Shown here: in pieces, positions 1-64,000 of the stretch | Numbering within the stretch: position 1 is the stretch's first letter | Layout: every line of letters begins with the position of its first letter | NCBI GenBank assembly: GCA_016208965.1 | Contig: JACQXB010000023.1 | Coordinates: 25,904 to 89,903 of the forward strand | From: Nitrospirota bacterium | Lineage (GTDB): Bacteria > Nitrospirota > Thermodesulfovibrionia > UBA6902 > DSMQ01 | Direction of reading: 5' to 3' | DNA length: 64,000 bases | Position numbers and translations under genes: made by a program | The notes under the pieces: model-generated | What the model saw: only the letters and a program-made list of their open reading frames with translations | Told to the model about the DNA's origin: nothing | The model's database searches: none

Positions 1-627
1 TTCCTGAAAGTTAGTGATTTTTATATACCCTATCCCTTCTTCTAAAACCTTGCTCTTTACACTTTGGATTTTTATTATGTCCCTTACGATAGGTATGTCC
101 TTTGGCTCATCCCATCCCTTACGCATTATGGTTATTGTCACAGATGTCCCCTTGAGTCCCCTTAACTTACTGACCGCATCTTGTAAGTTCATGTCCTTTG
201 TTGACTCACCGTTGATTTTAATAATCTTGTCGCCTGCCTTTACCCCTGCCTTATGTGCCGGGGTATCATCAATAGGCGCAATAACTGTAAGCATGTCATC
301 TTTTATCCCGATTTGAATTCCGATACCGCCAAATTCTCCCTTTGTTTCAACCTGCATCTCTTTAAATGCCTCGGGTGTCATGAAGGTAGAGTGCGGGTCT
401 AAGGAATTAAGCATTCCTTTTATTGCACCATAGATAAGGTCCTTATCATTTGCCTCCTCCACATAGTTCTTCTTTATCAAAGAAAGCACCTCTGTAAAGG
501 TTTTTAAGCTTTCATAATGCTCTTCTCCTGTTACCTTTGCTAAACCCCATTGCCCAATTGTTGCACCTGTAAAAACAAGTGTTATAATCAATATCATCCA
601 TAAGAGTATTGTTTTTTGCCTAAACAT
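1..627 (-). CDS. ctpA: S41 family C-terminal processing protease (partial, runs off the window)
   Basis: ATG at 627 with GGAGG RBS; translation has an N-terminal TM segment, YVEE..LIYGAIKGMLNSLDPHS, GEFGGIGI and a PDZ motif; follows ftsEX-envC. Confidence 0.9.
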   Translation of the reverse strand, partial: MFRQKTILLWMILIITLVFTGATIGQWGLAKVTGEEHYESLKTFTEVLSLIKKNYVEEANDKDLIYGAIKGMLNSLDPHSTFMTPEAFKEMQVETKGEFGGIGIQIGIKDDMLTVIAPIDDTPAHKAGVKAGDKIIKINGESTKDMNLQDAVSKLRGLKGTSVTITIMRKGWDEPKDIPIVRDIIKIQSVKSKVLEEGIGYIKITNFQE

Positions 628-830
628 CTTTAACCTCCATAATTATGTTATCAGTTATCTTGAGCGATTTACATTTATACATAGCAGACATAGATGACAG
701 AAAAGGCTTTGTTGCAACACCTTTAGACATGCCATACTGCAAGCCCTGATTCCACTTATCAGATGTGTTTTAAGGCTAAAAGGATTTGCAGTATGGCATA
801 AGATAATCATCAGTAACTGTCCACCAAATT

Positions 831-2042
831 TTATTTTTTCCTTAACCAGTAAACTGGATTGATTGGTTTCCCTTTATATCTGATTTCAAAATACAGACTT
901 GGCACATTAAGAATTCCTGATTCTCCAACCCTTCCAACAGGCTGATATTCTTTAATAATATCACCTACTTCATGAAAAATCTCCGATAGGTGTGCATAAA
1001 GGGTATGATAGCCATCCCCGTGGTTAATTATAAGAAGCTGACCATAACCCTTAAACCAGTCTGCATATACTACCCTTCCTCCGTATACTGCCCTTGCAGC
1101 CTCACCTCTTCCTGCCTGTATCTCTATTCCATTTTTGAAAACAGATATATTAAATTGAGGGTCCTTATAATTTCCAAATGGTATTAATATCTTACCATCA
1201 ACAGGCCATGGAAGTCTCCCTTTAAGTGCAGCGAAGCCCTTGCCAAACACCGGCGGGAGGGGTTCTTCTTTTTCAAGTTTTTTAATCATCTCAAAAAGTC
1301 TTTTTGATGATTCTTCAAGCTCTTTAATCATCTTTTCATAGGAACGTCTTTCCCTTTTTACAGAGGCAAGGAGGGTGTCTTTCTTCTGCCGCTCTACCTG
1401 TATTTCGTCTGCCTTCTTTTTAATTTTTTGTTTGTTTATCTCAAGTTCTTTCTTAAGAACAGCCATCTCTTGCATTTTCATTTTAAGTTCGTCTAACTCT
1501 TTACTATAAGCCTCCATCACTTTACGGTCATAATAAGCAATAAAACTAATATATCTACTTTTTTTAATCAAATTCTGATAATCCATGGCTGACATCAATA
1601 TAACCGCAGCATCACCTCGCTGTTGTTTGTAAAGACTCCTCAGTCGCTGCCTTAAAAATTCTTGCCTCTTTTCAAGCTTCCCATTGAGGGTGAAGACCTC
1701 TACATCAAGTGACCTTATTTTTGTTCGAGTCTGTTTTAATCGATTGTCATAATACACCATTTCTTCCTTCTTCTCACTTAGCGCCTTATCTATCCTCTCT
1801 AATTCTGAAAGGATAGATTTTTCTTTTTTAATAGTCTTCGCTGCTTTTCGCTTCTCCATGTCAAGTTTTTTCTGAACTTCCTTAAGTTCATCCCTGGGAT
1901 CAGAGGCTTCTACAAGTGAGAAGTAAGCCCGCCCCGCTTCGCAGAGCGAGGCCGGGGAAGTGAGAAGTAAGAAGTTAAAAACAAGAAGTAAAATCCGAAC
2001 GTTCCACTTCCTACTTCCTACTTCCCACTTCCCATTTCTCAT
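831..2042 (-). CDS. envC: Murein hydrolase activator EnvC (coiled coil + M23-like domain)
   Basis: Long coiled coil, LPWPVDG and GYGQLLIINHGDGYHTLYAHL; downstream of ftsEX. Confidence 0.9.
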   Translation of the reverse strand: MRNGKWEVGSRKWNVRILLLVFNFLLLTSPASLCEAGRAYFSLVEASDPRDELKEVQKKLDMEKRKAAKTIKKEKSILSELERIDKALSEKKEEMVYYDNRLKQTRTKIRSLDVEVFTLNGKLEKRQEFLRQRLRSLYKQQRGDAAVILMSAMDYQNLIKKSRYISFIAYYDRKVMEAYSKELDELKMKMQEMAVLKKELEINKQKIKKKADEIQVERQKKDTLLASVKRERRSYEKMIKELEESSKRLFEMIKKLEKEEPLPPVFGKGFAALKGRLPWPVDGKILIPFGNYKDPQFNISVFKNGIEIQAGRGEAARAVYGGRVVYADWFKGYGQLLIINHGDGYHTLYAHLSEIFHEVGDIIKEYQPVGRVGESGILNVPSLYFEIRYKGKPINPVYWLRKK

Positions 2043-2043
2043 T

Positions 2044-2928
2044 TCAATACCTTATTCTACCAACAGCAAATATACTTCCAATAAGGCTCATCAGTGCCCC
2101 GGTAAAGGGAGGTAACAGATAAGCAGTAAAGGGGAAGGATGTTGTCGCACCTTTGATTGAAGGTAAAAATTCTATAATCTTGGATGTTGCAAACATATAA
2201 ATACCCTGAAGGGTAAATAATCCAATAATTCCACCGAGTATCCCAATAAAAAGCCCTTCTATCAGGAATGGCAGCATTATAAAACTCCTTGTTGCACCTA
2301 ATAGCTTTAATGTCTCTATCTCCTCTGCTCTTCTGTAAAATAAAATCTTAATGGTACTGTAGGTAACAAATGCAGTAGCAATAAATATCACACTACCGAG
2401 AATTATGGCTATAACATTTATGCCCTTTGACAGTGAATTTAAGGATGAAAGCCATTTCTCTCCATACTGCACATCTTCTACCCATGCAATTTGCCTTATA
2501 TGTTCTGCCTTCTGTTTTATCCGTAACGGCTCTAATGCCCTCCTTTCAAGCCTAAGTTCAAAAGACGATGGCAGTGGATTTTCTTCAAATCCTCCAAGAA
2601 TAGGATTTGCAGCCCCTAATGTCTGTTTTAGCTCTTTAAGCGCCTCATCTTTTGATATGTAATTGACCTCAATGATGTCCTTGTCTTTTTTAAAATATTC
2701 TTTTAATAATTCTACATCCTCCAATGTCATGTTGTCTTTAAGATATACAATAAGTCCAAACCCCTTTGCCCACTGCCTAAGCGACAGATCCATGTTTAGA
2801 GTTATAAGAGTGAAGGCACCGAGGATCATGAGCCCCAGAGCAACTGTAAGGACCGTAAGGGCGTTTATCAATTTTTCATGCCAGAAGTTTTTGACTGCGG
2901 TTTGGAATAAATAATAAAGAGTTCTCAA
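2044..2928 (-). CDS. ftsX: Cell division permease FtsX
   Basis: 4-TM layout, ENPLP, RAEEIETLKLLGAT motif. Confidence 0.92.
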   Translation of the reverse strand: MRTLYYLFQTAVKNFWHEKLINALTVLTVALGLMILGAFTLITLNMDLSLRQWAKGFGLIVYLKDNMTLEDVELLKEYFKKDKDIIEVNYISKDEALKELKQTLGAANPILGGFEENPLPSSFELRLERRALEPLRIKQKAEHIRQIAWVEDVQYGEKWLSSLNSLSKGINVIAIILGSVIFIATAFVTYSTIKILFYRRAEEIETLKLLGATRSFIMLPFLIEGLFIGILGGIIGLFTLQGIYMFATSKIIEFLPSIKGATTSFPFTAYLLPPFTGALMSLIGSIFAVGRIRY

Positions 2929-3587
2929 CCTATTGTATCCTTCCCAATCCTGCCATTTTCTAAATATATTACCCTCTTACCTGTGTCTCTGAAAAGTTCT
3001 CTGTGGTGAGTTGCAATAACTACTGTTGTGCCTCTTAAATTTATCTCTCTAAAGAGTTTCATGATATTGGCAGAGGCGTCTGGGTCAAGATTTCCTGTTG
3101 GTTCATCCGCAATCAAGAGCATTGGTTTTGATACCACTGCCCTGGCTATCGCAGCCATCTGCTGCTGCCCTCCGGAAAGATGTTGAGGAAAATCATTTGC
3201 CTTATATTTTAGCCCTATATCGCTTAGTAACCCACTTACAGTCTCTTTTATATCTTTTGGACGCCCACCTTGGACCCTTAATGCAAGTGCAACATTGTCA
3301 AAGATAGTGATATTCTGCAAAAGCCTAAAATCCTGAAAAACTACCCCTATACTTCTTCTTAAAAACGGAATGCTGTTCCGGCTCAGTTTTCCTATATCCC
3401 ATCCTGCAACGATGATATTCCCTTCATCAGGCCGTTCTGCCATATAAATGAGTCTGAGCAGGGTTGTCTTTCCTGCTCCACTTGGACCTGTTATATAAAC
3501 AAGAGCGCCTTTATCAATTAAAAAGGTTATATCTTTAAGCACATATTCATTATCAAAATACTTTGAAACATTAGATAGTTGAATCAT
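2925..3587 (-). CDS. ftsE: Cell division ATP-binding protein FtsE
   Basis: [28 protein letters not shown]. Confidence 0.92.
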   Translation of the reverse strand: MIQLSNVSKYFDNEYVLKDITFLIDKGALVYITGPSGAGKTTLLRLIYMAERPDEGNIIVAGWDIGKLSRNSIPFLRRSIGVVFQDFRLLQNITIFDNVALALRVQGGRPKDIKETVSGLLSDIGLKYKANDFPQHLSGGQQQMAAIARAVVSKPMLLIADEPTGNLDPDASANIMKLFREINLRGTTVVIATHHRELFRDTGKRVIYLENGRIGKDTIG

Positions 3588-3588
3588 T

Positions 3589-4611
3589 TCATAGTGCCTC
3601 TTCTACAGTTTTAACAATGCCCTCTGGGGTAAGCCCATATAGCTTTAATAAAGCATCAGGATTACCCGAACAGCCAAAGACATCCCTTATCCCTATTCTC
3701 TTTACAGGCACAGGGTAATTCTCAGAGAGAAATTCACATACCGCCCCTCCAAGACCCCCTATCACTGAATGTTCCTCTGCAGTAATAATTAACTTTGAGC
3801 TTTTTGCTGCTAAAAGCAGAGTGTCTTCATCAAGGGGTTTTATTGTAGACATATTAATAACACCGGTATCGATACCTTGACTTGAAAGTGACTTTGCAGC
3901 CTTCAAAGCAGCATCTACCATAATGCCTACTGCTATTATATTAGCATCTTTTCCTATACGAAATACATATGCCCGTCCGAGTTTGAATTTATAATCAGGA
4001 GGCATGATGCACGGAACCTTTACCCTTCCAAGTCTGACATAAACAGGGCCGGAGTAATCTGCTATTGCATTGATTACTGAGGTGGTTTCAATTGCATCAG
4101 CCGGGACAATTACTGTCATGTTTGGGAGTACCCTCATCAGCGCTATATCTTCAAGCGCCTGATGGGATGCCCCGTCTTCCCCTACCGTTATCCCCCCATG
4201 AGTTGCAACAAGTTTGACATTTGTATTTGAATAGCATATAACCAGCCTTATCTGGTCCCATGCCCTGCCTGTTTCAAAGACTGCAAATGTTGAGGCAAAA
4301 GGGACTTTGCCTGTCAGAGACAATCCTGCTGCTGTCCCAACCATATCCTGCTCTGAAACGCCTAAATTAAAAAACCTATGAGGGAATGCCTTTGCAAATT
4401 TCGCTGTCTTTGTTGAACCTGAGAGGTCAGCATCTAACACTACAATATTATCCCTCTTTTTCCCGAGCTCAAGCAAAGCCTCTCCATAAGCATCCCTTGT
4501 TGCAATCATTTTTACTTCTGTGTTCTGTGCTCTGTGCTCAAATCCCCCCATCCCCCCTTTGCTAAAGGGGGGTGAGGGGGGATTATTTGTGCTCTGTGTT
4601 CTTTCCCCCAT
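3589..4611 (-). CDS. Transketolase C-terminal subunit; the first ~34 codons are repeat-derived (alternative start 4509)
   Basis: ATRDAYGEAL, DADLSGST, GEDGASHQ, EEHSVIGGLG. Confidence 0.92.
   Translation of the reverse strand: MGERTQSTNNPPSPPFSKGGMGGFEHRAQNTEVKMIATRDAYGEALLELGKKRDNIVVLDADLSGSTKTAKFAKAFPHRFFNLGVSEQDMVGTAAGLSLTGKVPFASTFAVFETGRAWDQIRLVICYSNTNVKLVATHGGITVGEDGASHQALEDIALMRVLPNMTVIVPADAIETTSVINAIADYSGPVYVRLGRVKVPCIMPPDYKFKLGRAYVFRIGKDANIIAVGIMVDAALKAAKSLSSQGIDTGVINMSTIKPLDEDTLLLAAKSSKLIITAEEHSVIGGLGGAVCEFLSENYPVPVKRIGIRDVFGCSGNPDALLKLYGLTPEGIVKTVEEAL
4541..4584. repeat. 44-bp G/C palindromic element, copy 1
   Basis: AATCCCCCCATCCCCCCTTTGCTAAAGGGGGGTGAGGGGGGATT; near-identical copies at 37365, 38652 and 43362. 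Confidence 0.95.
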
Positions 4612-5466
4612 TTACTCAAGCTCCTTTAATGCCCTTTCAAGCTCTGCTGGTGTTGGAGCAATGCCATGATATTCTACCTTTCCTTCAAAAAATGAAACGC
4701 CCTTGCCTTTTATAGTATGTGCAATTATAACAGTAGGTTTGCCTTTAATGTTTTCTGCCTCATTAAGGGCGCTGAGTATTTGTTCCATATTATGTCCGTC
4801 AACCTCCATTACATGCCAACCAAATGCGGCCCATTTGTCATGTAAGGGAGCAATTCTCATCACTTCCTCTACAGGACCATCTATCTGCAATCCGTTGTTG
4901 TCCACAATGCCGCAGATATTATCAAGTCCATAATGTGCCGCTGTCATAGCAGCTTCCCATATCTGCCCCTCCTGTATCTCGCCATCACCCATAAGGCAGT
5001 ATACCCTTGAAGAAATCTTATCAAGCCTAAATCCTAAGGCTATGCCATTAGCAACAGATAACCCCTGGCCTAATGAACCTGTTGATATTTCAACCCCTGG
5101 AAGCGTCCTGCAATATGGATGTCCCTGAAGAGGACTATGGATTTTTCTCAGGGTAGAAAGCAGCTCAACCGAAAAAAAACCTGTCTTTGCAAGAACTGCA
5201 TATAGAAGAGGCGCTACATGTCCTTTTGAGAGGATAAACCTGTCTCTTTCTCTCCACTCAGGGTCTTTAGGATTAAATTTCATCTTCGCAAAGAAAAGCG
5301 CTGCTACCACATCAACGGCTGAGAGCGAGCCACCTGTATGACCTGAGCCTGCTTCTGTCAACATCTTCAGGATGAGGACCCTTATCTCTCGTGCAATGTT
5401 CTTAAGGGTTTCAATATCTGTGATTTTTCCACCTGCTGCAAAGCCCATTTCTTTTGCTCCTCTCAT
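4612..5466 (-). CDS. Transketolase N-terminal (TPP-binding) subunit
   Basis: SGHTGGSLS, RDRFILSKGH, STGSLGQG, GDGE..EG. Confidence 0.93.
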   Translation of the reverse strand: MRGAKEMGFAAGGKITDIETLKNIAREIRVLILKMLTEAGSGHTGGSLSAVDVVAALFFAKMKFNPKDPEWRERDRFILSKGHVAPLLYAVLAKTGFFSVELLSTLRKIHSPLQGHPYCRTLPGVEISTGSLGQGLSVANGIALGFRLDKISSRVYCLMGDGEIQEGQIWEAAMTAAHYGLDNICGIVDNNGLQIDGPVEEVMRIAPLHDKWAAFGWHVMEVDGHNMEQILSALNEAENIKGKPTVIIAHTIKGKGVSFFEGKVEYHGIAPTPAELERALKELE

Positions 5467-5503
5467 TTCTTATTGAACAGACCCTTAATGCTAAAAATAT
5501 TTT

Positions 5504-5849
5504 ACCCTGTTAGAAAACCCCGCCATTTATGGTGGGGATGATAAAAATAAATAATATTCATCTTAATACAAATGCATTAAATTACTTTACATAAAATCTC
5601 CCCCTTACCCCTCTTTGCCAAAGAGGGGGACAAAGTATGGCTTTGCCAAAGAGGGGAATATGAGGAATCTCCCCCTTTGGTATGAACCGCTCTGGTTCAT
5701 ACCTTTGTAAAAGGGGGATGAAGGGGGATTTTTTAATTGTATTCATTTTACCTTTGTAATTTTAGTATGAACCGTTATGGTTCATACTTTACTTAATGCG
5801 TTTGTATTAGAAAGGGCGAAGTTTAAAGTCCTATCCTTTCTAACGGGGT
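5504..5849. repeat. REP-like element with CCCCGTTAGAAA/TTTCTAACGGGG arms, enclosing a MITE
   Basis: Arms at 5504-5516 and 5837-5849; the same arm family is at 6765-6861, 44979-44998 and 60042-60072. Confidence 0.8.
5564..5809. mobile_element. ~245-bp MITE, copy A (TIR ATACAAAYGCATTAA, TA flanks)
   Basis: Terminal inverted repeats; near-identical inverted copy at 21119-21363. Confidence 0.9.
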
Positions 5850-5892
5850 TTACGAATTATAAAACGATAAGATGATTAGAAGCAATAGATTT

Positions 5893-6486
5893 TTAGATTA
5901 CATACTTAACCACTATGAAGCCAAGGATTAATAACGCAAAGAATATAAGTGTGAGAAGGTTGAAATATTTATCTATAAAATCCTTTATCCTCGGACCATA
6001 AAAGTAAATAAATCCTGCAACAAGGAAAAACCTTCCAGCCCGCCCTGCAATTGATGATAGGATAAAAATAGGGAAGTTTATCTTGAACGCACCAGCAGCT
6101 ATGGTAAATACCTTGTATGGTATAGGTGTAAATGCTGCCACGCTAACTACCCATGCATCGTATTTCATATAAAGAGATTGAAGGTATTTATACTTTTCCA
6201 TCGCTGCATATCCATAAAATTCAAGAATAGGCATTCCGACCATATCCATAAATCCAAAGCCTATACCATATCCAATCACTCCTCCAATTACAGAACCAAC
6301 TGTACAAAAAGTGGCGTACTTAAATGCCTTTTTAGGAATAGAAATAGATAGTGTTATTAAAAGCACATCAGGTGGAACTGGGAAAAAGGATGACTCGGTA
6401 ACAGCAAGTAAAAAAAGTGCAGGCACAGCATAAGGAGTTTCTGCCCAGTGCAATACCCAGTCATAAAGTTTTTTTAGATATTTCAT
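5893..6486 (-). CDS. YqaA/DedA family membrane protein
   Basis: ESSFFPVPPDVLL, FTPIPYKVFTIAAG. Confidence 0.88.
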   Translation of the reverse strand: MKYLKKLYDWVLHWAETPYAVPALFLLAVTESSFFPVPPDVLLITLSISIPKKAFKYATFCTVGSVIGGVIGYGIGFGFMDMVGMPILEFYGYAAMEKYKYLQSLYMKYDAWVVSVAAFTPIPYKVFTIAAGAFKINFPIFILSSIAGRAGRFFLVAGFIYFYGPRIKDFIDKYFNLLTLIFFALLILGFIVVKYVI

Positions 6487-6764
6487 GGCTGTTAAACAAA
6501 GTAGGCGTCCCGATCCCGAAGCGTCGGGACAGGACGCCTACTTTGTTAGGTTAAATATACCTAACGAAACTATCTCAGGGGTGTGGCCGCCAAGCTTAAT
6601 AAAAACACTCCTGAGATAGTTTAAATTTACAAAGTAAAAACACCTTGATTTTCAATCTCGCCACCTTGAGTTATTTTCTCTTCCAGAGCTATAGGTGTAT
6701 CTTAGGAAAGATGCTACACTAAATTATACCAATAACTGTAAGTTTTTGTCTATATAAAATTTTG

Positions 6765-6861
6765 CCCCGTTAGAAAGAACGTCCCGCCTTTTAGGCGGGG
6801 TAAAAAAATATAAATAGCGAGACCCGCAGCAAATTGCAATGGGTCGAGCTTTCTAACGGGG
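6765..6861. repeat. REP-like element (CCCCGTTAGAAA arms) with internal hairpins
   Basis: CCCCGTTAGAAA...TTTCTAACGGGG, with internal CCCGCCTTTTAGGCGGG. Confidence 0.75.
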
Positions 6862-6900
6862 GTTACATAAAAATATTTATTTTCAAAGAGTTACCTTTGT

Positions 6901-7881
6901 TTAGTATAACCCAAGTACATTCTTAACCTCTGTCAGGGTCTCTTTGGCTGCCATCTTTGCCTTTTCAGTTCCTGCCCGCGCTATATCTTTTAAAAACTCA
7001 GGTTTCTCCAAAAATCTTTTCCGGGCAGACCATATAGGTTCCAACACTTTAAAAATGTTCTTTATTAATATCTCCTTGCAATCAAGACAGCCAATCGCGG
7101 CTGTGCGGCAGCTGTCAGCAACCTCCTCTTGTTCATTTTTTGTTGAAAATATCTTATGAAGCTGAAATACAGGTGAAAGCTCAGGGTCGCCTTTGTCTGT
7201 ACGTCTTATCCTTTTGGGGTCAGTCATCATGGTTTTTATCTTCTGTTCAACCTCCTTAGGGGCATCACTGAGATAAATACAGTTATTGTAGCTCTTGCTC
7301 ATCTTTCTTCCGTCTAATCCTGTTACTTTTGGAAACTCTGTTAAAAGTCCCTCCGGCTCAGGGAACACATCCCCATAAAGGAAGTTAAATCTCCTGCAAA
7401 TCTCCCTTGTGATTTCCAGATGGGACAACTGGTCAATACCAACAGGAACATAATTAGCCTTATAAATCAGTATGTCTGCTGACTGAAGCACAGGGTAACC
7501 TAAAAATCCATGGGTAGCCAAATCCCTGTCTTTGATCTCTTGCTGTTTTTCCTTATATGTTGGGACGCGCTCAAGCCATCCCAGGGGTGTTATCATTGAA
7601 AGCAGTATATGTAGTTCAGCATGTTCAGGAACCCATGATTGTATAAATATAGTTGACTTTTTAGGGTCCAGTCCAACAGCAAGATAGTTAACAAGCATAT
7701 CTTCAATATTTTCTTTTATCTGAGATGCGTCAGTGTATTGAGTAGTAAGGGCATGCCAATCTGCAATAAAATAATAACACTCGTATTTCTCCTGCAACCT
7801 CACCCAATTTTGTAGTGCCCCCACTAAATTCCCTAAATGAAGCCTCCCGCTGGGCTGCATTCCACTAAGGACCCTTTCCAC
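6901..7881 (-). CDS. trpS: Tryptophan--tRNA ligase
   Basis: SGMQPSG-HLGN, YPVLQSADIL, KMSKS. Confidence 0.97.
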   Translation of the reverse strand: MERVLSGMQPSGRLHLGNLVGALQNWVRLQEKYECYYFIADWHALTTQYTDASQIKENIEDMLVNYLAVGLDPKKSTIFIQSWVPEHAELHILLSMITPLGWLERVPTYKEKQQEIKDRDLATHGFLGYPVLQSADILIYKANYVPVGIDQLSHLEITREICRRFNFLYGDVFPEPEGLLTEFPKVTGLDGRKMSKSYNNCIYLSDAPKEVEQKIKTMMTDPKRIRRTDKGDPELSPVFQLHKIFSTKNEQEEVADSCRTAAIGCLDCKEILIKNIFKVLEPIWSARKRFLEKPEFLKDIARAGTEKAKMAAKETLTEVKNVLGLY

Positions 7882-7882
7882 T

Positions 7883-8509
7883 TTAACCTCCTATTAAAAG
7901 GTACACCAGTAAAATGACAATTGGAAATATTATATAACTTGTCACACCTAAGAATATAAGCCCGAGTAATATGATGAACCCATAAGGCTCAATCCTGCTA
8001 TAAGCAACTGCATGTTTATGTGATAGCAATCCCATTAGTATTTTGCTTCCATCAAGAGGTGGAATAGGAATAAGATTAAATACACCAAGACCAATGTTTA
8101 ATACAACACAGTATCTGAGCATTAAAACCACTGGGATGTAAATCTCATCAGGTAAGGCAAGGGTAGTACGGAGAGTTTTATATAAAAATGCTGATATAAT
8201 TGCAATTATAAAATTTGCCCCTGGCCCTGCAATAGAGACCCACATCATGTCCTGCCTTGGGTTTTTCAGATTATATGGATTAACAGGAACAGGCTTTGCC
8301 CACCCGATCATTCTCGTAAATATAAAAACCATTGTACCTATAGGGTCAAGATGCTTTAATGGGTTTAAAGTTAACCTGCCTGCAAATCTTGCCGTGGGGT
8401 CGCCGAGTTTGTCAGCAACAAAGCCGTGGGCTACCTCGTGAAAGGTAACAGCAATCAAAAGTGGAACCGCTAATAAGGCGGTCTCTCTAATTATTTGGGT
8501 AAAGTCCAA
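7883..8509 (-). CDS. Site-2 protease (M50 family)
   Basis: HEVAH zinc motif, NLIPIPPLDG. Confidence 0.92.
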   Translation of the reverse strand: MDFTQIIRETALLAVPLLIAVTFHEVAHGFVADKLGDPTARFAGRLTLNPLKHLDPIGTMVFIFTRMIGWAKPVPVNPYNLKNPRQDMMWVSIAGPGANFIIAIISAFLYKTLRTTLALPDEIYIPVVLMLRYCVVLNIGLGVFNLIPIPPLDGSKILMGLLSHKHAVAYSRIEPYGFIILLGLIFLGVTSYIIFPIVILLVYLLIGG

Positions 8510-8619
8510 GATATCTCACCTTCTATAGTATTGTTTTTCTCTTCAAGCAGTGGATATAACTATGATACATAATTTATAAAATAAAAAACTACTTCCGTTG
8601 GGCAGTTGTTGCCTTATAT

Positions 8620-8667
8620 CTGGCATCTTGTATCTTGAATCTTGAATCCTGTATCATGAATCTTGCA
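8620..8667. repeat. Degenerate heptamer tandem repeat (TCYTGNA)
   Basis: tctggca tcttgta tcttgaa tcttgaa tcctgta tcatgaa tcttgca. Confidence 0.85.
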
Positions 8668-8675
8668 AGTAAACA

Positions 8676-8747
8676 GCCGATGTAGCTCAGTGGCAGAGCA
8701 ACTGATTCGTAATCAGTAGGTCGAGGGTTCAAGTCCCTCCATCGGCT
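8676..8747 (+). tRNA. tRNA-Thr(CGT)
   Basis: GCCGATG/CATCGGC acceptor stem, CTGAT-TCGTA-ATCAG anticodon arm, GTTCAAG T-loop. Confidence 0.95.
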
Positions 8748-8805
8748 TTTTTTATTTTCAATGACTTACAGCCGATAGAGATTAACTAATACCCCTATCA
8801 CACCA

Positions 8806-8912
8806 CTAATTGTATAGTTTTTGTATAGTTGGTTTCTCACCGTTAATAGTGTTATCCAGTATATCTACCGCTTTAACTTTGTGGCTTGGTGCAAGATGGG
8901 CATATCTGAGGG
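8806..8912 (-). pseudogene. Tyrosine integrase C-terminal remnant 1
   Basis: Translates LRYAHLAPSHKVKAVDILDNTINGEKPTIQKLYN*, containing the catalytic Tyr motif; lies next to the tRNA 3' end. Confidence 0.8.
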
Positions 8913-9039
8913 AACATCTTTATCGCGTGCTTTCAAGGCGAGGCAATCCTGAAATAAGAAGCCTGCTGACACTGCTTCACGCTATGGGACTGGAGCTTAG
9001 TGTAAAGGTGCAGAAACAGGTTTATGCGTAAGTCAGCAG
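8909..9039 (+). pseudogene. Duplicated 3' part of the addiction-module antidote gene
   Basis: 131 bp nearly identical to 12461-12591. Confidence 0.9.
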
Positions 9040-9088
9040 GGAACGGAAGCAAGGATTTTCTCTGTTAATTCTCCTACTTGGCTTTAAG

Positions 9089-9319
9089 CTATGAAAAAGC
9101 GAGTTCAGCTTTAATAGGAAGGGTTTTGATGTCTTTTGCATTTTTAAACCATTTCCTGAAGTTCAGGATTGAAAAACCAACCACTTCGCCACTCACAGGA
9201 TTAACCCTAAGAAAGAAGTCATCTTCTACTTCTTTGGAAATAGCTTTTTCAGGGTCGCCTATCGAAATGTCCAAAACATCCCCTTCGTCATCATATGCCA
9301 TTCTTAATTCTTTTCCCAT
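9089..9319 (-). CDS. DUF2283-like small protein (putative antitoxin)
   Basis: YDDEGDVLDI...VGFSILN; overlaps the upstream gene. Confidence 0.75.
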   Translation of the reverse strand: MGKELRMAYDDEGDVLDISIGDPEKAISKEVEDDFFLRVNPVSGEVVGFSILNFRKWFKNAKDIKTLPIKAELAFS

Positions 9320-9609
9320 AAAGTTTTTCCTTTTTTGATTACATCTGTAATATAACAAGTAAGAATAAAGGAACGCAAACCCTTCTTTGTTGCCACAAGC
9401 ATATATTTCCCATCAAAAATATCACTATAAAACTTGTAGTAAAGCAATACATCTGCGTCTCTTTTGCTTTTCTTAACATAATCTGGCGTGGACAGGACTT
9501 CGTGAATTCTTTCTTTATAAGGCTCTATTTCTATATGCTCCCTAACAATGTGGCGCCATCTTTCATCAGTAAGTTCAATTACGTTACTAAAGATATCTGT
9601 TATCGTCAT
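9304..9609 (-). CDS. Putative RelE/barnase-fold nuclease toxin (DUF4258/PBECR-like)
   Basis: IELTDERWRHIVREH...FILTCY; paired with the DUF2283-like gene. Confidence 0.6.
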   Translation of the reverse strand: MTITDIFSNVIELTDERWRHIVREHIEIEPYKERIHEVLSTPDYVKKSKRDADVLLYYKFYSDIFDGKYMLVATKKGLRSFILTCYITDVIKKGKTLWEKN

Positions 9610-9808
9610 AATCTATTTTTTTATTTTTCATCTTGAAAGCAAAACCATTATAACACATTGTATGTGTTACCAGAATGTGAAATCTCTTTCATGCCATCTG
9701 CGGTATGAACCGCATTGTATCCTGAACCGTCTGGTGCAGGATGGTACATACCCGCGGAGAAGAAAAATGTGGGATGTGGTGCTTCTATTTCTCCTAAATT
9801 AATAACCT

Positions 9809-10207
9809 TTACCTTAATATTTTTACAAAAACAAACAATATTACCAAGCAGATAAGAACATATTTAATGATTTTAATGTCAACATTAATTTTTCTTAGCT
9901 GTTCTAATTGTTGGTACTGAATAATATAGAGTTTATAGCGCTGTTCATCATCAGAACTATCAACAAACGAAAGATGTTCTCTCTCTTCTACTTCTGCTGC
10001 CTTTGTTTCACGTTTCTCGAGATTCTTTAATATCGGGCCGGCAAGAAAAGCAGTAAGTATAACTCCAAGAAATACGCATACGATGATAAGTGGATAACGA
10101 ATAAACGGGGACAGTCCTTTTAGAAAAAGTGAGTCAGCAATATATACTATGCCACCTGTTACTCCAACATATATAAAGGAGACGATTATCGACTGCAAAG
10201 TTTCCAT
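9809..10207 (-). CDS. Hypothetical membrane protein (3 TM)
   Basis: 132-aa ORF with three hydrophobic segments. Confidence 0.55.
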   Translation of the reverse strand: METLQSIIVSFIYVGVTGGIVYIADSLFLKGLSPFIRYPLIIVCVFLGVILTAFLAGPILKNLEKRETKAAEVEEREHLSFVDSSDDEQRYKLYIIQYQQLEQLRKINVDIKIIKYVLICLVILFVFVKILR

Positions 10208-10546
10208 AAGAATTAGATAATAGTTTTATCTTATATAATCTTTATTTCTTTTGCAATGAGAGATAAAAACCTCTCATGGTCTTCTGGCGAAAGACTTTCT
10301 CAAACTGAAACACAGGGTCAAGGAGAAAAAATGCTTCACAGAAACTCCTCAAATGCCTCTCCTCTTTCCTCCTCCAAAGACAGGGAAGCTATCCAAGCCT
10401 CTAATTCAGCCCATGAGGAAACACCATCAGTCGGGCTTAGAAGATTAACTTTCTGTATAAAAAAGTGTAGCTCAACGGAGGGATAGAATCAATTAGAATT
10501 TCACTTAAAAATCTCCCCTCACCCCTTTGTCAAAGAGGGGATTAAA

Positions 10547-10575
10547 ACTGGATTCCCGTTCTCACGGGAATGACA
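10547..10575. repeat. dRS3/RPE-like REP hairpin
   Basis: CTGGATTCCCGTTCTCACGGGAATGACA; related copy at 33152-33178. Confidence 0.65.
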
Positions 10576-10598
10576 GATAAAACGCTATTAATAAGATG

Positions 10599-10883
10599 TT
10601 ACCTTTGTAAAGAAATAACAAGTCGTCTATTAAACACCTTTGCTATCCTGTTAAGGAATTCAAAAGAGGGCATACGCTTATCTTTAGGGCTTTCAACTCT
10701 TGAAATTACTTGCTGTTTAGTCCCTATCTCTTTAGCCAATTGTGCCTGTGTGAGATGATGTGCCTTTCTTAAAAGAGCTATCTCCTGCGCTATCTTCCTT
10801 TTTGCTTCTGCCCTGTCAAAGTAAATCTTAAACTCCTTGTCATTTAAATGTCTCTCAATGTGTTTATCAAGGTCGCTTTTCAT
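10599..10883 (-). CDS. XRE-family HTH protein (HigA-like antitoxin)
   Basis: LTQAQLAKEIGTKQQVISRVE HTH. Confidence 0.85.
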   Translation of the reverse strand: MKSDLDKHIERHLNDKEFKIYFDRAEAKRKIAQEIALLRKAHHLTQAQLAKEIGTKQQVISRVESPKDKRMPSFEFLNRIAKVFNRRLVISLQR

Positions 10884-10884
10884 T

Positions 10885-11259
10885 TCAAACCATTATCTCA
10901 ACCAGTATCTTTTCATACTCAACAACTGGTTTGGTCTTGTGCCTGCCTTCTTTGGTTTTTTCAATCTCTATTAATCCAAGCTCTGAAAGGTAATGGACAT
11001 CGTCTGTAACATTCTTTGCATCTCTGTGTAATATCTTTGCAAGCTTATAGATGGAATCAGGCTTATATTTCCTGATAACCTTCAATATCCTCAATCGTTC
11101 ATCGGTAATAAATTTCCTCATTGTCTTTAATGAGTCAAAAGAGATAACCGATTTAGGTTCTACTTTCTTGCCCTTTGCTACTGCTTTCATGGCATCCTTT
11201 GCCTCTCTAATAAATCCATCTTCACTCTGGATGTCCAATCTTACATTTTTAATCTTCAT
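10885..11259 (-). CDS. Winged-helix DNA-binding protein (HVO_A0114-like, putative antitoxin)
   Basis: PDSIYKLAKILHRDAKNVTDDVHYLSELGLI. Confidence 0.75.
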   Translation of the reverse strand: MKIKNVRLDIQSEDGFIREAKDAMKAVAKGKKVEPKSVISFDSLKTMRKFITDERLRILKVIRKYKPDSIYKLAKILHRDAKNVTDDVHYLSELGLIEIEKTKEGRHKTKPVVEYEKILVEIMV

Positions 11260-11533
11260 GGTTTACCCTCCTTGCATCGTTAAAAAAATCCTCAAAGAGT
11301 TTATCAATGCCCTTAAAGTTATAGGGATAAATATTGTCTTTATAATGCCTGTGGTCTCCTTTTCTTTCTGAATTGTCATAGCCTATTATCCTTTTACCCT
11401 CTCTAATATAAACAAGAGAATATTTAAACCCATGTGGCTTGTCTGGTGTTTCAGTAACTTGCCATGCCTTGATTTCAATAATGTCTCCATTGGGATAAAC
11501 CCTCTTACGCATTATGAAAGGCTTTGCCTTCAT
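11249..11533 (-). CDS. DUF6516/TumE-like putative toxin (true start probably 11533)
   Basis: PHGFKYSL...GYDNSERKGDHRH; the longer ORF-track call reads in from an integrase remnant. Confidence 0.75.
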   Translation of the reverse strand: MKAKPFIMRKRVYPNGDIIEIKAWQVTETPDKPHGFKYSLVYIREGKRIIGYDNSERKGDHRHYKDNIYPYNFKGIDKLFEDFFNDARRVNHED

Positions 11534-11600
11534 ATAGGTTATTATATACCATGTATCAGAATAAAGCAATAAAAAAGGCTTGGAATAACCTTGCCCTAAA

Positions 11601-11717
11601 CTGTATAGTTTTTGTATAGTTGGCTTCTCATTCAAAGTGCTGTCCAGTATATCTACTGCCTTAACCTTATGAGATGGTGCAAGGTGGGAATATCTGAGGG
11701 TCATAGTGAGGGTCTTA
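11601..11717 (-). pseudogene. Tyrosine integrase C-terminal remnant 2
   Basis: KTLTMTLRYSHLAPSHKVKAVDILD; homologous to 8806-8912. Confidence 0.8.
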
Positions 11718-11899
11718 TCAAGAAATGAGACTTTTGACCAATTTCATTCTTTGAGAGTAAAAGGGCACTTCTTTTTATAAACCTCCAGAAGCAAAAAACG
11801 GTCGTTGCCTCTAACTTGGTCGTTTTCGGATAAGAAAAATGCGGGGATGTATTGTCTCTATTAATCCCTATATACTAAGACGAGAATCTTTAAAACCTC

Positions 11900-11929
11900 T
11901 TGACAATAATGTAGCTTATAAGCTACTAT
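11900..11929 (+). promoter_or_regulatory. sigma70 promoter with palindromic operator of the TA operon
   Basis: TTGACA-N18-TACTAT overlapping the perfect palindrome GTAGCTTATAAGCTAC (11911-11926). Confidence 0.75.
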
Positions 11930-11936
11930 CAACATA

Positions 11937-12266
11937 ATGGAAACATGCCCTTTCACGTTTGAGTATTATATTACTGAAACTGGCAAGATTCCATTTAAAG
12001 AGTGGCTTGAAAGCCTCAAAGATATACATGCCCGGGCTAAAATTCGAATTGCACTTGACCGCATAAGGCTGGGAAACTTTGGACATGCTAAGTCTATTGG
12101 TGAGGGCGTTAATGAATTGAAAATTGATTGCGGTCCCGGATACCGCGTATATTATGCTTTTACTGGAAAGACAATTGTTTTGCTTCTGCTTGGCGGAGAT
12201 AAGGCATCACAGAGTAAAGATATTGCTCGTGCAAAGGAGTACAGGAGAGTATTTAAACGGAGGTGA
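11937..12266 (+). CDS. RelE/ParE-family addiction module killer protein
   Basis: PFKEWLESL, GNFGHAKSIGEGVNELKID.GPGYRVYY, LLLGGDK. Confidence 0.9.
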   Translation: METCPFTFEYYITETGKIPFKEWLESLKDIHARAKIRIALDRIRLGNFGHAKSIGEGVNELKIDCGPGYRVYYAFTGKTIVLLLLGGDKASQSKDIARAKEYRRVFKRR

Positions 12267-12271
12267 TATAA

Positions 12272-12583
12272 ATGGCAATAAAACCAAAAAAGAGTTATCA
12301 GGAAGACCTTATTGAAAGTCTGAAAAATCCGAAAGAGGCTGCCGCATATTTGAATGCTGCAATTGAAGAAGGAGACCGTGAATTATTATTGCTCGCGCTC
12401 AGAAATATTGCCGAAGCTCAAGGCGGAATATCAGCAATAGCAAAAAAGGCTCATCTTAACAGGGAACACCTTTATCGTGCTCTTTCAAGGCGAGGCAATC
12501 CTGAAATAAGAAGCCTGCTGACACTGCTTCACGCTATGGGACTGGAGCTTAGTGTAAAGGTGCAGAAACAGGTTTATGCATAA
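12272..12583 (+). CDS. Addiction module antidote protein (HTH)
   Basis: EAAAYLNAAIEEGD, LNREHLYRALS.RGNP. Confidence 0.9.
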   Translation: MAIKPKKSYQEDLIESLKNPKEAAAYLNAAIEEGDRELLLLALRNIAEAQGGISAIAKKAHLNREHLYRALSRRGNPEIRSLLTLLHAMGLELSVKVQKQVYA

Positions 12584-12639
12584 GTCAGCAGATGTAGGCA
12601 CTCTTTATCAAAAATAGTCCCTACTTTTTACTATGTATG

Positions 12640-12788
12640 GTGATAACAAGAAAACTTGTTATCACCCTTTTTTGCGTGGATAACAAGTTAGGAATTATAA
12701 TCACATCCATGAAAAATTGTCAAATTCGTTGCTTAATGCTATCGCTTGTAGTATGATAACAAGAAACCAGTTAATAATATTGTTAGGC
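12640..12788 (+). other. attI-like integron recombination site
   Basis: GATAACAAG at 12642, 12679 and 12755 (inverted copy at 12656), upstream of core site GTTAGGC (12782-12788). Confidence 0.5.
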
Positions 12789-12815
12789 TGTAAATAAAAC
12801 GAAAGGAGACCATCA

Positions 12816-13310
12816 ATGTTCAGATACAAGCCGAGACAAAAGAATTTATTGTATCTGTTCTTAGCTTTTATTTTAGCACTGGGCGTTGGCGGATGTTCTG
12901 TAAAGCTTATTACAGACCATGATGCGAACACATTTGAGGAAATTTTAAAGGTTTCAAAAAAAGTTGATTGATTTTACGGTAACTTACTTGAGACACCAGA
13001 AATCGACAGGAAATATTCGAAATACGCCGAACAATACGTTGAGATAGAAACGGACATTAGATCGCTCATAACACGCAATCAAGCTAGGCCACTAAATGAA
13101 GAATCAATAAAGATTTCAGAAACAATTCTTAAACTTTGGGTTAAATACAAGCAAAAATATCAAAAAGAAGATAGCTACTCAAATGGTACAGCAAAACTTG
13201 ATAGAAATAGATTCGTTAGACTATTCAATGCGGCGGCTGCCGCAGAAGAAGTAAAAAAACTAGAACCAGATGATCGTGATGATAAAAAAGATAGTAAAGA
13301 AGTTAAGTAA
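12816..13310 (+). pseudogene. Lipoprotein of unknown function with an in-frame TGA at 12969-12971
   Basis: AAGGAG RBS, signal peptide with lipobox LGVGG-C; the frame stays open for 112 codons after the TGA; missed by the ORF track. Confidence 0.8.
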
Positions 13311-13344
13311 TTATGAATGAATCGACTTGCAGGAGGTTCCATAA

Positions 13345-13668
13345 ATGGGTTTTGATATTGATAAAACACTAAATGAAATGGCAAAAGCTATTGGAGCAAT
13401 TTTTACCGGTGAGTGGCCCAAAGTCAAAGACTGCGTAGAAAATGTGCTCAAGGATGAGAGGAAAGCATTGGCAGATATTGCGAAAGCTCGATTGTCAGAC
13501 AATATAAATGATGATGAATTAAAATCTCAGCTTGAAGACGAACAGGCAACATTGGAAGCCGCTCTCTTGGTTTGCGGACTAAAAGCAAAAGCAATGGTTC
13601 AGAAGGCAATAAATGCTGCCCTAAAAGTTTTTGAGGATGCTGTTAAAACGGCTATAAAGGCAATGTAA
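13345..13668 (+). CDS. Hypothetical all-alpha protein
   Basis: AGGAGG RBS, 107 aa. Confidence 0.8.
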   Translation: MGFDIDKTLNEMAKAIGAIFTGEWPKVKDCVENVLKDERKALADIAKARLSDNINDDELKSQLEDEQATLEAALLVCGLKAKAMVQKAINAALKVFEDAVKTAIKAM

Positions 13669-13730
13669 CATTAGAAGGTCTACATGGCTTTAGACAAACT
13701 GTAGCATTAAATTGAAAGGAGGTATATAAA

Positions 13731-14057
13731 ATGGCAATCTTTTTTAAATCAACACCAATAATTAACACAGCCAAAGATTTATTTGAAGAAGCTCTAAAAA
13801 CGGATCCTGCCACAATTTCTCAGCCATCTGTTGAGGCAGCTAAAAAGGCAGAGGAAATTGCTCGTTCGGCGAGGGGTTCTTTTTCTTGGGGGCGACTTGC
13901 TGTAGCTATAGTATTACTACTTGGGATATTGATTGCTGCTATCTATACCGCTCAAAACGATAAGTTAGTAGATTTGTATAAGTTGCTACTACATTCTTTT
14001 GAGTTGATCTTAGGAGCGGTTGTAGGTCTTCTCACTGGAGAAGCAATCAGCCGTTAA
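13731..14057 (+). CDS. Hypothetical membrane protein (2 C-terminal TM)
   Basis: AAGGAGG RBS, 108 aa. Confidence 0.8.
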   Translation: MAIFFKSTPIINTAKDLFEEALKTDPATISQPSVEAAKKAEEIARSARGSFSWGRLAVAIVLLLGILIAAIYTAQNDKLVDLYKLLLHSFELILGAVVGLLTGEAISR

Positions 14058-14093
14058 AAAAAAGATAAGGACAGCGTCATGGAATGTATGAGT

Positions 14094-14153
14094 GCCTAAC
14101 AAATCACTCAAGACCGACGCGCAAAATCGCGCGTCTTAGTTCGGCCGTTAAAA
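14094..14153 (+). other. attC site (60 bp)
   Basis: R'' GCCTAAC, 5-bp spacer, L'' ACTCAAG, stem GACGCGC/GCGCGTC, L' CTTAGT, 6-bp spacer, R' GTTAAAA. Confidence 0.85.
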
Positions 14154-14317
14154 TGAATTTATTCAGGAAACTGTTCACTCCCAATAAAACAACGTGCAAA
14201 TTGGGCAAGAAATCTATTATAACTCTTTCCTAAATGTGGGTTGATAATTCTGATATTAAGAATCGGGCGGTAAATATTCCCACTGCATAATGTAAAGGGG
14301 CAATTCTTGATGGGCAT
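14147..14317 (-). pseudogene. Probable retropepsin-like aspartyl protease remnant (internally deleted, truncated at attC)
   Basis: MPIKNCPF..YRPILNIRIINPH joined out of frame to DFLPNLHVVLLGVNSFLNKFIL; TAATG coupling to the DUF5678-like gene. Confidence 0.55.
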
Positions 14318-14511
14318 TAGTAAATGTGAACCCTGTCTTTTTCAGGGACATAGAAGATTACAGGGTCTTTTGCTCCTTTTTTCTTTGCTTCCTCAAAGAC
14401 CTTTGATGGGTATTTGCCAAAGCTTAGGACTCTTTTATCTTTGAATGATTTTGTGGCTACATATTGACCGCTGTATTTATCCCCATCTTTTACTAAAATG
14501 TTTCGTGGCAT
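14317..14511 (-). CDS. DUF5678-like small protein
   Basis: KYSGQYVA...VFEEAKKKG..DPVIFYVP; GGAGG RBS before the ATG at 14511. Confidence 0.75.
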   Translation of the reverse strand: MPRNILVKDGDKYSGQYVATKSFKDKRVLSFGKYPSKVFEEAKKKGAKDPVIFYVPEKDRVHIY

Positions 14512-14564
14512 ATAACCCTCCGATCTTAATGCTATTATATCAGAAAATATATAAAATGAGACTT

Positions 14565-15581
14565 TCAATCCTTTAGTCTATTGGTAAAAACCTTTATCTC
14601 TTCTAATTTCTTGTAAGCCTTTCCTGAATCTATTACATTGGATGCCTTGCCTACGGCATCAGAGAAGTTTTCTGCCACATCTCCTGATATAAGGGCTGCT
14701 GCTGTATTGAGTAAGACTATATCCCTCTTGGCTCCCTTCTTGCCATTTAATATATCAAGGGTTATCTTTGCGTTCTCCTGAGCAACACCTCCAATTAAAT
14801 CTTCTTTTTTAGCCCTTGTAAGACCTAAATCCTCAGGTGTTATGTAGTAAGTATTAACTCTGCCATTTTTTAGCTCTGATATCTTTGTTCTTCCTGTAAT
14901 TGTTATCTCATCAAGTCCGTCCTCGCCATGAACAACAAAAGCGCGTGCTGTACCAAGGTTATTAAGTGCCTCTGCTATTACCTCTGTGAGATCACCCCTG
15001 AAAACACCAAGCACCTGTCTTTTAGCCCCCGCAGGATTTGTAAGAGGCCCAAGCATATTAAATATAGTCCTTATCCCCATCTCTTTTCTTGGGCCTATGG
15101 CATACTTCATTGCTGGATGAAATAGTGGAGCAAATAAGAATCCAAATCCTGTAGCATTAAGGCATTCTTCAACCTCTTCGGGCCTGAGGTCTATTCTTAC
15201 ACCTAATGCCTCAAGCACATCTGCGCTTCCTGATTGACTTGATACAGAACGGTTTCCGTGCTTGGCTACCGGGACTCCGCAGGCAGCTACAATTATGGCT
15301 GAGGTAGTAGATATATTGAATGTATGAGCCATATCGCCGCCAGTCCCACAGGTATCAACAGTGCGGTCAGGCGCCTTTATTTTTACTGCCTTTTCACGCA
15401 TAACCCTTGCTGCGACTGTAATCTCCTCAATGGTCTCGCCTTTTATTCTTATGGCGGTAAGAAAAGACGCAATCTGGGCATCTGTGGCACTGCCTTCCAT
15501 TATGTCACGCATTGCCCCAGCCATCTGGTCCTGAGAGAGATTATTGTTGTGCACTAATAAATTAATTGCCTCTTTAATCAT
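14565..15581 (-). CDS. trpD: Anthranilate phosphoribosyltransferase
   Basis: DTCGTGGD, FNIST, KHGNRSVSS.SGSAD. Confidence 0.96.
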   Translation of the reverse strand: MIKEAINLLVHNNNLSQDQMAGAMRDIMEGSATDAQIASFLTAIRIKGETIEEITVAARVMREKAVKIKAPDRTVDTCGTGGDMAHTFNISTTSAIIVAACGVPVAKHGNRSVSSQSGSADVLEALGVRIDLRPEEVEECLNATGFGFLFAPLFHPAMKYAIGPRKEMGIRTIFNMLGPLTNPAGAKRQVLGVFRGDLTEVIAEALNNLGTARAFVVHGEDGLDEITITGRTKISELKNGRVNTYYITPEDLGLTRAKKEDLIGGVAQENAKITLDILNGKKGAKRDIVLLNTAAALISGDVAENFSDAVGKASNVIDSGKAYKKLEEIKVFTNRLKD

Positions 15582-15763
15582 TAGCTTTTGTCATATTATA
15601 GCATCTTCCAGTATTTATTCATGCCAAAATTTTAGCGTCTGTCTTATAATAGTCAGATACTTTGCTGGGGAAGATTGAGAGGAGGGAGAACGATTGGATT
15701 AACTCCGTCATAAATCTCCTGCTTAACCTGCAGAAGACCGTGGAAGAAGAGAGCATGGACGCA

Positions 15764-15915
15764 CAACCTGAGTCCCTGCTTGAGGCGATAGACGCCTTCC
15801 CCGGCGCCGTAGTTATCGTTACCCATAGCGAAATGATACTTCATGCCATCGCGACAAGGCTCATTGTCTTTGACAACGGGAAGGCAACACTTTTTGAAGG
15901 CACGTATACAGAACA
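15764..15915 (+). pseudogene. Fragment of an ABC-F family ATPase
   Basis: ESLLEAIDAFPGAVVIVTHSE...FEGTY (H-loop region only). Confidence 0.6.
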
Positions 15916-15989
15916 ACGTAAAAGATTTTATCAATATAAATTTCCCTCCCTTTGCCAAAGAGAAGGAAATAAATGCGTGCTTTACAAAA

Positions 15990-16232
15990 TTAAGAAACTT
16001 TTTGATAACGCCGGGAGCCTTTAGCTATTTTGCCTTCCCTTTTCATCCTGCTTATCAAACTCTCTACAGTTTCATCTTTAAAAAGCTCTCTCCTAAGTTT
16101 TGTATAATCTCCTTCGCCTTTTTCATACTGCAGGAAGAATTTTAAGGCGTCCGCAACTCCAAGATGTTCTTTTAACACTTTCCATCCGGCTTTTCTCAAC
16201 TCTACAGGTGTTAATTCTAAAGCTTTCCTCAT
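15990..16232 (-). CDS. Putative antitoxin partner of the PIN toxin
   Basis: LKEHLGVADALKFFLQYEKGEGDYT; coupled to the PIN gene. Confidence 0.7.
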   Translation of the reverse strand: MRKALELTPVELRKAGWKVLKEHLGVADALKFFLQYEKGEGDYTKLRRELFKDETVESLISRMKREGKIAKGSRRYQKVS

Positions 16233-16678
16233 TACTTGAAAACCTCCTCTACTACAAATCTTATTAAGGGTCTAACCTTAACTTTCAACATTTTCTCTAT
16301 GGTTTTGCATTTCTTTACCAGAATATCATCACATGTCACAAAAAAGTCAGCTTTTGCATTTTCTGCACATGCAATATGTAGTGCATCAATACCCATAATA
16401 CCAAACTTCTCAATCTCTTTTGCCCTTTTTTCTAAATCCTCATCATAGTCAACATATGTTGAAGATAATTCCAATAAATCACTGATTATGTCTTTACGGT
16501 CTGTATAAGGATTATGGCTGTTTTCATCTTCAAGTGTAAAAGAACTTACGATAGTGATTTCTTTCTTGATAGCTTTTGACAGCAGCAATATGAATTCCAA
16601 TGTCTCTATAACAATTCTTGCCTGCCGCTGCTCATCAAAAGGTCTGTTGTATACACAGAGGTCTAAATATAATTTCAC
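16232..16678 (-). CDS. PIN-domain (VapC-like) toxin
   Basis: YLDLCVYNRPFD, DALHIACAE, FFVTCDD. Confidence 0.88.
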   Translation of the reverse strand: MKLYLDLCVYNRPFDEQRQARIVIETLEFILLLSKAIKKEITIVSSFTLEDENSHNPYTDRKDIISDLLELSSTYVDYDEDLEKRAKEIEKFGIMGIDALHIACAENAKADFFVTCDDILVKKCKTIEKMLKVKVRPLIRFVVEEVFK

Positions 16679-16779
16679 TTTTCAGCTGCCTTTTACAATT
16701 GAAATCTCAATGTATCTTACTATAAAAGGGTGCATACTCCTGCTCTTTTATAAGATTAGCAGCATAAGGATAAAATTTA

Positions 16780-16835
16780 ATATAGGGCTGTCCATGACAA
16801 ATATTGGGGTCTATTTCTATAGGTTCATTTATTAA
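16780..16835 (-). pseudogene. DUF433-like fragment
   Basis: IEIDPNICHGQPYIK motif only. Confidence 0.45.
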
Positions 16836-16945
16836 ATTTACCCTCTTCTCGTAAACGATAAGAAATTTGATTTTATTCTTGCACATTCTTTTATAATCTG
16901 TCAAACGATAAAAAGGGCTTGTACCTCAGGTTGCTAAACTCGCTA

Positions 16946-17710
16946 CTAAGGTAAGAGTTTAACTTGTTTGAAAACTTTTTTAAAAGAGGAAATCAAGTTT
17001 TTTGCTCGGTTATAATACATGGCATGGGAAGGCTTATCTCTGACATTTGATATATCCAGAATTGTCGTGTTTATTCCAATAGGGCAATTTCCACCTAAGA
17101 GAAAAAGATCAACGTCATCCTTAAACTCTTTGATACCTTCAATTGGGTCAATAATAGGTTTATGACCGGATCTATTAGCAGAGGTATTTGCAATCGGAAA
17201 ATCAGCTTCTTCAACAAGAACTTCGGTTACTTTATCCATGCAAACTATAAGTACAGAATCAGAATTAGAAGTCACAAAATCAGGAATAGCATAATTTCCT
17301 TCTCGATTTTTTTTCTTCTTTAAGACAAAACTGAGATAACCAGGCCAAAATTTCTGTGGTAATATTTCAAATTTCTTATCAATTACTGCCCACTCTTTCA
17401 AACGGTTATATTTAGCAAGCACGGTCAATGCTTTGTCTCGTGACCTATTTTTGACGCGGTATAATCTCTCCACGGCTTTCTTATCCGTTGCTTTGACAGC
17501 TATTCCATATGTGAGTTCAGAGTAATATAAAACGAGACCACCATTGCCCAACACTTTTATAGCTTGTTGCACATTTTCTTTTACTGTTGGCCCAAGCAAA
17601 ATTTTATTAATTAATTGAGGATCATCACGCTTTAAATCTTCCATAAATTTCAGCAATTCTTCTGTTGGTGGATACAAAAGTTCCTTTTTCCCTCTCATGG
17701 TATTAGTCAT
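16946..17710 (-). CDS. Divergent YrdC/Sua5/TsaC-family protein (C-terminus possibly truncated)
   Basis: K.R (KNRSRDK), FWPG and TSANRSG motifs; the PTETVYG motif is replaced by YSELTYG. Confidence 0.8.
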   Translation of the reverse strand: MTNTMRGKKELLYPPTEELLKFMEDLKRDDPQLINKILLGPTVKENVQQAIKVLGNGGLVLYYSELTYGIAVKATDKKAVERLYRVKNRSRDKALTVLAKYNRLKEWAVIDKKFEILPQKFWPGYLSFVLKKKKNREGNYAIPDFVTSNSDSVLIVCMDKVTEVLVEEADFPIANTSANRSGHKPIIDPIEGIKEFKDDVDLFLLGGNCPIGINTTILDISNVRDKPSHAMYYNRAKNLISSFKKVFKQVKLLP

Positions 17711-17759
17711 TAATTCCTCTCCAAAAGAAAATATATTTAATTACCAAAACTAATATGTC

Positions 17760-18167
17760 CTAATCCAAATACTTCCGTGGATCGGTGACTTTCCCTTCAA
17801 TTGCAGATACTGCTACAGAGGCCGGAGAGGCCAAAATTACTTTTGCATTCAGGCCTCCCATTCTTCCTAAAAAATTTCTATTATTTGAACTGATAAGTGT
17901 GTCATTATCTGCTACTAAGCCACCGTTTATCCCCGAACATAATCCACATGCAGGGTGTATGATAATTGCTCCAGCCTCTGCAAGAGTCGCTATAATACCT
18001 TTTTGAATTGCCTCAAGATATACTTTTCTTGACGCTGGTGTTACAATAAATTCTACACGATCATTGACTTTTCGATTTTTTAATATAGAGGCGGCAACCT
18101 GCAAATCTTCTAAACGGCCATTAGTACACGAGCCAAGAAACGCTTTTCGTATTTCTTTGCCTTCTAC
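17760..18167 (-). pseudogene. C-terminal fragment of an aconitase/LeuC/homoaconitase large subunit
   Basis: FLGSCTNGRLEDL, PACGLCSG, NRNFLGRMG, ASPA; N-terminal part is missing. Confidence 0.85.
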
Positions 18168-18365
18168 TCAGGTGTCTCTATTTACTCCTCACGTATTCAC
18201 GTATTCCAGGGACACCATACTTAATTCTATTGTCATTCTTTTTGGTTCATGCTTCAGGTGACATCAGACTCTGGCTCTTTTTTGAGACTTACTTTAAACT
18301 TTGCCGCTAAAGCATTCTTGTTTTTTTTATACAAGAAGAAAATAGATAAATATCTCCCTGCATCA

Positions 18366-19853
18366 TTATTCCATCTTTTTTTCTATGAACGCATCCCTCA
18401 ATAGTTTGCTCTGTCTCTCAAAAGCCTGTCTCGGATTTTTAGGGTCTTTCATAAGGGAAATTTCCTGAGTGATGAGCCTTGCAAGGTTAAGCACATGGGT
18501 ATCTACTTTTGCAGATTCTCTTTTGTAAAGGGGATGGTCTTTGTTTATGTAGATTGTTGTCTCTTCAGAAAAGACCTCAGGACCGTCTTCTCCAAAGCTG
18601 TCTACACAGCAAGAAACACCTATCTCCCCAAACTTTATTCTCTTTATTACAGCATTTGGTGTTAACTGCTTTACTTTTGGTTTTTTCTTTTTCTTGGTTT
18701 TTTCTGCCTTTACGATTTTTTCAGACATTTCGGGATGAACTGTCTCTGTTATCCCCCCCTTTGATGTTGTTGTTGCTGCTCCTCCGATGCCTTTTGTCTC
18801 CTCTCCTATCGGCAACGCTCCGAAAGGGGATAAATCAGGGTTTGAAGCTAATGACTTATATATCCTCTGAAGCGCCTCTTTTAAGGCACGGCTGACTTTC
18901 CTGCCTTCTTTTTTGCCGGTAAGTCTTTGAAGAACAGTTTTTACATCTGCCATAACCTTTTCCATAACTTTCTGGAATGATTCGTATTCAGGAGAATCTT
19001 TTATAAAACCTGTTCTGTCGCTTGTAATCGGTAAAAAGTCTGCGTTTACCTCTCCTCTTATCCTTATCATTACCCTTCCCCATGTCTCCATGCCAAAAAG
19101 TTCGCGTTTTACAGTTACCTGTTTTACCTTAACCTCTATTCCAACGTCCTTAGTCGTTGAGGCGGTATCGGGGAGTACTACTATCTCCCCTGTAACGGGA
19201 CCAAAACTTGTTCCTTCAATAAATGGAATTCTATGTCCTGTAAGACTTCTTGGGGTAATGGTATGACTATTAATCCTCACCCTGAAATGAGGCGCCTTTA
19301 AAGGTGTCCCTTCAATTATTTTTGCCTCTATATCCTTTGGATCAAACCTCCTGCTTAATCCTATAAGTATGACAGTTGTCCCGCTTTCCTTACGGAAATC
19401 AGGCGGTAATATTTCAAGGGGAAGATGCCAAATGTCTCTGGTTTTTCCCCATTCCTCTTTGTCAAAAATTACCCTTGCTGCAAAATCATTGTTTTTTGTT
19501 ATTACCTCAAATCGTTTGCACGCTGAGAGACTTGCGAACTTTCCAATGCCAAACTGTCCGATTCTGTCCCTGCCGTAAACCGGAGATTTCGGGGCATAGA
19601 GTTTCTGCTGAGAGCCTATATTAAAATATTGCTTGAGACCGTCTCTATCCATGCCCGTCCCGTTATCCCTGATTTCAATTATATCATCGGTAACAATAAC
19701 CTCAACAACCGTTGCATCTGCATCATAGCCGTTATTTACAAGCTCTCTTATAAATTCAATGCTCTCTGTATAAAGCCTCTCCCCAATAGTGATGATGTGG
19801 CTTTTATCAATAGTTACCAGGATGTATTCGCTGCCTTGATGTCCTTCAGTCAT
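18366..19853 (-). CDS. GHKL (MORC/Hsp90-like) ATPase of unknown function
   Basis: RELVNNGYDA, DNGTGM, GQFGIGKFA, GTTV; S5-like region GEVNADFLPITSDR. Confidence 0.85.
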   Translation of the reverse strand: MTEGHQGSEYILVTIDKSHIITIGERLYTESIEFIRELVNNGYDADATVVEVIVTDDIIEIRDNGTGMDRDGLKQYFNIGSQQKLYAPKSPVYGRDRIGQFGIGKFASLSACKRFEVITKNNDFAARVIFDKEEWGKTRDIWHLPLEILPPDFRKESGTTVILIGLSRRFDPKDIEAKIIEGTPLKAPHFRVRINSHTITPRSLTGHRIPFIEGTSFGPVTGEIVVLPDTASTTKDVGIEVKVKQVTVKRELFGMETWGRVMIRIRGEVNADFLPITSDRTGFIKDSPEYESFQKVMEKVMADVKTVLQRLTGKKEGRKVSRALKEALQRIYKSLASNPDLSPFGALPIGEETKGIGGAATTTSKGGITETVHPEMSEKIVKAEKTKKKKKPKVKQLTPNAVIKRIKFGEIGVSCCVDSFGEDGPEVFSEETTIYINKDHPLYKRESAKVDTHVLNLARLITQEISLMKDPKNPRQAFERQSKLLRDAFIEKKME

Positions 19854-20021
19854 TTTTGTATTCTCATCCTACCACAATTAAATGACAATTAAAAGGTCCT
19901 AATCGATTGAAATTTCTCTATACCATCCATGAGTTCGGCATAAATATCTTCAACCTCTCCCGGAAAGTTTCACCTGCAGATTGACACCGCTGTTTTAGAT
20001 GTGATAGGCTTTTTATAAGCT

Positions 20022-21116
20022 ATGGATAAATCAGCAATCATAAAAAAGGCACAGAAGTATACTGCACAGGGTGATATAGACAAAGCCATCGCTGAATGGC
20101 AAAAACTCCTTGCGGATGATAAAGACGGCAATATCCATAATGTAATAGGTGATTTATATCTAAAAAAAAGAGATAAAGAAAACGCCATTGAGGCCTTTAA
20201 GAAGGCTGCCGACTTCTTCAGAAAAGATGGTTTTTATCTAAAGGCTATTGCTATATATAAAAAAATCCTCAATATAGATCCATCAGATATATTAAGCCTT
20301 ATTGCCCTGGGAGAGCTTAACGCAGAAAAGGGCTTAATAGGAACTGCTAATGAGTATTTCCTCGCTGCAGCAGAGATATTTACAAAAGAAGGCTCCATAG
20401 AAAAGGTATTGGATATATATAAAAAGATGCTCAGTTTTTCCCCATCTGATATACCCTTAAAGATAAAGGAATATAAAAAACTTCTTGGCAGTATATATCT
20501 CAAAGGGGGGATAAAGGATAAGGCATGGGAATGGTTGTCGACTTTTATAGAGGAGTTAATCCTTTTAAAAAAGTGGGATGAGGCACTTGAACTCCTCGGG
20601 AATTTTAGTGGTTTCAATCCAATAGAAGTTAAGAGACATATTATAAGTATCTATAATGGAAAAGGTGATAACGATAGGGTAATAAAGGAAATGCTTGATC
20701 TTGCAGGGCTATACGAAGGCAATGGTCTCTTAAAAGAAGCCCTTCAGTTATACGAAGATCTTCTGGAGTTGGCTCCTTCTCTGAAATCAGCAAGAGAAAA
20801 AATCAGTGAACTTAGAAAAACCATTGGAGAGGAGATAATGCCTCCTGAGGTGAAGCCTGTTATTATTAAAGAGAGCAGGATACCATTAGAAGAATCTATC
20901 CCCCCCCATGCTACCCCCAACGCCTTAAAAGAAGGTCTGGAAGAAGCAGAGTTTTATATTCAACAGGACCTTAAAGATGAAGCTATAAACATCTACGAGG
21001 GGCTGCTATCTACCTTTCCTGATGACAAAGAGATAGCAGAGAGGCTCCGTTTACTTAAATATTCTGAAGGAAAGAAGCATGTTAAAACCAAAAAAGACAG
21101 GGTGTCGTATATATAA
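20022..21116 (+). CDS. Tetratricopeptide repeat protein
   Basis: Repeated TPR helices, EEAEFY..Q.L..EA motif, basic tail KKDRVSYI. Confidence 0.8.
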   Translation: MDKSAIIKKAQKYTAQGDIDKAIAEWQKLLADDKDGNIHNVIGDLYLKKRDKENAIEAFKKAADFFRKDGFYLKAIAIYKKILNIDPSDILSLIALGELNAEKGLIGTANEYFLAAAEIFTKEGSIEKVLDIYKKMLSFSPSDIPLKIKEYKKLLGSIYLKGGIKDKAWEWLSTFIEELILLKKWDEALELLGNFSGFNPIEVKRHIISIYNGKGDNDRVIKEMLDLAGLYEGNGLLKEALQLYEDLLELAPSLKSAREKISELRKTIGEEIMPPEVKPVIIKESRIPLEESIPPHATPNALKEGLEEAEFYIQQDLKDEAINIYEGLLSTFPDDKEIAERLRLLKYSEGKKHVKTKKDRVSYI

Positions 21117-21118
21117 AC

Positions 21119-21363
21119 TAATGCAAACGCATTAAGTAAAGTATGAACCATAACGGTTCATACTAAAGTTACAAAAGTAAAATGAATACAATTAAAAAAT
21201 CCCCCTTCATCCCCCTTTTACAAAGGTATGAACCAGAGCGGTTCATACCAAAGGGGGAGATTCCTTACGTTCCCCTCTTTAGCAAAGCCATACTTTGTTC
21301 CCCTCTTTGGCAAAGAGGGGTGAGGGGAGATTTTATGTAAACTAATTTAATGCGTTTGTATTA
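21119..21363. mobile_element. ~245-bp MITE, copy B (inverted relative to copy A)
   Basis: Reverse complement of 5564-5809 with few substitutions. Confidence 0.9.
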
Positions 21364-21399
21364 AGTTGCGTATAACGCGTTACGGCTCACAGAGGCAAT

Positions 21400-22260
21400 A
21401 TGGATTGCTTAGAATTTTATAGTTTAAGACAGCAGCCCTTCTCAAACACTGTTGAGACAAAATTTTACTACAATAGCCAGCAGCACGCAGAGGCTATGGT
21501 ACGGCTAAAATACGCAATTGACACCATGAAGGGGCTTGCTGTTGTAGTGGGAGACATTGGCACAGGCAAGACAACACTTGCCAGAAAGATGATTGATGAG
21601 CTTGATGAAACAAAATATGAGTCAGCCCTGCTTGTTGTAATTCACTCATCTATTACAACAGAATGGCTTATGAGAAAGATTGCCATACAGATCGGGGTAC
21701 AAAATCCTGCAAGCATAAAATCAGAGCTGTTGGGGCAGGTTTATGAGAGATTAACCGAAGTCTATGAGGCAGGACTAAAGCCTGTTATCCTTATAGACGA
21801 AGTACAGATGCTTCAGTCACGCGAGATTATGGAAGAATTCAGAGGGCTTCTTAATATGGATGTCCCAGAAGGGAAGCTTGTGACTTTTGTGTTTTTTGGT
21901 CTTCCAGAGTTGGATGAGGTTCTATCTCTGGATGAACCCCTCAGACAGCGTATTGCTGTCAAATGCAGGTTAAAGGCATATACTGAAGATATAACAAGCG
22001 ATTATATAAGACACAGACTTAAGGTTGCAGGATGTGACCATAACGTCTTTACAGAAGAGGCTATCAAAGCCATTTATCTTTACTCTAATGGAGTTCCACG
22101 ACTGATAAATACAGTTTGCGACAATGCCCTTCTTGAAGGATACATTCTTAAGAAAAAAGAGATCGACAGGGGCATCATTGAATCCGTTGCTGTCAGCCTT
22201 GGACTAAAAATAGAACCAACTCCAAAAGTTCATAAAGAACCGCACGCAGGGATATTGTAG
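21400..22260 (+). CDS. ExeA/GspA-family AAA ATPase
   Basis: GDIGTGKTT, IDEVQ, LRQRI, GVPRLINTVCDNALL. Confidence 0.9.
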   Translation: MDCLEFYSLRQQPFSNTVETKFYYNSQQHAEAMVRLKYAIDTMKGLAVVVGDIGTGKTTLARKMIDELDETKYESALLVVIHSSITTEWLMRKIAIQIGVQNPASIKSELLGQVYERLTEVYEAGLKPVILIDEVQMLQSREIMEEFRGLLNMDVPEGKLVTFVFFGLPELDEVLSLDEPLRQRIAVKCRLKAYTEDITSDYIRHRLKVAGCDHNVFTEEAIKAIYLYSNGVPRLINTVCDNALLEGYILKKKEIDRGIIESVAVSLGLKIEPTPKVHKEPHAGIL

Positions 22261-22312
22261 TTTCAGGCAAATATGCTAAAAATAGAACTAACTCCAAAAG
22301 TTCATAAAGAAC
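22204..22312 (+). repeat. Two 37-bp direct repeats separated by 35 bp
   Basis: CTAAAAATAGAAC(C/T)AACTCCAAAAGTTCATAAAGAAC at 22204-22240 and 22276-22312. Confidence 0.85.
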
Positions 22313-22321
22313 TACTATAAC

Positions 22322-23083
22322 TCATATATTTTCTTTGAAATCATTTTCCTCAAGTAATGGATTAACAAAGAGTTTTTCAATCTTTATTGAAAACCTGTAG
22401 TTGCCTGCCTCAACCTTCAAGTTAGACGAATACCAGAAGTCTCCGGCTTTCTTTGGCTCTTCATAGAGAATATATATCTTTTTATCTCTAACTATAAGCT
22501 CCTGGCTTTTTGGTAAAAGCGTTAGATTATCAAGATGTATCTCTCTATTCTCTGCCCTTATAATGTACTCCCTTTCATCTTTGTACATAACAGAATTTTC
22601 AAGACCATCCCACCAGAATATAGAAAGATAGAGGTTCCTGCTAAATTCCCTTAAATTAATAACCAGTTTTTCATTAAGCTTGTTATTACCTTTGCCTGAC
22701 AGGTTATATACCACCCCGTCTTTTACGAGGAAGTTCCCCACAGGTATACCTAATGTATACAATCTTATGTGTAGCCAGTTAGGTCTCTTAAGAAGCACAG
22801 ATGCATCAACATATGTATAAGTGTTGTTGTCCTTCTCCGTAGCTACGGCTACAATTACCTTCAATGTCTCAACATCTTTGCTGGCAATGGCAATAATCTC
22901 ATCAAGTGTAAGGTCTATGTCTTTGTATAGAGATGGGGGTGCGACCTTAGGTGCACAACCTACATAAAAAGTGAGAAGTAAGAAGTAAGAAGTAATCCCG
23001 ATTAATCGGGACCACTTCCCACTTCCTACTTCCCAGTTATTCAAGATACTAAAAAAATAGTATCTCAAGTGCCTCATGGACAT
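22322..23083 (-). CDS. Lipoprotein, possibly LolB/DUF4292-like (start may be TTG at 23044)
   Basis: Lipobox YVG-C, beta-rich mature part. Confidence 0.65.
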   Translation of the reverse strand: MSMRHLRYYFFSILNNWEVGSGKWSRLIGITSYFLLLTFYVGCAPKVAPPSLYKDIDLTLDEIIAIASKDVETLKVIVAVATEKDNNTYTYVDASVLLKRPNWLHIRLYTLGIPVGNFLVKDGVVYNLSGKGNNKLNEKLVINLREFSRNLYLSIFWWDGLENSVMYKDEREYIIRAENREIHLDNLTLLPKSQELIVRDKKIYILYEEPKKAGDFWYSSNLKVEAGNYRFSIKIEKLFVNPLLEENDFKENI

Positions 23084-24389
23084 TCTTCGCCCCTATAATC
23101 TCAATGTTTAATCCCTTAATGTTATTGGCATTGCCAGCAGGTATAACACCTCTTTTAAAACCTAACTTCATGGCCTCTTTAATCCTTACCTCTGCCTGGC
23201 TTATCGCCCTTATCTCTCCAGAAAGTCCAACCTCTCCAAAAACAAATGTATTAGGCTCTACAGCCATATTTTTAAAAGAAGATGCAATAGCAGTAACAAC
23301 TGCCATATCCACAGACGGTTCATCTATTCTTAATCCACCAACAACATTGACAAATACATCCATACTGCCAAGGTGCATGCCGATACGTTTTTCAAGAACA
23401 GCAACAAGAAGATTAACTCTCTGATAATCAACACCGAGCGCTGTCCTCCTTGGAAGCCCGAACCCTGATGTAGATGTCAGTGCCTGGAGCTCAACCAGCA
23501 ATGGCCTTGTGCCTTCAAGACTTGCTGTAACTACTGAGCCGGGGACATTAAGCGGTCTTTCAGAGAGGAAAAGTTCAGATGGATTCTCTACTTCTTTAAG
23601 CCCTGATTCGCTCATCTCAAATACACCAATCTCATTCGTAGAGCCAAATCTATTTTTTACTGCCCTGAGGATCCTGAAAGGTCCTCCCTTATCTCCTTCA
23701 AAATAAAGGACTGTGTCAACGATATGTTCAAGGACCCGCGGACCTGCGATAGCGCCTTCTTTGGTAACATGCCCTATTATAAAAATAGGTATGTGATGCT
23801 TTTTAGCGAAAAACATAAGTTTTGTTGCACACTCCCTTATCTGACTTACAGAGCCTGGAGCTGACAGAAGGTCTGAGGAGAATGTTGTCTGGATGGAGTC
23901 AACGACAACTGCATTTGGTTCAATTTCCTCTGCCACAGAGATTATACCTTCAAGCAATGTTTCAGGCAGTAAAACCACATTGGAAGATTTGAACGTTAAC
24001 CTGTCCGCCCTGAGCTTTATTTGTTCAGGAGATTCTTCCCCTGATACATACAGTGTTTTGCCTAACTTTGTTAGTCCCCGAATCGCCTGAAGCAAAAGGG
24101 TTGATTTCCCTATGCCTGGGTCCCCGCCTATAAGCACAATAGATCCCGGCACAACGCCTCCACCTAATGCCCTGTCAAACTCTTTGATTTCAGTAGAGTA
24201 TCGGATGCCTGTTGAAGAAGAAATCTCAGAAAGGATAACAGGGGTAGCTGTCTCGGCCTTTCTGAGTTTGGTAATATTTTTTTCTTCTACAAAACTGTTC
24301 CATGCACCACAGTCAGGACACTTTCCGAGCCACTTAGGAGATGAATAGCCACAACTCTGACATTGATAGAAGATCTTGGGACGCGGCAT
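23049..24389 (-). CDS. radA: DNA repair protein RadA/Sms
   Basis: C4 zinc finger, GDPGIGKST, KNRFG. Confidence 0.97.
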   Translation of the reverse strand: MPRPKIFYQCQSCGYSSPKWLGKCPDCGAWNSFVEEKNITKLRKAETATPVILSEISSSTGIRYSTEIKEFDRALGGGVVPGSIVLIGGDPGIGKSTLLLQAIRGLTKLGKTLYVSGEESPEQIKLRADRLTFKSSNVVLLPETLLEGIISVAEEIEPNAVVVDSIQTTFSSDLLSAPGSVSQIRECATKLMFFAKKHHIPIFIIGHVTKEGAIAGPRVLEHIVDTVLYFEGDKGGPFRILRAVKNRFGSTNEIGVFEMSESGLKEVENPSELFLSERPLNVPGSVVTASLEGTRPLLVELQALTSTSGFGLPRRTALGVDYQRVNLLVAVLEKRIGMHLGSMDVFVNVVGGLRIDEPSVDMAVVTAIASSFKNMAVEPNTFVFGEVGLSGEIRAISQAEVRIKEAMKLGFKRGVIPAGNANNIKGLNIEIIGAKNVHEALEILFF

Positions 24390-26812
24390 CAGTTCTCTTC
24401 TTCTTTTTCGCTCTCAGGTACCCTGGCAACACTTACAACCTTATCATCTTTTCCGAGGTCTATGAGTCTCACACCCTGCGTATTCCTGCCAATTGTGGAA
24501 ATATTTGACGCCTTAAGCCTGATGATCTTCCCGCTGCTTGCAATAATCATTATCTCATCCTCAGTAGTAACCTGCAGTACGCCTACCACTTTTCCGTTCC
24601 TTGGTGTCACCTTTATAGTGATTACCCCTTTGCCGGCCCTGCTCTGGACACGATATTTATCTAAGGGTGTCCTCTTGCCGTAGCCATTTTCTGTCACTGT
24701 AAGCAATGTTGCCTTTTCATCTAAAACATCTGCTGATACTACTTTATCTTTAGGCTGAAGCCTTATACCTCTTACCCCATGCGCAACCCTGCCTATCTCT
24801 CTTACATTTTCTTCCTTGAATCTTATTGATAAACCTTCTCTGGTGCTAAGGACAATATCTTGTTTACCGTCTGTTATTCTTACGCCGATTAATTCATCGT
24901 CAGGGTCAAGATTTATTGCATTTATCCCCTTGGTCCGTGGGTTGCTATAAGCGCTAAGCGCTGTCTTTTTTACAACCCCTTTCTCAGTTGCCATGAATAA
25001 ATAAAGCCCTTCTTTGAATTCCTTTACAGGAAGGACTGTTGTTATGTTCTCACCTTCTACCAACTGAAGAAGGTTTACAATTGCCTTGCCCTTTGCAGCC
25101 CTGCCTGCCTCTGGTATCTGATACACCTTAAGCCAGTAAAGTCTTCCTTTATTTGTGAAGAAAAGAAGGTAGTCATGCGTAGAGGCAGTAAAGAGCTGTT
25201 CAACAAAATCTTCTTCTCTTGTCTCCATTCCGATAAGTCCCTTCCCACCCCTTCGCTGGCTTTTGTAAAGGCTGAGCGGATTACGTTTTATATAACCCTG
25301 ATGAGAAATGGTGATAACCATCTCTTCCTCTGTTATGAGGTCTTCTATGGTTATCTCCTTTGCCTCTCCTGTTATCTCTGTCCTTCTTGGGTCAGCATAA
25401 TTCTTTTTTATCTCAACCGATTCTTCTTTTATTATGTTATTTACCAATGCATCGCTTGCAAGGATTGCCTTTAACCTCTCAATATCTTTAAGTGTATCCT
25501 TATAATCCCTTATAATCTTTTCCCTCTCAAGCCCGGTGAGCCTCTGCAGTTTCATATCAAGGATTGCCTGTGCCTGAACCTTTGTCAGTGGGAATTTTTT
25601 GATTAACCCCTCAAGCGCCTCCTCAGGACTCTTTGATTTTCTTATGAGACTTATAACCTCATCAAGATGGTCAAGGGCAATCTTTAATCCTTCAAGTATG
25701 TGAGCCTTTTCCTCTGCCTTTCTTAATTCAAATCTTGTCTTCCTTGCTATAACATCCCGCCTGTGCGCAAGGAAATACGAAAGAATTCTTTTAATGTCTA
25801 AAACCTTTGGCTGGCTATTCACAATTGTAAGCATTATTATGCCAAAAGTGGACTCCATTGCAGTGTGCTTGTAAAGCTGATTAAGCACCACCTGTGCCAG
25901 CTCTCCGCGCTTAAGCTCTACAACAACCCTTATACCTTCCCTATCAGATTCATCTCTGATGTCTGATATGCCTTCAATCTTTTTCTCGCGCACAAGCTCT
26001 GCAATCTTCTCTATAAGCCTTGCCTTATTTACCTGATACGGAAGCTCTGTGACTATTATGCTTTCACTTTTCCCCTCCTGCTCAATCTCTGCCTTTGCCC
26101 TGATTTTGATAAGCCCTCTGCCTGTAGTATATGCATCAACAATGCCCTGTCTTCCGTGAATGATTCCGCCTGTTGGGAAGTCAGGTCCTTTAATTACCTT
26201 CAAGAGCTTCTCAACCGCTGTATCAGGATTGTCTATCATCAATAAAAGTCCGTCAATAATTTCTCCAAGATTATGAGGCGGTATATTAGTAGCCATTCCA
26301 ACTGCAATGCCTGATGAGCCGTTAATTATAAGGTTTGGAATCTTTGACGGCAGTACCACAGGCTCTTCTGTGGTCTCATCAAAGTTTGTCACAAAGTCAA
26401 CGGTTTCCTTGTCTATGTCTGCAAGTATCTCCTCTGCAATTTTCATAAGGCGCGCCTCTGTATACCTGTAAGCCGCTGGCGGGTCGCCGTCTATGGAGCC
26501 AAAGTTTCCCTGTCCGTCAATAAGTGGATAGCGCATATTAAAGTCCTGAGCAAGCCTTACAAGCGTATCATAAACAGCAGAATCGCCATGCGGGTGGTAC
26601 TTCTTAAGCACCTCTCCGACAACGCCTGCACACTTTGAATATCTCTTTCCCGGCAGAAGCCCTTCTCTAAGCATTGCATAAAGGATTCTTCTCTGCACAG
26701 GCTTAAGCCCGTCTCTTACCTCAGGAAGCGCCCTTCCAATAATTACGCTCATTGCGTAATCAAGGTAGCTGACCTTCATCTCTTCTTCAATGTTTATCAT
26801 TAAGTTAGACAT
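24389..26812 (-). CDS. gyrA: DNA gyrase subunit A
   Basis: [17 protein letters not shown], GyrA-box QRRGGKG. Confidence 0.98.
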
Positions 26813-26825
26813 TTATTCTCCTTTT

Positions 26826-27002
26826 GATGCACGATGCACGATACAGGATGCACGATTCACGCTGACACTTAGACACTCTGATGCTTTGACACTCTGATAT
26901 GATATGTCTCTAAATTATTACATAAGTGTCAAAGGGTCAAAGTATCAAAGTATCAAAGACTCTGACACTGTGTCCTGTATCATGCATCTTGAATCTTGTA
27001 TC
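26826..27002. repeat. Nested inverted heptamer and octamer arrays
   Basis: (GATNCAS)x5, (TGACACTY-like)x4 ... (AAGTRTCA-like)x4, (TCWTGNA-like)x4. Confidence 0.85.
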
Positions 27003-27012
27003 AATTTACTTT

Positions 27013-29415
<2,403 letters not shown>

Positions 29416-29446
29416 TTATCTCCTCTCTCTAAAGGCAGTGAATAAT

Positions 29447-29509
29447 AGCTATTAGCTATTAGCTATTAGCTTTTAGTTTTTAGCTTATCGCTTATTAGCT
29501 TACAGCTTT
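29447..29509. repeat. Heptamer tandem repeat (TAGCTWT-like)
   Basis: tagctat tagctat tagctat tagcttt tagtttt tagctta ... Confidence 0.85.
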
Positions 29510-29510
29510 T

Positions 29511-30617
29511 TCATATCCTCATTGGCATAATAACGCATGTATAATCTTTCCCTTCTACTTCACGTAAAATGGCAGGACTAAGTGGATCTTGAAGATCCAT
29601 CCTAATAGAGTCACCATCTACAGACCTCAATATATCCATTAAGTAACGGGCATTAAAACCAGTTGATATAGACTCCCCTTTATACTGTATATCCATTTCC
29701 TCCCTTGCCTCTCCAATGTCAGGATTTATAGAAATCAGAATTAACCTGTTAGTTTCTATGTCAAGCCTCACTGCGTTAGTCCCTTCCCTGCTCATTATGG
29801 AAGTCCTTTTTAACGCCCTCAAAAAACCGTGCCTATCTATAGTTGCCTTCTTTTCGTTGCCTTGAGGGATAACCTGCTCATAATTTGGATAAGTCCCCTC
29901 TATAAGTCGTGAGGTGAGGGCAACATCCTCAATGGTAAAATAGACATGATTCTTATCAAGCCCTACCTCAATACTTGTAACTTTTTCTTCAAGGAGTTTA
30001 ATTAGTTCTACAGCAGATTTCTTGGGTAATATGAGCTTTTTCTCCTCTGAGAGATTCCCTTCTATCTCTTTGGTAATAAGTGAGAGTCTGTGTCCATCTG
30101 TACCAACAAACCTTAACTCAACAACCTTTTTCTTTGGAATAAAGTGCAGAAGAATCCCGTTTAAGGTATATCTGGGGTCATTATCACCAGTAGCATAAAT
30201 AGTTTTCTCAATCATGGTCTTTAATACATCTGAATTCATATTCAATACATCTATGCGACTTATTTCTGGTAAGGCAGGGTATTCTTCTTCTGGCAGCCCC
30301 ATTAATTTAAATGTGCTTTTCCCTGAGGAAACCTTTATCCAGTTGTTCTCCTGTGACTCTAACAGTATATCATCCTCTACCTCCTTGGCTATCTCAAATA
30401 GCTTTCTTGCAGGTATGCAGAGACTACCTTTCTCAATAACATCTGCCTTGAATGTCCCCTTAATTACAATATCAAGATCAGTAGCCACAATTGATGCGGT
30501 CTTATCGGCCTTCAATAAAAAGTGGCAAAGTATTGGCATGGTGGTCTTCTTTTCAACAACACCTTGAATCCTCTGCAGCGCACTTTGTATTTCTTCCCTT
30601 TCTATCTTTAGCTTCAT
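29511..30617 (-). CDS. dnaN: DNA polymerase III beta clamp
   Basis: ATDLD, TDGHRL, SRLIEGTYPNY, IMPMRI. Confidence 0.97.
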   Translation of the reverse strand: MKLKIEREEIQSALQRIQGVVEKKTTMPILCHFLLKADKTASIVATDLDIVIKGTFKADVIEKGSLCIPARKLFEIAKEVEDDILLESQENNWIKVSSGKSTFKLMGLPEEEYPALPEISRIDVLNMNSDVLKTMIEKTIYATGDNDPRYTLNGILLHFIPKKKVVELRFVGTDGHRLSLITKEIEGNLSEEKKLILPKKSAVELIKLLEEKVTSIEVGLDKNHVYFTIEDVALTSRLIEGTYPNYEQVIPQGNEKKATIDRHGFLRALKRTSIMSREGTNAVRLDIETNRLILISINPDIGEAREEMDIQYKGESISTGFNARYLMDILRSVDGDSIRMDLQDPLSPAILREVEGKDYTCVIMPMRI

Positions 30618-30655
30618 AATATCCCCCTTTAATTGTTTCTATTTATTTATAGTTT

Positions 30656-32002
30656 TTAATCCTTAATTTTGTTTATTAAATAATCAAGCTTTCTACTGAA
30701 ATCCCCATCAGTGCTTCTCCGCTTTTCAACCTGCTTGCAGGCATGTATAACAGTTGAATGGTCTTTACCACCGAAGCCTTTGCCTATCTCAGAAAGAGAG
30801 GTATCTGTAAGAGCCTTGCACAGATACATAGCAACCTGCCTTGGAAAGACAATGTCCCTGCTTCTTTTCCTCGCCTTTATATCGTGTGGTTTTAGTCCAT
30901 AGTATTCACATACAGTCTTTTGTACAAACTCCACAGTTAGAGCCTTCTTCTCTTCGTACATCATATCGTTGAGAACCTCTTTAGCCATTTCAGTAGTTAT
31001 AGGACTGCCTGAAATTGAAGAGTAAGCGCCAAGTCTTATCATACATGACTCTAATTCCCTGATATTTGACTTTACCTTGTCTGCTAACAAATATATCACA
31101 TCCTCTGGGAGTTTAATACCTTCCATTTCAGACTTCTTCCCTAATATCGCTACCTTTGTTTCAACATCAGGCGCCTGAATATCTGCAATAAGTCCCATAC
31201 CAAATCTTGACCTCAAACGTTCAGTGATGGGAGATATATCTTTTGGGGGTCTATCACTTGAAAAGACAATCTGTTTATGTGAATCATAAAGGGCATTAAA
31301 TGTATGGAACAGCTCATCCTGTGTGCCGGTTTTCCCGGCGATGAACTGTATGTCATCTATAAGCAGAACATCAAGATCTCTATATTTTCCCTTAAATTCG
31401 TTCATTTTGTCATTCCTCATAGAATAAACAAATTCATTAAGGAATTGCTCGACAGAGGCATATAAAAGCTTGATGCCCGGTACCTTATCTATTACTAAAT
31501 CTATTACTAAATTCCCTATTGCATTCATTAAATGGGTCTTCCCGAGCCCCACCCCACCATAAATAAATAGTGGATTATAAGACTTACCAGGGGAATTAGC
31601 AACCGCCATTGCAGCAGCGCGGGCAAATTGATTGCAATGACCTTCCACAAAACTGTCAAATGTATACTTTGGGTTAAGGAAAATACCCTTGCTTGCAAGC
31701 CTTGCCTTTCGGTTCTCTAACTTTGCCTCAACCTTTCTCAGGGTGGCATCCTGTTGTTTATCTGAAATCTTAAATTTAATTGACACCTGCCTCTTAATGA
31801 TCTTCTCTATCACCTCGTTAATTAACCCTATGTAATGGTCCTCAATCCACTCTTTGAAAAACCTGTTTGGTGTCTCAATCGTGAGTTGTTGGTCTTGAAG
31901 TTGTATTAATTTAAGAGGTTTAAACCAGAGTTCAAATGTCTGGTTATCAATCTTCTCCTGGATAGCATCAATGGCTTTCCCCCAGATATCATCTAAATCC
32001 AT
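30656..32002 (-). CDS. dnaA: Chromosomal replication initiator DnaA
   Basis: NPLFIYGGVGLGKTHL, LLIDDIQF, RLRSRF, GGKDHSTV. Confidence 0.98.
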   Translation of the reverse strand: MDLDDIWGKAIDAIQEKIDNQTFELWFKPLKLIQLQDQQLTIETPNRFFKEWIEDHYIGLINEVIEKIIKRQVSIKFKISDKQQDATLRKVEAKLENRKARLASKGIFLNPKYTFDSFVEGHCNQFARAAAMAVANSPGKSYNPLFIYGGVGLGKTHLMNAIGNLVIDLVIDKVPGIKLLYASVEQFLNEFVYSMRNDKMNEFKGKYRDLDVLLIDDIQFIAGKTGTQDELFHTFNALYDSHKQIVFSSDRPPKDISPITERLRSRFGMGLIADIQAPDVETKVAILGKKSEMEGIKLPEDVIYLLADKVKSNIRELESCMIRLGAYSSISGSPITTEMAKEVLNDMMYEEKKALTVEFVQKTVCEYYGLKPHDIKARKRSRDIVFPRQVAMYLCKALTDTSLSEIGKGFGGKDHSTVIHACKQVEKRRSTDGDFSRKLDYLINKIKD

Positions 32003-32290
32003 ATCTACAATCCCCCTGGAATCAACCCTTACCCAAAAATTACCTTGTGATATACACCTGTTAATTTGGGTTATCTAAGTTATAAACATAATGCTAACAC
32101 ATTGTTGATAACTTTATAGCAGGCGAAATAGTTTTTTTATTTTAAGGATAACTAACACCCTAAGCAGAAGAAATGAATTAACCTTCAACCCCAAACTTCT
32201 TGCTTAGTTAAGATATCATACCTTAGCTTATTCAGTATAAGCAAGATATTTTCCATAAAATTTGCTAATAGAAAACCGCCCTTTTTTGTG
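32003..32290. other. Probable oriC region
   Basis: AT-rich region upstream of dnaA with one-mismatch DnaA boxes (TTATAAACA ~32080, TGTTGATAA 32103); predominant gene strand switches here. Confidence 0.5.
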
Positions 32291-32294
32291 TCTC

Positions 32295-32324
32295 TTGACA
32301 TTTGTTAACCACTATGGTAGTTAA
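32295..32324 (+). promoter_or_regulatory. Promoter and near-palindromic operator of the TrmB gene
   Basis: TTGACA at 32295, followed by TTAACCACTATGGTAGTTAA. Confidence 0.6.
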
Positions 32325-32328
32325 TAAT

Positions 32329-33117
32329 ATGATTAAAGACAATGTTATCTCAAGGTTAATGCAACTTGGGCTTTCAGAATATGAAGCGAGGGCATATATA
32401 TCCCTACTAAAAGAAAGCCCCGCAAGTGCCTATGAAATCGCAAAAAACTCAGGTATCCCTACCTCAAAGATATACGAAGTCATCAAGAAATTGCAGTCAA
32501 GAAAAATGGTGCAGTCTATCCATGGTGATCGGTCAAGGATTTTTATCCCGCAATCCCCTGATGAGTTTGCCAGTACCATCAGACTTGCAATGGAAGATAG
32601 TCTTGGGGCTATAAAAGAGGAGCTTAAGGAATTTAAGACAGATATAGAGACAGACTATACCTGGAGTATAAGGGATTATGATGGTCTTATACTTAAAGCA
32701 AAGAGAATAATTGATACCGCGGAAAGTACCATCCTATTATCCATATGGCCCCAAGAAATGGAGTTGTTATTGAATATGCTTACTACTGCAGAGGCTCGAG
32801 GGGTAAAGGTGATTGTAGTACACTATGGGGCAACTAATATAAAAATAGGACGGATCTTCAAACACCCGGTAGAAGATACAATTTATGCTCAAGGTGATAT
32901 AAGAGGCTTTGCAATTACTGTTGATTCAAAAGAGGCACTTATATGCAACATCAGCAGAAAAAAGATAGAAGCGATATGGAGCATGAATAGCGGGTTTGTT
33001 ATAATGGTAGAGGAGTATATTAGACATGATATTTATTTAGTAAAAGTTATCACACGTTTTGCCCCGTTGCTTAAAGAAAAATTCGGGGATAGATATGAAG
33101 GGCTCCGGGATATTTAG
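32329..33117 (+). CDS. TrmB-family transcriptional regulator
   Basis: LGLSEYEARAYISLL, YEIAKNSGIPTSKIYEV. Confidence 0.9.
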   Translation: MIKDNVISRLMQLGLSEYEARAYISLLKESPASAYEIAKNSGIPTSKIYEVIKKLQSRKMVQSIHGDRSRIFIPQSPDEFASTIRLAMEDSLGAIKEELKEFKTDIETDYTWSIRDYDGLILKAKRIIDTAESTILLSIWPQEMELLLNMLTTAEARGVKVIVVHYGATNIKIGRIFKHPVEDTIYAQGDIRGFAITVDSKEALICNISRKKIEAIWSMNSGFVIMVEEYIRHDIYLVKVITRFAPLLKEKFGDRYEGLRDI

Positions 33118-33191
33118 AACAAAAACTAGTGTAGCGTTTCATAAATAAGCTGTCATTCCTGTTTTCACGGGAATGACAAAAAATAATAACT

Positions 33192-34571
33192 ATGAGCAGT
33201 CAATCATTAAAAAAACATCTTGAAAGATTAGATAAAAAATATCTTTGGCATCCATTTACGCAGATGAAGGAGTGGGAGAAGGAATCTCCTATAATTATTA
33301 TAGAAGGCAGAGGTTCCTTTATTAAGGATATCTCTGGTAGATGGTATCTTGACGGTGTATCATCAATCTGGGTCACAGTCCATGGACACAGAAAAAAGGA
33401 GATTGATGATGCAATAAAGGGGCAGATTGAGAAAGTAAGCCATTCAACATTTCTTGGTCTTACCCATCCTCCTGCCATAGAACTGGCAGAGAAGATTATA
33501 ACAACTATTAACTCGTCACTCGTCACTCGTCACTCGTCACTATCTCGTGTCTTCTATTCTGACAATGGTTCCACTGCTGTTGAGGTTGCCCTTAAGATGG
33601 CTTTTCAATACTGGAAACACATAGGTGTTAAAAGCAAAACACGATTCTTATCCCTTAATAATGCATACCATGGAGACACAATTGGCGCAGTAAGTGCGGG
33701 AGGTATGGATATGTTTCATAAGGTATTCTCTCCACTGCTTTTCAAGACATATAAAGCACCTTCACCTTACTGCTATCGGTGTGAGTTCGGGAAAGAGCAT
33801 CCCTCCTGTAAGCTTTACTGTCTTAAAGTAATGGATGGCATGATGAAAAGATATCACAAAGAGATAGCAGGATTAATCATTGAACCTACTGTACAAGGAG
33901 CAGGAGGTATGATTGTCTCCCCACCAGGATATCTAAGGGGTGTAAGAAAATTATGCAGTAAATATAATGTCCTGATGATTGCGGATGAGGTTGCAACTGG
34001 TTTTGGAAGGACAGGTAAGATGTTCGCGTGTGAACATGAAGATGTAAGCCCTGATATTTTGTGTGTTTCAAAGGGGATTACAGGGGGGTATCTGCCGCTT
34101 GCTGCAACAATTGCCACAGAAGAAATATACAATGCCTTCCTTGGGGAATTTAAAGAATTAAAGACTTTTTTTCACGGGCATACCTATTCAGGAAACCCGC
34201 TTGCCTGTGCCGCTGCCCTGGCAAACATAGAGGTGTTCAAAAAAGACAAAACCCTGAAGATGATGCAGAGGAAAATTGAAATCTTAGAGAAAGGACTTAC
34301 GGAGATAAAAAAGCTTCCCCATGTTGGAAATGTAAGACAGAAAGGTTTTATGATAGGGATAGAGCTTGTAAAAAATAAGAAGACAAAAACACCATATCCC
34401 TTTGAAGAAAAAATAGGGTGGAATGTATGCCATAAGGCAAGAGCTCAAGGGCTCCTCTTAAGACCACTTGGTAATGTTATAGTGTTAATGCCGCCCCTTA
34501 GTATTTCCCATGATGAGTTAGAAATGCTTACCTGTATAACAGCATCAGCTATTAAGGAAGCAACAGGTTGA
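33192..34571 (+). CDS. bioA: Adenosylmethionine-8-amino-7-oxononanoate transaminase
   Basis: LWHPFTQM, DNGSTAVEVALKMA, ADEVATGFGRTG, FFHGHTYSGN. Confidence 0.95.
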   Translation: MSSQSLKKHLERLDKKYLWHPFTQMKEWEKESPIIIIEGRGSFIKDISGRWYLDGVSSIWVTVHGHRKKEIDDAIKGQIEKVSHSTFLGLTHPPAIELAEKIITTINSSLVTRHSSLSRVFYSDNGSTAVEVALKMAFQYWKHIGVKSKTRFLSLNNAYHGDTIGAVSAGGMDMFHKVFSPLLFKTYKAPSPYCYRCEFGKEHPSCKLYCLKVMDGMMKRYHKEIAGLIIEPTVQGAGGMIVSPPGYLRGVRKLCSKYNVLMIADEVATGFGRTGKMFACEHEDVSPDILCVSKGITGGYLPLAATIATEEIYNAFLGEFKELKTFFHGHTYSGNPLACAAALANIEVFKKDKTLKMMQRKIEILEKGLTEIKKLPHVGNVRQKGFMIGIELVKNKKTKTPYPFEEKIGWNVCHKARAQGLLLRPLGNVIVLMPPLSISHDELEMLTCITASAIKEATG

Positions 34572-34612
34572 ACCTCAGGATTTGTTTTAAAAAAATATGG
34601 TATTATCTTACA

Positions 34613-34689
34613 CGGGGCGTAGCGCAGCCTGGTAGCGCACACGGTTCGGGACCGTGGGGCCGAAGGTTCAAATCCTTTCGCCCCGACCA
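34613..34689 (+). tRNA. tRNA-Pro(CGG)
   Basis: CGGGGCG/CGCCCCG acceptor stem, anticodon loop TTCGGGA, encoded CCA. Confidence 0.95.
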
Positions 34690-34797
34690 TACAAATTTCA
34701 TCAAGCGAAATTTGCAGTTAAAAGTGAAAAGTTATAAGTGTAGGAATTTTAGCCTTAACTTTAAACTCTTAACTCATAACTTTTAACTGTTGTTATC

Positions 34798-34871
34798 GCC
34801 CCTGTAGCTCAGAAAGGAAGAGCAGAGGTTTCCTAAACCTTGTGCCGCAGGTTCGACTCCTGCCAGGGGCA
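34798..34871 (+). tRNA. tRNA-Arg(CCT)
   Basis: GCCCCTG/CAGGGGC acceptor stem, anticodon loop TTCCTAA, GTTCGACTC. Confidence 0.93.
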
Positions 34872-34921
34872 TTAAATTTTTAGTTTGATAATTCCAACTT
34901 TAGTTATATAATGATATCCTG

Positions 34922-35893
34922 ATGAAGGCTCTCGTTACAGGGGCATCAGGTTTTATAGGTAGTCACCTCGTAGAAAAACTTCTAAGCAGTGGTTACGAGG
35001 TCTCTTGTCTGGTTAGAAAGACATCTAATTTTAGGTGGCTTGAGAACCCAAACCTAACAATCATCCATGGAGACTGTGCAGATAAGGAATCCTTAAATAA
35101 TATACGGGGTTTTGACTACATCTTCCATTTAGCAGGTTTAACAAAGGCTAATTGCGGAAGCGAGTTCTATACCGTAAATACAAAGGCTACCGAAAACATA
35201 GTAGAAATCGTGCCCAAAAATAATCCGCAGATTAGAAGATTTGTATATCTAAGCAGTCTTTCTGCATTTGGACCAAGCCTTAACAGCAAACTGCCAGATG
35301 AGAACCATAAACCCCATCCTGTATCAGATTATGGTAATAGCAAACTAATGGGAGAAGAAGTTGTGCTTAAATATAGGGATAGAATGCCGATTTCTATATT
35401 AAGACCTTCTGCTGTTTATGGCCCGCGTGATAAGGAAATATTCCTATTCTTTAAACTTATAAAAAGGGGTATCCTTCCTTACTGGGGTAAGGGTCATGTA
35501 TCATTAGTTTATATAGATGACCTAATAAATGCTATAATACTCTCGGCAGAGAAAGAAGAAGCAGTGGGAGAGGTCTTTTTTATTTCAGATGGTATGGTTT
35601 ATTCTAATGAAGAAGTAATAAATGAAATAGCAAATGCCCTTGAGGTTAAATTGATGAGGGTAAGGTTACCTAAGGCTATTTTGCCGGTAATAGGATTTAT
35701 TGGAGAAAACGTAGGGAAGGTAATAAATAAAGCCACAATGATTAACAGGGATAAGATCAAAGAACTAATGTATTCAGAATGGGTGTGTGATATCTCAAAG
35801 GCAAAGGATAAGCTCGGCTTTATGCCAAAGGTTAAATTAAAGGAAGGGATAAAATGGACAGCAGAGTGGTACAAGATTCACAGGTGGATTTAA
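34922..35893 (+). CDS. NAD-dependent epimerase/dehydratase (candidate ceramide reductase CerR)
   Basis: GASGFIG, YGNSK, RPSAVYGP; precedes an Spt-like gene. Confidence 0.85.
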   Translation: MKALVTGASGFIGSHLVEKLLSSGYEVSCLVRKTSNFRWLENPNLTIIHGDCADKESLNNIRGFDYIFHLAGLTKANCGSEFYTVNTKATENIVEIVPKNNPQIRRFVYLSSLSAFGPSLNSKLPDENHKPHPVSDYGNSKLMGEEVVLKYRDRMPISILRPSAVYGPRDKEIFLFFKLIKRGILPYWGKGHVSLVYIDDLINAIILSAEKEEAVGEVFFISDGMVYSNEEVINEIANALEVKLMRVRLPKAILPVIGFIGENVGKVINKATMINRDKIKELMYSEWVCDISKAKDKLGFMPKVKLKEGIKWTAEWYKIHRWI

Positions 35894-37074
35894 AAACAGA
35901 TATTTTTGAAAAATGCCAAAGGTTTACCGCTGCTAAAGAGGCAATGGCTGCAGGGATATATCCTTATTTCCGTGTGTTAGAATCCGCGCAGGAGCCAGAG
36001 GTAATTGTTAATGGTAAAAGGATGATAATGATTGGTTCAAACAATTATCTCGGTCTTACAAACCATCCGAGGGTAAAGGAGTCAGCGATAGAGGCAATTA
36101 GGAGGTATGGAACTGGTTGTGCAGGTTCAAGGTTCTTAAGCGGAACTCTTGACATACATGTTGCCTTGGAGGAAAAACTTGCCCGCTTTATGAGAAAAGA
36201 GACTGCCTTGGTTTTCTCAACAGGATTTCAAACAAACCTCGGTGTGATACCATCTCTTATAGGTAAAGATGATGTCGTCTTAATAGACAAAATGGACCAT
36301 GCGAGTATAATTGATGGCTGCAGGCTTTCGTTTGGCGAGGTAAAAAAGTATAAACACAATGATATTAAAGACCTTGAAAGACTTCTTCAGCAGTATAGTG
36401 ATAAGGCAAAACTAATAGTTGTTGACGGCGTATTTAGCATGGAGGGAGATATCGTTGACCTGCCCAATGTAGTAAGGATTGCTAAAAAATACGATGCACG
36501 GGTGATGGTTGACGATGCCCATGGTATAGGTGTTCTTGGTAAGACAGGGCGCGGTACTGCTGAGCATTTTGATTTAGAGGACGAAGTAGACCTAATCATG
36601 GGAACATATTCTAAATCTCTTGCCTCTATCGGTGGATTTATCTCAGGTTCAGATGATGTAATCCACTATATAAAACACTTTGCAAGGTCTTTTATCTTCA
36701 GTGCAAGCCCCCCTCCTGCATCTATATCAGCAGTAAGTACTGCAATAGATATAATTGAACAAGAACCGGAGAGACTGGATCGCCTGTGGCGCAATACAAG
36801 GAAAATGTTTAATGGATTTAAATCATTGGGATTTGATACAGGACAGAGCGAGACCCCTATAATACCTATTATTGTCGGAGAAGACATGAAGGCATTTACA
36901 ATGGCAAGGATGCTTCACAACAGGGGTATCTTTGCCAATGTGGCAGTAAACCCTGCAGTGCCTAATGGCAAAGCCCTCATACGGACAAGTTATATGGCAA
37001 CACATACGGATGAGCAGCTTGATAAGGTTCTTATGGAATTTAAAGAAGTTGGTAAGATTTTAGGGATAATTTAA
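35854..37074 (+). CDS. Alpha-oxoamine synthase, probably serine palmitoyltransferase (start may be GTG 35884)
   Basis: GSNNYLGL, GTGCAGSRFL.GT, TGFQTNLG, DHASIIDG, GTYSKSL. Confidence 0.85.
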   Translation: MDSRVVQDSQVDLKTDIFEKCQRFTAAKEAMAAGIYPYFRVLESAQEPEVIVNGKRMIMIGSNNYLGLTNHPRVKESAIEAIRRYGTGCAGSRFLSGTLDIHVALEEKLARFMRKETALVFSTGFQTNLGVIPSLIGKDDVVLIDKMDHASIIDGCRLSFGEVKKYKHNDIKDLERLLQQYSDKAKLIVVDGVFSMEGDIVDLPNVVRIAKKYDARVMVDDAHGIGVLGKTGRGTAEHFDLEDEVDLIMGTYSKSLASIGGFISGSDDVIHYIKHFARSFIFSASPPPASISAVSTAIDIIEQEPERLDRLWRNTRKMFNGFKSLGFDTGQSETPIIPIIVGEDMKAFTMARMLHNRGIFANVAVNPAVPNGKALIRTSYMATHTDEQLDKVLMEFKEVGKILGII

Positions 37075-37076
37075 AA

Positions 37077-38279
37077 TTGCTTGAGGTCCTTGCTGTAAAT
37101 AATAGAAGCTCATTTAAAGAATTCCTAAATCTCCCCTTTAAGTTATACGATAAAAATCCTTTCTGGGTGCCTCCACTCTTAAAAGACCTGAAAGAACAAT
37201 TCTCACCCCAAAACCCGTTTTTAAAGCATGCTGAGATAGCCCCTTTTATAGCAAAAATTGATGGTAAAACCGTTGGAAGAATAACCGCTATATATAACTC
37301 TGCCCATATAGATTTTCATAATGAAGCACACATGCCTCGAAGAGACACAAAAGACAATGAAAATAATCCCCCCTCGCCCCCCTTTAGCAAAGGGGGGATG
37401 GGGGGATTTTCAGGTGAGAAAACGGGTTTTTTTGGTTTTTTTGAATGCATAGATTACCCTGTCGTTGCAAAGGCGCTTCTTGAAAGGGTTAAGCAATGGC
37501 TTAGAGAGAAAGGGATAACTATACTCCGCGGACCCGTAAATTTTTCCACCAACGATGAATGCGGCTTACTTATAGACGGATATAACTGCTCACCAATGAT
37601 TATGATGCCTTATAATCCCTCATATTACTCAATGCTCCTTGAACAATGTGGATTCGCAAAGGCAAAGGACCTCTATGCATACATAATAGATGTACCCAAG
37701 ACCATCCTCCCGGAGAAAGTCTTTAGAGTCGTGAGGATTGCGGAGAAACACAACATAACCGTTAGGCACATAAACATCAAATCTTTTAGGCAAGAGATGG
37801 AGATTTTTAAAAGTATCTATAATTCAGCATGGGAGCGAAACTGGGGCTTTGTCCCAATGACCGATGAAGAAATAGACCATGAAGCAAAAAAGCTGAAGCC
37901 AATAATAATCCCGGAACTCACATTGATAGCCGAATGTAGAGGTCAGCCGGTTGGTTTTATGATGATGCTGCCTGATTTCAATTATGTCCTGAAGAAACTC
38001 AATGGCAGACTTTTCCCGTTTGGAATTCTTAAAGCCCTCTGGTATTCAAGAAAGATAAAAGACCTGCGGCTCCTGCTTCTTGGGATAAAAGAGGGTTTCA
38101 GGAAACAGGGTGTTGATGCGTTTCTATTGATGGAGGGATTAAGGGCTTTAAAAAATGGCGGTTATGAAAGGGTTGAGTTTTCATGGGTTTTGGAAGACAA
38201 TGTCCCCGTGCAAAAACTTGCAGGAATGTTCAGTGGAAGATTGTACAAGGTATATCGGATATACGAGACAAAGATTTAA
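37077..38279 (+). CDS. GNAT-fold acyltransferase (bacterial ceramide synthase/YghO-like)
   Basis: LY...PFWVPPL, GFFGFFEC, RGP.NFSTNDECGLL, YNP.YY, NWGFVP, EFSWVLEDN. Confidence 0.8.
   Translation: MLEVLAVNNRSSFKEFLNLPFKLYDKNPFWVPPLLKDLKEQFSPQNPFLKHAEIAPFIAKIDGKTVGRITAIYNSAHIDFHNEAHMPRRDTKDNENNPPSPPFSKGGMGGFSGEKTGFFGFFECIDYPVVAKALLERVKQWLREKGITILRGPVNFSTNDECGLLIDGYNCSPMIMMPYNPSYYSMLLEQCGFAKAKDLYAYIIDVPKTILPEKVFRVVRIAEKHNITVRHINIKSFRQEMEIFKSIYNSAWERNWGFVPMTDEEIDHEAKKLKPIIIPELTLIAECRGQPVGFMMMLPDFNYVLKKLNGRLFPFGILKALWYSRKIKDLRLLLLGIKEGFRKQGVDAFLLMEGLRALKNGGYERVEFSWVLEDNVPVQKLAGMFSGRLYKVYRIYETKI
37365..37408. repeat. 44-bp G/C palindromic element, copy 2 (in frame)
   Basis: Encodes NPPSPPFSKGGMGG. 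Confidence 0.95.
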
Positions 38280-38302
38280 GAAGCTTTCAAGAAACATGCA
38301 TA

Positions 38303-39199
38303 TCACTTAACTAATCGCTTTATATACCTCTCAAAAAGCCTTAGGCCCTCCATGTGTTTCTCTGTAAAATCGTACGAAATCCCTTTCCAATACCGAACAA
38401 GTTCTTTTTCGCTAAGCCATTTTATCTGTGGTGCGTGGTGGGCTATAAGAGGAAATTCTTTGTATGCATATTTTTTTGCGAGGATTAAGTCAGATGAGAG
38501 CTTCTCAATAAGTTCTTTTTTTTCGGAAAGCGCCTTTTTTCTTACCATCCAGAGTGCAAAGACAAATGGTAAGCCTGTATGCCTAAACCATAATTCCCCA
38601 AGGTCGTAGACAAACAAGGGTAAAGGGCAAGGGGTAAGGGGCAAGGTTAAAAATCCCCCCTCGCCCCCCTTTACTAAAGGGGGGATGGGGGGATTAAACC
38701 CGCAACTCATAACTGTCTTTCTTGCCTTCATTGCATTATCCCCTATTAGCAGGCATGCGGAGCAAAAGGATAGGAGTTTGCTGATGTTGTTGCTTTTTAC
38801 TACTACAAAGCGGCATTTTAGTGAATAAAATTCTCTCAGGATAATTTTCAGAAGGGCAACAGAGGTTTCAGAATCAGAAGACACTGCGATTGTTTTTCCA
38901 CTAAGTTCATCTAAATGAAGCTTTGAAAATAAAAATATGCTGCATATGGGTCCCGAAGAACTTATGGAGAGATTAGGAATAATGTTATATTTTTCTTTGT
39001 ATCTTAGGTATTCTATGGATGATGATGGGCTTACATCTATCCCTCCATTCCTTAACATCTTGTTGAGTTCCGATGGCACGCCGCGAGTAAACTTATATCC
39101 AGAATGGCCGCATTTGTTATTTAGGTAATAATAAATGGGAACTAAGTTTGCGTATGGGATTTTACCTATTTTTAGAGTAGATTTATTTTTTTTTAACAC
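38303..39199 (-). CDS. mqnA: Chorismate dehydratase (futalosine pathway)
   Basis: IGKIPYAN, PSELNKML, SETS, LLIGDNA, DLGELW...TGLPFVFALW. Confidence 0.9.
   Translation of the reverse strand: MLKKNKSTLKIGKIPYANLVPIYYYLNNKCGHSGYKFTRGVPSELNKMLRNGGIDVSPSSSIEYLRYKEKYNIIPNLSISSSGPICSIFLFSKLHLDELSGKTIAVSSDSETSVALLKIILREFYSLKCRFVVVKSNNISKLLSFCSACLLIGDNAMKARKTVMSCGFNPPIPPLVKGGEGGFLTLPLTPCPLPLFVYDLGELWFRHTGLPFVFALWMVRKKALSEKKELIEKLSSDLILAKKYAYKEFPLIAHHAPQIKWLSEKELVRYWKGISYDFTEKHMEGLRLFERYIKRLVK
38652..38695. repeat. 44-bp G/C palindromic element, copy 3 (in frame)
   Basis: Encodes NPPIPPLVKGGEGGF on the minus strand. Confidence 0.95.
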
Positions 39200-39307
39200 C
39201 TGATAATTTTATCATAGAGACAAAATTATAACCAATCTATTAAACTACTTATAAATAATTTTAAAAATTATTAATTATTTTTAAACTTCTATAAGGAGAA
39301 ATGACAC

Positions 39308-40645
39308 ATGAACAAAAGAGGTTTTATCTTATTAGCTTGTGCCATAAGTGTTTTATCAATCCTTTTAACATTCAACGGTCTCCTTGCTTCTCAGGAATAT
39401 TCTTTATCAGACCTATACAAGCTCGCCCTTGAACGAAGTGAGACCATACAAATAGCGAGAGAGGAACTCTATATCTCAGAACAGGGGAAGGACAAGGCTT
39501 TCTCCGCATTTCTTCCAACATTTTCTGCCTTTGGAAGTCATATAAGATACAGCGGAGAAAAACGCTCATCCATCTCTGTCTTACAACCTGATTACAGCAA
39601 CTCCTGGGGGGTCAGATTAGACCGGTCCCTATCTTTAGGGGGACAAGAAGTCATATCCTATGGGATTTCAAAAGATAGCATCCAAAAAAGCATATACGAC
39701 CTTAACAAAGTTAAGGAAGACTATCTATTAAGTGTGGCTGCTGCATATTATGATGTGTTGAAATCAAAAAAATCACTGGATATAGCAAAAGCAAATGTTG
39801 AGAGGCTTACAAAACACAGGGATGCAGCAAAGACAAGGCTTAAGATAGGAGAGGTTACAAAGACAGTACTTTTAAGGGCAGAGGCAGAACTTTCAGGCGC
39901 CCAGTCAGATTTGATAAAGGCTGAAAATAACCTGAAACTTGCAAAGATAATACTTGCAAGGATTGTAGGCATAACAGAAAATTATGATGTGAAAGAGAGT
40001 CAGGAGTCAACAGATTTAAAAAATATAGTACCTGCTGACTGCCAACTGTCAACCATCGACTGCCTTAAAGAAAAAGCAGTGTCTGAGAGGACAGAGTTAA
40101 AAGCCATTGCCATTGAAAAGAAAATAGCGGAAGACAAGATTAAATATGCAAAAGGCTCATACTGGCCTACACTTTCAGTTGAGGGTGTATATTCCAGAAA
40201 AGAGGACTACCCATCTTCAGTCTCTGCCGTTGGGGAGACCATATACGGTGGACTTAAACTTGATTTCCCATTTTTTGAGGGAGGGCTGCGGATGGCGGAG
40301 GTGCGGGAGGCAAGGGCGAAACAAAGACAGACAGAATACCGTTTCTCAGATTTAAAAAATTCTATAAATATAGATGTTGAAGATGCGTATTTATCTGTAA
40401 TTACACAATCTGGAATTTTAACAAAACTTGAGACACAGGTAAACTATGCAATGGATAATTATAATGCTGTGTCCAAGCAGTTTGAATATGGACTCGCAAA
40501 CAGTATAGATGTTATGGATGCAAATACACTGCTCGTTACTGCAGAGAGAGAACTTGCCAATGCAAGATATGATTATCAGTTAGCAATCTTAAAATTAAAA
40601 CGAGCAACCGGGACGCTTCTGAAGACAGCAGTCAGTATGCAGTAG
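39308..40645 (+). CDS. TolC-family outer membrane efflux protein
   Basis: Signal peptide and two OEP repeats. Confidence 0.9.
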   Translation: MNKRGFILLACAISVLSILLTFNGLLASQEYSLSDLYKLALERSETIQIAREELYISEQGKDKAFSAFLPTFSAFGSHIRYSGEKRSSISVLQPDYSNSWGVRLDRSLSLGGQEVISYGISKDSIQKSIYDLNKVKEDYLLSVAAAYYDVLKSKKSLDIAKANVERLTKHRDAAKTRLKIGEVTKTVLLRAEAELSGAQSDLIKAENNLKLAKIILARIVGITENYDVKESQESTDLKNIVPADCQLSTIDCLKEKAVSERTELKAIAIEKKIAEDKIKYAKGSYWPTLSVEGVYSRKEDYPSSVSAVGETIYGGLKLDFPFFEGGLRMAEVREARAKQRQTEYRFSDLKNSINIDVEDAYLSVITQSGILTKLETQVNYAMDNYNAVSKQFEYGLANSIDVMDANTLLVTAERELANARYDYQLAILKLKRATGTLLKTAVSMQ

Positions 40646-40704
40646 TCAGTGAACAGTGGAAAATAAGAATAAAGAATAAAAACAAGAATAGGAGTGAATA
40701 CATC

Positions 40705-41790
40705 ATGAAAAGAATTTTTTTATTATGCTGTTTACTCTCTACTGCCTACTGTCTAATTTTTCTTCCTGCGTGTAAGAAAAAGGAAGCAAGAACAACTCCA
40801 GAAAGGGTTATCAATGTTCAGGTTCAGGCTGCCAAGAAAAAATCCTTTAGACCATTTATAGAAACCATTGGCACATTAAATCCCTATGAGGAGGTCATTG
40901 TAAGTGCAGAGGTTGATGGCATTCTGAAGGACGTAAAGGTTGATGAAGGAACAGTGGTTTCAAAAGGAATGGTTCTGGCAGCTATAGATGATACAGATTA
41001 TGACCTTGAGGTTAAGAAGGTAGAGGCGGCTTTGAAACAAGCAGAAGCATCTCTTGCAAATACACGACTTGAGTACCAGCGAAATGAAACCCTTTATAAA
41101 GAAGAACTCGTGACTAAACAAAAGTTTGATGATGTATCAACAAGGCTCTCTATTGCTGAGGCTGATATTGACAGGGCAAAAGCAGCGCTCGCTATCGCAA
41201 AACAAAAACTCACAAAAACAAAAATCTACTCTTCGCTAACAGGATTGATAAAAGAAAAGAAGGTTTCAGTAGGTGATTATGTAAGAAATGGCACAAATCT
41301 TTTCGTAATCATCCAGAACAATCCTCTTAAGCTAAATTTTACAGTTACGGAAAAGGATGTAGGGAAAATTAAAAAAGGGCAGGAAGTTACATTTAAAGTA
41401 GATGCCTTTTCTGATAAGGAATTCAACGGAAAACTAAGCATCATCTATCCAGGTCTTGATGAGAAGACAAGGACGCTTCAGGTAGAGGCATTAGTCCCCA
41501 ATCCTAAAGGGCTTTTAAAATCAGGGCTCTTTACACATGTAACATTATATACAGGTGGTTTAAAGGATACTGTTGTTGCTCCGATAACATCTCTACTCTA
41601 TGAGGGAGAGAAAATAAAGATTTTTGTGGTAGAGGAAGACAGGGCAGAGGAGAGACCGGTGAAAATAGGTAAAAAGCATGGCGAAATGATGGAGATTACC
41701 CAAGGATTAAGAGAGGGAGAGCAGGTAGTTGTGGTGGGACAACAAAATCTCTCCGAAGGAATAAAAATCAATGTATCAAACAGACAGTAA
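40705..41790 (+). CDS. RND efflux periplasmic adaptor (lipoprotein)
   Basis: Lipobox LPA-C, lipoyl/hairpin pattern. Confidence 0.9.
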   Translation: MKRIFLLCCLLSTAYCLIFLPACKKKEARTTPERVINVQVQAAKKKSFRPFIETIGTLNPYEEVIVSAEVDGILKDVKVDEGTVVSKGMVLAAIDDTDYDLEVKKVEAALKQAEASLANTRLEYQRNETLYKEELVTKQKFDDVSTRLSIAEADIDRAKAALAIAKQKLTKTKIYSSLTGLIKEKKVSVGDYVRNGTNLFVIIQNNPLKLNFTVTEKDVGKIKKGQEVTFKVDAFSDKEFNGKLSIIYPGLDEKTRTLQVEALVPNPKGLLKSGLFTHVTLYTGGLKDTVVAPITSLLYEGEKIKIFVVEEDRAEERPVKIGKKHGEMMEITQGLREGEQVVVVGQQNLSEGIKINVSNRQ

Positions 41791-41864
41791 CGTATCGCGG
41801 TATATGCAGAATACAGAAATTCCTTTAACTTTTAACTTTTCACTTTCAACTTTTAACTTTACCT

Positions 41865-44800
41865 ATGTGGCTCGCTAATACCTCAATTAAACGTCCAGTC
41901 TTTGCAACAATGGTCATTCTCGGACTTGTTGTCATCGGTATTATTAGTTATCCCCGCATCAGGCTTGACCTCTTTCCAAAGGTTGACTTCCCAATTGTGA
42001 ATATCACCACGACATTAAAAGGCGCAAGTCCTGAAATCATGGACATTGATGTGACAGACAAAATAGAAGAGGCAGTGAATACGATAAACGGCGTAAAGAC
42101 CATAACCTCCACAAGTACCGAAGGACGTTCTACAGTTGTAGTGGAATTTGTACTTGAAAGGGACATTGACCTTGCTGTACAGGATGTAAGGGAAAAAATT
42201 TCACTCATAAGAAGACAGCTTCCGAGAGACATAGATGAGCCGGTTATAGAAAAGGTTGATCCTGACGCAACCCCTGTTATGTGGCTTGGCCTGTCAGGTG
42301 AAAAGTCTGTTAGAGAACTTTCTACATACGCTGATGAGGTATTAAAGGAACAATTACAGAGGATAAATGGTGTTGGCGCTATAAGGATGGGTGGGCTAAG
42401 GCTAAGGCAGGTGAGGCTCTGGCTTGATGCCGACAGGTTGAGGGCGTATCAGATAACGGCTGATGATGTGATAAGGGCGATTCAGAGAGAAAATGTCGAA
42501 CTTCCTGCCGGAAAAATTGAGAGCGATACAAAAGAATACTCAATAAAGATTAGAGGTGAATTTCTGAGGGTGCAGGATTTTAATGAACTTATCATAAATT
42601 ATTACAAGGGCGCCCCTGTGAGACTCAGGGATGTTGGCAAAGCTGAAGATGGAATGGTAGAGAAACATTCAATTGCTCGGTTTAACGGAATGCCAGCAGT
42701 TGGTCTTGGAATACAGAAGCAATCAGGAACCAATACTGTAGAGGTGATAGATAGGATAAAAAAAGAACTTGTAAATATCAGCAGCGCCCTCCCTCCGGGG
42801 ATGAAACTCGGGATAACTTTTGACCAATCCATTTTTATAAAACGTTCCATCAGGGAAGTTCAGAAGCATCTCATCTATGGAGGTTTCTTTGCAACATTGG
42901 CTGTGCTCCTATTTCTGAAGAGCATAAGAATCACATTGATAAGTGCCTTAGCTATCCCGACATCCATAATTTCTACATTCACCATTATGAATGCCTTTGG
43001 TTTTACATTCAATAATATGACAATGCTTGCCCTCTCCCTTTCTATTGGCATCCTTATTGATGACGCTATCATCGTCATTGAAAATATTCACCGGCATATA
43101 GAGGAAGGCATGGCTCCACGAGAGGCTGCATCTTTTGCAACCTCTGAGATAGGGCTTGCGGTTATGGCAACGACCTTTGCTATTGTTGCCATTTTCCTTC
43201 CCGTGGCATTTATGAAAGGCATTATCGGAATGTTCTTCCTCCAGTTTGCACTTACTGTTGTTTTTGCAGTGCTGGTGTCGCTGTTTGTCTCTTTTACATT
43301 AACTCCGATGCTGGCATCGCGGTATTTAAAAAGTCGGGAGTCAGGGGTCAGAAGTCAGAATAATCCCCCCATCCCCCCCTTTGACAAAGGGGGGATGGGG
43401 GGATTTTGGCTTGAAAAAGGATATGAAAAGATAAAGGAGCTTTACAGAGAGTTGTTAAAGGTTGCCCTCAATCACAAGGCAATTGTAATAATACTCGCGA
43501 TAGGCATCTTTGTCTTCAGTCTTTTTATTACAAGATTTCTGGGTAAGGAATTCGTACCCCCTGAAGACCAGAGCAGATTTATTGTTAGACTCAAGGCGCC
43601 CATAGATTATTCTGTAGATGAGGTAGACAGGCTCTTCAAAAAGGCAGAGGACATTATTAGACATACCCCTGAGGTAAAGACTGTATTTTACGCACTGGGA
43701 CTTGGTGGAGAGGTAAATAAAGGAATAATGTTTATTAGTCTTAAGCCAAGAACTGAGAGGGAAAAGAGTCAAGGGGAGATAATGGCAGGGGTGAGAAAGA
43801 AATTCAGGCAGATACCAGGACTTCAGGGAACTGCGGAAGACGTTTCACTTGTGGGAGGCGGTGTCAGGATGGTTCCTATTCAATACAGTATAAGGGGAAG
43901 GGATTTAGAGAGACTTAAGGAATATACAACCTCTATAGTCTCGGAGTTTTCAAAACTGCCAGGCATTGTTGATATTGATACATCCTTAGAAACAGGAAAA
44001 CCTGAATTCAGGGTCTATATAGACAGAGATAAGGCAGCAGACCTCGGGGTTGATATAGCAACCATTGCAGAGGCAGTAAACTTCCTTATCGGAGGAGAAG
44101 TTGATGTAACAAAATATAAGGATGAATCAAGGGGCAGAAGATATGATGTGAGGGCAAGGCTCTTTCCTGATAATAGGACAGACCCTGATGATATAGGAAG
44201 ACTCTATGTGAGGGCAAAAGACGGAAGGCTTGTAGAACTTTCAAATGTTGTTAAAATTCAGGAGGCGGGTGGCCCAGGCACCATAAGCAGGGTTGACAGG
44301 CAAAGGGCTATAACCCTCTTTGCAAACCTTGAAGGTAAGCCGCTCGGCACTGCAAAGGGAGAACTTGATGAGATAGCAAGGAAAGTCCTTCCGCCGGATT
44401 ATTCAGGGATGTACAAAGGGATGGGTGAGATGATGGGAGAATCCTTCAACTATCTGATGTTCGCCCTTATCCTTGGTATCATTATGGCATACATGGTACT
44501 TGCCTCACAGTTTGAAAGCTTTATCCATCCTTTTACAATCTTGCTTTCTCTGCCATTTACCTTCATTGGTGCATTCGGTGCCCTCCTTATTACTGGGAAA
44601 ACCATTAACATCTTCAGTCTCATAGGAATCATTCTCTTGATGGGGCTTGTGAAAAAGAACGCTATCCTTTTAGTTGACTACACCAATACACTCAGGACGA
44701 GAGGAATGGAAAGAAGAGAAGCCATCCTTCAGGCAGGACCTGTGAGATTACGTCCCATACTCATGACAACCTTTGCAATGATATTTGGGATGATGCCCAT

Positions 44801-44960
44801 TGCAATTGGAATCGGGGAAGGCGCTGAAACACGCGCACCTATGGCAATTGCAACTATTGGAGGGCTGCTTACTTCCTTGTTTCTGACCCTTGTCGTTGTG
44901 CCGGTGGCATATGATTTGTTTGATGAGTTGCAGGGAAAGTTCTTTAAGAAGAAAAAATAA
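41865..44960 (+). CDS. RND efflux permease (AcrB/MdtB-like)
   Basis: SIKRPVFA, GILIDDAII, KKNAILLVD, RLRPILMT. Confidence 0.95.
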   Translation: MWLANTSIKRPVFATMVILGLVVIGIISYPRIRLDLFPKVDFPIVNITTTLKGASPEIMDIDVTDKIEEAVNTINGVKTITSTSTEGRSTVVVEFVLERDIDLAVQDVREKISLIRRQLPRDIDEPVIEKVDPDATPVMWLGLSGEKSVRELSTYADEVLKEQLQRINGVGAIRMGGLRLRQVRLWLDADRLRAYQITADDVIRAIQRENVELPAGKIESDTKEYSIKIRGEFLRVQDFNELIINYYKGAPVRLRDVGKAEDGMVEKHSIARFNGMPAVGLGIQKQSGTNTVEVIDRIKKELVNISSALPPGMKLGITFDQSIFIKRSIREVQKHLIYGGFFATLAVLLFLKSIRITLISALAIPTSIISTFTIMNAFGFTFNNMTMLALSLSIGILIDDAIIVIENIHRHIEEGMAPREAASFATSEIGLAVMATTFAIVAIFLPVAFMKGIIGMFFLQFALTVVFAVLVSLFVSFTLTPMLASRYLKSRESGVRSQNNPPIPPFDKGGMGGFWLEKGYEKIKELYRELLKVALNHKAIVIILAIGIFVFSLFITRFLGKEFVPPEDQSRFIVRLKAPIDYSVDEVDRLFKKAEDIIRHTPEVKTVFYALGLGGEVNKGIMFISLKPRTEREKSQGEIMAGVRKKFRQIPGLQGTAEDVSLVGGGVRMVPIQYSIRGRDLERLKEYTTSIVSEFSKLPGIVDIDTSLETGKPEFRVYIDRDKAADLGVDIATIAEAVNFLIGGEVDVTKYKDESRGRRYDVRARLFPDNRTDPDDIGRLYVRAKDGRLVELSNVVKIQEAGGPGTISRVDRQRAITLFANLEGKPLGTAKGELDEIARKVLPPDYSGMYKGMGEMMGESFNYLMFALILGIIMAYMVLASQFESFIHPFTILLSLPFTFIGAFGALLITGKTINIFSLIGIILLMGLVKKNAILLVDYTNTLRTRGMERREAILQAGPVRLRPILMTTFAMIFGMMPIAIGIGEGAETRAPMAIATIGGLLTSLFLTLVVVPVAYDLFDELQGKFFKKKK
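43362..43405. repeat. 44-bp G/C palindromic element, copy 4 (in frame)
   Basis: Encodes NPPIPPFDKGGMGG. Confidence 0.95.
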
Positions 44961-45065
44961 TTTCATGAGAGGATTTAGCCCCGAATTTTCTAACGGGGTC
45001 TGCAGATTGGCTGACTTGAAAAAATGGCTAAAACAATGTATCCTTACTGTAAGGAGGTAAGGAAT

Positions 45066-45305
45066 ATGCTTGCAAAGAAAACTTCAAAGAACCAACTTAC
45101 ATTGCCGAAGGAAATCGCTAAGTCTTTCCCTGATACCGAATACTTTGATATTTCAGTAAAGGACAGAAAAATAATCCTTATGCCGGTCAGAATAACTCAT
45201 GCAGATATGACACTTGAAGGAATAAGGGACAAAATGGAGAAGCTCGGAATTGCCGAGGAAGATGTTGCCGATGCAGTTAAATGGGCAAGAAAAAAGAAGA
45301 GATAA
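45066..45305 (+). CDS. AbrB/MazE-type antitoxin
   Basis: KTSKNQLTLPKEI; AAGGAGG RBS. Confidence 0.85.
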   Translation: MLAKKTSKNQLTLPKEIAKSFPDTEYFDISVKDRKIILMPVRITHADMTLEGIRDKMEKLGIAEEDVADAVKWARKKKR

Positions 45306-45718
45306 AAAAGGTTGTTCTTGATACAAACGTCCTGATTTCTGCCTTGCTTTTCAGGGGAGAGACGGCAAGATTAGTTGAATTATGGAAAAAAGGCAGGATA
45401 ATCCCTGTAATTTCACGGGAGACCTTTGAGGAGTTCAGGGACGTCCTTGCATATCCTAAATTTCGTTTAAATGAGGGGGAAATAAAAACGATTATTGAAG
45501 AAGAAGTCCTTCCTTTTTTTGAAGCAATTGAAATAGAGAAAAATATCAGCGGAATATGCAGAGACCCAAATGATGATAAATTTATCACATGTGCCATTTC
45601 TGCTCCGGCCGATTATATTGTCAGCGGGGATAAAGACTTGTGCGATTTGGGCAGTCATAAATCCGTGAGGATTATAAAGGTTTCAGACTTCTTAAATAAA
45701 GTTGCAACATCTGCATGA
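45281..45718 (+). CDS. PIN-family putative toxin
   Basis: VVLDTNVLISA, CRDPNDDKF, IVSGDKDL. Confidence 0.9.
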   Translation: MGKKKEEIKKVVLDTNVLISALLFRGETARLVELWKKGRIIPVISRETFEEFRDVLAYPKFRLNEGEIKTIIEEEVLPFFEAIEIEKNISGICRDPNDDKFITCAISAPADYIVSGDKDLCDLGSHKSVRIIKVSDFLNKVATSA

Positions 45719-45880
45719 AAAATTTAATGTCAGCGAATAATCTGTCTACGACTCGTAGAGGGATTTTATAGAGAAAAAGAAAACGAGTAGCCATGCTCAA
45801 AACCAATGAGGTGGCGGATATGGATTTATCAGACTCGTTTGATTCGTTGAATCTAAATCATTCATAAATTATTATTCCCC

Positions 45881-46655
45881 CGTTGCCTCACCTAAAAATC
45901 TACACGAAATGACTATTCGTTGCCTCATGTAAAATCTACTCCAAAGATAGCTTTAAGCTTAAAGCTTCTTAGCTTATAGTTTATAACTACAAGGTCTATC
46001 TCTACAAAACCAGGCCTCTGCTCATCCCACTCTGAATATGTCCATTTTTAGCTATAAGCTTCTTAGCTTATTAGCTTACACCATAGCAGTGTCCCAGGTT
46101 TTGTATTTAATCTGCCTTTTATTTGCTGCTTCTTCCTTTCCTTTGCTAAGAGCCTGTCTATTGTTGCAGGACTTATCCTCAGAAGCTTTTCCCTTGTCCC
46201 TCTGTTCCCGAATAGTCGGGACAATTTCTTTGTGCTGTTCTAACTTGAAAATGAGTTCCTTTAATACCGGAGCAAGCCTCTTGCCGCAAATATAGTCCAT
46301 TATTTGCCATATCTTTTTAAGTGCTATGAATACCTTTTATTAGCTTTAAGCTTTTAGCTATTAGCTTTAAGCTTACAGCTTCTTAGCTTCTTAGCTTCTT
46401 AGCTTTTAGCTGCCTTTGCCTTTTATGTTTCTTACTGGCATCCCATATTATTACTGTGCTGCAATTGACAGATGCCTTCCTTCCATGATTCCGTAAAATG
46501 TAAGACGCATAACAACGAACATAACTCTTTCATCGTTAACCCCATTTTGCCTCCTGTTTTATATTTTTTTTCAGGAGACAATTGTCTAACTTTTCGTATA
46601 GATTTTTAAATGAGGCAACGATTCTCTTTCATATAGATTTTTGATGAGGCAATTC
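45881..46655 (-). mobile_element. Internally deleted IS remnant (integrase-core DDE transposase, ISNCY-like)
   Basis: Two tandem CGTTGCCTCA..AAAATCTA units at each end in inverted orientation; fragments MGLTMKE, YASYILR, IWQIMDYICGKRLAP, TKPGTLL, PGFVEIDLV. Confidence 0.75.
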
Positions 46656-46791
46656 GTCTTATTGACTTGCTTTCTTGTAGACACTACAATATCTTCAAGG
46701 TGAGAGAGCCTGATTTACAACAGTCTTTATTTTAAGCGGACAGTAGTGATACAGTATAATAAGTGATAGATAACAGTAAGGAGGATTAAAT

Positions 46792-47004
46792 ATGGAGAAT
46801 ACTAAAACTGACACTGAGTTAAATATTTTTATCAGCAGTCTGAAAGCACAAATGAATGTGCTGGAAGCTAAAATCAAACAGGTGCAACCATCTGTTACTA
46901 TTAAAAAGTTTGCTGATTTTTACGGCATCTTAGCTGGAATAAGCGAGACTACAGAGGAAGAAATTAACTTAGTGGAATTTAAATTAAAAGAAAATCTTAT
47001 ATGA
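46792..47004 (+). CDS. Putative antitoxin
   Basis: 70 aa with AGGAGG RBS; ATGA overlap with the PIN gene. Confidence 0.7.
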   Translation: MENTKTDTELNIFISSLKAQMNVLEAKIKQVQPSVTIKKFADFYGILAGISETTEEEINLVEFKLKENLI

Positions 47005-47393
47005 CAACATATATTGTTGATACTCATGCGCTTGTCTGGTTTTTAGAGAAAAATTCTCGTCTTAGCGATAATGCTAATACAGCCCTTGCAGATGCCAATA
47101 CTCAAATCATCTTGCCTACCATTGTTTTGACAGAGGTAATTTTTCTTTATGCTAAAAAGAAAATCTCTATAAATCTATCCGCTGTCCTCTCACAAGTAGC
47201 CAATTCCTCAAACTGCATAGTGTATCCCCTTGATGAAGAGGTTGTTTCACGAATCCCAACAGGCATTAATATTCATGATGCTATCATTGTAGCGACAGGT
47301 TTAGTGTTTAAAGATTTAATGGGGCACGATGTTGCTATAGTTACAAAAGATGAATTAATAAAACAGTCAAATTTAATCCGCACTGTGTGGTGA
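47001..47393 (+). CDS. VapC PIN toxin
   Basis: IVDTHALVWF, IHDAIIVAT, VTKD. Confidence 0.88.
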   Translation: MTTYIVDTHALVWFLEKNSRLSDNANTALADANTQIILPTIVLTEVIFLYAKKKISINLSAVLSQVANSSNCIVYPLDEEVVSRIPTGINIHDAIIVATGLVFKDLMGHDVAIVTKDELIKQSNLIRTVW

Positions 47394-47591
47394 TGTCCTT
47401 TCAAACTTGTCAAATTCAGCAAGGCAAAACTGCTTATCCTTCTTCACTGATAAAATACCTCTCAGTAAGTGTAGGGTCAGACACCAAAATTGACATTTAG
47501 AAAGCGTGCGGCTTCTGCGGCAGGAAGCTGAAAACCGCATTGAGCGTATAATTGTAGAGGTGTAGGGAGAGGAAAGATTTAGGGAGGTTAA

Positions 47592-48764
47592 ATGAAAAAG
47601 TTCTTCATTGTTTTTGTATTTATTGCAGTCTCTGGAGTGGTTATATTTCTTACGCTGGGCAATAGAAAAGATGAATTAAAATTCAAGACTGAAAAGATTA
47701 TCAGAGGAGATATATTAGAAACAGTTACTGCTGCAGGCGCAGTGAATCCCGTAACCGCTGTCCTTGTCGGCACTCAAGTGTCAGGGACTATAAAACATAT
47801 ATATGCGGATTTTAATTCCCCTGTCCAAAAAGGGCAACTAATAGTCCAGATAGACCCTGCTACATTTGAGGCACAAGTAGAGCAGGCAAAGGCAAATTTG
47901 ACTGCAGCTAAGGCAAATGTGGAAAAGGCAGAGGCAGGTTTACTTGATGCAAAGAGAACAATGGACAGGTATAAGGAGCTATTCTTAATAAATCTCATTG
48001 CAAGAAAGGAACTTGATACATCTGAGACGAATTATGATTCAGCCGGGGCGCAGGTAAGTGCGGCTAAGGCTCAGTTTGAGCAGGCAGAGGCTCAGATGAA
48101 ATATGCTGAGATAAATCTCAGATATACGAGGATTCTATCTCCAGTGGATGGAATTGTGATATCAAGGAATGTTGATATTGGGCAGACTGTTGCTGCGAGC
48201 TTTCAGACTCCGACCCTATTCACAATTGCCCAGGACCTTACAAAGATGCAAATAAACAATAATGTTGTTGAGGCGGATATAGGTAAGGTCGCAGTTGGTC
48301 AGCCTGTTGAGTTTACGGTTGATGCCTATCCTGACATTATATTTAAGGGCAGTGTATCGCAAGTCAGGAATGCCCCTATAACAGTCCAGAATGTAGTCAC
48401 ATACGATGTGGTGGTTAAGGTTGATAATTCTGAACTAAAGCTTAAGCCCGGAATGACTGCTAATATATCCATAATTGTGTCGGCTAAAAAAGATGTTCTA
48501 AAGATACCGAATGCCACTTTACGCTTCAAGCTATCAGAGGGTCGTAAAGATATGACTGGGGAGAAGGTAAAGGGCAGCGGTGTCTGGATAATTGAGGACA
48601 AGAAACCGAAGCGGATAAAGGTAACCACTGGAATAAGTGACGGCAATTATACTGAATTAATCGCAGGCGATATAAAAGAAGGACAGGAGGTAATAGTAGA
48701 ATCTCTCGTAAAATCTAAAGAAAAACGTGCGACTTCCAGTCCAAGGGGTCCGAGGGCATTTTGA
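47592..48764 (+). CDS. MacA-like periplasmic adaptor
   Basis: VGTQVSG, DFNSPV, GQTVAASFQTPTLF. Confidence 0.9.
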   Translation: MKKFFIVFVFIAVSGVVIFLTLGNRKDELKFKTEKIIRGDILETVTAAGAVNPVTAVLVGTQVSGTIKHIYADFNSPVQKGQLIVQIDPATFEAQVEQAKANLTAAKANVEKAEAGLLDAKRTMDRYKELFLINLIARKELDTSETNYDSAGAQVSAAKAQFEQAEAQMKYAEINLRYTRILSPVDGIVISRNVDIGQTVAASFQTPTLFTIAQDLTKMQINNNVVEADIGKVAVGQPVEFTVDAYPDIIFKGSVSQVRNAPITVQNVVTYDVVVKVDNSELKLKPGMTANISIIVSAKKDVLKIPNATLRFKLSEGRKDMTGEKVKGSGVWIIEDKKPKRIKVTTGISDGNYTELIAGDIKEGQEVIVESLVKSKEKRATSSPRGPRAF

Positions 48765-48765
48765 T

Positions 48766-49452
48766 ATGGCACTTATTGAAGCAAGTGCGGTCACAAAGGT
48801 CTATCAGCTCGGAGATATTGTAGTTAATGCACTATGCACTATTTCACTCAGCATTGAAAAAGGTGAGTTCATTGCAATAATGGGTCCGTCAGGTTCCGGT
48901 AAATCAACTTTTATGAATATCCTGGGGTGTCTTGATAAGCCGACAAAGGGCCGCTATCTTTTAGAGGGCATTGATGTCAGTAATCTCAACAGAGATGAAC
49001 TTGCAAATATTAGAAATAAAAAAATAGGTTTTGTTTTTCAAGGATTTAATCTGCTTCAACGGACATCTGCCCTTGAAAATGTTGAACTACCAATGCTCTA
49101 TAACGGAGTTTCAGCAGAAGAGAGAAGACAGAAGGCAGCCGCGGCTCTTAGGGCTGTTGGACTGGAAGGCAGGCAGAATCATTATTCCACCCAGCTTTCA
49201 GGCGGTGAGCAGCAAAGGGTCGCAATAGCAAGGGCACTTGTTAATGGTGCGCCCATAATACTTGCAGATGAACCTACAGGCAATCTTGACACAAAGACAA
49301 GTACCGAGATAATGAGGCTTTTGAAAAAACTTAATACAGAATCTAATATCACAGTGATACTTGTAACACATGAGACTGACATAGCCGCTTACAGCAGACG
49401 AGTAATAAAGTTTTTGGATGGTTGCATTGTGAGTGATGAACATATAAGCTGA
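48766..49452 (+). CDS. MacB/LolD-type ABC ATPase
   Basis: [31 protein letters not shown]. Confidence 0.92.
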
Positions 49453-49459
49453 CAACAAT

Positions 49460-49536
49460 AGTGTCAGAGAGTCAAAGTGTCAGAGCTTTGAAACTTTGAA
49501 ACTTTGACACTTTGATACTTTGATACTTTGATACTT
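49460..49536. repeat. Octamer repeat arrays (inverted pair)
   Basis: AGTGTCAG/AGAGTCAA followed by a run of CTTTGANA units; related arrays at 26863-26955 and 53193-53270. Confidence 0.8.
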
Positions 49537-49541
49537 TGTAT

Positions 49542-50771
49542 ATGGTTAACATACCTTCTACAATGAAGATTTCCCTCAGGGCATTGAAGGCTAACAAGAT
49601 GCGTTCGTCTCTGACAATGCTGGGAATCATCATTGGCGTTGGCGCTGTTATTACTATGCTTGCTGTTGGTACAGGCGCTCGTCAGGAAATAGCAGAGCAG
49701 ATTTCAAGTGTAGGAAGTAATCTGCTTATGATACTCCCTGGCGCAACAACAGCAGGTGGAGTGAGAATGGGAGCAGGCACTCAATCCACTCTTTCCATGG
49801 CTGATGCAGAAGCAATAAAGAAAGAATGTTTGGCAGTATCATATGTTGCCCCATCTCATGGTGGAGTTGCCCAGGTTGTCTATGGCAATCAGAACTGGTC
49901 AACTGGCATAACAGGTACCACGCCCGACATACTGTATGTCAGAGAGTGGTACCTGTCTGCAGGGAGACCATTTACAGAGCAGGATGTTAAGAGTGCCACA
50001 AAGGTATGTTTATTAGGTCAAACTGTTGTTGATAATCTCTTTGGAGACATAAATCCCGTTGGCAAAATTATAAGGATAAAAAATGTTCCTTTTACTGTCC
50101 TTGGCACACTTGAAAGTAAAGGACAGTCTCCAACAGGTCAGGATCAGGACGATACTATATATATCCCTGTGACAACATCACAGAAAAAGCTCTTCGGAAC
50201 ACCATTTCATGGTATGGTAAGAATAATAATGGTGAAGGCAAAAAGCACAGAAGACCTAAATACAGCAGAAAAACAGATAACAGAATTACTCAGGCAGAGG
50301 CACCACATCGGTCAAAAACAGGAGAATGATTTCACTGTCAGAAATCTAACACAGATGATGAAGGTAGAGGAACAATCAACAAAAGTTATGACTTTACTGC
50401 TTGGAATTATAGCCTCTGTTTCACTTCTTGTAGGTGGAATAGGGATTATGAACATCATGCTCGTCTCGGTCACTGAGAGGACAAGAGAGATAGGGATAAG
50501 GATGGCTGTTGGCGCAAAGACATGGGATATAAGGCTTCAATTCATCATTGAGGCACTCACATTGTCATTGTCAGGAGGCTTTATTGGGATTGTCATTGGT
50601 ATATCCAGTTCAGAAATATTGTCAACGGTTGCAGGCTGGACCACAATAATTTCACTATTTTCAGTTATTCTTGCATTCTGTTTCTCCGCATTGGTGGGAA
50701 TATTTTTTGGGTTTTATCCTGCATACAAGGCTTCACTTCTTAACCCTGTAGAGGCATTGAGATACGAGTGA
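49542..50771 (+). CDS. MacB-type ABC permease
   Basis: RSSLTMLGIIIGV, GGIGIMNIMLVSVTERTREIG. Confidence 0.93.
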   Translation: MVNIPSTMKISLRALKANKMRSSLTMLGIIIGVGAVITMLAVGTGARQEIAEQISSVGSNLLMILPGATTAGGVRMGAGTQSTLSMADAEAIKKECLAVSYVAPSHGGVAQVVYGNQNWSTGITGTTPDILYVREWYLSAGRPFTEQDVKSATKVCLLGQTVVDNLFGDINPVGKIIRIKNVPFTVLGTLESKGQSPTGQDQDDTIYIPVTTSQKKLFGTPFHGMVRIIMVKAKSTEDLNTAEKQITELLRQRHHIGQKQENDFTVRNLTQMMKVEEQSTKVMTLLLGIIASVSLLVGGIGIMNIMLVSVTERTREIGIRMAVGAKTWDIRLQFIIEALTLSLSGGFIGIVIGISSSEILSTVAGWTTIISLFSVILAFCFSALVGIFFGFYPAYKASLLNPVEALRYE

Positions 50772-50858
50772 CAGCAGTTAGTAATCAAAGAAATGGTGTA
50801 AATGGTAGCACTAAGGAATAGTGCTCCATAAACTGAGGAGAAAGTTAAGGTATATAAT

Positions 50859-52022
50859 ATGGTTATATTTCTGATTTTCTATTCCCTGTACGGGTTAGGG
50901 CATTTTTATCTATTTTTAAAATTGAAATCTACTTTTTCAATTAGTTCTACCCTGAACATTACTACTATAGCATTTCTATTGCTTATGATGACTCTCTCTC
51001 CATTCTTTGTACACTTATATTCTTTCAAGGGGCCTGCGAATCGCGTAAGGGCTTTTGCTTATATTGGCTATATGTGGCTATCCGTATTGCTCATATTTTG
51101 CATTATCGCATTCTCTATTGATGTGTCCAATCTCCTTATTAGAATTGGTGGTTTCATATTTGAGAAAGACATGAGTAAGGTTATTATCTATCCATCACAG
51201 GCATTTACTGTGTCGGTTGTTCATGCAATTGCCCTTACTATTTACGGTTATATCAAGGCAAAAGGCTTACCTGTTGAGAGATTGACCATAAAAACCACTA
51301 AACTCCCCGAGGGAATAAACAAACTAATAATTGCACATATATCAGACTTACATCTTGGAATTATCCTCAGAGGAGAAAGATTAGAGAAAGTCTTAAAGGT
51401 CATTGAATCAGAAAAGCCTGACATCATTGTATCAACAGGAGACATCCTTGATGCAGAAATAAATCATGTTGACTACCTTACAGAGAGGCTAAATATTGTA
51501 AATGCAAGATTAGGTAAATTCGCAGTAACAGGAAACCATGAATTCTATGGGGGTATCAAGCACTCTCTTATGTTTTTGCAGAATGCCGGTTTTACTGTAT
51601 TACGTGGAGAAGGGATAACAGTGGAAAACCTTATTAATATCACTGGGGTGGATGACCCTACGGGAAGACACATAAAGTCCTCAGGAACCAATCCCTCAAA
51701 TGTATCTGAAAAAGAAATCCTTTCTAAGCTCCCCCCTCACCTCTTTACAATATTATTAAAACACAGACCGAGAATAGATGATAATAGTTTGGGTTTTTTT
51801 GATTTACAACTTTCAGGTCATACACACAAAGGACAGATATTTCCTATTGGTATTGTTACAAAGCTTATTTATGGTACACATTCAGGTTATTCCAAGCTCC
51901 CCGGAGGCTCTGCTATTTATGTAAGTAGAGGCGCTGGTACCGCAGGTCCCCCTGTCAGACTACTTGCCCTGCCTGAGATAACAATTATTGAAATTATAAG
52001 GGAAAAACCTGATATTTGTTGA
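50859..52022 (+). CDS. Membrane-anchored metallophosphoesterase
   Basis: SDLHLG, TGD, GNHE, LSGHTH; N-terminal TM helices. Confidence 0.9.
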   Translation: MVIFLIFYSLYGLGHFYLFLKLKSTFSISSTLNITTIAFLLLMMTLSPFFVHLYSFKGPANRVRAFAYIGYMWLSVLLIFCIIAFSIDVSNLLIRIGGFIFEKDMSKVIIYPSQAFTVSVVHAIALTIYGYIKAKGLPVERLTIKTTKLPEGINKLIIAHISDLHLGIILRGERLEKVLKVIESEKPDIIVSTGDILDAEINHVDYLTERLNIVNARLGKFAVTGNHEFYGGIKHSLMFLQNAGFTVLRGEGITVENLINITGVDDPTGRHIKSSGTNPSNVSEKEILSKLPPHLFTILLKHRPRIDDNSLGFFDLQLSGHTHKGQIFPIGIVTKLIYGTHSGYSKLPGGSAIYVSRGAGTAGPPVRLLALPEITIIEIIREKPDIC

Positions 52023-52056
52023 ATTTTTTTATATTATTAGACATAATGATATTAAT

Positions 52057-53184
52057 ATGAAATCCGTATTTGATAAAGTCCGCTTAGAACTAAAAAAGGG
52101 CATGGATCTTCCTAAATGCAGGAAGTGCGGTTGCATGCGCACCACACTTATGAACCTCAGTATATCCCTACCGTCTCTAAATGAGGATGGTGCAAAAGAG
52201 TTGCTTAATGATGTCAACAACTGGTTGAAAGAATTAGAGCCAATGGAGTACCCATGTTTTAAATGTAAATACTGTATCCCGCCTGAAGCCATGAATCTCT
52301 TAACCTCAAGATACCCTTTTCTCACAACACTGACCTTGTCAACAAAGTGTGAGTTTGATGTTAAAAGTACCTGGCCGCCAGCTATAGGAGAGTATATTGT
52401 GATAGATAGCTCAGCCCCAGTATCTGTCTCTACGCTTGCAAGTGATGAACTGCCAGAGAAATTAGCAGGACTTAAACCAGAAGGGCTGTGCATTGCTGGA
52501 AAGACAGAGACAGAGAATATAGGGATTGACAAGATAATAAAAAATGTTGTCACCAATCCGTCAATCAAGTTTCTGATTGTTGCAGGCAAAGAGCCTGAAG
52601 GGCATAAAAGCGGAGAGACATTGTTAGCACTTGGAAAAAATGGGGTAGATAGTGAGATGCGTGTTATAGGGTCTACAGGAAGGCGGCCAATCCTTAAAAA
52701 TGTTTCGCTTTTAGATGTAGAGAATTTTCGCAATCAGGTTGAGATAGAAAATATGCTTGGATGTGAGGATACAGGGGCATTGATTAGCAGGATTAAAGAA
52801 CTCTCTCAGAAGGCATCTTCTTTAGGGATATCAAAACCAAAAAGCAAAGAGTTTGCCATTGGAAAAGTTGAACCTAAACCTGTAACCACTCAGACAGTCC
52901 CCAAGATTAAGGTAGAAAGACATGGTTCTGTAAAACTGGATGCGGCAGGATACTTTGTAGTTATTCCATCAAAAAAGGATGGTATTATTACGGTTGAGCA
53001 ATATTCTTATGAGAACAAGTTATTAAGAATTATAGAAGGGAATAACAGCAGGGACATATACTTAACAATTATTAATAATAACTGGGTAATAGACTTAACG
53101 CATGCCGCCTACATTGGAAAGGAGCTTGCAAAGGCAGAGTTGTCTATCAAACAGGGATTTAAGTATATTCAAGATGGAGCATAA
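52057..53184 (+). CDS. MtrA-like corrinoid-binding protein fused to DUF4346, with an N-terminal Cys cluster
   Basis: TENIGIDKIIKNVVTNPSIKFL..GKEPEGH.SG.TL.AL..NG; HAAYIGKELAKAE..YIQD; CxxCxC and CxxCxxC. Confidence 0.85.
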   Translation: MKSVFDKVRLELKKGMDLPKCRKCGCMRTTLMNLSISLPSLNEDGAKELLNDVNNWLKELEPMEYPCFKCKYCIPPEAMNLLTSRYPFLTTLTLSTKCEFDVKSTWPPAIGEYIVIDSSAPVSVSTLASDELPEKLAGLKPEGLCIAGKTETENIGIDKIIKNVVTNPSIKFLIVAGKEPEGHKSGETLLALGKNGVDSEMRVIGSTGRRPILKNVSLLDVENFRNQVEIENMLGCEDTGALISRIKELSQKASSLGISKPKSKEFAIGKVEPKPVTTQTVPKIKVERHGSVKLDAAGYFVVIPSKKDGIITVEQYSYENKLLRIIEGNNSRDIYLTIINNNWVIDLTHAAYIGKELAKAELSIKQGFKYIQDGA

Positions 53185-53279
53185 CTCAAAAACAGTGTCA
53201 AAGTATCAGAGCACCAAAGTGTCAAAGCAACAAAAGACTCTGATACTCTGGCACTTTGACACTCTGACACATCTTTACC

Positions 53280-54033
<754 letters not shown>

Positions 54034-54053
<20 letters not shown>

Positions 54054-54891
54054 GGGGCTTGAGGCACTAATTCCTGAGAAAAGAGAAACACTTTTAACTG
54101 AAAAACCCCAAGGAGCATCGGAACTTAACATAAATACAATTACTCCGAACGAATATCAGCCAAGAAGAGTCTTTAGAGACACGACTCTACAAGAACTTGC
54201 TCAATCAATAAAAGAAAAAGGTATTATTCAGCCTGTGATTGTAAAAAAATGGGAAGATGGCTCATTCAGGCTCATAGCAGGTGAAAGGCGGTGGCGTGCT
54301 GCAAAGATAGCAGGACTTACAAAGATTCCTGCTATTATAAAAGATGTTTCACCTCAGGAGACCATAGAGCTTGCCCTTATAGAGAATATTCAGAGAGAGG
54401 ACTTAAACCCTATTGAGACCGCTGAGGCATTCCAAAGGCTTATCAATGACTTCAACCTAACCCATGAGACGCTCTCACAAAAAGTTGGGAAGGACAGGGC
54501 AACTGTGACCAACTATCTCAGGATTTTAAAACTCCCATCAGAGATTAAGGCATGGGTAGCAGAAGGCTCTTTAAGTATTGGGCATGCAAAGGCACTCTTG
54601 CAGATAGAGAGCACAGGAGCCCAAATTAATATTGCAAGAAGGATAATACAAAAGGGCTTAAGTGTAAGGGAGGCAGAGGTATTAAGTAAAAAGGCAGGTT
54701 CACCAAAAAGCTCTCTTGAAAAACAGTCTCAACGGAAGGATGCCCAGATAGCCTCTCTTGAAGAGAAACTCATGCACAGCCTTGGCACAAAGGTTCGGCT
54801 TATTCACAAAGGTAAAAAAGGCGGGAAGATAGAGATAGAATATTACTCACTTGATGAATTAGACAGGCTTTTAGAAATATTAGTACATTAA
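54034..54891 (+). CDS. parB: Chromosome partitioning protein ParB
   Basis: LGKGL, QPR, AGERRWRA, ENIQREDL. Confidence 0.96.
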
Positions 54892-54901
54892 CCCTTAACT
54901 T

Positions 54902-56182
54902 TTAACTCTCACCTCTTCTTATCGACTTATCTGCAATATCTTTTCTATAATGCATTCCATCAAAATGAATCTTATCTATTGCCTTATACACTTTGTCTTT
55001 TGCTTCTTTGATGTTATTACCCAGAACAGTAACACCTAACACCCTCCCGCCTGATGTAACAACTTCTCCGTTCTTTATACTTGTTCCTGCATGGAAGACA
55101 AACAGATCATCTTTACCCTTCAGAGTATCCAGTCCCTTGATTATCTTGCCCTTTTCATATGTACCCGGATAACCCCTTGATGAAATAACCACACAGACCG
55201 AGGCATCGTCCTCCCAAGAAAGTCTTATATCCTTAAGTTTTTTATCCACTGCAGCCTTCATTGCATTAAAGAAATCGCCATTAAGCCTCATCAAAACAGG
55301 CTGCGTCTCAGGGTCACCAAAGCGACAGTTAAATTCAAGCACATAGGGCTTACCATTACATATCATAAGACCTGCATAAATAACACCCCTGTAATCTATT
55401 CTCTCTTTTGTAAGCCCTTTTATAAGGGGGGTTATAATCTTATCCATTATATCTGCCTCAATTTGTTTTGTTATTATAGGTGCGGGACTATAGGCACCCA
55501 TCCCCCCTGTGTTTGGACCTTCATCATTATCATAAATCCTCTTGTGGTCCTGTGATGTAGCAAGTGGGATGACGGTCTTGCCATCTGTCAAAACCATGAA
55601 AGATGCCTCTTCTCCCTTAAGAAACTCTTCAACTACAACCCTGTTACCTGCCTCACCAAATATTTTTTCCTTCATTATCTTTTGTAAGGCATCTATTGCC
55701 TCATCATAAGTCTCTGCTACAAATACTCCTTTGCCTGCTGCAAGACCCTCTGCCTTTATAACAATGGGGGCACCTTTAAGCCTGATGTGTTCCTCAGCGT
55801 GCAGGTAAGATGTAAATGTTTTATATTCAGCAGTTGGAATCCCATATTTGCGCATGAATTCTTTTGCAAAAACCTTGCTGCCCTCAAGCTGTGCCCCCGA
55901 AGTTTCGGGACCAAAGATCCTGCGACCCTCTTTTTTAAATGCATCAACAATACCCATTGTAAGCGGAGCTTCAGGTCCAACAACTGTAAGATCAATCCAT
56001 TCATATTTGGCAAAGTTCAATAACGACTCTATGTCCTCTGCCTTAATATCAATGCATTCTGCAATTTCAGAGATTCCTGCGTTACCCGGGGCACAGAAGA
56101 TCTTACTCACTCTTGGACTTTGACTTAATTTCCACACAAGGGCGTGTTCCCTGCCCCCGCTACCGATTACAAGGACTTTCAT
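54902..56182 (-). CDS. purD: Phosphoribosylamine--glycine ligase
   Basis: GSGGREHA, QDHKR, GPNTGGMG, RFGDPE. Confidence 0.97.
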   Translation of the reverse strand: MKVLVIGSGGREHALVWKLSQSPRVSKIFCAPGNAGISEIAECIDIKAEDIESLLNFAKYEWIDLTVVGPEAPLTMGIVDAFKKEGRRIFGPETSGAQLEGSKVFAKEFMRKYGIPTAEYKTFTSYLHAEEHIRLKGAPIVIKAEGLAAGKGVFVAETYDEAIDALQKIMKEKIFGEAGNRVVVEEFLKGEEASFMVLTDGKTVIPLATSQDHKRIYDNDEGPNTGGMGAYSPAPIITKQIEADIMDKIITPLIKGLTKERIDYRGVIYAGLMICNGKPYVLEFNCRFGDPETQPVLMRLNGDFFNAMKAAVDKKLKDIRLSWEDDASVCVVISSRGYPGTYEKGKIIKGLDTLKGKDDLFVFHAGTSIKNGEVVTSGGRVLGVTVLGNNIKEAKDKVYKAIDKIHFDGMHYRKDIADKSIRRGES

Positions 56183-56228
56183 TCAGTCTCCTCATGAAAG
56201 CTGTCAGCTGTTAGCTTTCAGCTATTAG

Positions 56229-57779
56229 CTAATGCTTAAAATGCCTTATCCCTGTAAACACCATTGCCATATTGTATTCATCAGCAACAGCTATTACATC
56301 ATTGTCTTTAATTGAGCCCCCTGGCTGAATCACTGCAGTTACTCCAACCTTTGCAATAAAGTCTATTCCGTCTCTGTTAGGGAAAAAAGCATCTGAGGCG
56401 ACAACTGAATTTTTAAGTGATTTAATTGCCTTCATGGCGCCAAGTTTTGCAGAGTCCACCCTGCTTGTCTGTCCTACACCGATACCGAGTGCCTGGTCTT
56501 TTGATGTATATACAATGGCATTTGACTTTACATGCTTGCAAACCTTCCATGCAAATTCCAGAGCAGTATATTCATCATCTGTGGGTTTTCTCTTTGTAAC
56601 TACTTTTAGTGATTTAAAATCACCGATCATTCCTGTATCTCTTTCCTGAGCGAGGAGTCCGCCCTGAATCTTTCTCATGTCAAAACCTGTGGGGTATTGA
56701 GATATATCCAGAACAAGCAGACGTATATTAGGTTTTTCGCTTAAAAGTTTTAATGCCTCAGGATCAAATCCCGGGGCAATGATTATTTCAACAAAAAGTT
56801 TCAGAATCTCTCTTGCAGTAGCTACGTTAACGTCTCTGTTTAATGCAATAACTCCTCCAAACGCAGACAAAGGGTCTATTTCATATGCCTTTACATACGC
56901 TGTCTCAATAGTGTCCGCTATCGCAACGCCGCAAGGATTGTTATGCTTAACAATAACTGCTGCAGGTTCTTTAAATTCCCTTATAAGGTCAATTGCTGCA
57001 CTTGAATCAAGGTAGTTATTGTACGACATTTCTTTGCCCTGCAGGATTTTGGCGTCAACAAGGGAAATTCCTTTGTAAACAGGCTCCTTATAAATGGCTG
57101 CTTTCTGGTGCGGGTTTTCGCCGTATCTTAAATCCATGACCTTTGAGAAACTTTGGTTCAGATATTGAGGGAATGTCTCCAAAGATTTTCCACGTTCAGC
57201 GAGATAGTTGAATATAATAGTATCGTAACGAGCTGTGAGTGAGAAGACCTTTTTAGCTAAATAGAATTTTGTATCACAACCGACTTCTCCATTAAGGGTT
57301 TTGAGCTCTTCAATAATACCCTGATAGTCAGCCGGATCAACAATTACAACGACATCCTTGAAATTCTTAGAAGCTGCCCGCAGCATTGTAGGTCCACCAA
57401 TATCAATGTTCTCTATTGCCTCATCAAAAGTAACATCACGTCTGGATACTGTTTCTTCAAATGGATAAAGATTAACAACAACCATATCTATGGGTTTGAT
57501 ATGATGTTGAGCTATGTCTGTCATGTCTTTTGGATTGTCCCGCCTTGCAAGCAAGCCCCCATGAATTTTCGGATGGAGGGTTTTCAACCTTCCATCAAGC
57601 ATCTCGGGAAATCCTGTATACTGAGAGACATCTGTTACAGGAATACCCGCATCACGAATGGTCTTTGCAGTTCCACCGGTGGATAAAATCTCAACACCCA
57701 TCAAGGATAATCCCTTTGCAAATTCCACAATGCCTCTCTTGTCAGAAACACTTATGAGGGCACTTTGAACTTTGCTCAT
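56229..57779 (-). CDS. purH: Bifunctional AICAR transformylase/IMP cyclohydrolase
   Basis: [30 protein letters not shown]. Confidence 0.97.
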
Positions 57780-57805
57780 TTCTACTCCCTCCTGATTTTA
57801 ATTGT

Positions 57806-58543
57806 CTAAAAATATCTTATATTTTCCCTTTGGAACGTATCCTTTTGTATAGAGATAATTCTCTTAATTCCTCTTTCAGCAAGTTCAAGCAGACTCTGAA
57901 GCTGTTCTCTATCAAAAGGTAACATCTCGGCAGTACCCTGAATTTCCACGAACTTTCCCACCCCTGTCATCACTACATTCATATCAACCTCTGCAGTTGA
58001 ATCCTCGGCATACGACAGGTCAAGCAGAGGCTCTCCATTTACAATACCAACGCTCACTGCCGCGATATGGTCTTTAATCGGGTTTTTCTCAAATATTTCA
58101 CTCTCCATTCCATGCCTTACCGCGTCTACCAGTGCAACAAATGCACCTGTTATTGACGCTGTCCTTGTGCCTCCATCCGCCTGAATAACATCACAGTCAA
58201 GCCATATAGTTCGCTTTCCGATTGCCTCGAGGTCTACAATAGAGCGCATTGCCCTGCCAATTAGCCTCTGTATCTCATGGGTTCGCCCCCCTACTCTCCC
58301 AGCAGTAGATTCTCTTGTTGTCCTTGTAGAAGTTGAACGTGGGAGCATGGAATATTCGGCTGTAATCCAGCCTCTCTCCGCATCTTTAAGGAACTGGGGC
58401 ACCTTGTCCTCTATAGAGGCAGTGCAAATTACCTTTGTACCTCCTACCTGAATTAATACAGAGCCTTCCGCGGTATTTAAAAAATTTCTCGTAATTTTAA
58501 TATCCCTTAGGGCATCAAATGCCCTTCCATCACTGCGCATCAT
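57806..58543 (-). CDS. rph: Ribonuclease PH
   Basis: [25 protein letters not shown]. Confidence 0.96.
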
Positions 58544-59063
58544 CCCCTCCTGATATATCCTTGTCAATTGGTTCTGAGATATCAATATGACCCCCGATAG
58601 CCTCTACCCGTTTACCATCTATCAGGAGCATCATTGTGGTAAAGTTGGGAATAATCTCCTTTAGTGTTTTATAGAGGTTTGTAATGATACCATACTCCTC
58701 AGAGGCATCACCATTAAAATTTCTTCTTAATTCCCCGCTGATATTGACATGGATAACGTCCTCATTGTCTCCATATAAATCCAGCACCTTTGCACCGTAA
58801 GGTTCAAAATATTTTTTTACCGCCTCTTTTGCACTCACAAAGACAATAAAAGACTCCTGTGGTATTACAGTGGTCTCCTCTCCCTTAGTATGTTTTTCCC
58901 TGAGTTGTTGAGACTTAAGTTCTTTAATAAATGGAATATTAAGTGTGAGCTTGGGTTTAAAATACAAATAACTCGTAATCGCACCTATCATAAATACTGC
59001 CGTGCTGATAAGCAGATAAAACCAGAAATGGTTTTTACTCTTAACTCTTCGTGAGCTTTTCAT
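58530..59063 (-). CDS. GerMN-domain membrane-anchored protein
   Basis: N-terminal TM segment, [19 protein letters not shown]. Confidence 0.75.
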
Positions 59064-59985
59064 ATAGATAAATGCCTTTATGTATAGTATTTGCTAATTT
59101 TGTTTTAAGCTCTTCATTGTAATCCATATCTTCAAAAGATGGTAATTCAATCATTAATGCCGGGGAGTCAATTCTTGAAAGAATGCTGTAAGGTATCTGT
59201 TTTATTGAGACCATATTATCACCAAAATCCTCCCTCATTGCATCCTGCATGGCATCCCGTAGAAACTGTATCTTAATAAACTCATCTGGATTATCATGAG
59301 GAGTCTCTGCAATTACAGGAGTATATATTACTATCTCCTTGTGTTTACCAATGTGAATACTAAGGAATATATCTCCTTTTTGGGAATTTGAAAAATCAAC
59401 CCTTTGTGCTAAAGACATAAACTGGTCACCCATCCTTGTAAGAAAACACCGTGCAAAATCTTTTAATATAAGTCTCCTCAACCTCTTGGAAATATCAAGG
59501 ACCACATCTTTCTCCCTATATATATCCTTTATTACCCCATACTCATGACCCCCATGCCCCGCGTCTATGACAATTGTTCTGGTCTTAAAGGTCTTTTTAT
59601 CCTTTGTTTTGTCTGACACCGGGCTATCAACTTGATATACATCTTGATATACATCTATAACAAGGCGGGCAGGAGACTTAAGAAAGGTTGTCTTAAACCT
59701 CTTAAACTCACTGAGAGAAAACACCAGGGAATTCTTAACCCTTTTATGTGGAAAAGGCAGTTTTGTATCCTCAACAGAGAAAGTTAAATCATGAAAGGTA
59801 ATAGAAATATCCTGCCCCCTCTGGTTTACTATTCCTTTAGGTATAAGTGTTTCAGGACCTTCTAAAACAATCCTTGTAAGCTCAGGGTGCTTGCTCGCCC
59901 TGAGTTTTAGCAGAGGGGCATCCTCGCCTGAAATAAAAGACAGCGGAAGTAAAATAAAAACAAGTAAAAAAGCTGCGCGTTTCAT
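59041..59985 (-). CDS. N-acetylmuramoyl-L-alanine amidase (AMIN + Amidase_3)
   Basis: PARLVIDV, IDAGHGG, EKD, SIH, IE. Confidence 0.85.
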   Translation of the reverse strand: MKRAAFLLVFILLPLSFISGEDAPLLKLRASKHPELTRIVLEGPETLIPKGIVNQRGQDISITFHDLTFSVEDTKLPFPHKRVKNSLVFSLSEFKRFKTTFLKSPARLVIDVYQDVYQVDSPVSDKTKDKKTFKTRTIVIDAGHGGHEYGVIKDIYREKDVVLDISKRLRRLILKDFARCFLTRMGDQFMSLAQRVDFSNSQKGDIFLSIHIGKHKEIVIYTPVIAETPHDNPDEFIKIQFLRDAMQDAMREDFGDNMVSIKQIPYSILSRIDSPALMIELPSFEDMDYNEELKTKLANTIHKGIYLYEKLTKS

Positions 59986-60041
59986 GGCAAAATATTACCA
60001 TTTTCTGATGATATATTCCATCCTGTGTAAGTTAGAAGTAA

Positions 60042-60072
60042 ACCCCGTTAGAAATCTTATTTCTAACGGGGT
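60042..60072. repeat. REP-like palindrome
   Basis: ACCCCGTTAGAAAT-CTT-ATTTCTAACGGGGT. Confidence 0.85.
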
Positions 60073-60142
60073 AAAAGTGAGAAACGGGAAGCGAAGATAT
60101 TCATGATACAAGATAAAACATCTTCTATCATGTCTCTTTTTC

Positions 60143-60736
60143 TTAAAGTGTACCCTTTGTTGATGGCACTCCTTTTGTCTTCGGATGAACCTCAACCGCA
60201 CTCCTTAATGCCCTGCCAAGTCCTTTAAAAATAGCCTCCATTACATGATGTGGGTCACGGCCATAGTGAAGAATTATATGCAGATTCATACCTGCATGGT
60301 TTGTTAATGCCCTGAAAAAATCCTCAAAAAGAGAGACACGCAGGTTCTTTATTAGAGTGCTTCTCTTAGACAGGGCAACTTTATATACTAAAAATGGTCT
60401 GCTGCTAAGGTCTATAGCAACCTGTGCAAGACTTTCATCCATCGGGGTGAGGGCTTCTCCATACCGCCTTATCATTAATTTCTGACCAAGAGATTCCTTT
60501 ATTGTCTCACCAATAACTATGCCAATATCCTCTATCAGGTGATGATAATCAACCTCAATATCTCCCTTTGCCTCTATGTTCATGTCTATATGGCCATGCT
60601 TTGCCATAAGACCGAGCATATGGTCAAGAAATGGTATTGAGGTATTTATCCTATAATCCCCCTTGCCATCAAGATTAATGCTGACTTTAACGCTTGTCTC
60701 TTTGGTTTTTCTCTCTACCTTTGCTTTTCGGAGCAT
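60143..60736 (-). CDS. hisB: Imidazoleglycerol-phosphate dehydratase
   Basis: FLDHML, DYHHLIED, PMDE, HHVMEA, PSTKG. Confidence 0.96.
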   Translation of the reverse strand: MLRKAKVERKTKETSVKVSINLDGKGDYRINTSIPFLDHMLGLMAKHGHIDMNIEAKGDIEVDYHHLIEDIGIVIGETIKESLGQKLMIRRYGEALTPMDESLAQVAIDLSSRPFLVYKVALSKRSTLIKNLRVSLFEDFFRALTNHAGMNLHIILHYGRDPHHVMEAIFKGLGRALRSAVEVHPKTKGVPSTKGTL

Positions 60737-61108
60737 TTTAAACCTCCTTGCTTAGTTTTTTATTATACCAGATTAACTAAGATTATTGTGAATATAAACT
60801 TCTATTTGATGTCATAATTCAAAATTTAGAAAATCTCAATTTGGGTTTAAATTCAGACCATAGTGTTGAGGAGATTTCGTTAGCAGATTAGAGATTGTGA
60901 CAAAAAAACGCACAACACTTATAATGCCTTCGTATGTCAAGAGCAAAAAGATCTCCTTTGTCAAAAAAATTTACAATCGGTTATGTTATCCTTCAGAGCT
61001 TGTTGAGGGCTTTTTCAACAGCCTGTTTATATATGATTGACTTTACCCCATAAATTATGTAAAAATAAAATCACCCTTTTTACGGTTAAAAACAAATGGA
61101 GGCTTTTT

Positions 61109-61414
61109 ATGTATGCGGTAATAGAAACAGGCGGCAAACAGTACAGGGTCTCTGAAGGAGACATAATCAAAGTAGAGAAACTCAATGCTCAGGGAGCTTT
61201 TGATTTTGAGAATGTCCTTATGGTCTCTGATGGTACCAAGGTCGCCTTTGGCAGTCCACTTCTCTCATCTGCAAAAGTTACCGCAGAGGTCATCGGGAAT
61301 GGAAAGGTAAAAAAAGTGCTTGTTTTCAAGCAGAAGACAAGAAAGGGTTATAGGAGGCTGAGAGGGCAGAGACAGCCTTATACACAGGTTAAGATAACAA
61401 GCATACAACTTTAA
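61109..61414 (+). CDS. rplU: 50S ribosomal protein L21
   Basis: MYAVIETGGKQYRV; GGAGG RBS. Confidence 0.96.
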   Translation: MYAVIETGGKQYRVSEGDIIKVEKLNAQGAFDFENVLMVSDGTKVAFGSPLLSSAKVTAEVIGNGKVKKVLVFKQKTRKGYRRLRGQRQPYTQVKITSIQL

Positions 61415-61528
61415 GATCCTAAATGTGTTTAAAAACCTAAGTCAAATTTATCATTGCAAATTTTAAATTGCAAAATGATAAATGCTAATTGATAATTTTT
61501 AATTTATTTAGAATTTGGGGGTAATGAG

Positions 61529-61804
61529 ATGGCTCATAAAAAAGGTGTAGGTAGTTCAAGAAACGGTCGTGATAGCGCCGCTCAAAGGCTCGGCGTAAAA
61601 AGATTCGGCGGACAGGTCGTTAAAGCAGGCAATATACTTATAAGACAAAGGGGTACCAAATTCCATCCCGGTTTTAATGTCGGTATGGGAAGCGATGACA
61701 CCCTTTATGCAAAGATTGCCGGTATTGTCACCTTTGAACGCAAAGACCGGGCAAGACTTAAGGTAAGCGTATATCCAGTACCAGTAGTAGCACAGGCTGA
61801 ATAA
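61529..61804 (+). CDS. rpmA: 50S ribosomal protein L27
   Basis: [16 protein letters not shown]. Confidence 0.98.
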
Positions 61805-61841
61805 AAAAATTCTGCCTGATAGAAAATAAGAGTTTTACAAC

Positions 61842-61872
61842 AAAGGGCGGGCTAACCGCCCTTTTTATTTTT
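61842..61872 (+). terminator. Rho-independent terminator
   Basis: AAAGGGCGG-GCTAA-CCGCCCTTT followed by a T-run. Confidence 0.75.
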
Positions 61873-61919
61873 CATCCTGTATCTTGTATCATGTATCCTG
61901 AATCATGTATTTTTAAAGT

Positions 61920-62933
61920 ATGCAGTTTATTGATCAGGTAAAAATTCATGTCAAGGCTGGAGACGGCGGCAGAGGCTGTGTAAGCTTCAGGCGGGAAAAA
62001 TATGTCCCAAGAGGAGGTCCTAACGGCGGTAATGGCGGCAAAGGCGGACATATAATTTTTAGGGCAACAAGGGATGTTAACACCCTCCTTGATGTTAGGT
62101 ATCAACAGCACTACAGGGCAGAAAGAGGCGAGCATGGTATGGGAAAGGACATGCATGGCAAAAACGGCAAGGATTTAATAATCTCTGTTCCAATAGGCAC
62201 TATTATTAAAGACTCCCTGACAGATGAAACCCTTGAAGACCTGATAAAAGACGGACAGGAATTTATATCTGCAAAAGGCGGGAGGGGTGGGCTTGGCAAT
62301 ACACATTTTAAAACCCCTACAAGGCAGGCTCCTAAGTTTGCACAGCCCGGAGAGCCCGGCGAGGAGAAAACCCTTATCCTTGAGTTAAAACTCCTTGCTG
62401 ATGTGGGCTTAATAGGGCTTCCAAATGCAGGCAAATCTACATTAATCTCTGTTATCTCCTCAGCAAAGCCAAAAATTGCAGATTATCCGTTTACAACTCT
62501 TGTACCTGTGCTTGGAGTTGTAAAGGCAAAAGGATTTAAGAGCTTTGTGGTTGCAGATATACCCGGTTTGATTGAAGGAGCGCATAAGGGGGCTGGGCTG
62601 GGCTTTCAGTTCTTACGCCATGTGGAAAGGACATCAATACTTCTTCACCTTGTTGATGTATCAGAGATGGCTGAAGGAGACCCTGTTAGTAATTTTGAAA
62701 AAATAAATAAAGAACTTAAGCTCTATAGCCCTGAGTTACTAAAAAAACCTCAGGCCGTCGTAGGGACAAAGATTGATATAAAGGGCAGCGGAAAAAGACT
62801 TGACAGACTTGCCAAATATTGTAAAGATAAGAACTATGATTTTTTCCCCATATGCGCTATCACAGGACAGGGAATAAAAAAACTTATAACACATCTTGGA
62901 AAGAAAGTAGAGGAATATAAAAGTAGTAAGTAG
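61920..62933 (+). CDS. obg: GTPase Obg/CgtA
   Basis: FRREKYVPRGGP, GLPNAGKST, DIPG, TKID. Confidence 0.97.
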   Translation: MQFIDQVKIHVKAGDGGRGCVSFRREKYVPRGGPNGGNGGKGGHIIFRATRDVNTLLDVRYQQHYRAERGEHGMGKDMHGKNGKDLIISVPIGTIIKDSLTDETLEDLIKDGQEFISAKGGRGGLGNTHFKTPTRQAPKFAQPGEPGEEKTLILELKLLADVGLIGLPNAGKSTLISVISSAKPKIADYPFTTLVPVLGVVKAKGFKSFVVADIPGLIEGAHKGAGLGFQFLRHVERTSILLHLVDVSEMAEGDPVSNFEKINKELKLYSPELLKKPQAVVGTKIDIKGSGKRLDRLAKYCKDKNYDFFPICAITGQGIKKLITHLGKKVEEYKSSK

Positions 62934-62945
62934 AGAGGGCAAGAT

Positions 62946-64000
62946 ATGAAACGGCTTGTTGTAAAAATAGGAAGCAATCTGCTTGCCTCTGCAGAGCAGG
63001 GGCTTAACACAAAGCGCATCCATGCCATAGCAAAAGACATCTCTGCCATTATAGACAGAGGCTCGGAAGTCCTGATAGTCTCCTCAGGGGCTGTTGCAGC
63101 AGGGCTTAAAAAACTCGGACTAAAGGAAAAACCAAAGGACATAAAGCTAAAGCAAGCTGCAGCAGCAATAGGACAGTCAAGCCTCATGTGGGCTTATGAA
63201 AATAGTTTTGCAGAATTTAATAAAAAGGCTGCACAGGTTCTTCTTACAAGAGATGATGTGGCAGACAGGGTAAGATACATAAATGCAAAAAATACCCTGC
63301 TTATGCTTCTAAGCTATAAAATTATTCCCATCATAAATGAAAACGACCCTGTTGCAATTGATGAGATAAAATTCGGAGACAATGACTTTTTAGCCTCTCT
63401 GGTTTCAGGGCTTATTGAGGCAGAGATGCTTGTTATCCTGTCTGATGTTGAGGGTCTCTATACGAAAAATCCTAAAGAGAAAGGCACAAGCTTAATAACC
63501 TCTGTTGATGAGATTACCCTTGATATTGAAAAAATAGCAGGCGGAGAAGGAAGCACAGTAGGGACAGGGGGGATGTATTCAAAGATTCTTGCTGCAAAAC
63601 AGGCGGTTAACTATGGAATACATGTGGTAATCATGAGCGGGGAAAAAGCAGGGCTTCTTCCAAAACTGCTTGACGGTGAAAAAATAGGAACATATTTTAA
63701 GCCAAAAGAACAGAAAATACCTTCTAAAAAAAGATGGATAGCCCATGGTTTGAAATCAAAAGGTATGGTTTATCTTGATGATGGAGCTGTTAAGGCAATT
63801 ACTATGCATGGTAAAAGCCTCCTTCCTTCAGGAATAACAAAAGTAGAAGGACACTTTAACACAGGAGATGCAGTAACCTGTGTGGGTCAGGAAGGCAAAA
63901 AGATTGCTAAAGGACTAACAAACTATTCCTCTGATGATATCCTGCGCATTAAAGGCAAAAATACCTCTGAAATAGAAAAAGTGTTAGGGTATAAATATTC
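62946..64000 (+). CDS. proB: Glutamate 5-kinase (partial, runs off the window)
   Basis: VVKIGS, VSSGAVAAG, NEND, FGDND, GTGGM, PUA domain. Confidence 0.95.
   Translation, partial: MKRLVVKIGSNLLASAEQGLNTKRIHAIAKDISAIIDRGSEVLIVSSGAVAAGLKKLGLKEKPKDIKLKQAAAAIGQSSLMWAYENSFAEFNKKAAQVLLTRDDVADRVRYINAKNTLLMLLSYKIIPIINENDPVAIDEIKFGDNDFLASLVSGLIEAEMLVILSDVEGLYTKNPKEKGTSLITSVDEITLDIEKIAGGEGSTVGTGGMYSKILAAKQAVNYGIHVVIMSGEKAGLLPKLLDGEKIGTYFKPKEQKIPSKKRWIAHGLKSKGMVYLDDGAVKAITMHGKSLLPSGITKVEGHFNTGDAVTCVGQEGKKIAKGLTNYSSDDILRIKGKNTSEIEKVLGYKY

What the first reader, a model, noticed from the sequence alone, without database searches (positions are those of the whole stretch)
4541..43405. A 44-bp palindrome repeatedly inserted in frame into unrelated core proteins (NPPxPPxxKGGxGG peptide)
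Seen: four copies, each exactly 44 bp (4541, 37365, 38652, 43362), consensus AATCCCCCC-NNN-CCCCCTTT-NNN-AAAGGGGGG-NN-GGGGGGATT approximately. All four lie in open frames of genes that look intact (transketolase C, the bCerS-like GNAT, MqnA, the RND permease). Although either strand is used, all are read in the same frame, giving NPP(S/I)PP(F/L)xKGG(M/E)GGF. Three of the four abut a tandem heptamer tract, and relatives of the hairpin occur in the MITE (5564, 21119) and at 10508. Known analogues are Rickettsia palindromic elements and Nostoc small dispersed repeats. Inference: an active mobile micro-element that adds a fixed Pro/Gly loop to proteins, or is bypassed at the RNA level; its mobiliser is not in this window.
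Basis: partly seen in the sequence, partly recalled or inferred. Interest (0 to 1): 0.85.

Follow-up and report, generated by a model that had tools for sequence, protein, structure and literature searches.

The report
Tiny mobile palindrome living inside genes
A 44-base hairpin-forming repeat has spread through the genome of a groundwater Nitrospirota bacterium almost only inside intact housekeeping genes, where it is read in frame as a short proline/glycine loop, much like the palindromic elements of Rickettsia but smaller and in a free-living phylum.

Summary
All four 44-bp palindromes are present at the stated coordinates, and all four lie in frame in intact genes, including the transketolase C copy.

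Across the 1.67-Mb genome there are 47 full copies:
- 39 lie deep inside long ORFs, against 65% of random 44-nt windows.
- None splits a gene.
- 29 of those 39 use the NPPxPP(F/L)xKGGxGG frame, against 18.4 expected (P about 0.0003).
- All 26 copies with the 44-nt core are compatible with an ORF.

The 28 hosts that match a Pfam family are unrelated housekeeping enzymes.

Evidence that these are insertions:
- Contigs of a close relative (about 5-7% divergent) in two other studies skip exactly 93 nt in the GNAT gene.
- 18 of 18 orthologues lack that segment.

The pattern occurs patchily in 67 of 251 sampled Nitrospirota genomes. Some insertions are old and fixed.

The element belongs to a modular hairpin family. 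It occurs as solo units, mostly in genes, and as 75-140-bp multi-hairpin forms, mostly intergenic. It abuts heptamer repeat tracts far more often than chance predicts.

No mobiliser was found. There is no evidence for removal at the RNA level, and no RNA data exist. I read it as a new, coding-adapted analogue of the Rickettsia palindromic elements.

The parts
4541..4584 (-). Palindrome copy 1, read as NPPSPPFSKGGMGGF inside the N-terminal linker of the transketolase C-terminal subunit. It sits within a CACAGAG-type heptamer tract.
   Evidence: The conserved MG(E/T).. start in 4 of 4 orthologues is shown.
3589..4611 (-). Host gene: transketolase C-terminal subunit. The start is the ATG at 4611, directly after the stop of the upstream subunit gene.
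   Evidence: (Transket_pyr, Transketolase_C).
37322..37414 (+). 93-bp insertion in the GNAT-family gene (31 codons). It consists of a 43-nt left module, the 44-bp palindrome (37365-37408) and TTCAGG. A 3-nt TGA ambiguity lies at the junction.
   Evidence: contigs in runs X5 and X7 join 37321 to 37415; absent from 18 of 18 and 13 of 13 orthologues; module structure.
37077..38279 (+). Host gene: GNAT-family acetyltransferase-like protein, 400 aa here and about 369-390 aa in relatives.
38652..38695 (-). Palindrome copy 3, read as NPPIPPLVKGGEGGF in a hypervariable loop of MqnA. An abutting repeat tract at 38615-38651 (TRF consensus unit 13 nt) is read as LTLPLTPCPLPL.
38303..39199 (-). Host gene: MqnA (futalosine pathway, VitK2_biosynth).
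43362..43405 (+). Palindrome copy 4, read as NPPIPPFDKGGMGGF after predicted transmembrane segment 6 of an RND permease. An abutting AGTCAGN heptamer tract lies at 43331-43360.
   Evidence: In one search, contigs of the related strain end inside this copy, so it is shared with that strain.
41865..44960 (+). Host gene: RND (AcrB-type) permease.
5593..5732 (.). Intergenic multi-hairpin MITE-like element of about 140 bp. Its ends are variants of the palindrome's outer arms.
   Evidence: C17:31496-31635.
21196..21334 (.). Second copy of the same roughly 140-bp element, in inverted orientation.
   Evidence: C17:47099-47237.
10510..10542 (.). Partial (half) element, intergenic.
   Evidence: C17:36413-36445.

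Best explanation
What it is. The 44-bp sequence is the minimal 'solo' form of a family of non-autonomous, hairpin-forming mobile DNA repeats of Nitrospirota. Its form is AAT-C6-N3-C6-TTT-N3-AAA-G6-N2-G6-ATT, often extended to AAAAT...ATTTT, which makes 48 nt.

How it spreads. It spreads at the DNA level, and new copies land in genes.

Why it survives in genes. The unit has two 9-bp G/C stems with an asymmetric 3x2 internal loop. The common extended form is a multiple of three. Read from AAT, it is free of stop codons in both orientations. Insertions into tolerant surface loops and linkers therefore leave the host gene intact, and they are translated as about 15 residues, NPPxPP(F/L)xKGGxGG(F). 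A perfectly symmetric 45-mer would put TGA in that frame.

Why it is enriched in genes. Selection removes every copy that shifts the frame or brings a stop. In intergenic DNA the hairpins are either lost or grow by nested insertion into longer multi-hairpin mosaics. In genes, only precise in-frame loss is tolerated, so solo copies persist there.

What is shown: repeat family, coding location, frame bias, lineage-specific presence, one exact empty site, distribution across the phylum, and modularity.

What is inferred: translation of the insert, the trans-acting enzyme (not found), the multiple-of-three unit, and the ratchet that enriches genes.
For: Repeat family:
- 47 full copies and 88 partial hits in 1.67 Mb.
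- About 30 copies have unique flanks right up to the A/T ends.
- As ssDNA the hairpin folds at -19 to -22 kcal/mol, z -4 to -5.

Coding location:
- 39 of 47 copies have at least 40 sense codons on both sides, against 3250 of 5000 random windows.
- 0 of 47 split a gene.
- 26 of 26 copies with the 44-nt core are ORF-compatible.

Hosts: of 30 scanned beyond the four window hosts, 28 match Pfam families, and the domain matches run across the insert.

Frame: 29, 7 and 3 copies in the three phases, against 18.4 expected in the main one, P = 0.00026.

Insertion:
- Contigs in runs from two other studies skip 37322-37414 exactly.
- 18 of 18 relatives lack GNAT residues 84-110.
- In 80 of 80 metagenome loci the match spans about 31 fewer residues than the 400-aa query.

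Age and spread:
- The pattern is in 32 of 41 order-level genomes and 67 of 251 phylum-level genomes. The reversed control gives 0.
- The peptide IPLNPPLLKGDRGGLP is seen in most of the 28 aligned homologues of one enzyme (estimated by eye from the alignment).

Replication in another class (G066): of 6 solo copies, 5 are internal to ORFs and 4 of those 5 use the same frame. Of 22 long forms, 19 are outside ORFs.
Against: - No transposase with matching ends was found. The 3 Y1-transposase genes of the genome and 7 such loci in relatives have no copy nearby. There is no multi-copy IS in the MAG.
- No target-site duplication appears beyond a possible AT.
- The only exact empty site is a 93-bp composite whose ends are not the palindrome's ends.
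- In the RND permease and at one P-type ATPase site, the insert replaces host residues. The net gain is about 4-5 aa and 11 aa instead of 15. This fits simple cut-and-paste poorly.
- Enrichment in genes above random placement is not predicted by a plain selfish transposon, so the ratchet is an added assumption.
- Translation of the insert is not shown: no RNA or protein data exist.
- The AlphaFold model used to place two inserts in loops is poor, with mean pLDDT 57.
Confidence: 0.72

Rival explanations
1. The repeat is real and lies in genes, but it spreads without a dedicated transposase. Stalled or broken replication at hairpins and heptamer tracts is repaired by copying from another copy, through microhomology-mediated template switching or short-patch gene conversion. 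Loop 'cassettes' are thus overwritten rather than inserted.
For: - Replacement-like sites occur in the RND permease and the ATPase. In the ATPase the element's last codons (EGG) sit where orthologues have EGK or DGK.
- There is no TSD.
- Copies share variable lengths of flank: 20, 34 and 43 nt in the 93-bp form.
- The same left and right modules carry a different hairpin at C27:51939 and C12:21482.
- 10 of 47 copies abut heptamer tracts, against 0.48 expected.
- The same loops are hypervariable in all orthologues.
Against: - The unit is sharply uniform: the core is 44 nt in 26 of 47 copies, and the end positions are conserved in 41-46 of 47.
- About 30 copies have unique flanks right up to the ends.
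- Copy numbers of 0 to about 85 pattern hits per genome among relatives look like bursts of an element.
Confidence: 0.2
2. The inserts are not translated. They are removed from the mRNA or skipped by the ribosome (programmed bypass), so the host proteins stay unchanged.
For: - The hairpins are strong.
- From recall, not from a paper read here: mobile GC-rich inserts in a yeast mitochondrial genome are bypassed by ribosomes.
Against: - Bypass or splicing would not require open frames. Yet 0 of 47 copies break a frame, the stop-containing phases are avoided, and one phase is favoured.
- Old copies have drifted as ordinary protein sequence while staying in frame.
Confidence: 0.04
3. The peptide is a functional protein motif that selection has produced or kept in many proteins. 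The DNA palindrome is a by-product.
For: One frame is preferred. Some copies are ancient and widely kept.
Against: - The conservation is in the DNA, not the protein. Both orientations occur and give different middle residues.
- The same sequence occurs outside genes and as ends of intergenic MITE-like elements.
- The hosts share no function.
- The insert is absent from close relatives.
Confidence: 0.03
4. The copies are assembly artefacts: contigs wrongly joined, or filled in, at a repeat.
For: - Logan contigs of all four runs break at each copy.
- In relative G004, a contig lacks 1.15 kb that lies between two copies in G001. Repeats of this kind can therefore confuse assemblers.
Against: - Orthologous protein sequence continues in frame on both sides at the sites aligned with orthologues, and Pfam domain matches run across the insert in the other hosts.
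- The repeat is present in runs of three studies and in 67 independently assembled genomes.
- An empty allele and a filled allele differ by exactly 93 nt.
Confidence: 0.01

Closest known systems
Rickettsia palindromic elements (RPEs)
   Same: Both are dispersed palindromic repeats inserted in frame in unrelated housekeeping genes. Both are translated (there by inference and by structural compatibility) as extra peptide segments, show lineage-specific proliferation, and include some ancient shared inserts. Sources read as passages: PMC10969869 and PMC1779305.
   Different: - RPEs are 100-150 bp; this unit is 44-48 bp.
- About half of the 44 R. conorii RPEs lie in ORFs. Here 39 of 47 do, and 26 of 26 with the 44-nt core.
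- RPE hosts are obligate intracellular alphaproteobacteria; this host is a free-living groundwater Nitrospirota.
- I did not test sequence similarity to RPEs directly, because no RPE sequence was at hand.
- This element has a G6/C6 stem design, a link to heptamer repeats and modular nesting. I did not see these reported for RPEs in the passages read.
[quoted passage not shown]
   Same: Both are short, non-autonomous, multi-copy elements with terminal inverted repeats. Both have longer relatives with the same ends and show presence/absence between relatives. In-frame fusions by intragenic MITEs are known (PMC10969869, passages).
   Different: No parent IS and no clear TSD were found. At 44 bp it is below the usual MITE size. 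It shows a coding bias instead of an intergenic bias.
REP / REPIN elements mobilised by RAYT (Y1) transposases
   Same: Both are G/C-rich imperfect palindromes of similar size. A REPIN is a doublet of inverted REPs forming one long hairpin, which is the geometry seen here. Source: PMC3116915, passages only.
   Different: - REPs are extragenic by definition.
- This element has no GTAG or CGTC tag at its ends.
- The RAYT-like gene of this genome (C24) and 7 Y1 loci in relatives are not flanked by the element.
Cyanobacterial small dispersed repeats (SDR) and heptamer STRR repeats (Elhai et al. 2008)
   Same: As I recall, these are very small mobile repeats, nested in MITEs and associated with tandem heptamer repeats, with no known mobiliser.
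   Different: I could not check this: the paper is not held. The comparison is from recall only. The phylum and the sequence differ.
Coding palindromes in Nematomorpha mitochondrial genes; Coxiella QMITEs
   Same: Both are inverted repeats embedded in protein-coding genes or giving in-frame fusions. I saw only titles and abstract openings in the listing (PMC6649704, PMC5896051).
   Different: The genomes, sizes and sequences differ. I did not read these papers further.

Membership tests
[quoted passage not shown] | A dispersed repeat with palindromic structure. | tested here: met
   47 full copies. The hairpin is predicted at -19 to -22 kcal/mol.
[quoted passage not shown] | Inserted in frame in unrelated, otherwise intact genes, and absent from orthologues. 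| tested here: met
[quoted passage not shown] | The insert is present in the mature protein. | not testable with these tools
   No RNA holder was listed and there is no proteomics. Translation is inferred only from frame conservation.
Rickettsia RPE families proper (RPE-1 to RPE-10) | Sequence homology to an RPE family; length 100-150 bp. | tested here: not met
   The length is 44-48 bp against 100-150 bp (PMC1779305). Homology was not tested, because no RPE sequence was at hand.
MITE | Terminal inverted repeats. | tested here: met
   The ends AAAATC6 / G6ATTTT are conserved in 41-46 of 47 copies at the inner positions.
MITE | A target-site duplication of fixed length. | tested here: inconclusive
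   Only AT..AT matches (40 of 47), and it cannot be told apart from the palindrome itself. The one empty site has a 3-nt TGA ambiguity.
MITE | A parent IS with the same ends that encodes a transposase. | tested here: not met
   None was found in G000. The MAG is 88% complete and repeats assemble poorly, so absence is not shown.
REP/REPIN-RAYT | Extragenic location. | tested here: not met
   39 of 47 copies are inside ORFs.
REP/REPIN-RAYT | A RAYT gene flanked by the REP. | tested here: not met
   3 own and 7 relatives' Y1_Tnp loci carry no copy at nhmmer E<=1. Across 40 relatives, presence of Y1 and of the element are only loosely linked.
Known RNA family (Rfam) | A match to a curated covariance model. 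| tested here: not met
   Only 3 tRNAs reach gathering score in the window.

The most novel reading that the evidence does not exclude
The solo 44/48-nt unit is not just a survivor of selection. It is a coding-adapted mobile element:
- Its asymmetric bulge removes the in-frame TGA.
- Its length keeps the reading frame.
- Both orientations are readable.

On this reading the element is targeted to, or preferentially kept in, protein-coding DNA. Together with the heptamer repeats that abut it, it would form a phylum-wide system that continually rewrites surface loops and linkers of ordinary enzymes in Nitrospirota. That would be a general source of protein indel variation, driven by an enzyme still unknown.
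Probability: 0.25. Interest if true: 0.85.

Novelty: new variant of a known kind. Interest (0 to 1): 0.7.

Why it matters
In-frame colonisation of genes by palindromic selfish DNA is described mainly for Rickettsia, where it has been called unique but recurrent.

This case differs in four ways:
- The same lifestyle appears in a free-living, environmentally important phylum.
- The unit is three times smaller.
- Its bias toward genes exceeds random placement.
- It has persisted long enough to become a fixed part of enzyme families.

It offers a compact system (44 nt, about 15 residues) for two questions: how mobile DNA creates protein indels, and how proteins tolerate them.

There is also a practical side. 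These repeats break short-read assemblies, can produce false deletions in MAGs, inflate protein length variation, and seed spurious similarity between unrelated proteins. In one search, the MqnA query hit many unrelated ORFs through the insert alone.

Tried and rejected
Searches and tests that led nowhere:

1. TSD search at offsets 0-6 and lengths 1-9 found nothing beyond AT.

2. Mobiliser search:
- Y1_Tnp genes in the genome and in relatives carry no adjacent copy.
- I looked for pairs of element ends 0.4-4 kb apart. Of the four regions inspected, three enclose ordinary genes and one has no ORF of 70 aa or more.
- The MAG holds no multi-copy ORF family resembling an IS.

3. Strain-level empty sites for solo copies:
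- The search for homologous proteins on the TIGR01777 host found nothing above 77% identity.
- The metagenome scan with the GNAT found nothing above 65% identity, and no element in 914 kb of those loci.
- G001 and G004 share 89-99% DNA identity. Comparing three regions gave no clean solo polymorphism. One region shows a 1.15-kb gap between two copies, which may be a misassembly. One lies in a 6-kb island specific to G001. One has no match.

4. RNA evidence: no RNA holder was listed, so expression and skipping could not be examined.

5. Structure mapping: the AlphaFold2 model of the TIGR01777 host has mean pLDDT 57. It says only that both inserts fall between predicted secondary-structure elements. 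I ran no fold search on it.

6. Literature:
- Four peptide strings gave 0 papers.
- Searches on Nitrospirae or Thermodesulfovibrio with palindromic, in-frame and coding terms listed no paper on Nitrospirota among the rows shown.
- None of the 19 library papers that cite the two Ogata RPE papers concerns Nitrospirota.
- The claim 'not in print' rests on these searches only. Supplements were closed.

7. The Elhai 2008 paper on SDRs could not be read.

9. Complex prediction, fold search and the protein-atlas search were not used, because no claim needed them.

Full report
OBSERVATION

The four palindromes are at 4541-4584, 37365-37408, 38652-38695 and 43362-43405. Each is 44 bp from AAT to ATT and has this form: AAT-C6-(3 or 2 nt)-C6-TTT-N3-AAA-G6-(2 or 3 nt)-G6-ATT.

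A half-motif search finds 16 matches in the window against 0.29 expected, and none of 100 shuffles reaches that count. As single-stranded DNA each copy folds into two 9-bp stems with an asymmetric internal loop, at -19 to -22 kcal/mol and z -4 to -5. No Rfam family matches there.

All four copies lie in long ORFs:
- transketolase C-terminal subunit (- strand)
- a GNAT-family protein (+)
- MqnA (-)
- an RND permease (+)

All four are read in the same phase, as NPP(S/I)PP(F/L)xKGG(M/E)GGF.

The transketolase copy lies upstream of the Pfam domain, so I first suspected it was intergenic. However, in 4 of 4 orthologues examined the gene starts MG(E/T).. directly after the stop of the upstream subunit gene. 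A variable linker then precedes (M)IATRDAYG. The copy therefore sits in a coding N-terminal linker.

ORGANISM AND DATA

The window is part of contig C17 of a 1.67-Mb, 50-contig genome with 39.5% G+C and 88% completeness. The closest named relatives of its MqnA are 'Nitrospirae bacterium' MAGs. The DNA is held by groundwater metagenome runs.

GENOME-WIDE CENSUS

An nhmmer profile built from the first hits finds 135 merged loci. Of these, 47 are full single-hairpin copies and 88 are partial hits. Many of the partial hits pair up as the two ends of 75-140-bp multi-hairpin elements.

Of the 47 full copies:
- 39 have at least 40 sense codons on both sides in one frame, against 65% (3250 of 5000) of random 44-nt windows.
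- 3 lie near 5' ends of ORFs. One of these is the transketolase copy.
- 5 are intergenic.
- None splits a gene.

Sorted by core length, 26 of 26 copies with the 44-nt core are ORF-compatible, counting the transketolase copy. Of the 16 copies with 45-46-nt cores, 5 are non-coding.

I scanned 30 further host ORFs against Pfam, and 28 matched clear families. They include:
- topoisomerase I, IleRS, ribonucleotide reductase and PurL
- chorismate synthase, HisA/F, HemC, LpxK, MnmE and MoeA
- a P-type ATPase, ComEC, NuoG-like proteins and others

The domain matches run across the inserts.

FRAME

Among the 39 internal copies, 29 are read with AAT as a codon (NPP...), 7 as IPP... and 3 as SP.... If every stop-free combination of orientation and phase were equally likely, 18.4 would be expected in the first phase (P = 0.00026 by simulation).

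The asymmetry of the spacers (3 nt against 2 nt) explains why both orientations are open in that phase. A symmetric 45-mer with TCA/TGA spacers would carry TGA in frame. This follows directly from the sequence.

THESE ARE INSERTIONS

GNAT:
- All 18 relatives with a match align as two segments that omit query residues 84-110.
- An alignment of 13 orthologues shows a clean 31-residue gap.
- In all 80 metagenome loci the match spans about 31 fewer residues than the 400-aa query.
- Decisively, contigs of a close relative (about 5-7% divergent over the laid pieces) in runs X5 and X7, from two other studies, join 37321 to 37415. They skip exactly 93 nt, with a 3-nt (TGA) ambiguity.

The inserted unit there is a 43-nt left module, the palindrome and TTCAGG. 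Four copies of this 93-bp form exist in the genome. The same left and right modules enclose a different hairpin at two intergenic sites.

MqnA:
- Many orthologues lack residues of about 162-195.
- In the 11 orthologues aligned, the loop at that site is hypervariable and filled with peptides that look coded by heptamer repeats.
- One relative carries its own palindrome copy there.

RND permease:
- The nearest orthologues (82% and 76% identity) have other sequence of similar length at the site, so the net gain is only about 4-5 residues.
- The copy is shared with the related strain, because that strain's contigs end inside it.

P-type ATPase: one site shows a net gain of 11 residues, and the element's last codons occupy the place of conserved EGK or DGK. 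The other site is shared in degenerate form with two relatives.

IleRS and topoisomerase I: the inserts again sit in loops that vary in all orthologues.

TIGR01777 epimerase-like family: one palindrome-derived peptide (IPLNPPLLKGDRGGLP) is seen in most of the 28 aligned homologues. Some of these carry a second, nested insert of a related hairpin. The younger NPPSPPFSKGGMGGF site appears in a minority. Both proportions are estimates by eye from the alignment.

DISTRIBUTION

The core pattern occurs in 32 of 41 genomes of the order and in 67 of 251 genomes sampled across the phylum, with 0 to about 85 hits per genome. Some families are all positive (for example 11 of 11) and others all negative (0 of 39, 0 of 28). 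The reversed control pattern gives 0 in every genome.

In one genome of another class (G066):
- 6 solo copies are all in ORFs. Five are internal, and 4 of those 5 use the NPP phase.
- 19 of 22 long multi-hairpin forms are outside long ORFs.

The dichotomy is the same as in the window's genome: solo forms in genes, long mosaics between genes.

ANATOMY AND TARGET

The ends are conserved outward with decay:
- positions -1 to -3 and +1 to +3 in 41-46 of 47 copies
- positions +/-4 in 34-36 of 47
- positions +/-5 in 26-29 of 47

No direct repeat flanks the element beyond AT. About 30 copies have unique flanks.

Ten of 47 copies abut a heptamer tandem tract within 4 nt, against 0.48 expected and a maximum of 4 in 2000 randomisations. 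In the transketolase linker the palindrome interrupts one such tract, and 48 nt lie between two whole heptamer units (read). This fits a 48-nt unit (AAAAT...ATTTT), which would always preserve the frame. It is an inference from one site.

MOBILISER

None was found.
- The genome has three Y1_Tnp matches: an IS200-type gene, a RAYT-like gene of 283 aa and a fragment. None is flanked by the element.
- Seven Y1 loci of four relatives have no copy either.
- Across 40 relatives, the 7 genomes without a Y1 gene have 0-5 pattern hits. However, genomes with 17 and 6 Y1 genes have none. The link is weak and confounded by kinship.

MECHANISM

I commit to a DNA-level, non-autonomous hairpin element that is translated where it lands in genes (confidence about 0.7). 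Its design, stop-free in both orientations and a multiple of three in length, lets insertions into loops survive.

The enrichment in genes above random placement needs something more. I propose that intergenic solo copies are short-lived, being deleted or overgrown by nested insertions into mosaics. Copies in genes can be lost only by precise in-frame deletion. This is inference.

The main rival (about 0.2) is copy-by-repair, that is template switching or short-patch conversion, at fragile hairpin and heptamer sites. It explains the replacement-like sites, the shared variable flanks and the cassette behaviour. It explains the sharp, uniform unit less well.

Removal at the RNA level, a selected peptide motif and an assembly artefact are each unlikely, for the reasons given under the rivals.

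COMPARISON WITH KNOWN SYSTEMS

It works like the Rickettsia palindromic elements: palindromic selfish DNA inserted in frame in unrelated metabolic genes (passages in PMC10969869 and PMC1779305). It is not a member of those families, because it fails on size (44-48 bp against 100-150 bp); I could not compare the sequences.

It has MITE-like inverted ends, but no demonstrated TSD or parent IS. It has REPIN-like geometry, but it is not extragenic and is not linked to a RAYT gene. The resemblance to cyanobacterial small dispersed repeats and heptamer repeats rests on recall only.

I found no description of such an element in Nitrospirota.

VERDICT

It is a new variant of a known kind. Interest 0.7.

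Noticed in passing
whole genome G000; window examples 4517-4539, 38615-38651, 43331-43360: Heptamer tandem repeats are unusually common: 904 TRF tracts of period 7 against 279 of period 8. Of the 573 tracts of at least 21 nt, 173 lie inside long ORFs. Orthologues in relatives carry different peptides that look coded by heptamer repeats in the same loops (MqnA, IleRS, TopoI, transketolase C linker).
   Followed up: partly
window 5593-5732 and 21196-21334: Two inverted copies of a roughly 140-bp intergenic multi-hairpin element. It has an inner GGTATGAACC..GGTTCATACC hairpin and ends related to the palindrome. Further copies lie on C22, C10 and C37.
   Followed up: partly
L190 (G001:C3) 4181-5420 versus G004:C147:3623-4326: In relative G001, a 2-oxoacid:ferredoxin oxidoreductase-like gene of 619 codons carries two in-frame palindromes 1.15 kb apart. 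The contig of the congener G004 has a single copy and lacks the stretch between them. This is either recombination between copies or a collapsed MAG assembly.
   Followed up: partly
G000 C27:51939-51963 and C12:21482-21506: The 43-nt left module and the TTTTCAGGTGA right end of the 93-bp GNAT insert also occur intergenically around a different hairpin (GTCATTCC...GGAATGAC). This suggests exchangeable hairpin cassettes between fixed ends.
   Followed up: partly
L081 (G000:C24:4738-6824), ORF 1009-1860 minus strand: A RAYT-like Y1 transposase of 283 aa with an HUH motif, next to a heptamer tract and a 19-nt direct repeat. It is not flanked by the palindrome. An IS200-type TnpA lies at C10:100448-100813.
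   Followed up: partly
L190 10345-10558 (G001) versus G004:C147:10691: A 214-bp MITE of another family is present in G001 and cleanly absent at the orthologous site of G004. Many copies of it lie elsewhere in G004.
   Followed up: no
alignment A1 (TIGR01777 family), columns about 205-270: Several Nitrospirota homologues carry a second insert (…SKIPLFDKEGQGEI…) nested within the older palindrome-derived peptide. It corresponds to the TCTCCCC-type hairpin read in frame.
   Followed up: no
window 36500-44500 in runs X1 and X4: Logan contigs of the probable source samples end or start inside each palindrome, and summed depth there is 10-25 times that of the flanks. Repeats of this size fragment short-read assemblies of these genomes.
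   Followed up: no
one search hit table: A tblastn search with MqnA hit more than 30 unrelated ORFs in several genomes through the insert alone (E 1e-4 to 1e-6). Such inserts can seed false homology.
   Followed up: no

Follow-up and report, generated by a model that had tools for sequence, protein, structure and literature searches.

A solitary, decaying integron cassette of a Nitrospirota bacterium joins a conserved lipoprotein–partner gene pair to a third gene of apparently separate history

Anatomy of the Cassette

The locus lies in a 64,000-nt stretch of DNA from a groundwater bacterium of the phylum Nitrospirota. This whole stretch is called the window, and positions without a contig or locus name refer to it. 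Its relevant features, all on the + strand, are the following.

12636..12785, +, conserved 150-nt platform up to the recombination junction, 81% identical to a copy in a relative (G004:C196; L041 4975-5123)
12782..12788, +, core site GTTAGGC, exact reverse complement of R'' GCCTAAC (14094-14100)
12783..14147, +, integron gene cassette with g1, g2, and g3; 1365 bp, with borders taken from the core site and the attC
12816..13310, +, g1, lipoprotein gene of 164 codons, pseudogene; RBS GGAG, lipobox LGVGGC
13345..13668, +, g2, intact, 107 aa; RBS AGGAGG; leaderless protein with a predicted five-helix fold
13731..14057, +, g3, intact, 108 aa, two-TM protein; RBS AGGAGG; separate small family
14094..14153, +, attC of the cassette; R'' GCCTAAC at 14094-14100, R' GTTAAAA at 14147-14153

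According to an earlier note on this DNA, three genes that point the same way, each behind a strong ribosome-binding site (RBS), share one multi-gene cassette. The gene calls and the attC agree with that arrangement within 12783-14147, and the attC alignment, a covariance model, and the R''-complementary start identify a single integron cassette. Integron attC sites follow the consensus R'' = RYYYAAC and R' = GTTRRRY, and cassettes start with TTRRRY. The first bases of the present cassette, TTAGGC (12783-12788), are the complement of its own R'', as a cassette start should be, and the 5' junction falls between G12782 and T12783. GTTAGGC occurs twice on the + strand of the whole 64-kb window; by our own arithmetic, the chance of a copy inside the 232-nt spacer is about 0.01.

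At the 3' end, the site at 14094-14153 has the R''/L''/L'/R' hairpin and extra-helical base of an attC, with an imperfect L-box stem and the extra-helical base at C16 on the top strand. Its mean column identity with the attC adjoining intI on contig C35 and with one on contig C10 is 75%. A covariance model (R1) built from these three sites gives the window site 72.3 bits (E 4.6e-16) and recovers two more C10 attC sites outside its training set. Compensatory changes occur in six of the eight L-box pairs, and 95% of cells are paired, in five sequences whose alignment was fitted to the model. A screen by regular expression and folding matched the window site and one C10 site only. Two further attC scanners of our own were dropped, being too unspecific or blind to the true site.

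The cassette is solitary and CALIN-like, and it lies outside a complete integron. The covariance model finds no other attC in the window at E <= 10, and neither an integrase near the cassette nor an array adjoining intI or attI was found. The nearest intI above the cut-off (C17:161003-161929) is about 121 kb from the cassette, and a second is at C35:1159-2091. An Rfam search of 5000-18000 returned tRNA-Thr alone, with no attC family in the match table, and blastn found no repeats of the two spacers within the genome. Two candidate sites were rejected: a collapsed attC seen by eye between g2 and g3 (GGTCTAC..TTTAGAC, 13677-13696), which the model does not support and whose core is unlike that of the cassette, and a candidate after g2 in another locus (L013, 4844-4992; 149 nt, branched fold), which model R1 does not detect.

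The cassette sits at a conserved insertion junction within an island downstream of tRNA-Thr. Family matches of its neighbors (Gp49/HI1420, TumE/HVO_A0114, HTH_3, PBECR, PIN) uphold the earlier description of this island as rich in toxin–antitoxin (TA) genes. The relative with the platform copy lacks the cassette, and its gene content differs on both flanks. Within the platform are a 12-bp palindrome with a T-run (12639-12672), four GATAACAAG motifs, and a perfect sigma-70 consensus pointing leftward (12723 to 12694). A weak rightward TTGCTT-17-TATGAT (12729-12757), recognized by eye and below the threshold of the promoter scan, is conserved in G004. Copies of the platform's last 35 nt (12751-12785) are found in runs X1, X2, X3, and X5, where four other sequences continue from 12785-12787, and this joining of the same upstream element to other sequences also backs the cassette borders.

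The Three Gene Products

Codon 52 of g1 is an in-frame TGA (12969-12971), and the table 11 open reading frame is just 51 aa long. A near-identical allele from another study (X5 contig, 12857-13176) has C at 12969 and thus reads CGA, homologues have Q, R, K, L, E, or M at this position, and TGA is an ordinary stop in the genome, ending 13 of the 40 window reading frames of at least 200 aa. In this genome g1 is a pseudogene through a CGA to TGA nonsense change. Selenocysteine insertion or other recoding was rejected on the same three observations. The X5 contigs cover g1 in part and g3 at its 3' end, with a coverage gap (~13268-13907) that is uninformative on what is present there.

By its sequence, g1 has the marks of a bacterial lipoprotein: a hydrophobic signal, a lipobox, and an invariant cysteine. 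Cys27 of the lipobox is kept in at least 90% of 74 sequences, Bacteroidota copies included, and always stands behind a hydrophobic stretch; a conserved VKLVADYD segment lies behind the lipidated Cys. Twin arginines are present in some g1 leaders only, and export of g2 as a Tat hitch-hiker was for that reason rejected as a general route. The predicted fold behind the lipobox is a four-helix bundle (pLDDT 90); mature g1 is a 135-aa bundle, basic, with a pI of 7.8. Homologues fall into 78 clusters and are 50–79% identical across classes. Fold searches (Foldseek against the PDB; VIA wide) gave generic helical bundles only. The neighbors include the periplasmic four-helix sensors McpS (Z 12.3), NarQ (Z 11.7), and TorS (Z 10.2), all within the tool's non-specific range; Psb27, McpS, and FbpC were set aside as fold matches for g1 or g2, being within the non-specific range for helical bundles. 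No HEPN-like Rx4-6H motif was found in g1 by eye. There is no match to g1 in plasmid and phage collections, and the single match in viral contigs (L030) is a truncated, leaderless g1-like fragment among tail genes, without g2.

The g2 product is predicted to fold into five helices (pLDDT 90.4); it is acidic (pI 5.0) and has no TM segment. Its family comprises 673 representative clusters at E <= 0.001, and a leader is absent from 149 of 150 representatives, the exception being P0170, which has a Sec-type leader. Cys30 and Cys77 are both present in 45 of 177 sequences and both absent in 129, with a single cysteine in only 3, a covariation that may partly stem from shared ancestry. The pairing of these cysteines and the leader of P0170 may be signs that g2 acts outside the cytoplasm. 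Foldseek against the PDB gave generic helical bundles only, a family search found no DNA-binding domain, and g2 has no match in viral contigs. One family member, P0116, is a fusion of g2 with a papain-like protease (3ois, E 3e-4).

The hydrophobic segments of g3 span residues 56-74 and 85-103, and TM2 carries the conserved motif LLHSFELILGA..GLLTGEA. The earlier expectation of envelope products is confirmed for lipoprotein g1 and two-TM g3 by the lipobox and the TM segments. A distant g3 homologue (L029) is directly followed by a weak attC-like site (E 4.7), and viral contigs hold no match to g3.

At the thresholds applied, Pfam, NCBIfam, PHROGs, and PADLOC yielded no match for any of the three genes, in keeping with the earlier statement that they belong to no named family. 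The sole weak PADLOC row at E <= 0.1 pairs g2 with LeoBC (E 0.038, 11 bits). PDB sequence profiles for the three families gave nothing meaningful, the ESM Atlas returned unnamed clusters only for g1 and g3, and no toxin, immunity, or enzyme family was detected in g1 or g2.

Conservation and Predicted Association of g1 and g2

At 17 of 17 other loci, g2 lies directly 3' of g1 (14 of 14 genome loci, together with L043, L044, and L046). These loci span Pseudomonadota, Desulfobacterota, and Bacteroidota, and L044 retains the adjacency at 34% (g1) and 28% (g2) identity. In contrast, g3 is found neither in the 17 flanks nor in the 17 whole genomes, and g1 and g2 are absent from all seven g3 loci. 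Thus the cassette comprises two unrelated units. The conserved unit is the g1–g2 pair, not the three genes. The proposal that the three form one functional unit fails by the test set for it beforehand, co-occurrence elsewhere: conservation of neighborhood holds for the adjacency of g1 and g2 but not for g3.

It appears that g3 is an independent gene, either a passenger or fused in; its sharing of a cassette with the pair is seen only here. It probably joined when an attC that lay between was lost, or was captured by chance. No attC remnant was detected between g2 and g3 by the covariance model, so that a fusion origin of the three-gene cassette is something that we infer.

The distribution of g1 is patchy, with 3 of 64 genomes in the order of the window and 3 of 401 in another order; sampling of those 401 genomes yielded two new loci only. 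An integrase above the cut-off is present in 8 of the 17 other genomes with the pair and also in the genome studied here (G000). In three Chitinophagaceae species, the pair occupies one stable chromosomal context.

A g1–g2 heterodimer is predicted with an ipSAE of 0.89, a model confidence and not a measurement; the best of three controls scored 0.00. Among solved complexes, 116 of 157 reach the 0.89 mark, as do 2 of 215 mismatched pairs, counts that are rough because our own alignments were used. At least 96% of the contacts are shared between runs, and partner pLDDT is at least 91. In the model, g2 binds g1 1:1, clasping helices 3–4 and the N-terminal segment of mature g1. Conserved residues at the predicted interface are E96, S97, I100, K110, L128, R135, A143, and K147 of g1 and A41, I45, A48, I54, D65, E66, A72, L75, K82, and Q86 of g2. 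A second conserved polar surface, on helices 1–2 of g1 (F53, Y54, G55, E59, R65, Y67, R82, S83, R87, N88, R91, N94), lies outside this interface.

The gene slot after g2 varies among relatives. Leaderless peptidoglycan hydrolases of three unrelated families stand directly downstream of g2: PG_binding_1 + M15 in L009, lysozyme in L015, and Muramidase + PG_binding_1 in L046. At L017, g2 is followed by a patatin gene, Amidase_2 lies 640 nt away in L013, and a small TM protein follows g2 in L019, as g3 does in the window. At 10 of 17 loci there is no envelope-active gene after g2.

Discussion

The reading that we favor, at a probability of about 0.5, is that g1 and g2 constitute an undescribed toxin/immunity-like envelope pair, carried in a solitary, decaying cassette in which g3 is an independent passenger. 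The pair is a rare, horizontally scattered, two-gene module that crosses phyla. The lipoprotein would be exported and lipid-anchored, and g2, which has no signal peptide, would clasp its mature form. Either polarity can be imagined: g1 may be a lipoprotein toxin and g2 its leaderless neutralizer, or g2 may act, without a leader, as effector or delivery domain, with g1 as the periplasmic trap. Swappable, leaderless, envelope-degrading cargo (peptidoglycan hydrolases of three unrelated families, a patatin lipase, or a papain-like protease fused to g2) occupies the gene position after g2 in some lineages. Since g1 is knocked out while g2 and g3 are intact, the module is decaying and cannot work as designed in this genome.

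Counted as hints of a conflict role are the basic g1 against the acidic g2, the breakage of the lipoprotein gene with retention of its partner, the TA neighbors, the hydrolase cargo, and the P0116 fusion. Several observations weigh against it. For products of conflict genes, both proteins show unusually high conservation, as the identities of g1 across classes illustrate; no toxin, immunity, or enzyme family is recognized; and most loci have no envelope-active gene after g2. The stable context in Chitinophagaceae resembles that of an accessory housekeeping function. The compartments clash, with g1 exported and g2 leaderless, and we know of no export route for g2. Moreover, were g1 the immunity protein, its loss with g2 kept should be harmful, and were it the toxin, it would be a 135-aa bundle with no evident entry domain.

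Relationship to Known Systems

The locus resembles gcu, multi-gene, and fused integron cassettes and CALINs in being a promoterless gene set that ends in an attC, in starting with the complement of its own R'', and in having an attC of the type found beside the genome's IntI. It differs in standing without an adjoining integrase or attC array, in following a conserved platform that a relative has without the cassette, and in drawing its three genes from two unrelated families. Cassette proteins are reported to be enriched in signal peptides (16.1% vs 6.8%; PMC10661359).

Among the closest known parallels is SitA–SitI of myxobacteria, described as an outer-membrane lipoprotein with a lipobox followed by a small, leaderless, binding neutralizer, in mobile and polymorphic sets (PMC5562445, PMC8546572). 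The gene order is the same here, and binding of g2 to g1 is predicted by the model. SitA, however, is described as large, the predicted mass of a tagged SitA1 being 62.6 kDa. It has an escort region at the N-terminus and a recognizable nuclease toxin at the C-terminus, it is passed on by outer-membrane exchange through TraA/B, and sitB often precedes its gene (PMC5562445). By comparison, g1 is a small four-helix bundle with no recognized toxin domain and no sequence similarity to SitA.

A further parallel comes from the type VI secretion system (T6SS). In periplasm-acting T6SS pairs, a small leaderless effector adjoins an exported immunity protein, lipoprotein or periplasmic, that binds it, and the periplasmic toxin repertoire includes peptidoglycan hydrolases, lipases, and pore formers. 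The present pair differs in that g1 and g2 are far more conserved than typical effector–immunity pairs. In addition, TssC (PF05943) is present in only 5 of the 17 other genomes with the pair and was not found in G000, an assembly 87.8% complete, and the flanks of the pair showed no gene for Hcp, VgrG, or PAAR. The scarcity of TssC also counts against the conflict role that we prefer.

A bolder form of the preferred interpretation, which we put forward tentatively and consider rather unlikely, makes the pair the core of a new envelope conflict or lysis system. In this form g2 would reach the periplasm by a route other than Sec, Tat, or T6SS, dock on g1, and bring or control interchangeable leaderless cargo, such as a muramidase, lysozyme, M15 peptidase, patatin lipase, fused papain-like protease, or small TM proteins like g3. 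If this is true, it would represent a new logic of delivery or neutralization, in which the lipoprotein recognizes a conserved carrier domain, not a variable toxin.

Alternative Interpretations

The pair might instead be an envelope complex unconnected with conflict, in which g1 binds a small ligand or regulates cell-wall enzymes and g2 is an obligate subunit or assembly factor. High conservation, the second polar surface on g1, the sensor domains among its structural neighbors (non-specific though their range is), the stable synteny in three Chitinophagaceae, and the proximity of cell-wall enzymes would all suit such a complex. We nevertheless regard it as doubtful. The pair occurs in very few, scattered genomes; here it travels on an integron cassette, and it is over-represented in integron-bearing genomes; it is dispensable in this bacterium, where g1 is a pseudogene; and g2 lacks a leader.

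Less likely again is an accessory role for the pair in a phage-derived cassette for lysis or type-10-like secretion, with g1 spanin-like, g2 a periplasmic or regulatory partner, and the third gene an endolysin or, in the case of g3, a candidate holin. Type 10 secretion systems (T10SSs) have been described as sets of holin, peptidoglycan hydrolase, and spanin derived from phage lytic cassettes (PMC13284979). Together with phage lysis cassettes (PMC13284979, PMC10847048), they share with the pair an outer-membrane lipoprotein, interchangeable leaderless endolysin-type enzymes, as found directly after g2 at three loci, and small TM proteins, as in the window and L019. The full set of holin, endolysin, i-spanin, and o-spanin is lacking here, since the window cassette has no endolysin and g2 has no TM helix, which argues against an i-spanin. 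Nor is g1, a compact bundle, the short extended protein that an o-spanin would be. None of the three genes shows homology to holins or spanins in Pfam or PHROGs, the pair was not found in phage collections, the one viral match is the g1-like fragment without g2, and 10 of 17 loci hold neither a hydrolase nor a holin-like gene.

The earlier note had also raised an anti-phage role, and this fared poorly. The three genes would then be one abortive-infection cassette, with g1 as envelope sensor and g2 and g3 as executors of membrane damage. The downstream partners (patatin, small TM proteins, protease) resemble effectors of defense systems, and we took this as a point in favor, as we did the TA modules around the cassette. 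At one locus (L018), SIR2_2 and HerA lie directly upstream of the pair, and integron cassettes have been reported to encode phage defense (10.1101/2024.07.02.601719). SIR2–HerA, however, neighbors the pair at only 1 of 17 loci, and g3, one of the supposed executors, never accompanies it elsewhere. The LeoBC row is no credible PADLOC match, no nucleotide-, DNA-, or phage-sensing domain was found, g1 is broken here, and the context in Chitinophagaceae is stable. We consider this role highly improbable.

The first cassettes adjoining both integrases look TA-like by eye, and this was counted for a last alternative, a classical type II TA pair stabilizing the cassette or island, in which toxin g1 is held in the cytoplasm by g2 and freed to the envelope when g2 is degraded. 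This scarcely deserves credence: the TA-rich island, the reported abundance of TA genes in cassette pools (PMC10661359), the toxin-first order and toxin-first decay that fit a broken g1 and intact g2, and the tight binding predicted by the model are set against a g2 with no DNA-binding domain, a conserved lipoprotein signal on g1 that makes Sec export of a bundle folded around g2 hard to picture, a cysteine pair and P0170 leader that point outside the cytoplasm, and the finding of neither gene in a known TA family of Pfam or NCBIfam.

Implications

The g2 family is large, with its hundreds of representative clusters, yet it has no name, solved structure, or annotated domain. Together, g1 and g2 are among the cleaner uncharacterized obligate pairs, always adjacent, spread across phyla, and predicted with high confidence to be a heterodimer. 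The predicted binding of a leaderless protein to an exported one raises the question of how signal-less proteins reach the envelope, and the recurrence of non-homologous cell-wall and lipid hydrolases in the slot after g2 suggests a modular weapon or lysis device. The locus itself documents a solitary, decaying multi-gene cassette whose parts have separate histories, and these histories counsel caution against reading each multi-gene cassette as one system.

Cassette and Borders

The three genes are carried by a solitary integron cassette that holds a decaying, obligate lipoprotein–partner pair together with an unrelated membrane-protein gene, and we regard this much as solid. The ORFs are co-oriented and separated by short gaps, and a strong Shine-Dalgarno sequence precedes each.

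Genes of the cassette
12816–13310, plus strand: g1, lipoprotein gene, 164 codons, RBS GGAG
13345–13668, plus strand: g2, helical protein, 107 aa, RBS AGGAGG
13731–14057, plus strand: g3, two-TM protein, 108 aa, RBS AGGAGG

The predicted g1 lipoprotein begins with basic residues and a hydrophobic stretch, followed by the lipobox LGVGGC. The g2 product has a pI of 5.0 and no hydrophobic segment; g3 has two, at residues 56–74 and 85–103. Both are full length when set against their own families. Pfam, NCBIfam, PHROGs, and PADLOC gave no match for any of the three apart from one weak PADLOC row (g2 against LeoBC, E 0.038). The description of these families as undescribed rests on the empty family libraries, PDB searches, and unnamed Atlas clusters, and agrees with the earlier note, which had recognised none of them.

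The unit is a true integron cassette of 1365 bp (12783–14147) enclosing g1, g2, and g3, its limits being set by an attC site at 14094–14153 and by a TTAGGC complementary to the R'' box of that site. The attC begins 36 nt past the g3 stop. Aligned with one site each from C35 and C10, two other contigs of the same genome (G000), it shows 75% mean column identity, with box order and spacing equal in all three. The covariance model R1, trained on these three sites, scores the window attC at 72.3 bits and retrieves two more C10 sites absent from training, at 41 and 34 bits, with nothing further under E 1 in the 310 kb searched; it detects no attC between the genes. Over the five sites, 95% of L-box helix cells are paired and both sides change in six of eight pairs, in a test limited to five sequences and to an alignment fitted to the model. 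Outer R-box pairing breaks down in two to three of the five, as expected for hybrid R' sites. The cassette start, TTAGGC (12783–12788), complements the R'' of the same cassette, GCCTAA(C), at every base, and GTTAGGC occurs only twice on the plus strand of the window. The claim that one cassette carries all three genes, each with a strong RBS, is thus borne out.

Two integron integrases exceed the TIGR02249 cut-off in G000 (C35:1159–2091 and C17:161003–161929), the latter about 121 kb from the cassette, in an assembly of 1.67 Mb, 50 contigs, and 87.8% completeness. The first cassette outward from the C35 integrase terminates in the attC with which the window site was aligned.

The 5' Junction

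The cassette is preceded by a 150-nt platform (12636–12785) that recurs at 81% identity in G004, a relative of another genus, with different genes on either side and similarity ending at the same base. In four groundwater-run assemblies the last 35 nt of the platform are joined, at 12785–12787, to four other continuations, two beginning with an RBS and ATG and one being the G004 sequence. The junction thus appears to be a recombination hot spot. Scored with R1, the platform is not an attC; it may be an attI-like or a secondary site.

Features of the platform
Palindrome followed by a T-run
Four GATAACAAG motifs
12694–12723, minus strand, leftward: perfect sigma-70 consensus TTGACA-18-TATAAT (12/12)
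Rightward: weak TTGCTT-17-TATGAT, read by eye, under the scan threshold, conserved in G004

The leftward promoter runs antisense to an antidote gene, and its G004 equivalent faces a minus-strand gene, by eye HTH antitoxin-like, past the same palindrome. The bases right after the attC (14154–14170) read TGAATTTAT..., as does the start of one platform continuation in X5, an assembly from a different study, where consensus agreement is 0.67; this common sequence may point to a related strain whose site is empty.

Decay of g1

The 164-codon lipoprotein gene of the earlier note is present as a frame with its lipobox, but codon 52 is TGA, leaving a 51-aa ORF under translation table 11. The frame is otherwise intact. 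Among 23 homologues the residue here is Q, R, K, L, E, M, or I; 13 of the 40 long window ORFs stop at TGA; and an X5 contig of 320 nt, about 97% identical to g1 with 10 differences at a low depth of 3.4, has C at 12969, giving CGA (Arg), where T stands in the three runs of the study that is the likely source. The TGA is therefore a mutation and g1 a recent pseudogene.

Codon 115 (13158–13160) is Tyr in g1 and an invariant His in all 74 other aligned family members. The near-identical X5 allele is the same as the window here, so Tyr115 is older than the nonsense mutation.

A Conserved Pair

Homologues of g1 fall into 78 clusters at 48–79% identity; a word-indexed search gave 16 clusters for g2 and 17 for g3. 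The g1 profile picked out 14 loci in genomes (Burkholderiales, Nitrosospira, Chromatiales, Ectothiorhodospiraceae, Thioalkalispiraceae, Desulfobacteraceae, Chitinophagaceae); at every one a g2 homologue begins 13–85 nt past g1, and none of the 14 has a g3 homologue. Whole-genome searches add three pair loci (L043, L044, and L046), one retaining the pair at only 34% and 28% identity; L047, cut by a contig end, was left out of the count. Six-frame searches found g3 in none of the 17 other genomes with the pair, and neither g1 nor g2 accompanies g3 at seven metagenome loci. Adjacency at 17 of 17 loci, with g3 always elsewhere, makes g1–g2 the conserved unit and gives g3 a separate history. The proposal of a single three-gene functional unit therefore fails, and its neighbourhood test upholds only the g1–g2 linkage.

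The pair is uncommon and patchily distributed: in the window's order 3 of 64 genomes have it, and in another order 3 of 401. Searches of the plasmid and phage collections did not find it. An integron integrase exceeds the cut-off in 8 of the 17 other genomes; for bacterial genomes generally, 17% is the figure quoted in 10.64898/2026.03.17.712381. TssC occurs in 5 of the 17 and is absent from G000.

Immediately downstream of a distant g3 homologue (L029) comes a sequence that weakly resembles an attC (E 4.7). An 80-kb viral contig (L030, 5004–5318) encodes part of the g1 bundle as a leaderless 105-aa fragment, which shares 47% identity with a homologue and is by eye nearest the copies of Chitinophagaceae. 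A virion structural gene (phrog_14543) flanks the fragment on one side and unknown genes on the other, a tail gene (phrog_5302) lies upstream of it, and no g2 is found on the contig.

The gene following g2 differs from locus to locus in this sample of 17.

Genes following g2 at the 17 loci
L009: PG_binding_1 and weak M15_4; directly downstream, co-oriented, leaderless
L015: Phage_lysozyme/pesticin-like, weak; directly downstream, co-oriented, leaderless
L046: Muramidase PF11860 (E 2e-62) and PG_binding_1; directly downstream, co-oriented, leaderless
L017: 717-aa patatin-like protein
L019: 127-aa three-TM protein
L013: Amidase_2, 640 nt away
L012: contig end 14 nt past g2
Remaining ten loci: nothing related

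In a Chitinophagaceae MAG (L018, 497–5965) the pair lies downstream of a SIR2_2 gene and a HerA-like gene. An ORF of 71 aa and an ATP-grasp gene of the MvdD/RimK type follow it, possibly a peptide-modification set.

An exhaustive g2 profile search yielded 673 representative clusters at E ≤ 0.001 (262 at E ≤ 1e-10), nearly all of 100–110 aa. P0116 (339 aa) joins g2 through a Lys/Arg-rich linker to a papain-like cysteine-protease region (3ois, E 3e-4), and P0122 and P0125 have the start of this same extension; in P0170 a Sec-type leader replaces helix 1. In an alignment of 177 sequences, 45 have Cys30 together with Cys77, 129 have a hydrophobic pair in place of the two, and 3 have one cysteine without the other, counts inflated by relatedness. 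The pattern fits a disulfide or tight contact.

Predicted Complex

From a 74-sequence alignment, g1 is predicted to form a signal helix, a conserved C-x-VKLVADYD segment, and an up-down four-helix bundle (pLDDT 90.0); the g2 prediction has five helices (pLDDT 90.4). Nothing beyond generic helical bundles and designed proteins came back from Foldseek, VIA, and PDB sequence profiles. Mature g1 (residues 28–152) and g2 are predicted to bind tightly as a heterodimer, with an ipSAE of 0.89; the best of three controls scored 0.00. Among 157 solved complexes 116 reach that mark, as do 2 among 215 mismatched pairs, a rough benchmark only, since the alignments used were our own. At least 96% of contacts agree between runs, with partner pLDDT of at least 91. 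The predicted interface, formed by g1 residues 28–32 and helices 3–4 and g2 residues 37–93, takes in many of the residues that are invariant in the two families. A further patch of conserved polar residues, on helices 1–2 of g1, is left free.

Genomic Surroundings

The TA-rich setting claimed earlier is confirmed by matches around the cassette to Gp49/HI1420, TumE/HVO_A0114, HTH_3, a PBECR nuclease, and PIN, in a stretch bounded by tRNA-Thr (8675–8748) and trpD. The island starts at this tRNA-Thr(CGT). Two minus-strand copies of about 70 nt, 81% alike (8843–8912 and 11631–11700), each encode ...LRY(S/A)HLAPSHKVKAVDILD, which we take to be the C-terminus of a tyrosine recombinase; no full-length gene with this ending exists in the genome. 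The 3' end of an HI1420-type antidote gene is also duplicated, at 96% (8909–9039 and 12461–12591). The repeated ends suggest tandem, partly deleted island copies across 8675–12591.

Both G000 integrases lie at contig ends, and their first cassettes are by eye TA-like (BrnT/BrnA-like on C35, Phd-like on C17). C10 has an array of at least three attC sites (L031 8973–9038, 10783–10848, and 13640–13698, within 8973–13698), a CALIN since no integrase is in view. A 61-nt near-perfect palindrome (6491–6551) between a VTT-domain gene and trpS, with ends ACCTAAC ... GTTTAAC and a DNA fold of about −21 to −22 kcal/mol, resembles an attC at those ends, but the hairpin is too perfect and R1 gives no match. 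C-run/G-run palindromes of the CCCCTCTTTGCCAAAGAGGGG type (families D3/D4) occur at 5605–5660, 10517–10544, and 15942–15969. The match of a 114-aa ORF (17760–18104) to the aconitase profile (PF00330) is confined to the final 107 positions (357–463 of 463); the ORF is either part of a broken gene or of a small-subunit type.

Function of the Pair

What we say of function for g1, g2, and g3 is inferred throughout. The most likely role of g1–g2, with a probability of roughly 35–40%, would be that of a toxin/immunity-type envelope pair. This is suggested by obligate adjacency and predicted tight binding, by a basic exported and an acidic leaderless component, by mobility and TA neighbours, by decay of one partner alone, and by the envelope-degrading enzymes that replace one another next to g2 or are fused with it. 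On rival readings the pair would be an accessory of lysis or of a T10SS-like system, an envelope complex with no part in conflict, or a classical TA pair. The weakest rival is the earlier note's single three-gene defence system, g3 being unlinked to g1–g2.

A toxin/immunity-type pair could have either polarity. The lipoprotein g1 might be the toxin and g2 its neutraliser, which would fit the gene order, the charges, and a broken g1 beside an intact g2; the layout is that of SitA/SitI, for which PMC5562445 describes a toxin with a lipobox, an immunity gene downstream of it, and a toxic action in the cytoplasm. Alternatively g2 might be an exported effector or carrier and g1 its periplasmic binder, which would fit the cysteine pair, the leader of P0170, and the fusions.

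What the first reader, a model, noticed from the sequence alone, without database searches (positions are those of the whole stretch)
34922..38279. Probable complete bacterial ceramide operon (cerR-spt-bcerS)
Three tightly coupled genes encode an extended SDR, an alpha-oxoamine synthase with Spt-like motifs (GSRFL.GT, TGFQTNLG, DHASIIDG, GTYSKSL) and a ~370-aa GNAT of the YghO/bCerS type. These are the three activities (Spt, bCerS, CerR) established for ceramide synthesis in Caulobacter. Automatic annotation would probably call the middle gene bioF because bioA is nearby. If the host is a Nitrospirota anaerobe, sphingolipid production would be notable.
Basis: partly seen in the sequence, partly recalled or inferred. 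Interest (0 to 1): 0.72.

Follow-up and report, generated by a model that had tools for sequence, protein, structure and literature searches.

The report
Ceramide-synthesis operon in groundwater Nitrospirota
Three tightly packed genes in this uncultured sulfur-cycling bacterium match the three enzymes that other bacteria use to make ceramide, so it likely makes this membrane lipid; this is an ordinary new example of a pathway already predicted for its lineage, and its one oddity is a recent 93-base hairpin repeat inserted in frame in the third gene.

Summary
The middle gene's best solved relative is Sphingobacterium serine palmitoyltransferase (452 bits; next family 349). It keeps 28 of 33 mapped positions, and a tree test rejects grouping with BioF (p 3e-7). 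The real bioF lies on another contig, next to a bioD-like gene. The E. coli BL21 homologues of bCerS (YghO) and CerR each pick the flanking genes as their best match in this genome. The trio is intact in 17 of 18 relatives that carry bcerS, and bcerS occurs in 184 of 401 phylum genomes. A 2023 paper already names Thermodesulfovibrio as having this genetic potential, and this scan noted the same operon in at least 8 other genomes. No enzyme or lipid was measured. One extra: bcerS carries a 93-bp in-frame palindromic repeat (31 residues, a predicted floppy loop). Contigs about 95% identical from two other studies lack it exactly, so it is recent. The hairpin core matches 129 places in the genome, like Rickettsia palindromic elements.

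The parts
34885..34912 (+). Sigma-70-type promoter-like site (11 of 12 matches, 16-nt spacer) ending 9 nt before the cerR ATG; would give a very short or absent leader
   Evidence: consensus match only; 6 sites in the region against 9.8 in shuffles. A 9/12 or better site at the same place in 7 of 27 relatives against 2.4% of shuffles; SD-like word in 2 of 27
34922..35893 (+). cerR: extended SDR, predicted ceramide (3-keto) reductase; TGASGFIG at residue 6, Ser112 region, YxxSK at 137-141
   Evidence: best G000 hit of E. coli ECD_02852, 27%, E 2e-36 against 1e-18 for the next paralogue; groups with spt-adjacent SDRs
35854..37074 (+). spt: PLP-dependent alpha-oxoamine synthase of the serine palmitoyltransferase clade (start ATG 35854 or GTG 35884); Schiff-base Lys254 and His149 by mapping
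37077..38279 (+). bcerS: tandem-GNAT acyltransferase of the YghO type, predicted ceramide synthase; TTG start 2 nt after the spt stop
   Evidence: 32% to E. coli YghO, E 1e-71, its only hit in G000; 36% to the Sphingomonas cluster gene; 29% to a Bacteroides GNAT; tandem GNAT fold
37322..37414 (+). 93-bp in-frame insertion in bcerS (about residues 83-113): a dispersed GC-rich palindromic repeat bounded by a 3-nt direct repeat
   Evidence: gap against 12 of 12 aligned homologues; exact empty site in contigs of runs X5 and X8; hairpin z = -4.0; low-confidence coil in the model

Best explanation
These three genes form a conserved cerR-spt-bcerS cluster that likely makes dihydroceramide, a sphingolipid backbone for the cell envelope. 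Inferred steps: (1) Spt, using PLP on Lys254, condenses L-serine with a long-chain acyl thioester and releases CO2, giving 3-ketosphinganine. No acpR or aasR is in the cluster and only one ACP was found in the genome, so the donor is likely acyl-CoA or the housekeeping acyl-ACP, as expected for a Bacteroidota-like Spt. (2) bCerS N-acylates the amine with a second fatty acyl chain. (3) CerR reduces the C3 ketone with NAD(P)H. The order acylation-then-reduction is borrowed from Caulobacter and is disputed in print. The genes are likely one translationally coupled transcript. The 31-residue repeat in bCerS is predicted to be a tolerated surface loop. Shown here: gene anatomy, homology, tree placement, synteny, a separate bioF, and the empty site of the insertion. 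Not shown: any activity, substrate, lipid or expression.
For: Spt: top solved relative is S. multivorum SPT, 452 bits, against 349 (AONS/KBL), 283 (Kbl), 260 (cysteate acyltransferase) and 214 or less (BioF). Best NCBIfam model SerpalmtaseCFB 574 bits against bioF 408 and Kbl 419. 28 of 33 mapped S. multivorum positions are identical, including N52, G80, S81, F114, N117, H138, D210, H213, T241, K244 and A274 (alignment, indexed; most residues from PMC10196870). BioF and Kbl form a clade without the query (100, 99), and the AU test rejects query-with-BioF at p 3e-7. True bioF at G000:C20:7978-9135 scores 463, over the 426 cut-off; bioW and bioB are on C5. bCerS and CerR: best hits of the E. coli BL21 cluster genes, which PMC9386255 lists as homologues of Caulobacter CC_1154 and CC_1164. 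The SDR falls in a 37-row clade (support 95, FastTree) with all spt-adjacent SDRs and without 9 other extended SDRs. Synteny: 17 of 18, 16 of 20 more distant genomes, and both partners within 4 kb in 34 of 80 named loci from many phyla.
Against: The Spt is below the curated cut-off of every NCBIfam Spt model (574 < 640, 414 < 500, 337 < 670). No NCBIfam model names the GNAT (E. coli YghO has none either at E 1e-15). The SDR is only 27% identical to the E. coli reference and scores similarly on HpnA/OleD models, far below their cut-offs. The SDR tree is a fast tree with long branches, and most in-group rows were picked by similarity to the query. The Spt trees are quick trees with few references, and only one (E. 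coli) is experimentally tested. Caulobacter sequences were not compared directly. Five mapped positions differ from S. multivorum SPT (S53, N85, F242, L249, M271). Two literature searches found no report of ceramide measured in a Nitrospirota culture (listings; one paper read in passages).
Confidence: 0.86

Rival explanations
1. Same three-step chemistry, different amino acid: the synthase uses alanine, glycine or cysteate, giving 1-deoxyceramides or sulfonolipid-type (capnine) lipids.
For: S. multivorum SPT also turns over alanine and glycine at lower efficiency (abstract of PMC10196870). 1-deoxy and sulfono-1-deoxy ceramides dominate the upper euxinic Black Sea and were linked there to sulfate reducers and/or Bacteroidota (PMC11334938). 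The host has dsrA. The protein is under the Spt cut-offs.
Against: The cysteate acyltransferase scores 260 against 452 bits for SPT. Where that enzyme has Ala82, Tyr115 and Lys280 and lacks Asn117 (PMC13692747), this protein has the SPT-type Ser92, Phe125, Ala284 and Asn128 (the position equivalences are my inference from the numbering).
Confidence: 0.08
2. The cluster is a ceramide operon, but in this strain bCerS is impaired by the recent 31-residue insertion, so the pathway stalls or runs weakly.
For: The insertion is absent from 12 of 12 aligned homologues and from contigs about 95% identical, so selection has had little time to test it. The pathway is patchy in the order: spt in 22 of 64 genomes, 9 of 50 in family f3.
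Against: The frame is intact. The rest of the model stays at high pLDDT and the insert is a coil between a helix and a strand. The Sphingomonas homologue has about 9 extra residues at the same spot. A low-depth contig of another study (X6) also carries the filled site. 74 of 129 pattern matches lie inside long ORFs of this genome.
Confidence: 0.04
3. The middle gene is bioF (or kbl) working with the nearby bioA, and the flanking genes are unrelated.
For: bioA lies at 33192-34571 on the same strand. The protein scores 408 on the bioF model, near its 426 cut-off.
Against: The genome has its own bioF over the cut-off. The AU test gives p 3e-7. Two tRNA genes and a promoter-like site separate bioA from the trio. 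No bioA hit in any of the 18 related 4-8 kb loci, while the SDR and GNAT stay attached.
Confidence: 0.02

Closest known systems
Caulobacter crescentus ceramide pathway: Spt (CC_1162), bCerS/aca (CC_1154), CerR/epi (CC_1164) (PMC11087976; PMC9386255; Stankeviciute et al. 2022, not held, known here only through citing papers)
   Same: Same three enzyme types (alpha-oxoamine synthase, YghO-type GNAT, extended SDR), clustered.
   Different: Compact three-gene cerR-spt-bcerS order. No acpR or aasR in the cluster. Spt is closer to the Bacteroidota type than to the alphaproteobacterial type. Anaerobe-type host with dsrA. Caulobacter proteins were not aligned directly.
E. coli BL21(DE3) cluster yghO-aasR-epi-acpR-spt (ECD_02850-02854; NC_012971)
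   Same: YghO 32%, Epi 27% and Spt 40% identical; each picks the window gene as its best hit in G000.
   Different: E. coli has the dedicated AcpR and AasR and adjacent lptFG paralogues. G000 gave no AcpR hit, a single ACP in the fabG-acp-fabF locus, and one lptFG pair elsewhere.
Sphingobacterium multivorum SPT (PDB 3A2B, 8GUH, 8H1Q) and NCBIfam NF047600 SerpalmtaseCFB
   Same: Best solved relative (452 bits); 28 of 33 mapped positions identical.
   Different: Below the NF047600 cut-off (574 < 640). In the Bacteroidales records seen, spt is not clustered with the other two genes.
Rickettsia palindromic elements (RPE), as reviewed in PMC10969869
   Same: A short palindromic repeat dispersed through the genome and often fused in frame inside genes.
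   Different: Here a core of about 45 bp, or a 93-bp composite, with C-run/G-run arms that reads as PPxPPxxKGGxGG; RPEs are about 150 bp. Sequence relation to RPEs was not tested, and no transposase was looked for.

Membership tests
Bacterial serine palmitoyltransferase (Spt) | Groups with known Spt and apart from BioF/Kbl in a tree | tested here: met
   AU p 3e-7 against grouping with BioF; quick trees, one experimentally tested reference
Bacterial serine palmitoyltransferase (Spt) | PLP and serine-site residues of S. multivorum SPT | tested here: met
   28 of 33 mapped positions identical; motif is GTYSKS rather than GTFSKS
NCBIfam Spt equivalogs (NF047600, NF047599, NF047603) | Score above the curated cut-off | tested here: not met
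   574/640, 414/500 and 337/670; a relative's Spt also falls short at 585/640; the models are named for particular clades
Bacterial serine palmitoyltransferase (Spt) | Forms 3-ketosphinganine from serine and an acyl thioester | not testable with these tools
   needs an enzyme assay
BioF (TIGR00858) | Score above the cut-off, BioF clade, biotin-gene role | tested here: not met
   408 < 426; another gene meets it (463); tree
Cysteate C-fatty acyltransferase (CFAT/SulA) | Remodelled pocket (Ala82, Tyr115, Lys280; no Asn117) | tested here: not met
   Ser92, Phe125, Ala284, Asn128; 260 against 452 bits
bCerS (YghO/aca type) | Full-length homology to known bCerS homologues, within the published screen of E <= 1e-30 and >= 50% coverage | tested here: met
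   E 1e-71 over the full length to E. coli YghO; threshold from PMC11334938, where other queries and database size were used
bCerS (YghO/aca type) | Tandem GNAT fold | tested here: met
   model pLDDT 90.4; top PDB matches are tandem GNATs, E 7e-14; no solved bCerS among sequence hits
bCerS (YghO/aca type) | N-acylates the long-chain base | not testable with these tools
   needs an assay or complementation
CerR (epi type) | Extended SDR homologous to known CerR homologues and linked to spt | tested here: met
   E 2e-36 to ECD_02852, best hit in G000; clade support 95 in a fast tree; adjacent to spt in 17 of 18 relatives
CerR (epi type) | Periplasmic, membrane-associated location as in Caulobacter | tested here: inconclusive
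   The protein begins with the Rossmann strand and an in-frame stop lies at 34901-34903, so there is no classical signal peptide; the E. coli and Sphingomonas homologues begin the same way
AcpR/AasR-dependent five-gene type (Caulobacter, E. coli BL21) | acpR next to spt and a dedicated acyl-ACP synthetase | tested here: not met
   none in the cluster; no AcpR hit and best AasR hit 25%; one ACP in an 88% complete genome
Sphingolipid-producing organism | Ceramides detected in cells | not testable with these tools
   uncultured; needs lipidomics

The most novel reading that the evidence does not exclude
Ceramide is a core, ancestral envelope lipid of most Thermodesulfovibrionia-class sulfur-cycling anaerobes, made by a minimal AcpR-free three-gene pathway alongside LPS, and these organisms are a main source of the ceramides measured in anoxic groundwater and serpentinite fluids. 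In this population the ceramide synthase also stays active while carrying a newly inserted, still polymorphic 31-residue palindromic loop.
Probability: 0.4. Interest if true: 0.4.

Novelty: new member of a known kind. Interest (0 to 1): 0.18.

Why it matters
If true, it adds one more uncultured anaerobe to the long list of bacteria with the ceramide pathway, and supports the published tentative link between Thermodesulfovibrionia and ceramide lipids in subsurface fluids (PMC10667739). The useful open point is that my searches found no lipid measurement in a culture of this phylum; a cultured Thermodesulfovibrio would test it cheaply. The insertion gives a natural pair of filled and empty alleles for asking whether translated palindromic repeats are neutral.

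Tried and rejected
Stankeviciute et al. 2022 (PMC8891067) is not held, and a bioRxiv search did not list it; its species table may already list this lineage in detail. The supplement of PMC11334938 could not be read; it may name Nitrospirota among the 38 phyla, although the main text has no 'Nitrospir'. PMC10411912 was irrelevant (its hits were Nitrospirillum). A search on Nitrospirota + sphingolipid + Spt returned only eukaryotic SPT papers among the 15 listed of 1,880. A fetch meant for E. coli bioF landed in the DE3 prophage and was not used; BioF references were an Alicyclobacillus gene and the genomes' own copies. The careful Spt tree did not finish, so quick trees are reported. No RNA holder was listed, so nothing can be said on expression. 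Rfam gave only the two tRNAs in 32000-40000. The one PAP2_3 match in G000 lies in a 701-aa ORF on another contig, not in a ~300-aa stand-alone gene like those beside the operon in family f25; no head-group enzyme was identified. A YegS/BmrU-type lipid kinase sits beside bioW-bioB and has no shown link to ceramide. In one search, 5 of the 24 'matches' were only the repeat peptide and were dropped, leaving 18 of 40 relatives with a full-length bcerS. No complex was predicted, as no binding is claimed.
Full report
Observation. Three + strand ORFs occupy 34922-38279: an extended SDR (323 aa), an alpha-oxoamine synthase (406 aa from ATG 35854, or 396 aa from GTG 35884) and a GNAT (400 aa). The SDR and synthase overlap, and the GNAT starts 2 nt after the synthase stop. 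Upstream lie bioA, tRNA-Pro and tRNA-Arg, then a promoter-like site 9 nt before the first ATG. Downstream an mqnA-family gene converges. The quoted motifs are all present. The window is G000:C17:25904-89903 of a 1.67-Mb, 88% complete genome. The nearest named GNAT homologues (about 57-67%) are labelled Nitrospirota or Thermodesulfovibrionia. The genome has dsrA over the cut-off and lpxC. The four runs that hold the whole stretch are groundwater metagenomes of one study that may be its source. 'Anaerobe' is an inference; the direction of the Dsr was not tested.

The middle gene is Spt-like, not BioF. Among solved structures the best match is S. multivorum SPT (452 bits), followed by an AONS/KBL (349), other bacterial SPTs (286-295), Kbl (283), cysteate acyltransferase (260) and BioF (214 or less). 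NCBIfam ranks the Bacteroidota Spt model first (574 bits) but under its cut-off of 640; bioF (408) and Kbl (419) are also under theirs. I mapped 33 S. multivorum positions through the alignment. Most are named in passages of PMC10196870, N117 comes from PMC13692747, and R367 is recalled. 28 are identical; S53, N85, F242, L249 and M271 differ. The genome's only other close paralogue lies at C20:7978-9135 beside a fabG-like and a bioD-like gene and passes the bioF cut-off (463); bioW and bioB are on C5. With bioA in the window, biotin synthesis does not need this gene. In a 41-row and an 18-row quick tree, BioF and Kbl form a clade without the query (support 100 and 99). Forcing the query and three relatives together with BioF is rejected, p-AU 3e-7. 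Only one reference, E. coli BL21 Spt, is experimentally tested (PMC9386255, passages).

The flanking genes. I fetched the E. coli BL21(DE3) cluster, whose yghO and ECD_02852 are listed as homologues of Caulobacter CC_1154 and CC_1164 (PMC9386255 section 13). Against all ORFs of G000, YghO hits only the window GNAT (32%, E 1e-71). ECD_02852 hits the window SDR best (27%, E 2e-36; next 1e-18). The GNAT is also 36% identical to the acyltransferase of a Sphingomonas epi-acp-spt region and 29% to a Bacteroides GNAT. Its model (pLDDT 90.4) matches tandem GNATs. In a 46-row fast tree the SDR sits in a 37-row clade (support 95) with every spt-adjacent SDR, the E. coli and Sphingomonas ones included, and without 9 other extended SDRs; most in-group rows were picked by similarity to the query, which favours this result. 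No acpR or aasR is in the cluster. AcpR gave no hit, the best AasR hit is 25%, and one ACP was found, in a fabG-acp-fabF locus.

Distribution. A full-length bcerS is in 18 of 40 close relatives (after dropping 5 repeat-only matches). 17 of these 18 show SDR-spt-GNAT in the same order; the last is cut by a contig end. In the order, spt is in 22 of 64 genomes: 13 of 14 outside family f3, and 9 of 50 in f3. In 401 phylum genomes bcerS was found in 184, nearly everywhere in the same class (f7 34/35, f11 14/14, f15 14/14) and not found with this query in some large families (f29 0/75, f30 0/28). Of 20 more distant loci, 16 keep the trio. The other 4, all genus g35, have bcerS apart; cerR-spt is an adjacent pair in 5 of 5 g35 genomes tested. 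Among 80 named GTDB loci reached with an Spt alignment (a capped scan), 34 have both partners within 4 kb, 19 the GNAT only, 14 the SDR only and 13 neither; many are cut by contig ends. They span Acidobacteriota, Zixiibacteriota, Bacteroidota, Planctomycetota and others.

Mechanism. By the known chemistry (PMC11087976, parts 1-2 of 4 read), Spt would condense serine with an acyl thioester, bCerS would add the N-acyl chain and CerR would reduce the ketone. The order of the last two steps is disputed in that paper. All steps are inferred here. The SDR has no room for a classical signal peptide, but neither do its E. coli and Sphingomonas homologues, so this does not decide its location. No head-group enzyme was identified in G000.

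The insertion in bcerS. The GNAT is 31 residues longer than 12 of 12 aligned homologues at one spot. The extra 93 bp hold a GC-rich hairpin (-38 kcal/mol, z -4.0). Contigs from runs X5 and X8, of two other studies and about 95% identical, join 37321 to 37415, skipping exactly 93 nt with 3 nt of ambiguity. A low-depth contig of X6 carries the filled site, and contigs of X1 enter the element from both sides. So the insertion is real, recent and frame-preserving. The hairpin core matches 129 places in G000 against 0-4 in five shuffles; 74 of the 129 lie inside ORFs of 150 aa or more (a few are loose matches, and most were not checked against homologues). The insert is coil with pLDDT 45-65 in an otherwise confident model, at a spot where the Sphingomonas homologue also has extra residues. 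This resembles Rickettsia palindromic elements (PMC10969869, passage; lead from earlier scan notes).

What is known. PMC10667739 (passages) states that the genetic potential for sphingolipids occurs in genera including Thermodesulfovibrio, citing Stankeviciute et al. 2022, and tentatively attributes ceramides in serpentinite fluids partly to Thermodesulfovibrionia. PMC11334938 (passages) extends potential producers to 40 phyla, anaerobes among them. The original paper and the Black Sea supplement could not be read. Searches for Thermodesulfovibrio with ceramide or sphingolipid (3 and 7 papers listed) showed no culture lipidomics. Earlier notes of this scan report the same operon in at least 8 other genomes and similar in-frame repeats in 3; these are unchecked notes and not independent support.

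Verdict. Real, correctly read, and ordinary: a new member of a known kind. Confidence in a functional serine-based ceramide pathway is 0.86; interest 0.18.

Noticed in passing
window 4553, 5609, 10522, 21301, 37378, 38665, 43375; genome-wide: The same C-run/G-run palindrome matches 7 places in the window and 129 in the genome. It reads in frame inside mqnA (38665) and an AcrB-type gene (43375), and in the 5' extension of a transketolase-like ORF (4553). One ORF (G000:C10:52053-56297) holds three copies.
   Followed up: partly
G000:C37:85624-85710; G000:C47:53968-54040; G000:C27:51939-51972; G000:C12:21463-21515: Two long copies of the composite element sit inside other ORFs. Its left part also occurs alone or in front of other sequence, so the element looks modular.
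   Followed up: partly
L078:6366-7265 and L080:6611-8062 (family f25): In a distant family a PAP2_3 (AUR1-like) gene lies convergently just after bcerS, in one case with a small membrane protein without Pfam match between them: a candidate ceramide head-group transferase. A Bacteroides CerR-like SDR is also followed by a PAP2 gene.
   Followed up: partly
L032 (G014:C268): spt lacks about 40 N-terminal-region residues including the GSNNYLG motif, and a DUF433/DUF5615 pair lies between spt and bcerS: possible decay or an assembly error.
   Followed up: no
L091 (G154:C73): Two bcerS copies in tandem, separated by one oppositely oriented gene.
   Followed up: no
L093 (Priestia megaterium plasmid NZ_CP137804): A stand-alone Spt-like synthase, 53-54% identical to the window protein, on a mobilizable Bacillota plasmid, divergent from methyltransferase and acyltransferase genes and without bcerS or cerR annotated nearby.
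   Followed up: no
L095 (Rubrobacter radiotolerans plasmid 1) and L096 (Aureispira anguillae plasmid): Complete spt/bcerS/cerR-like trios on plasmid records, one in a Gram-positive actinobacterium next to an LTA-synthase-family gene.
   Followed up: partly
window 34885-34922 and related loci: cerR often starts 9-12 nt after a promoter-like -10 box with no Shine-Dalgarno word (7 of 27 relatives pass a 9/12 score; SD-like word in 2 of 27), hinting at leaderless or short-leader translation.
   Followed up: partly
window 27013-32002 and 53280-54891: dnaA-dnaN-gyrB-gyrA and parA-parB lie in the window, and cumulative GC skew turns at about 32000: the operon sits a few kb from the probable replication origin (gene names read from the sequences).
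   Followed up: no
order-level census, family f3: spt is found in only 9 of 50 genomes of family f3 but in 13 of 14 of the order's other genomes, suggesting repeated loss in that family.
   Followed up: no
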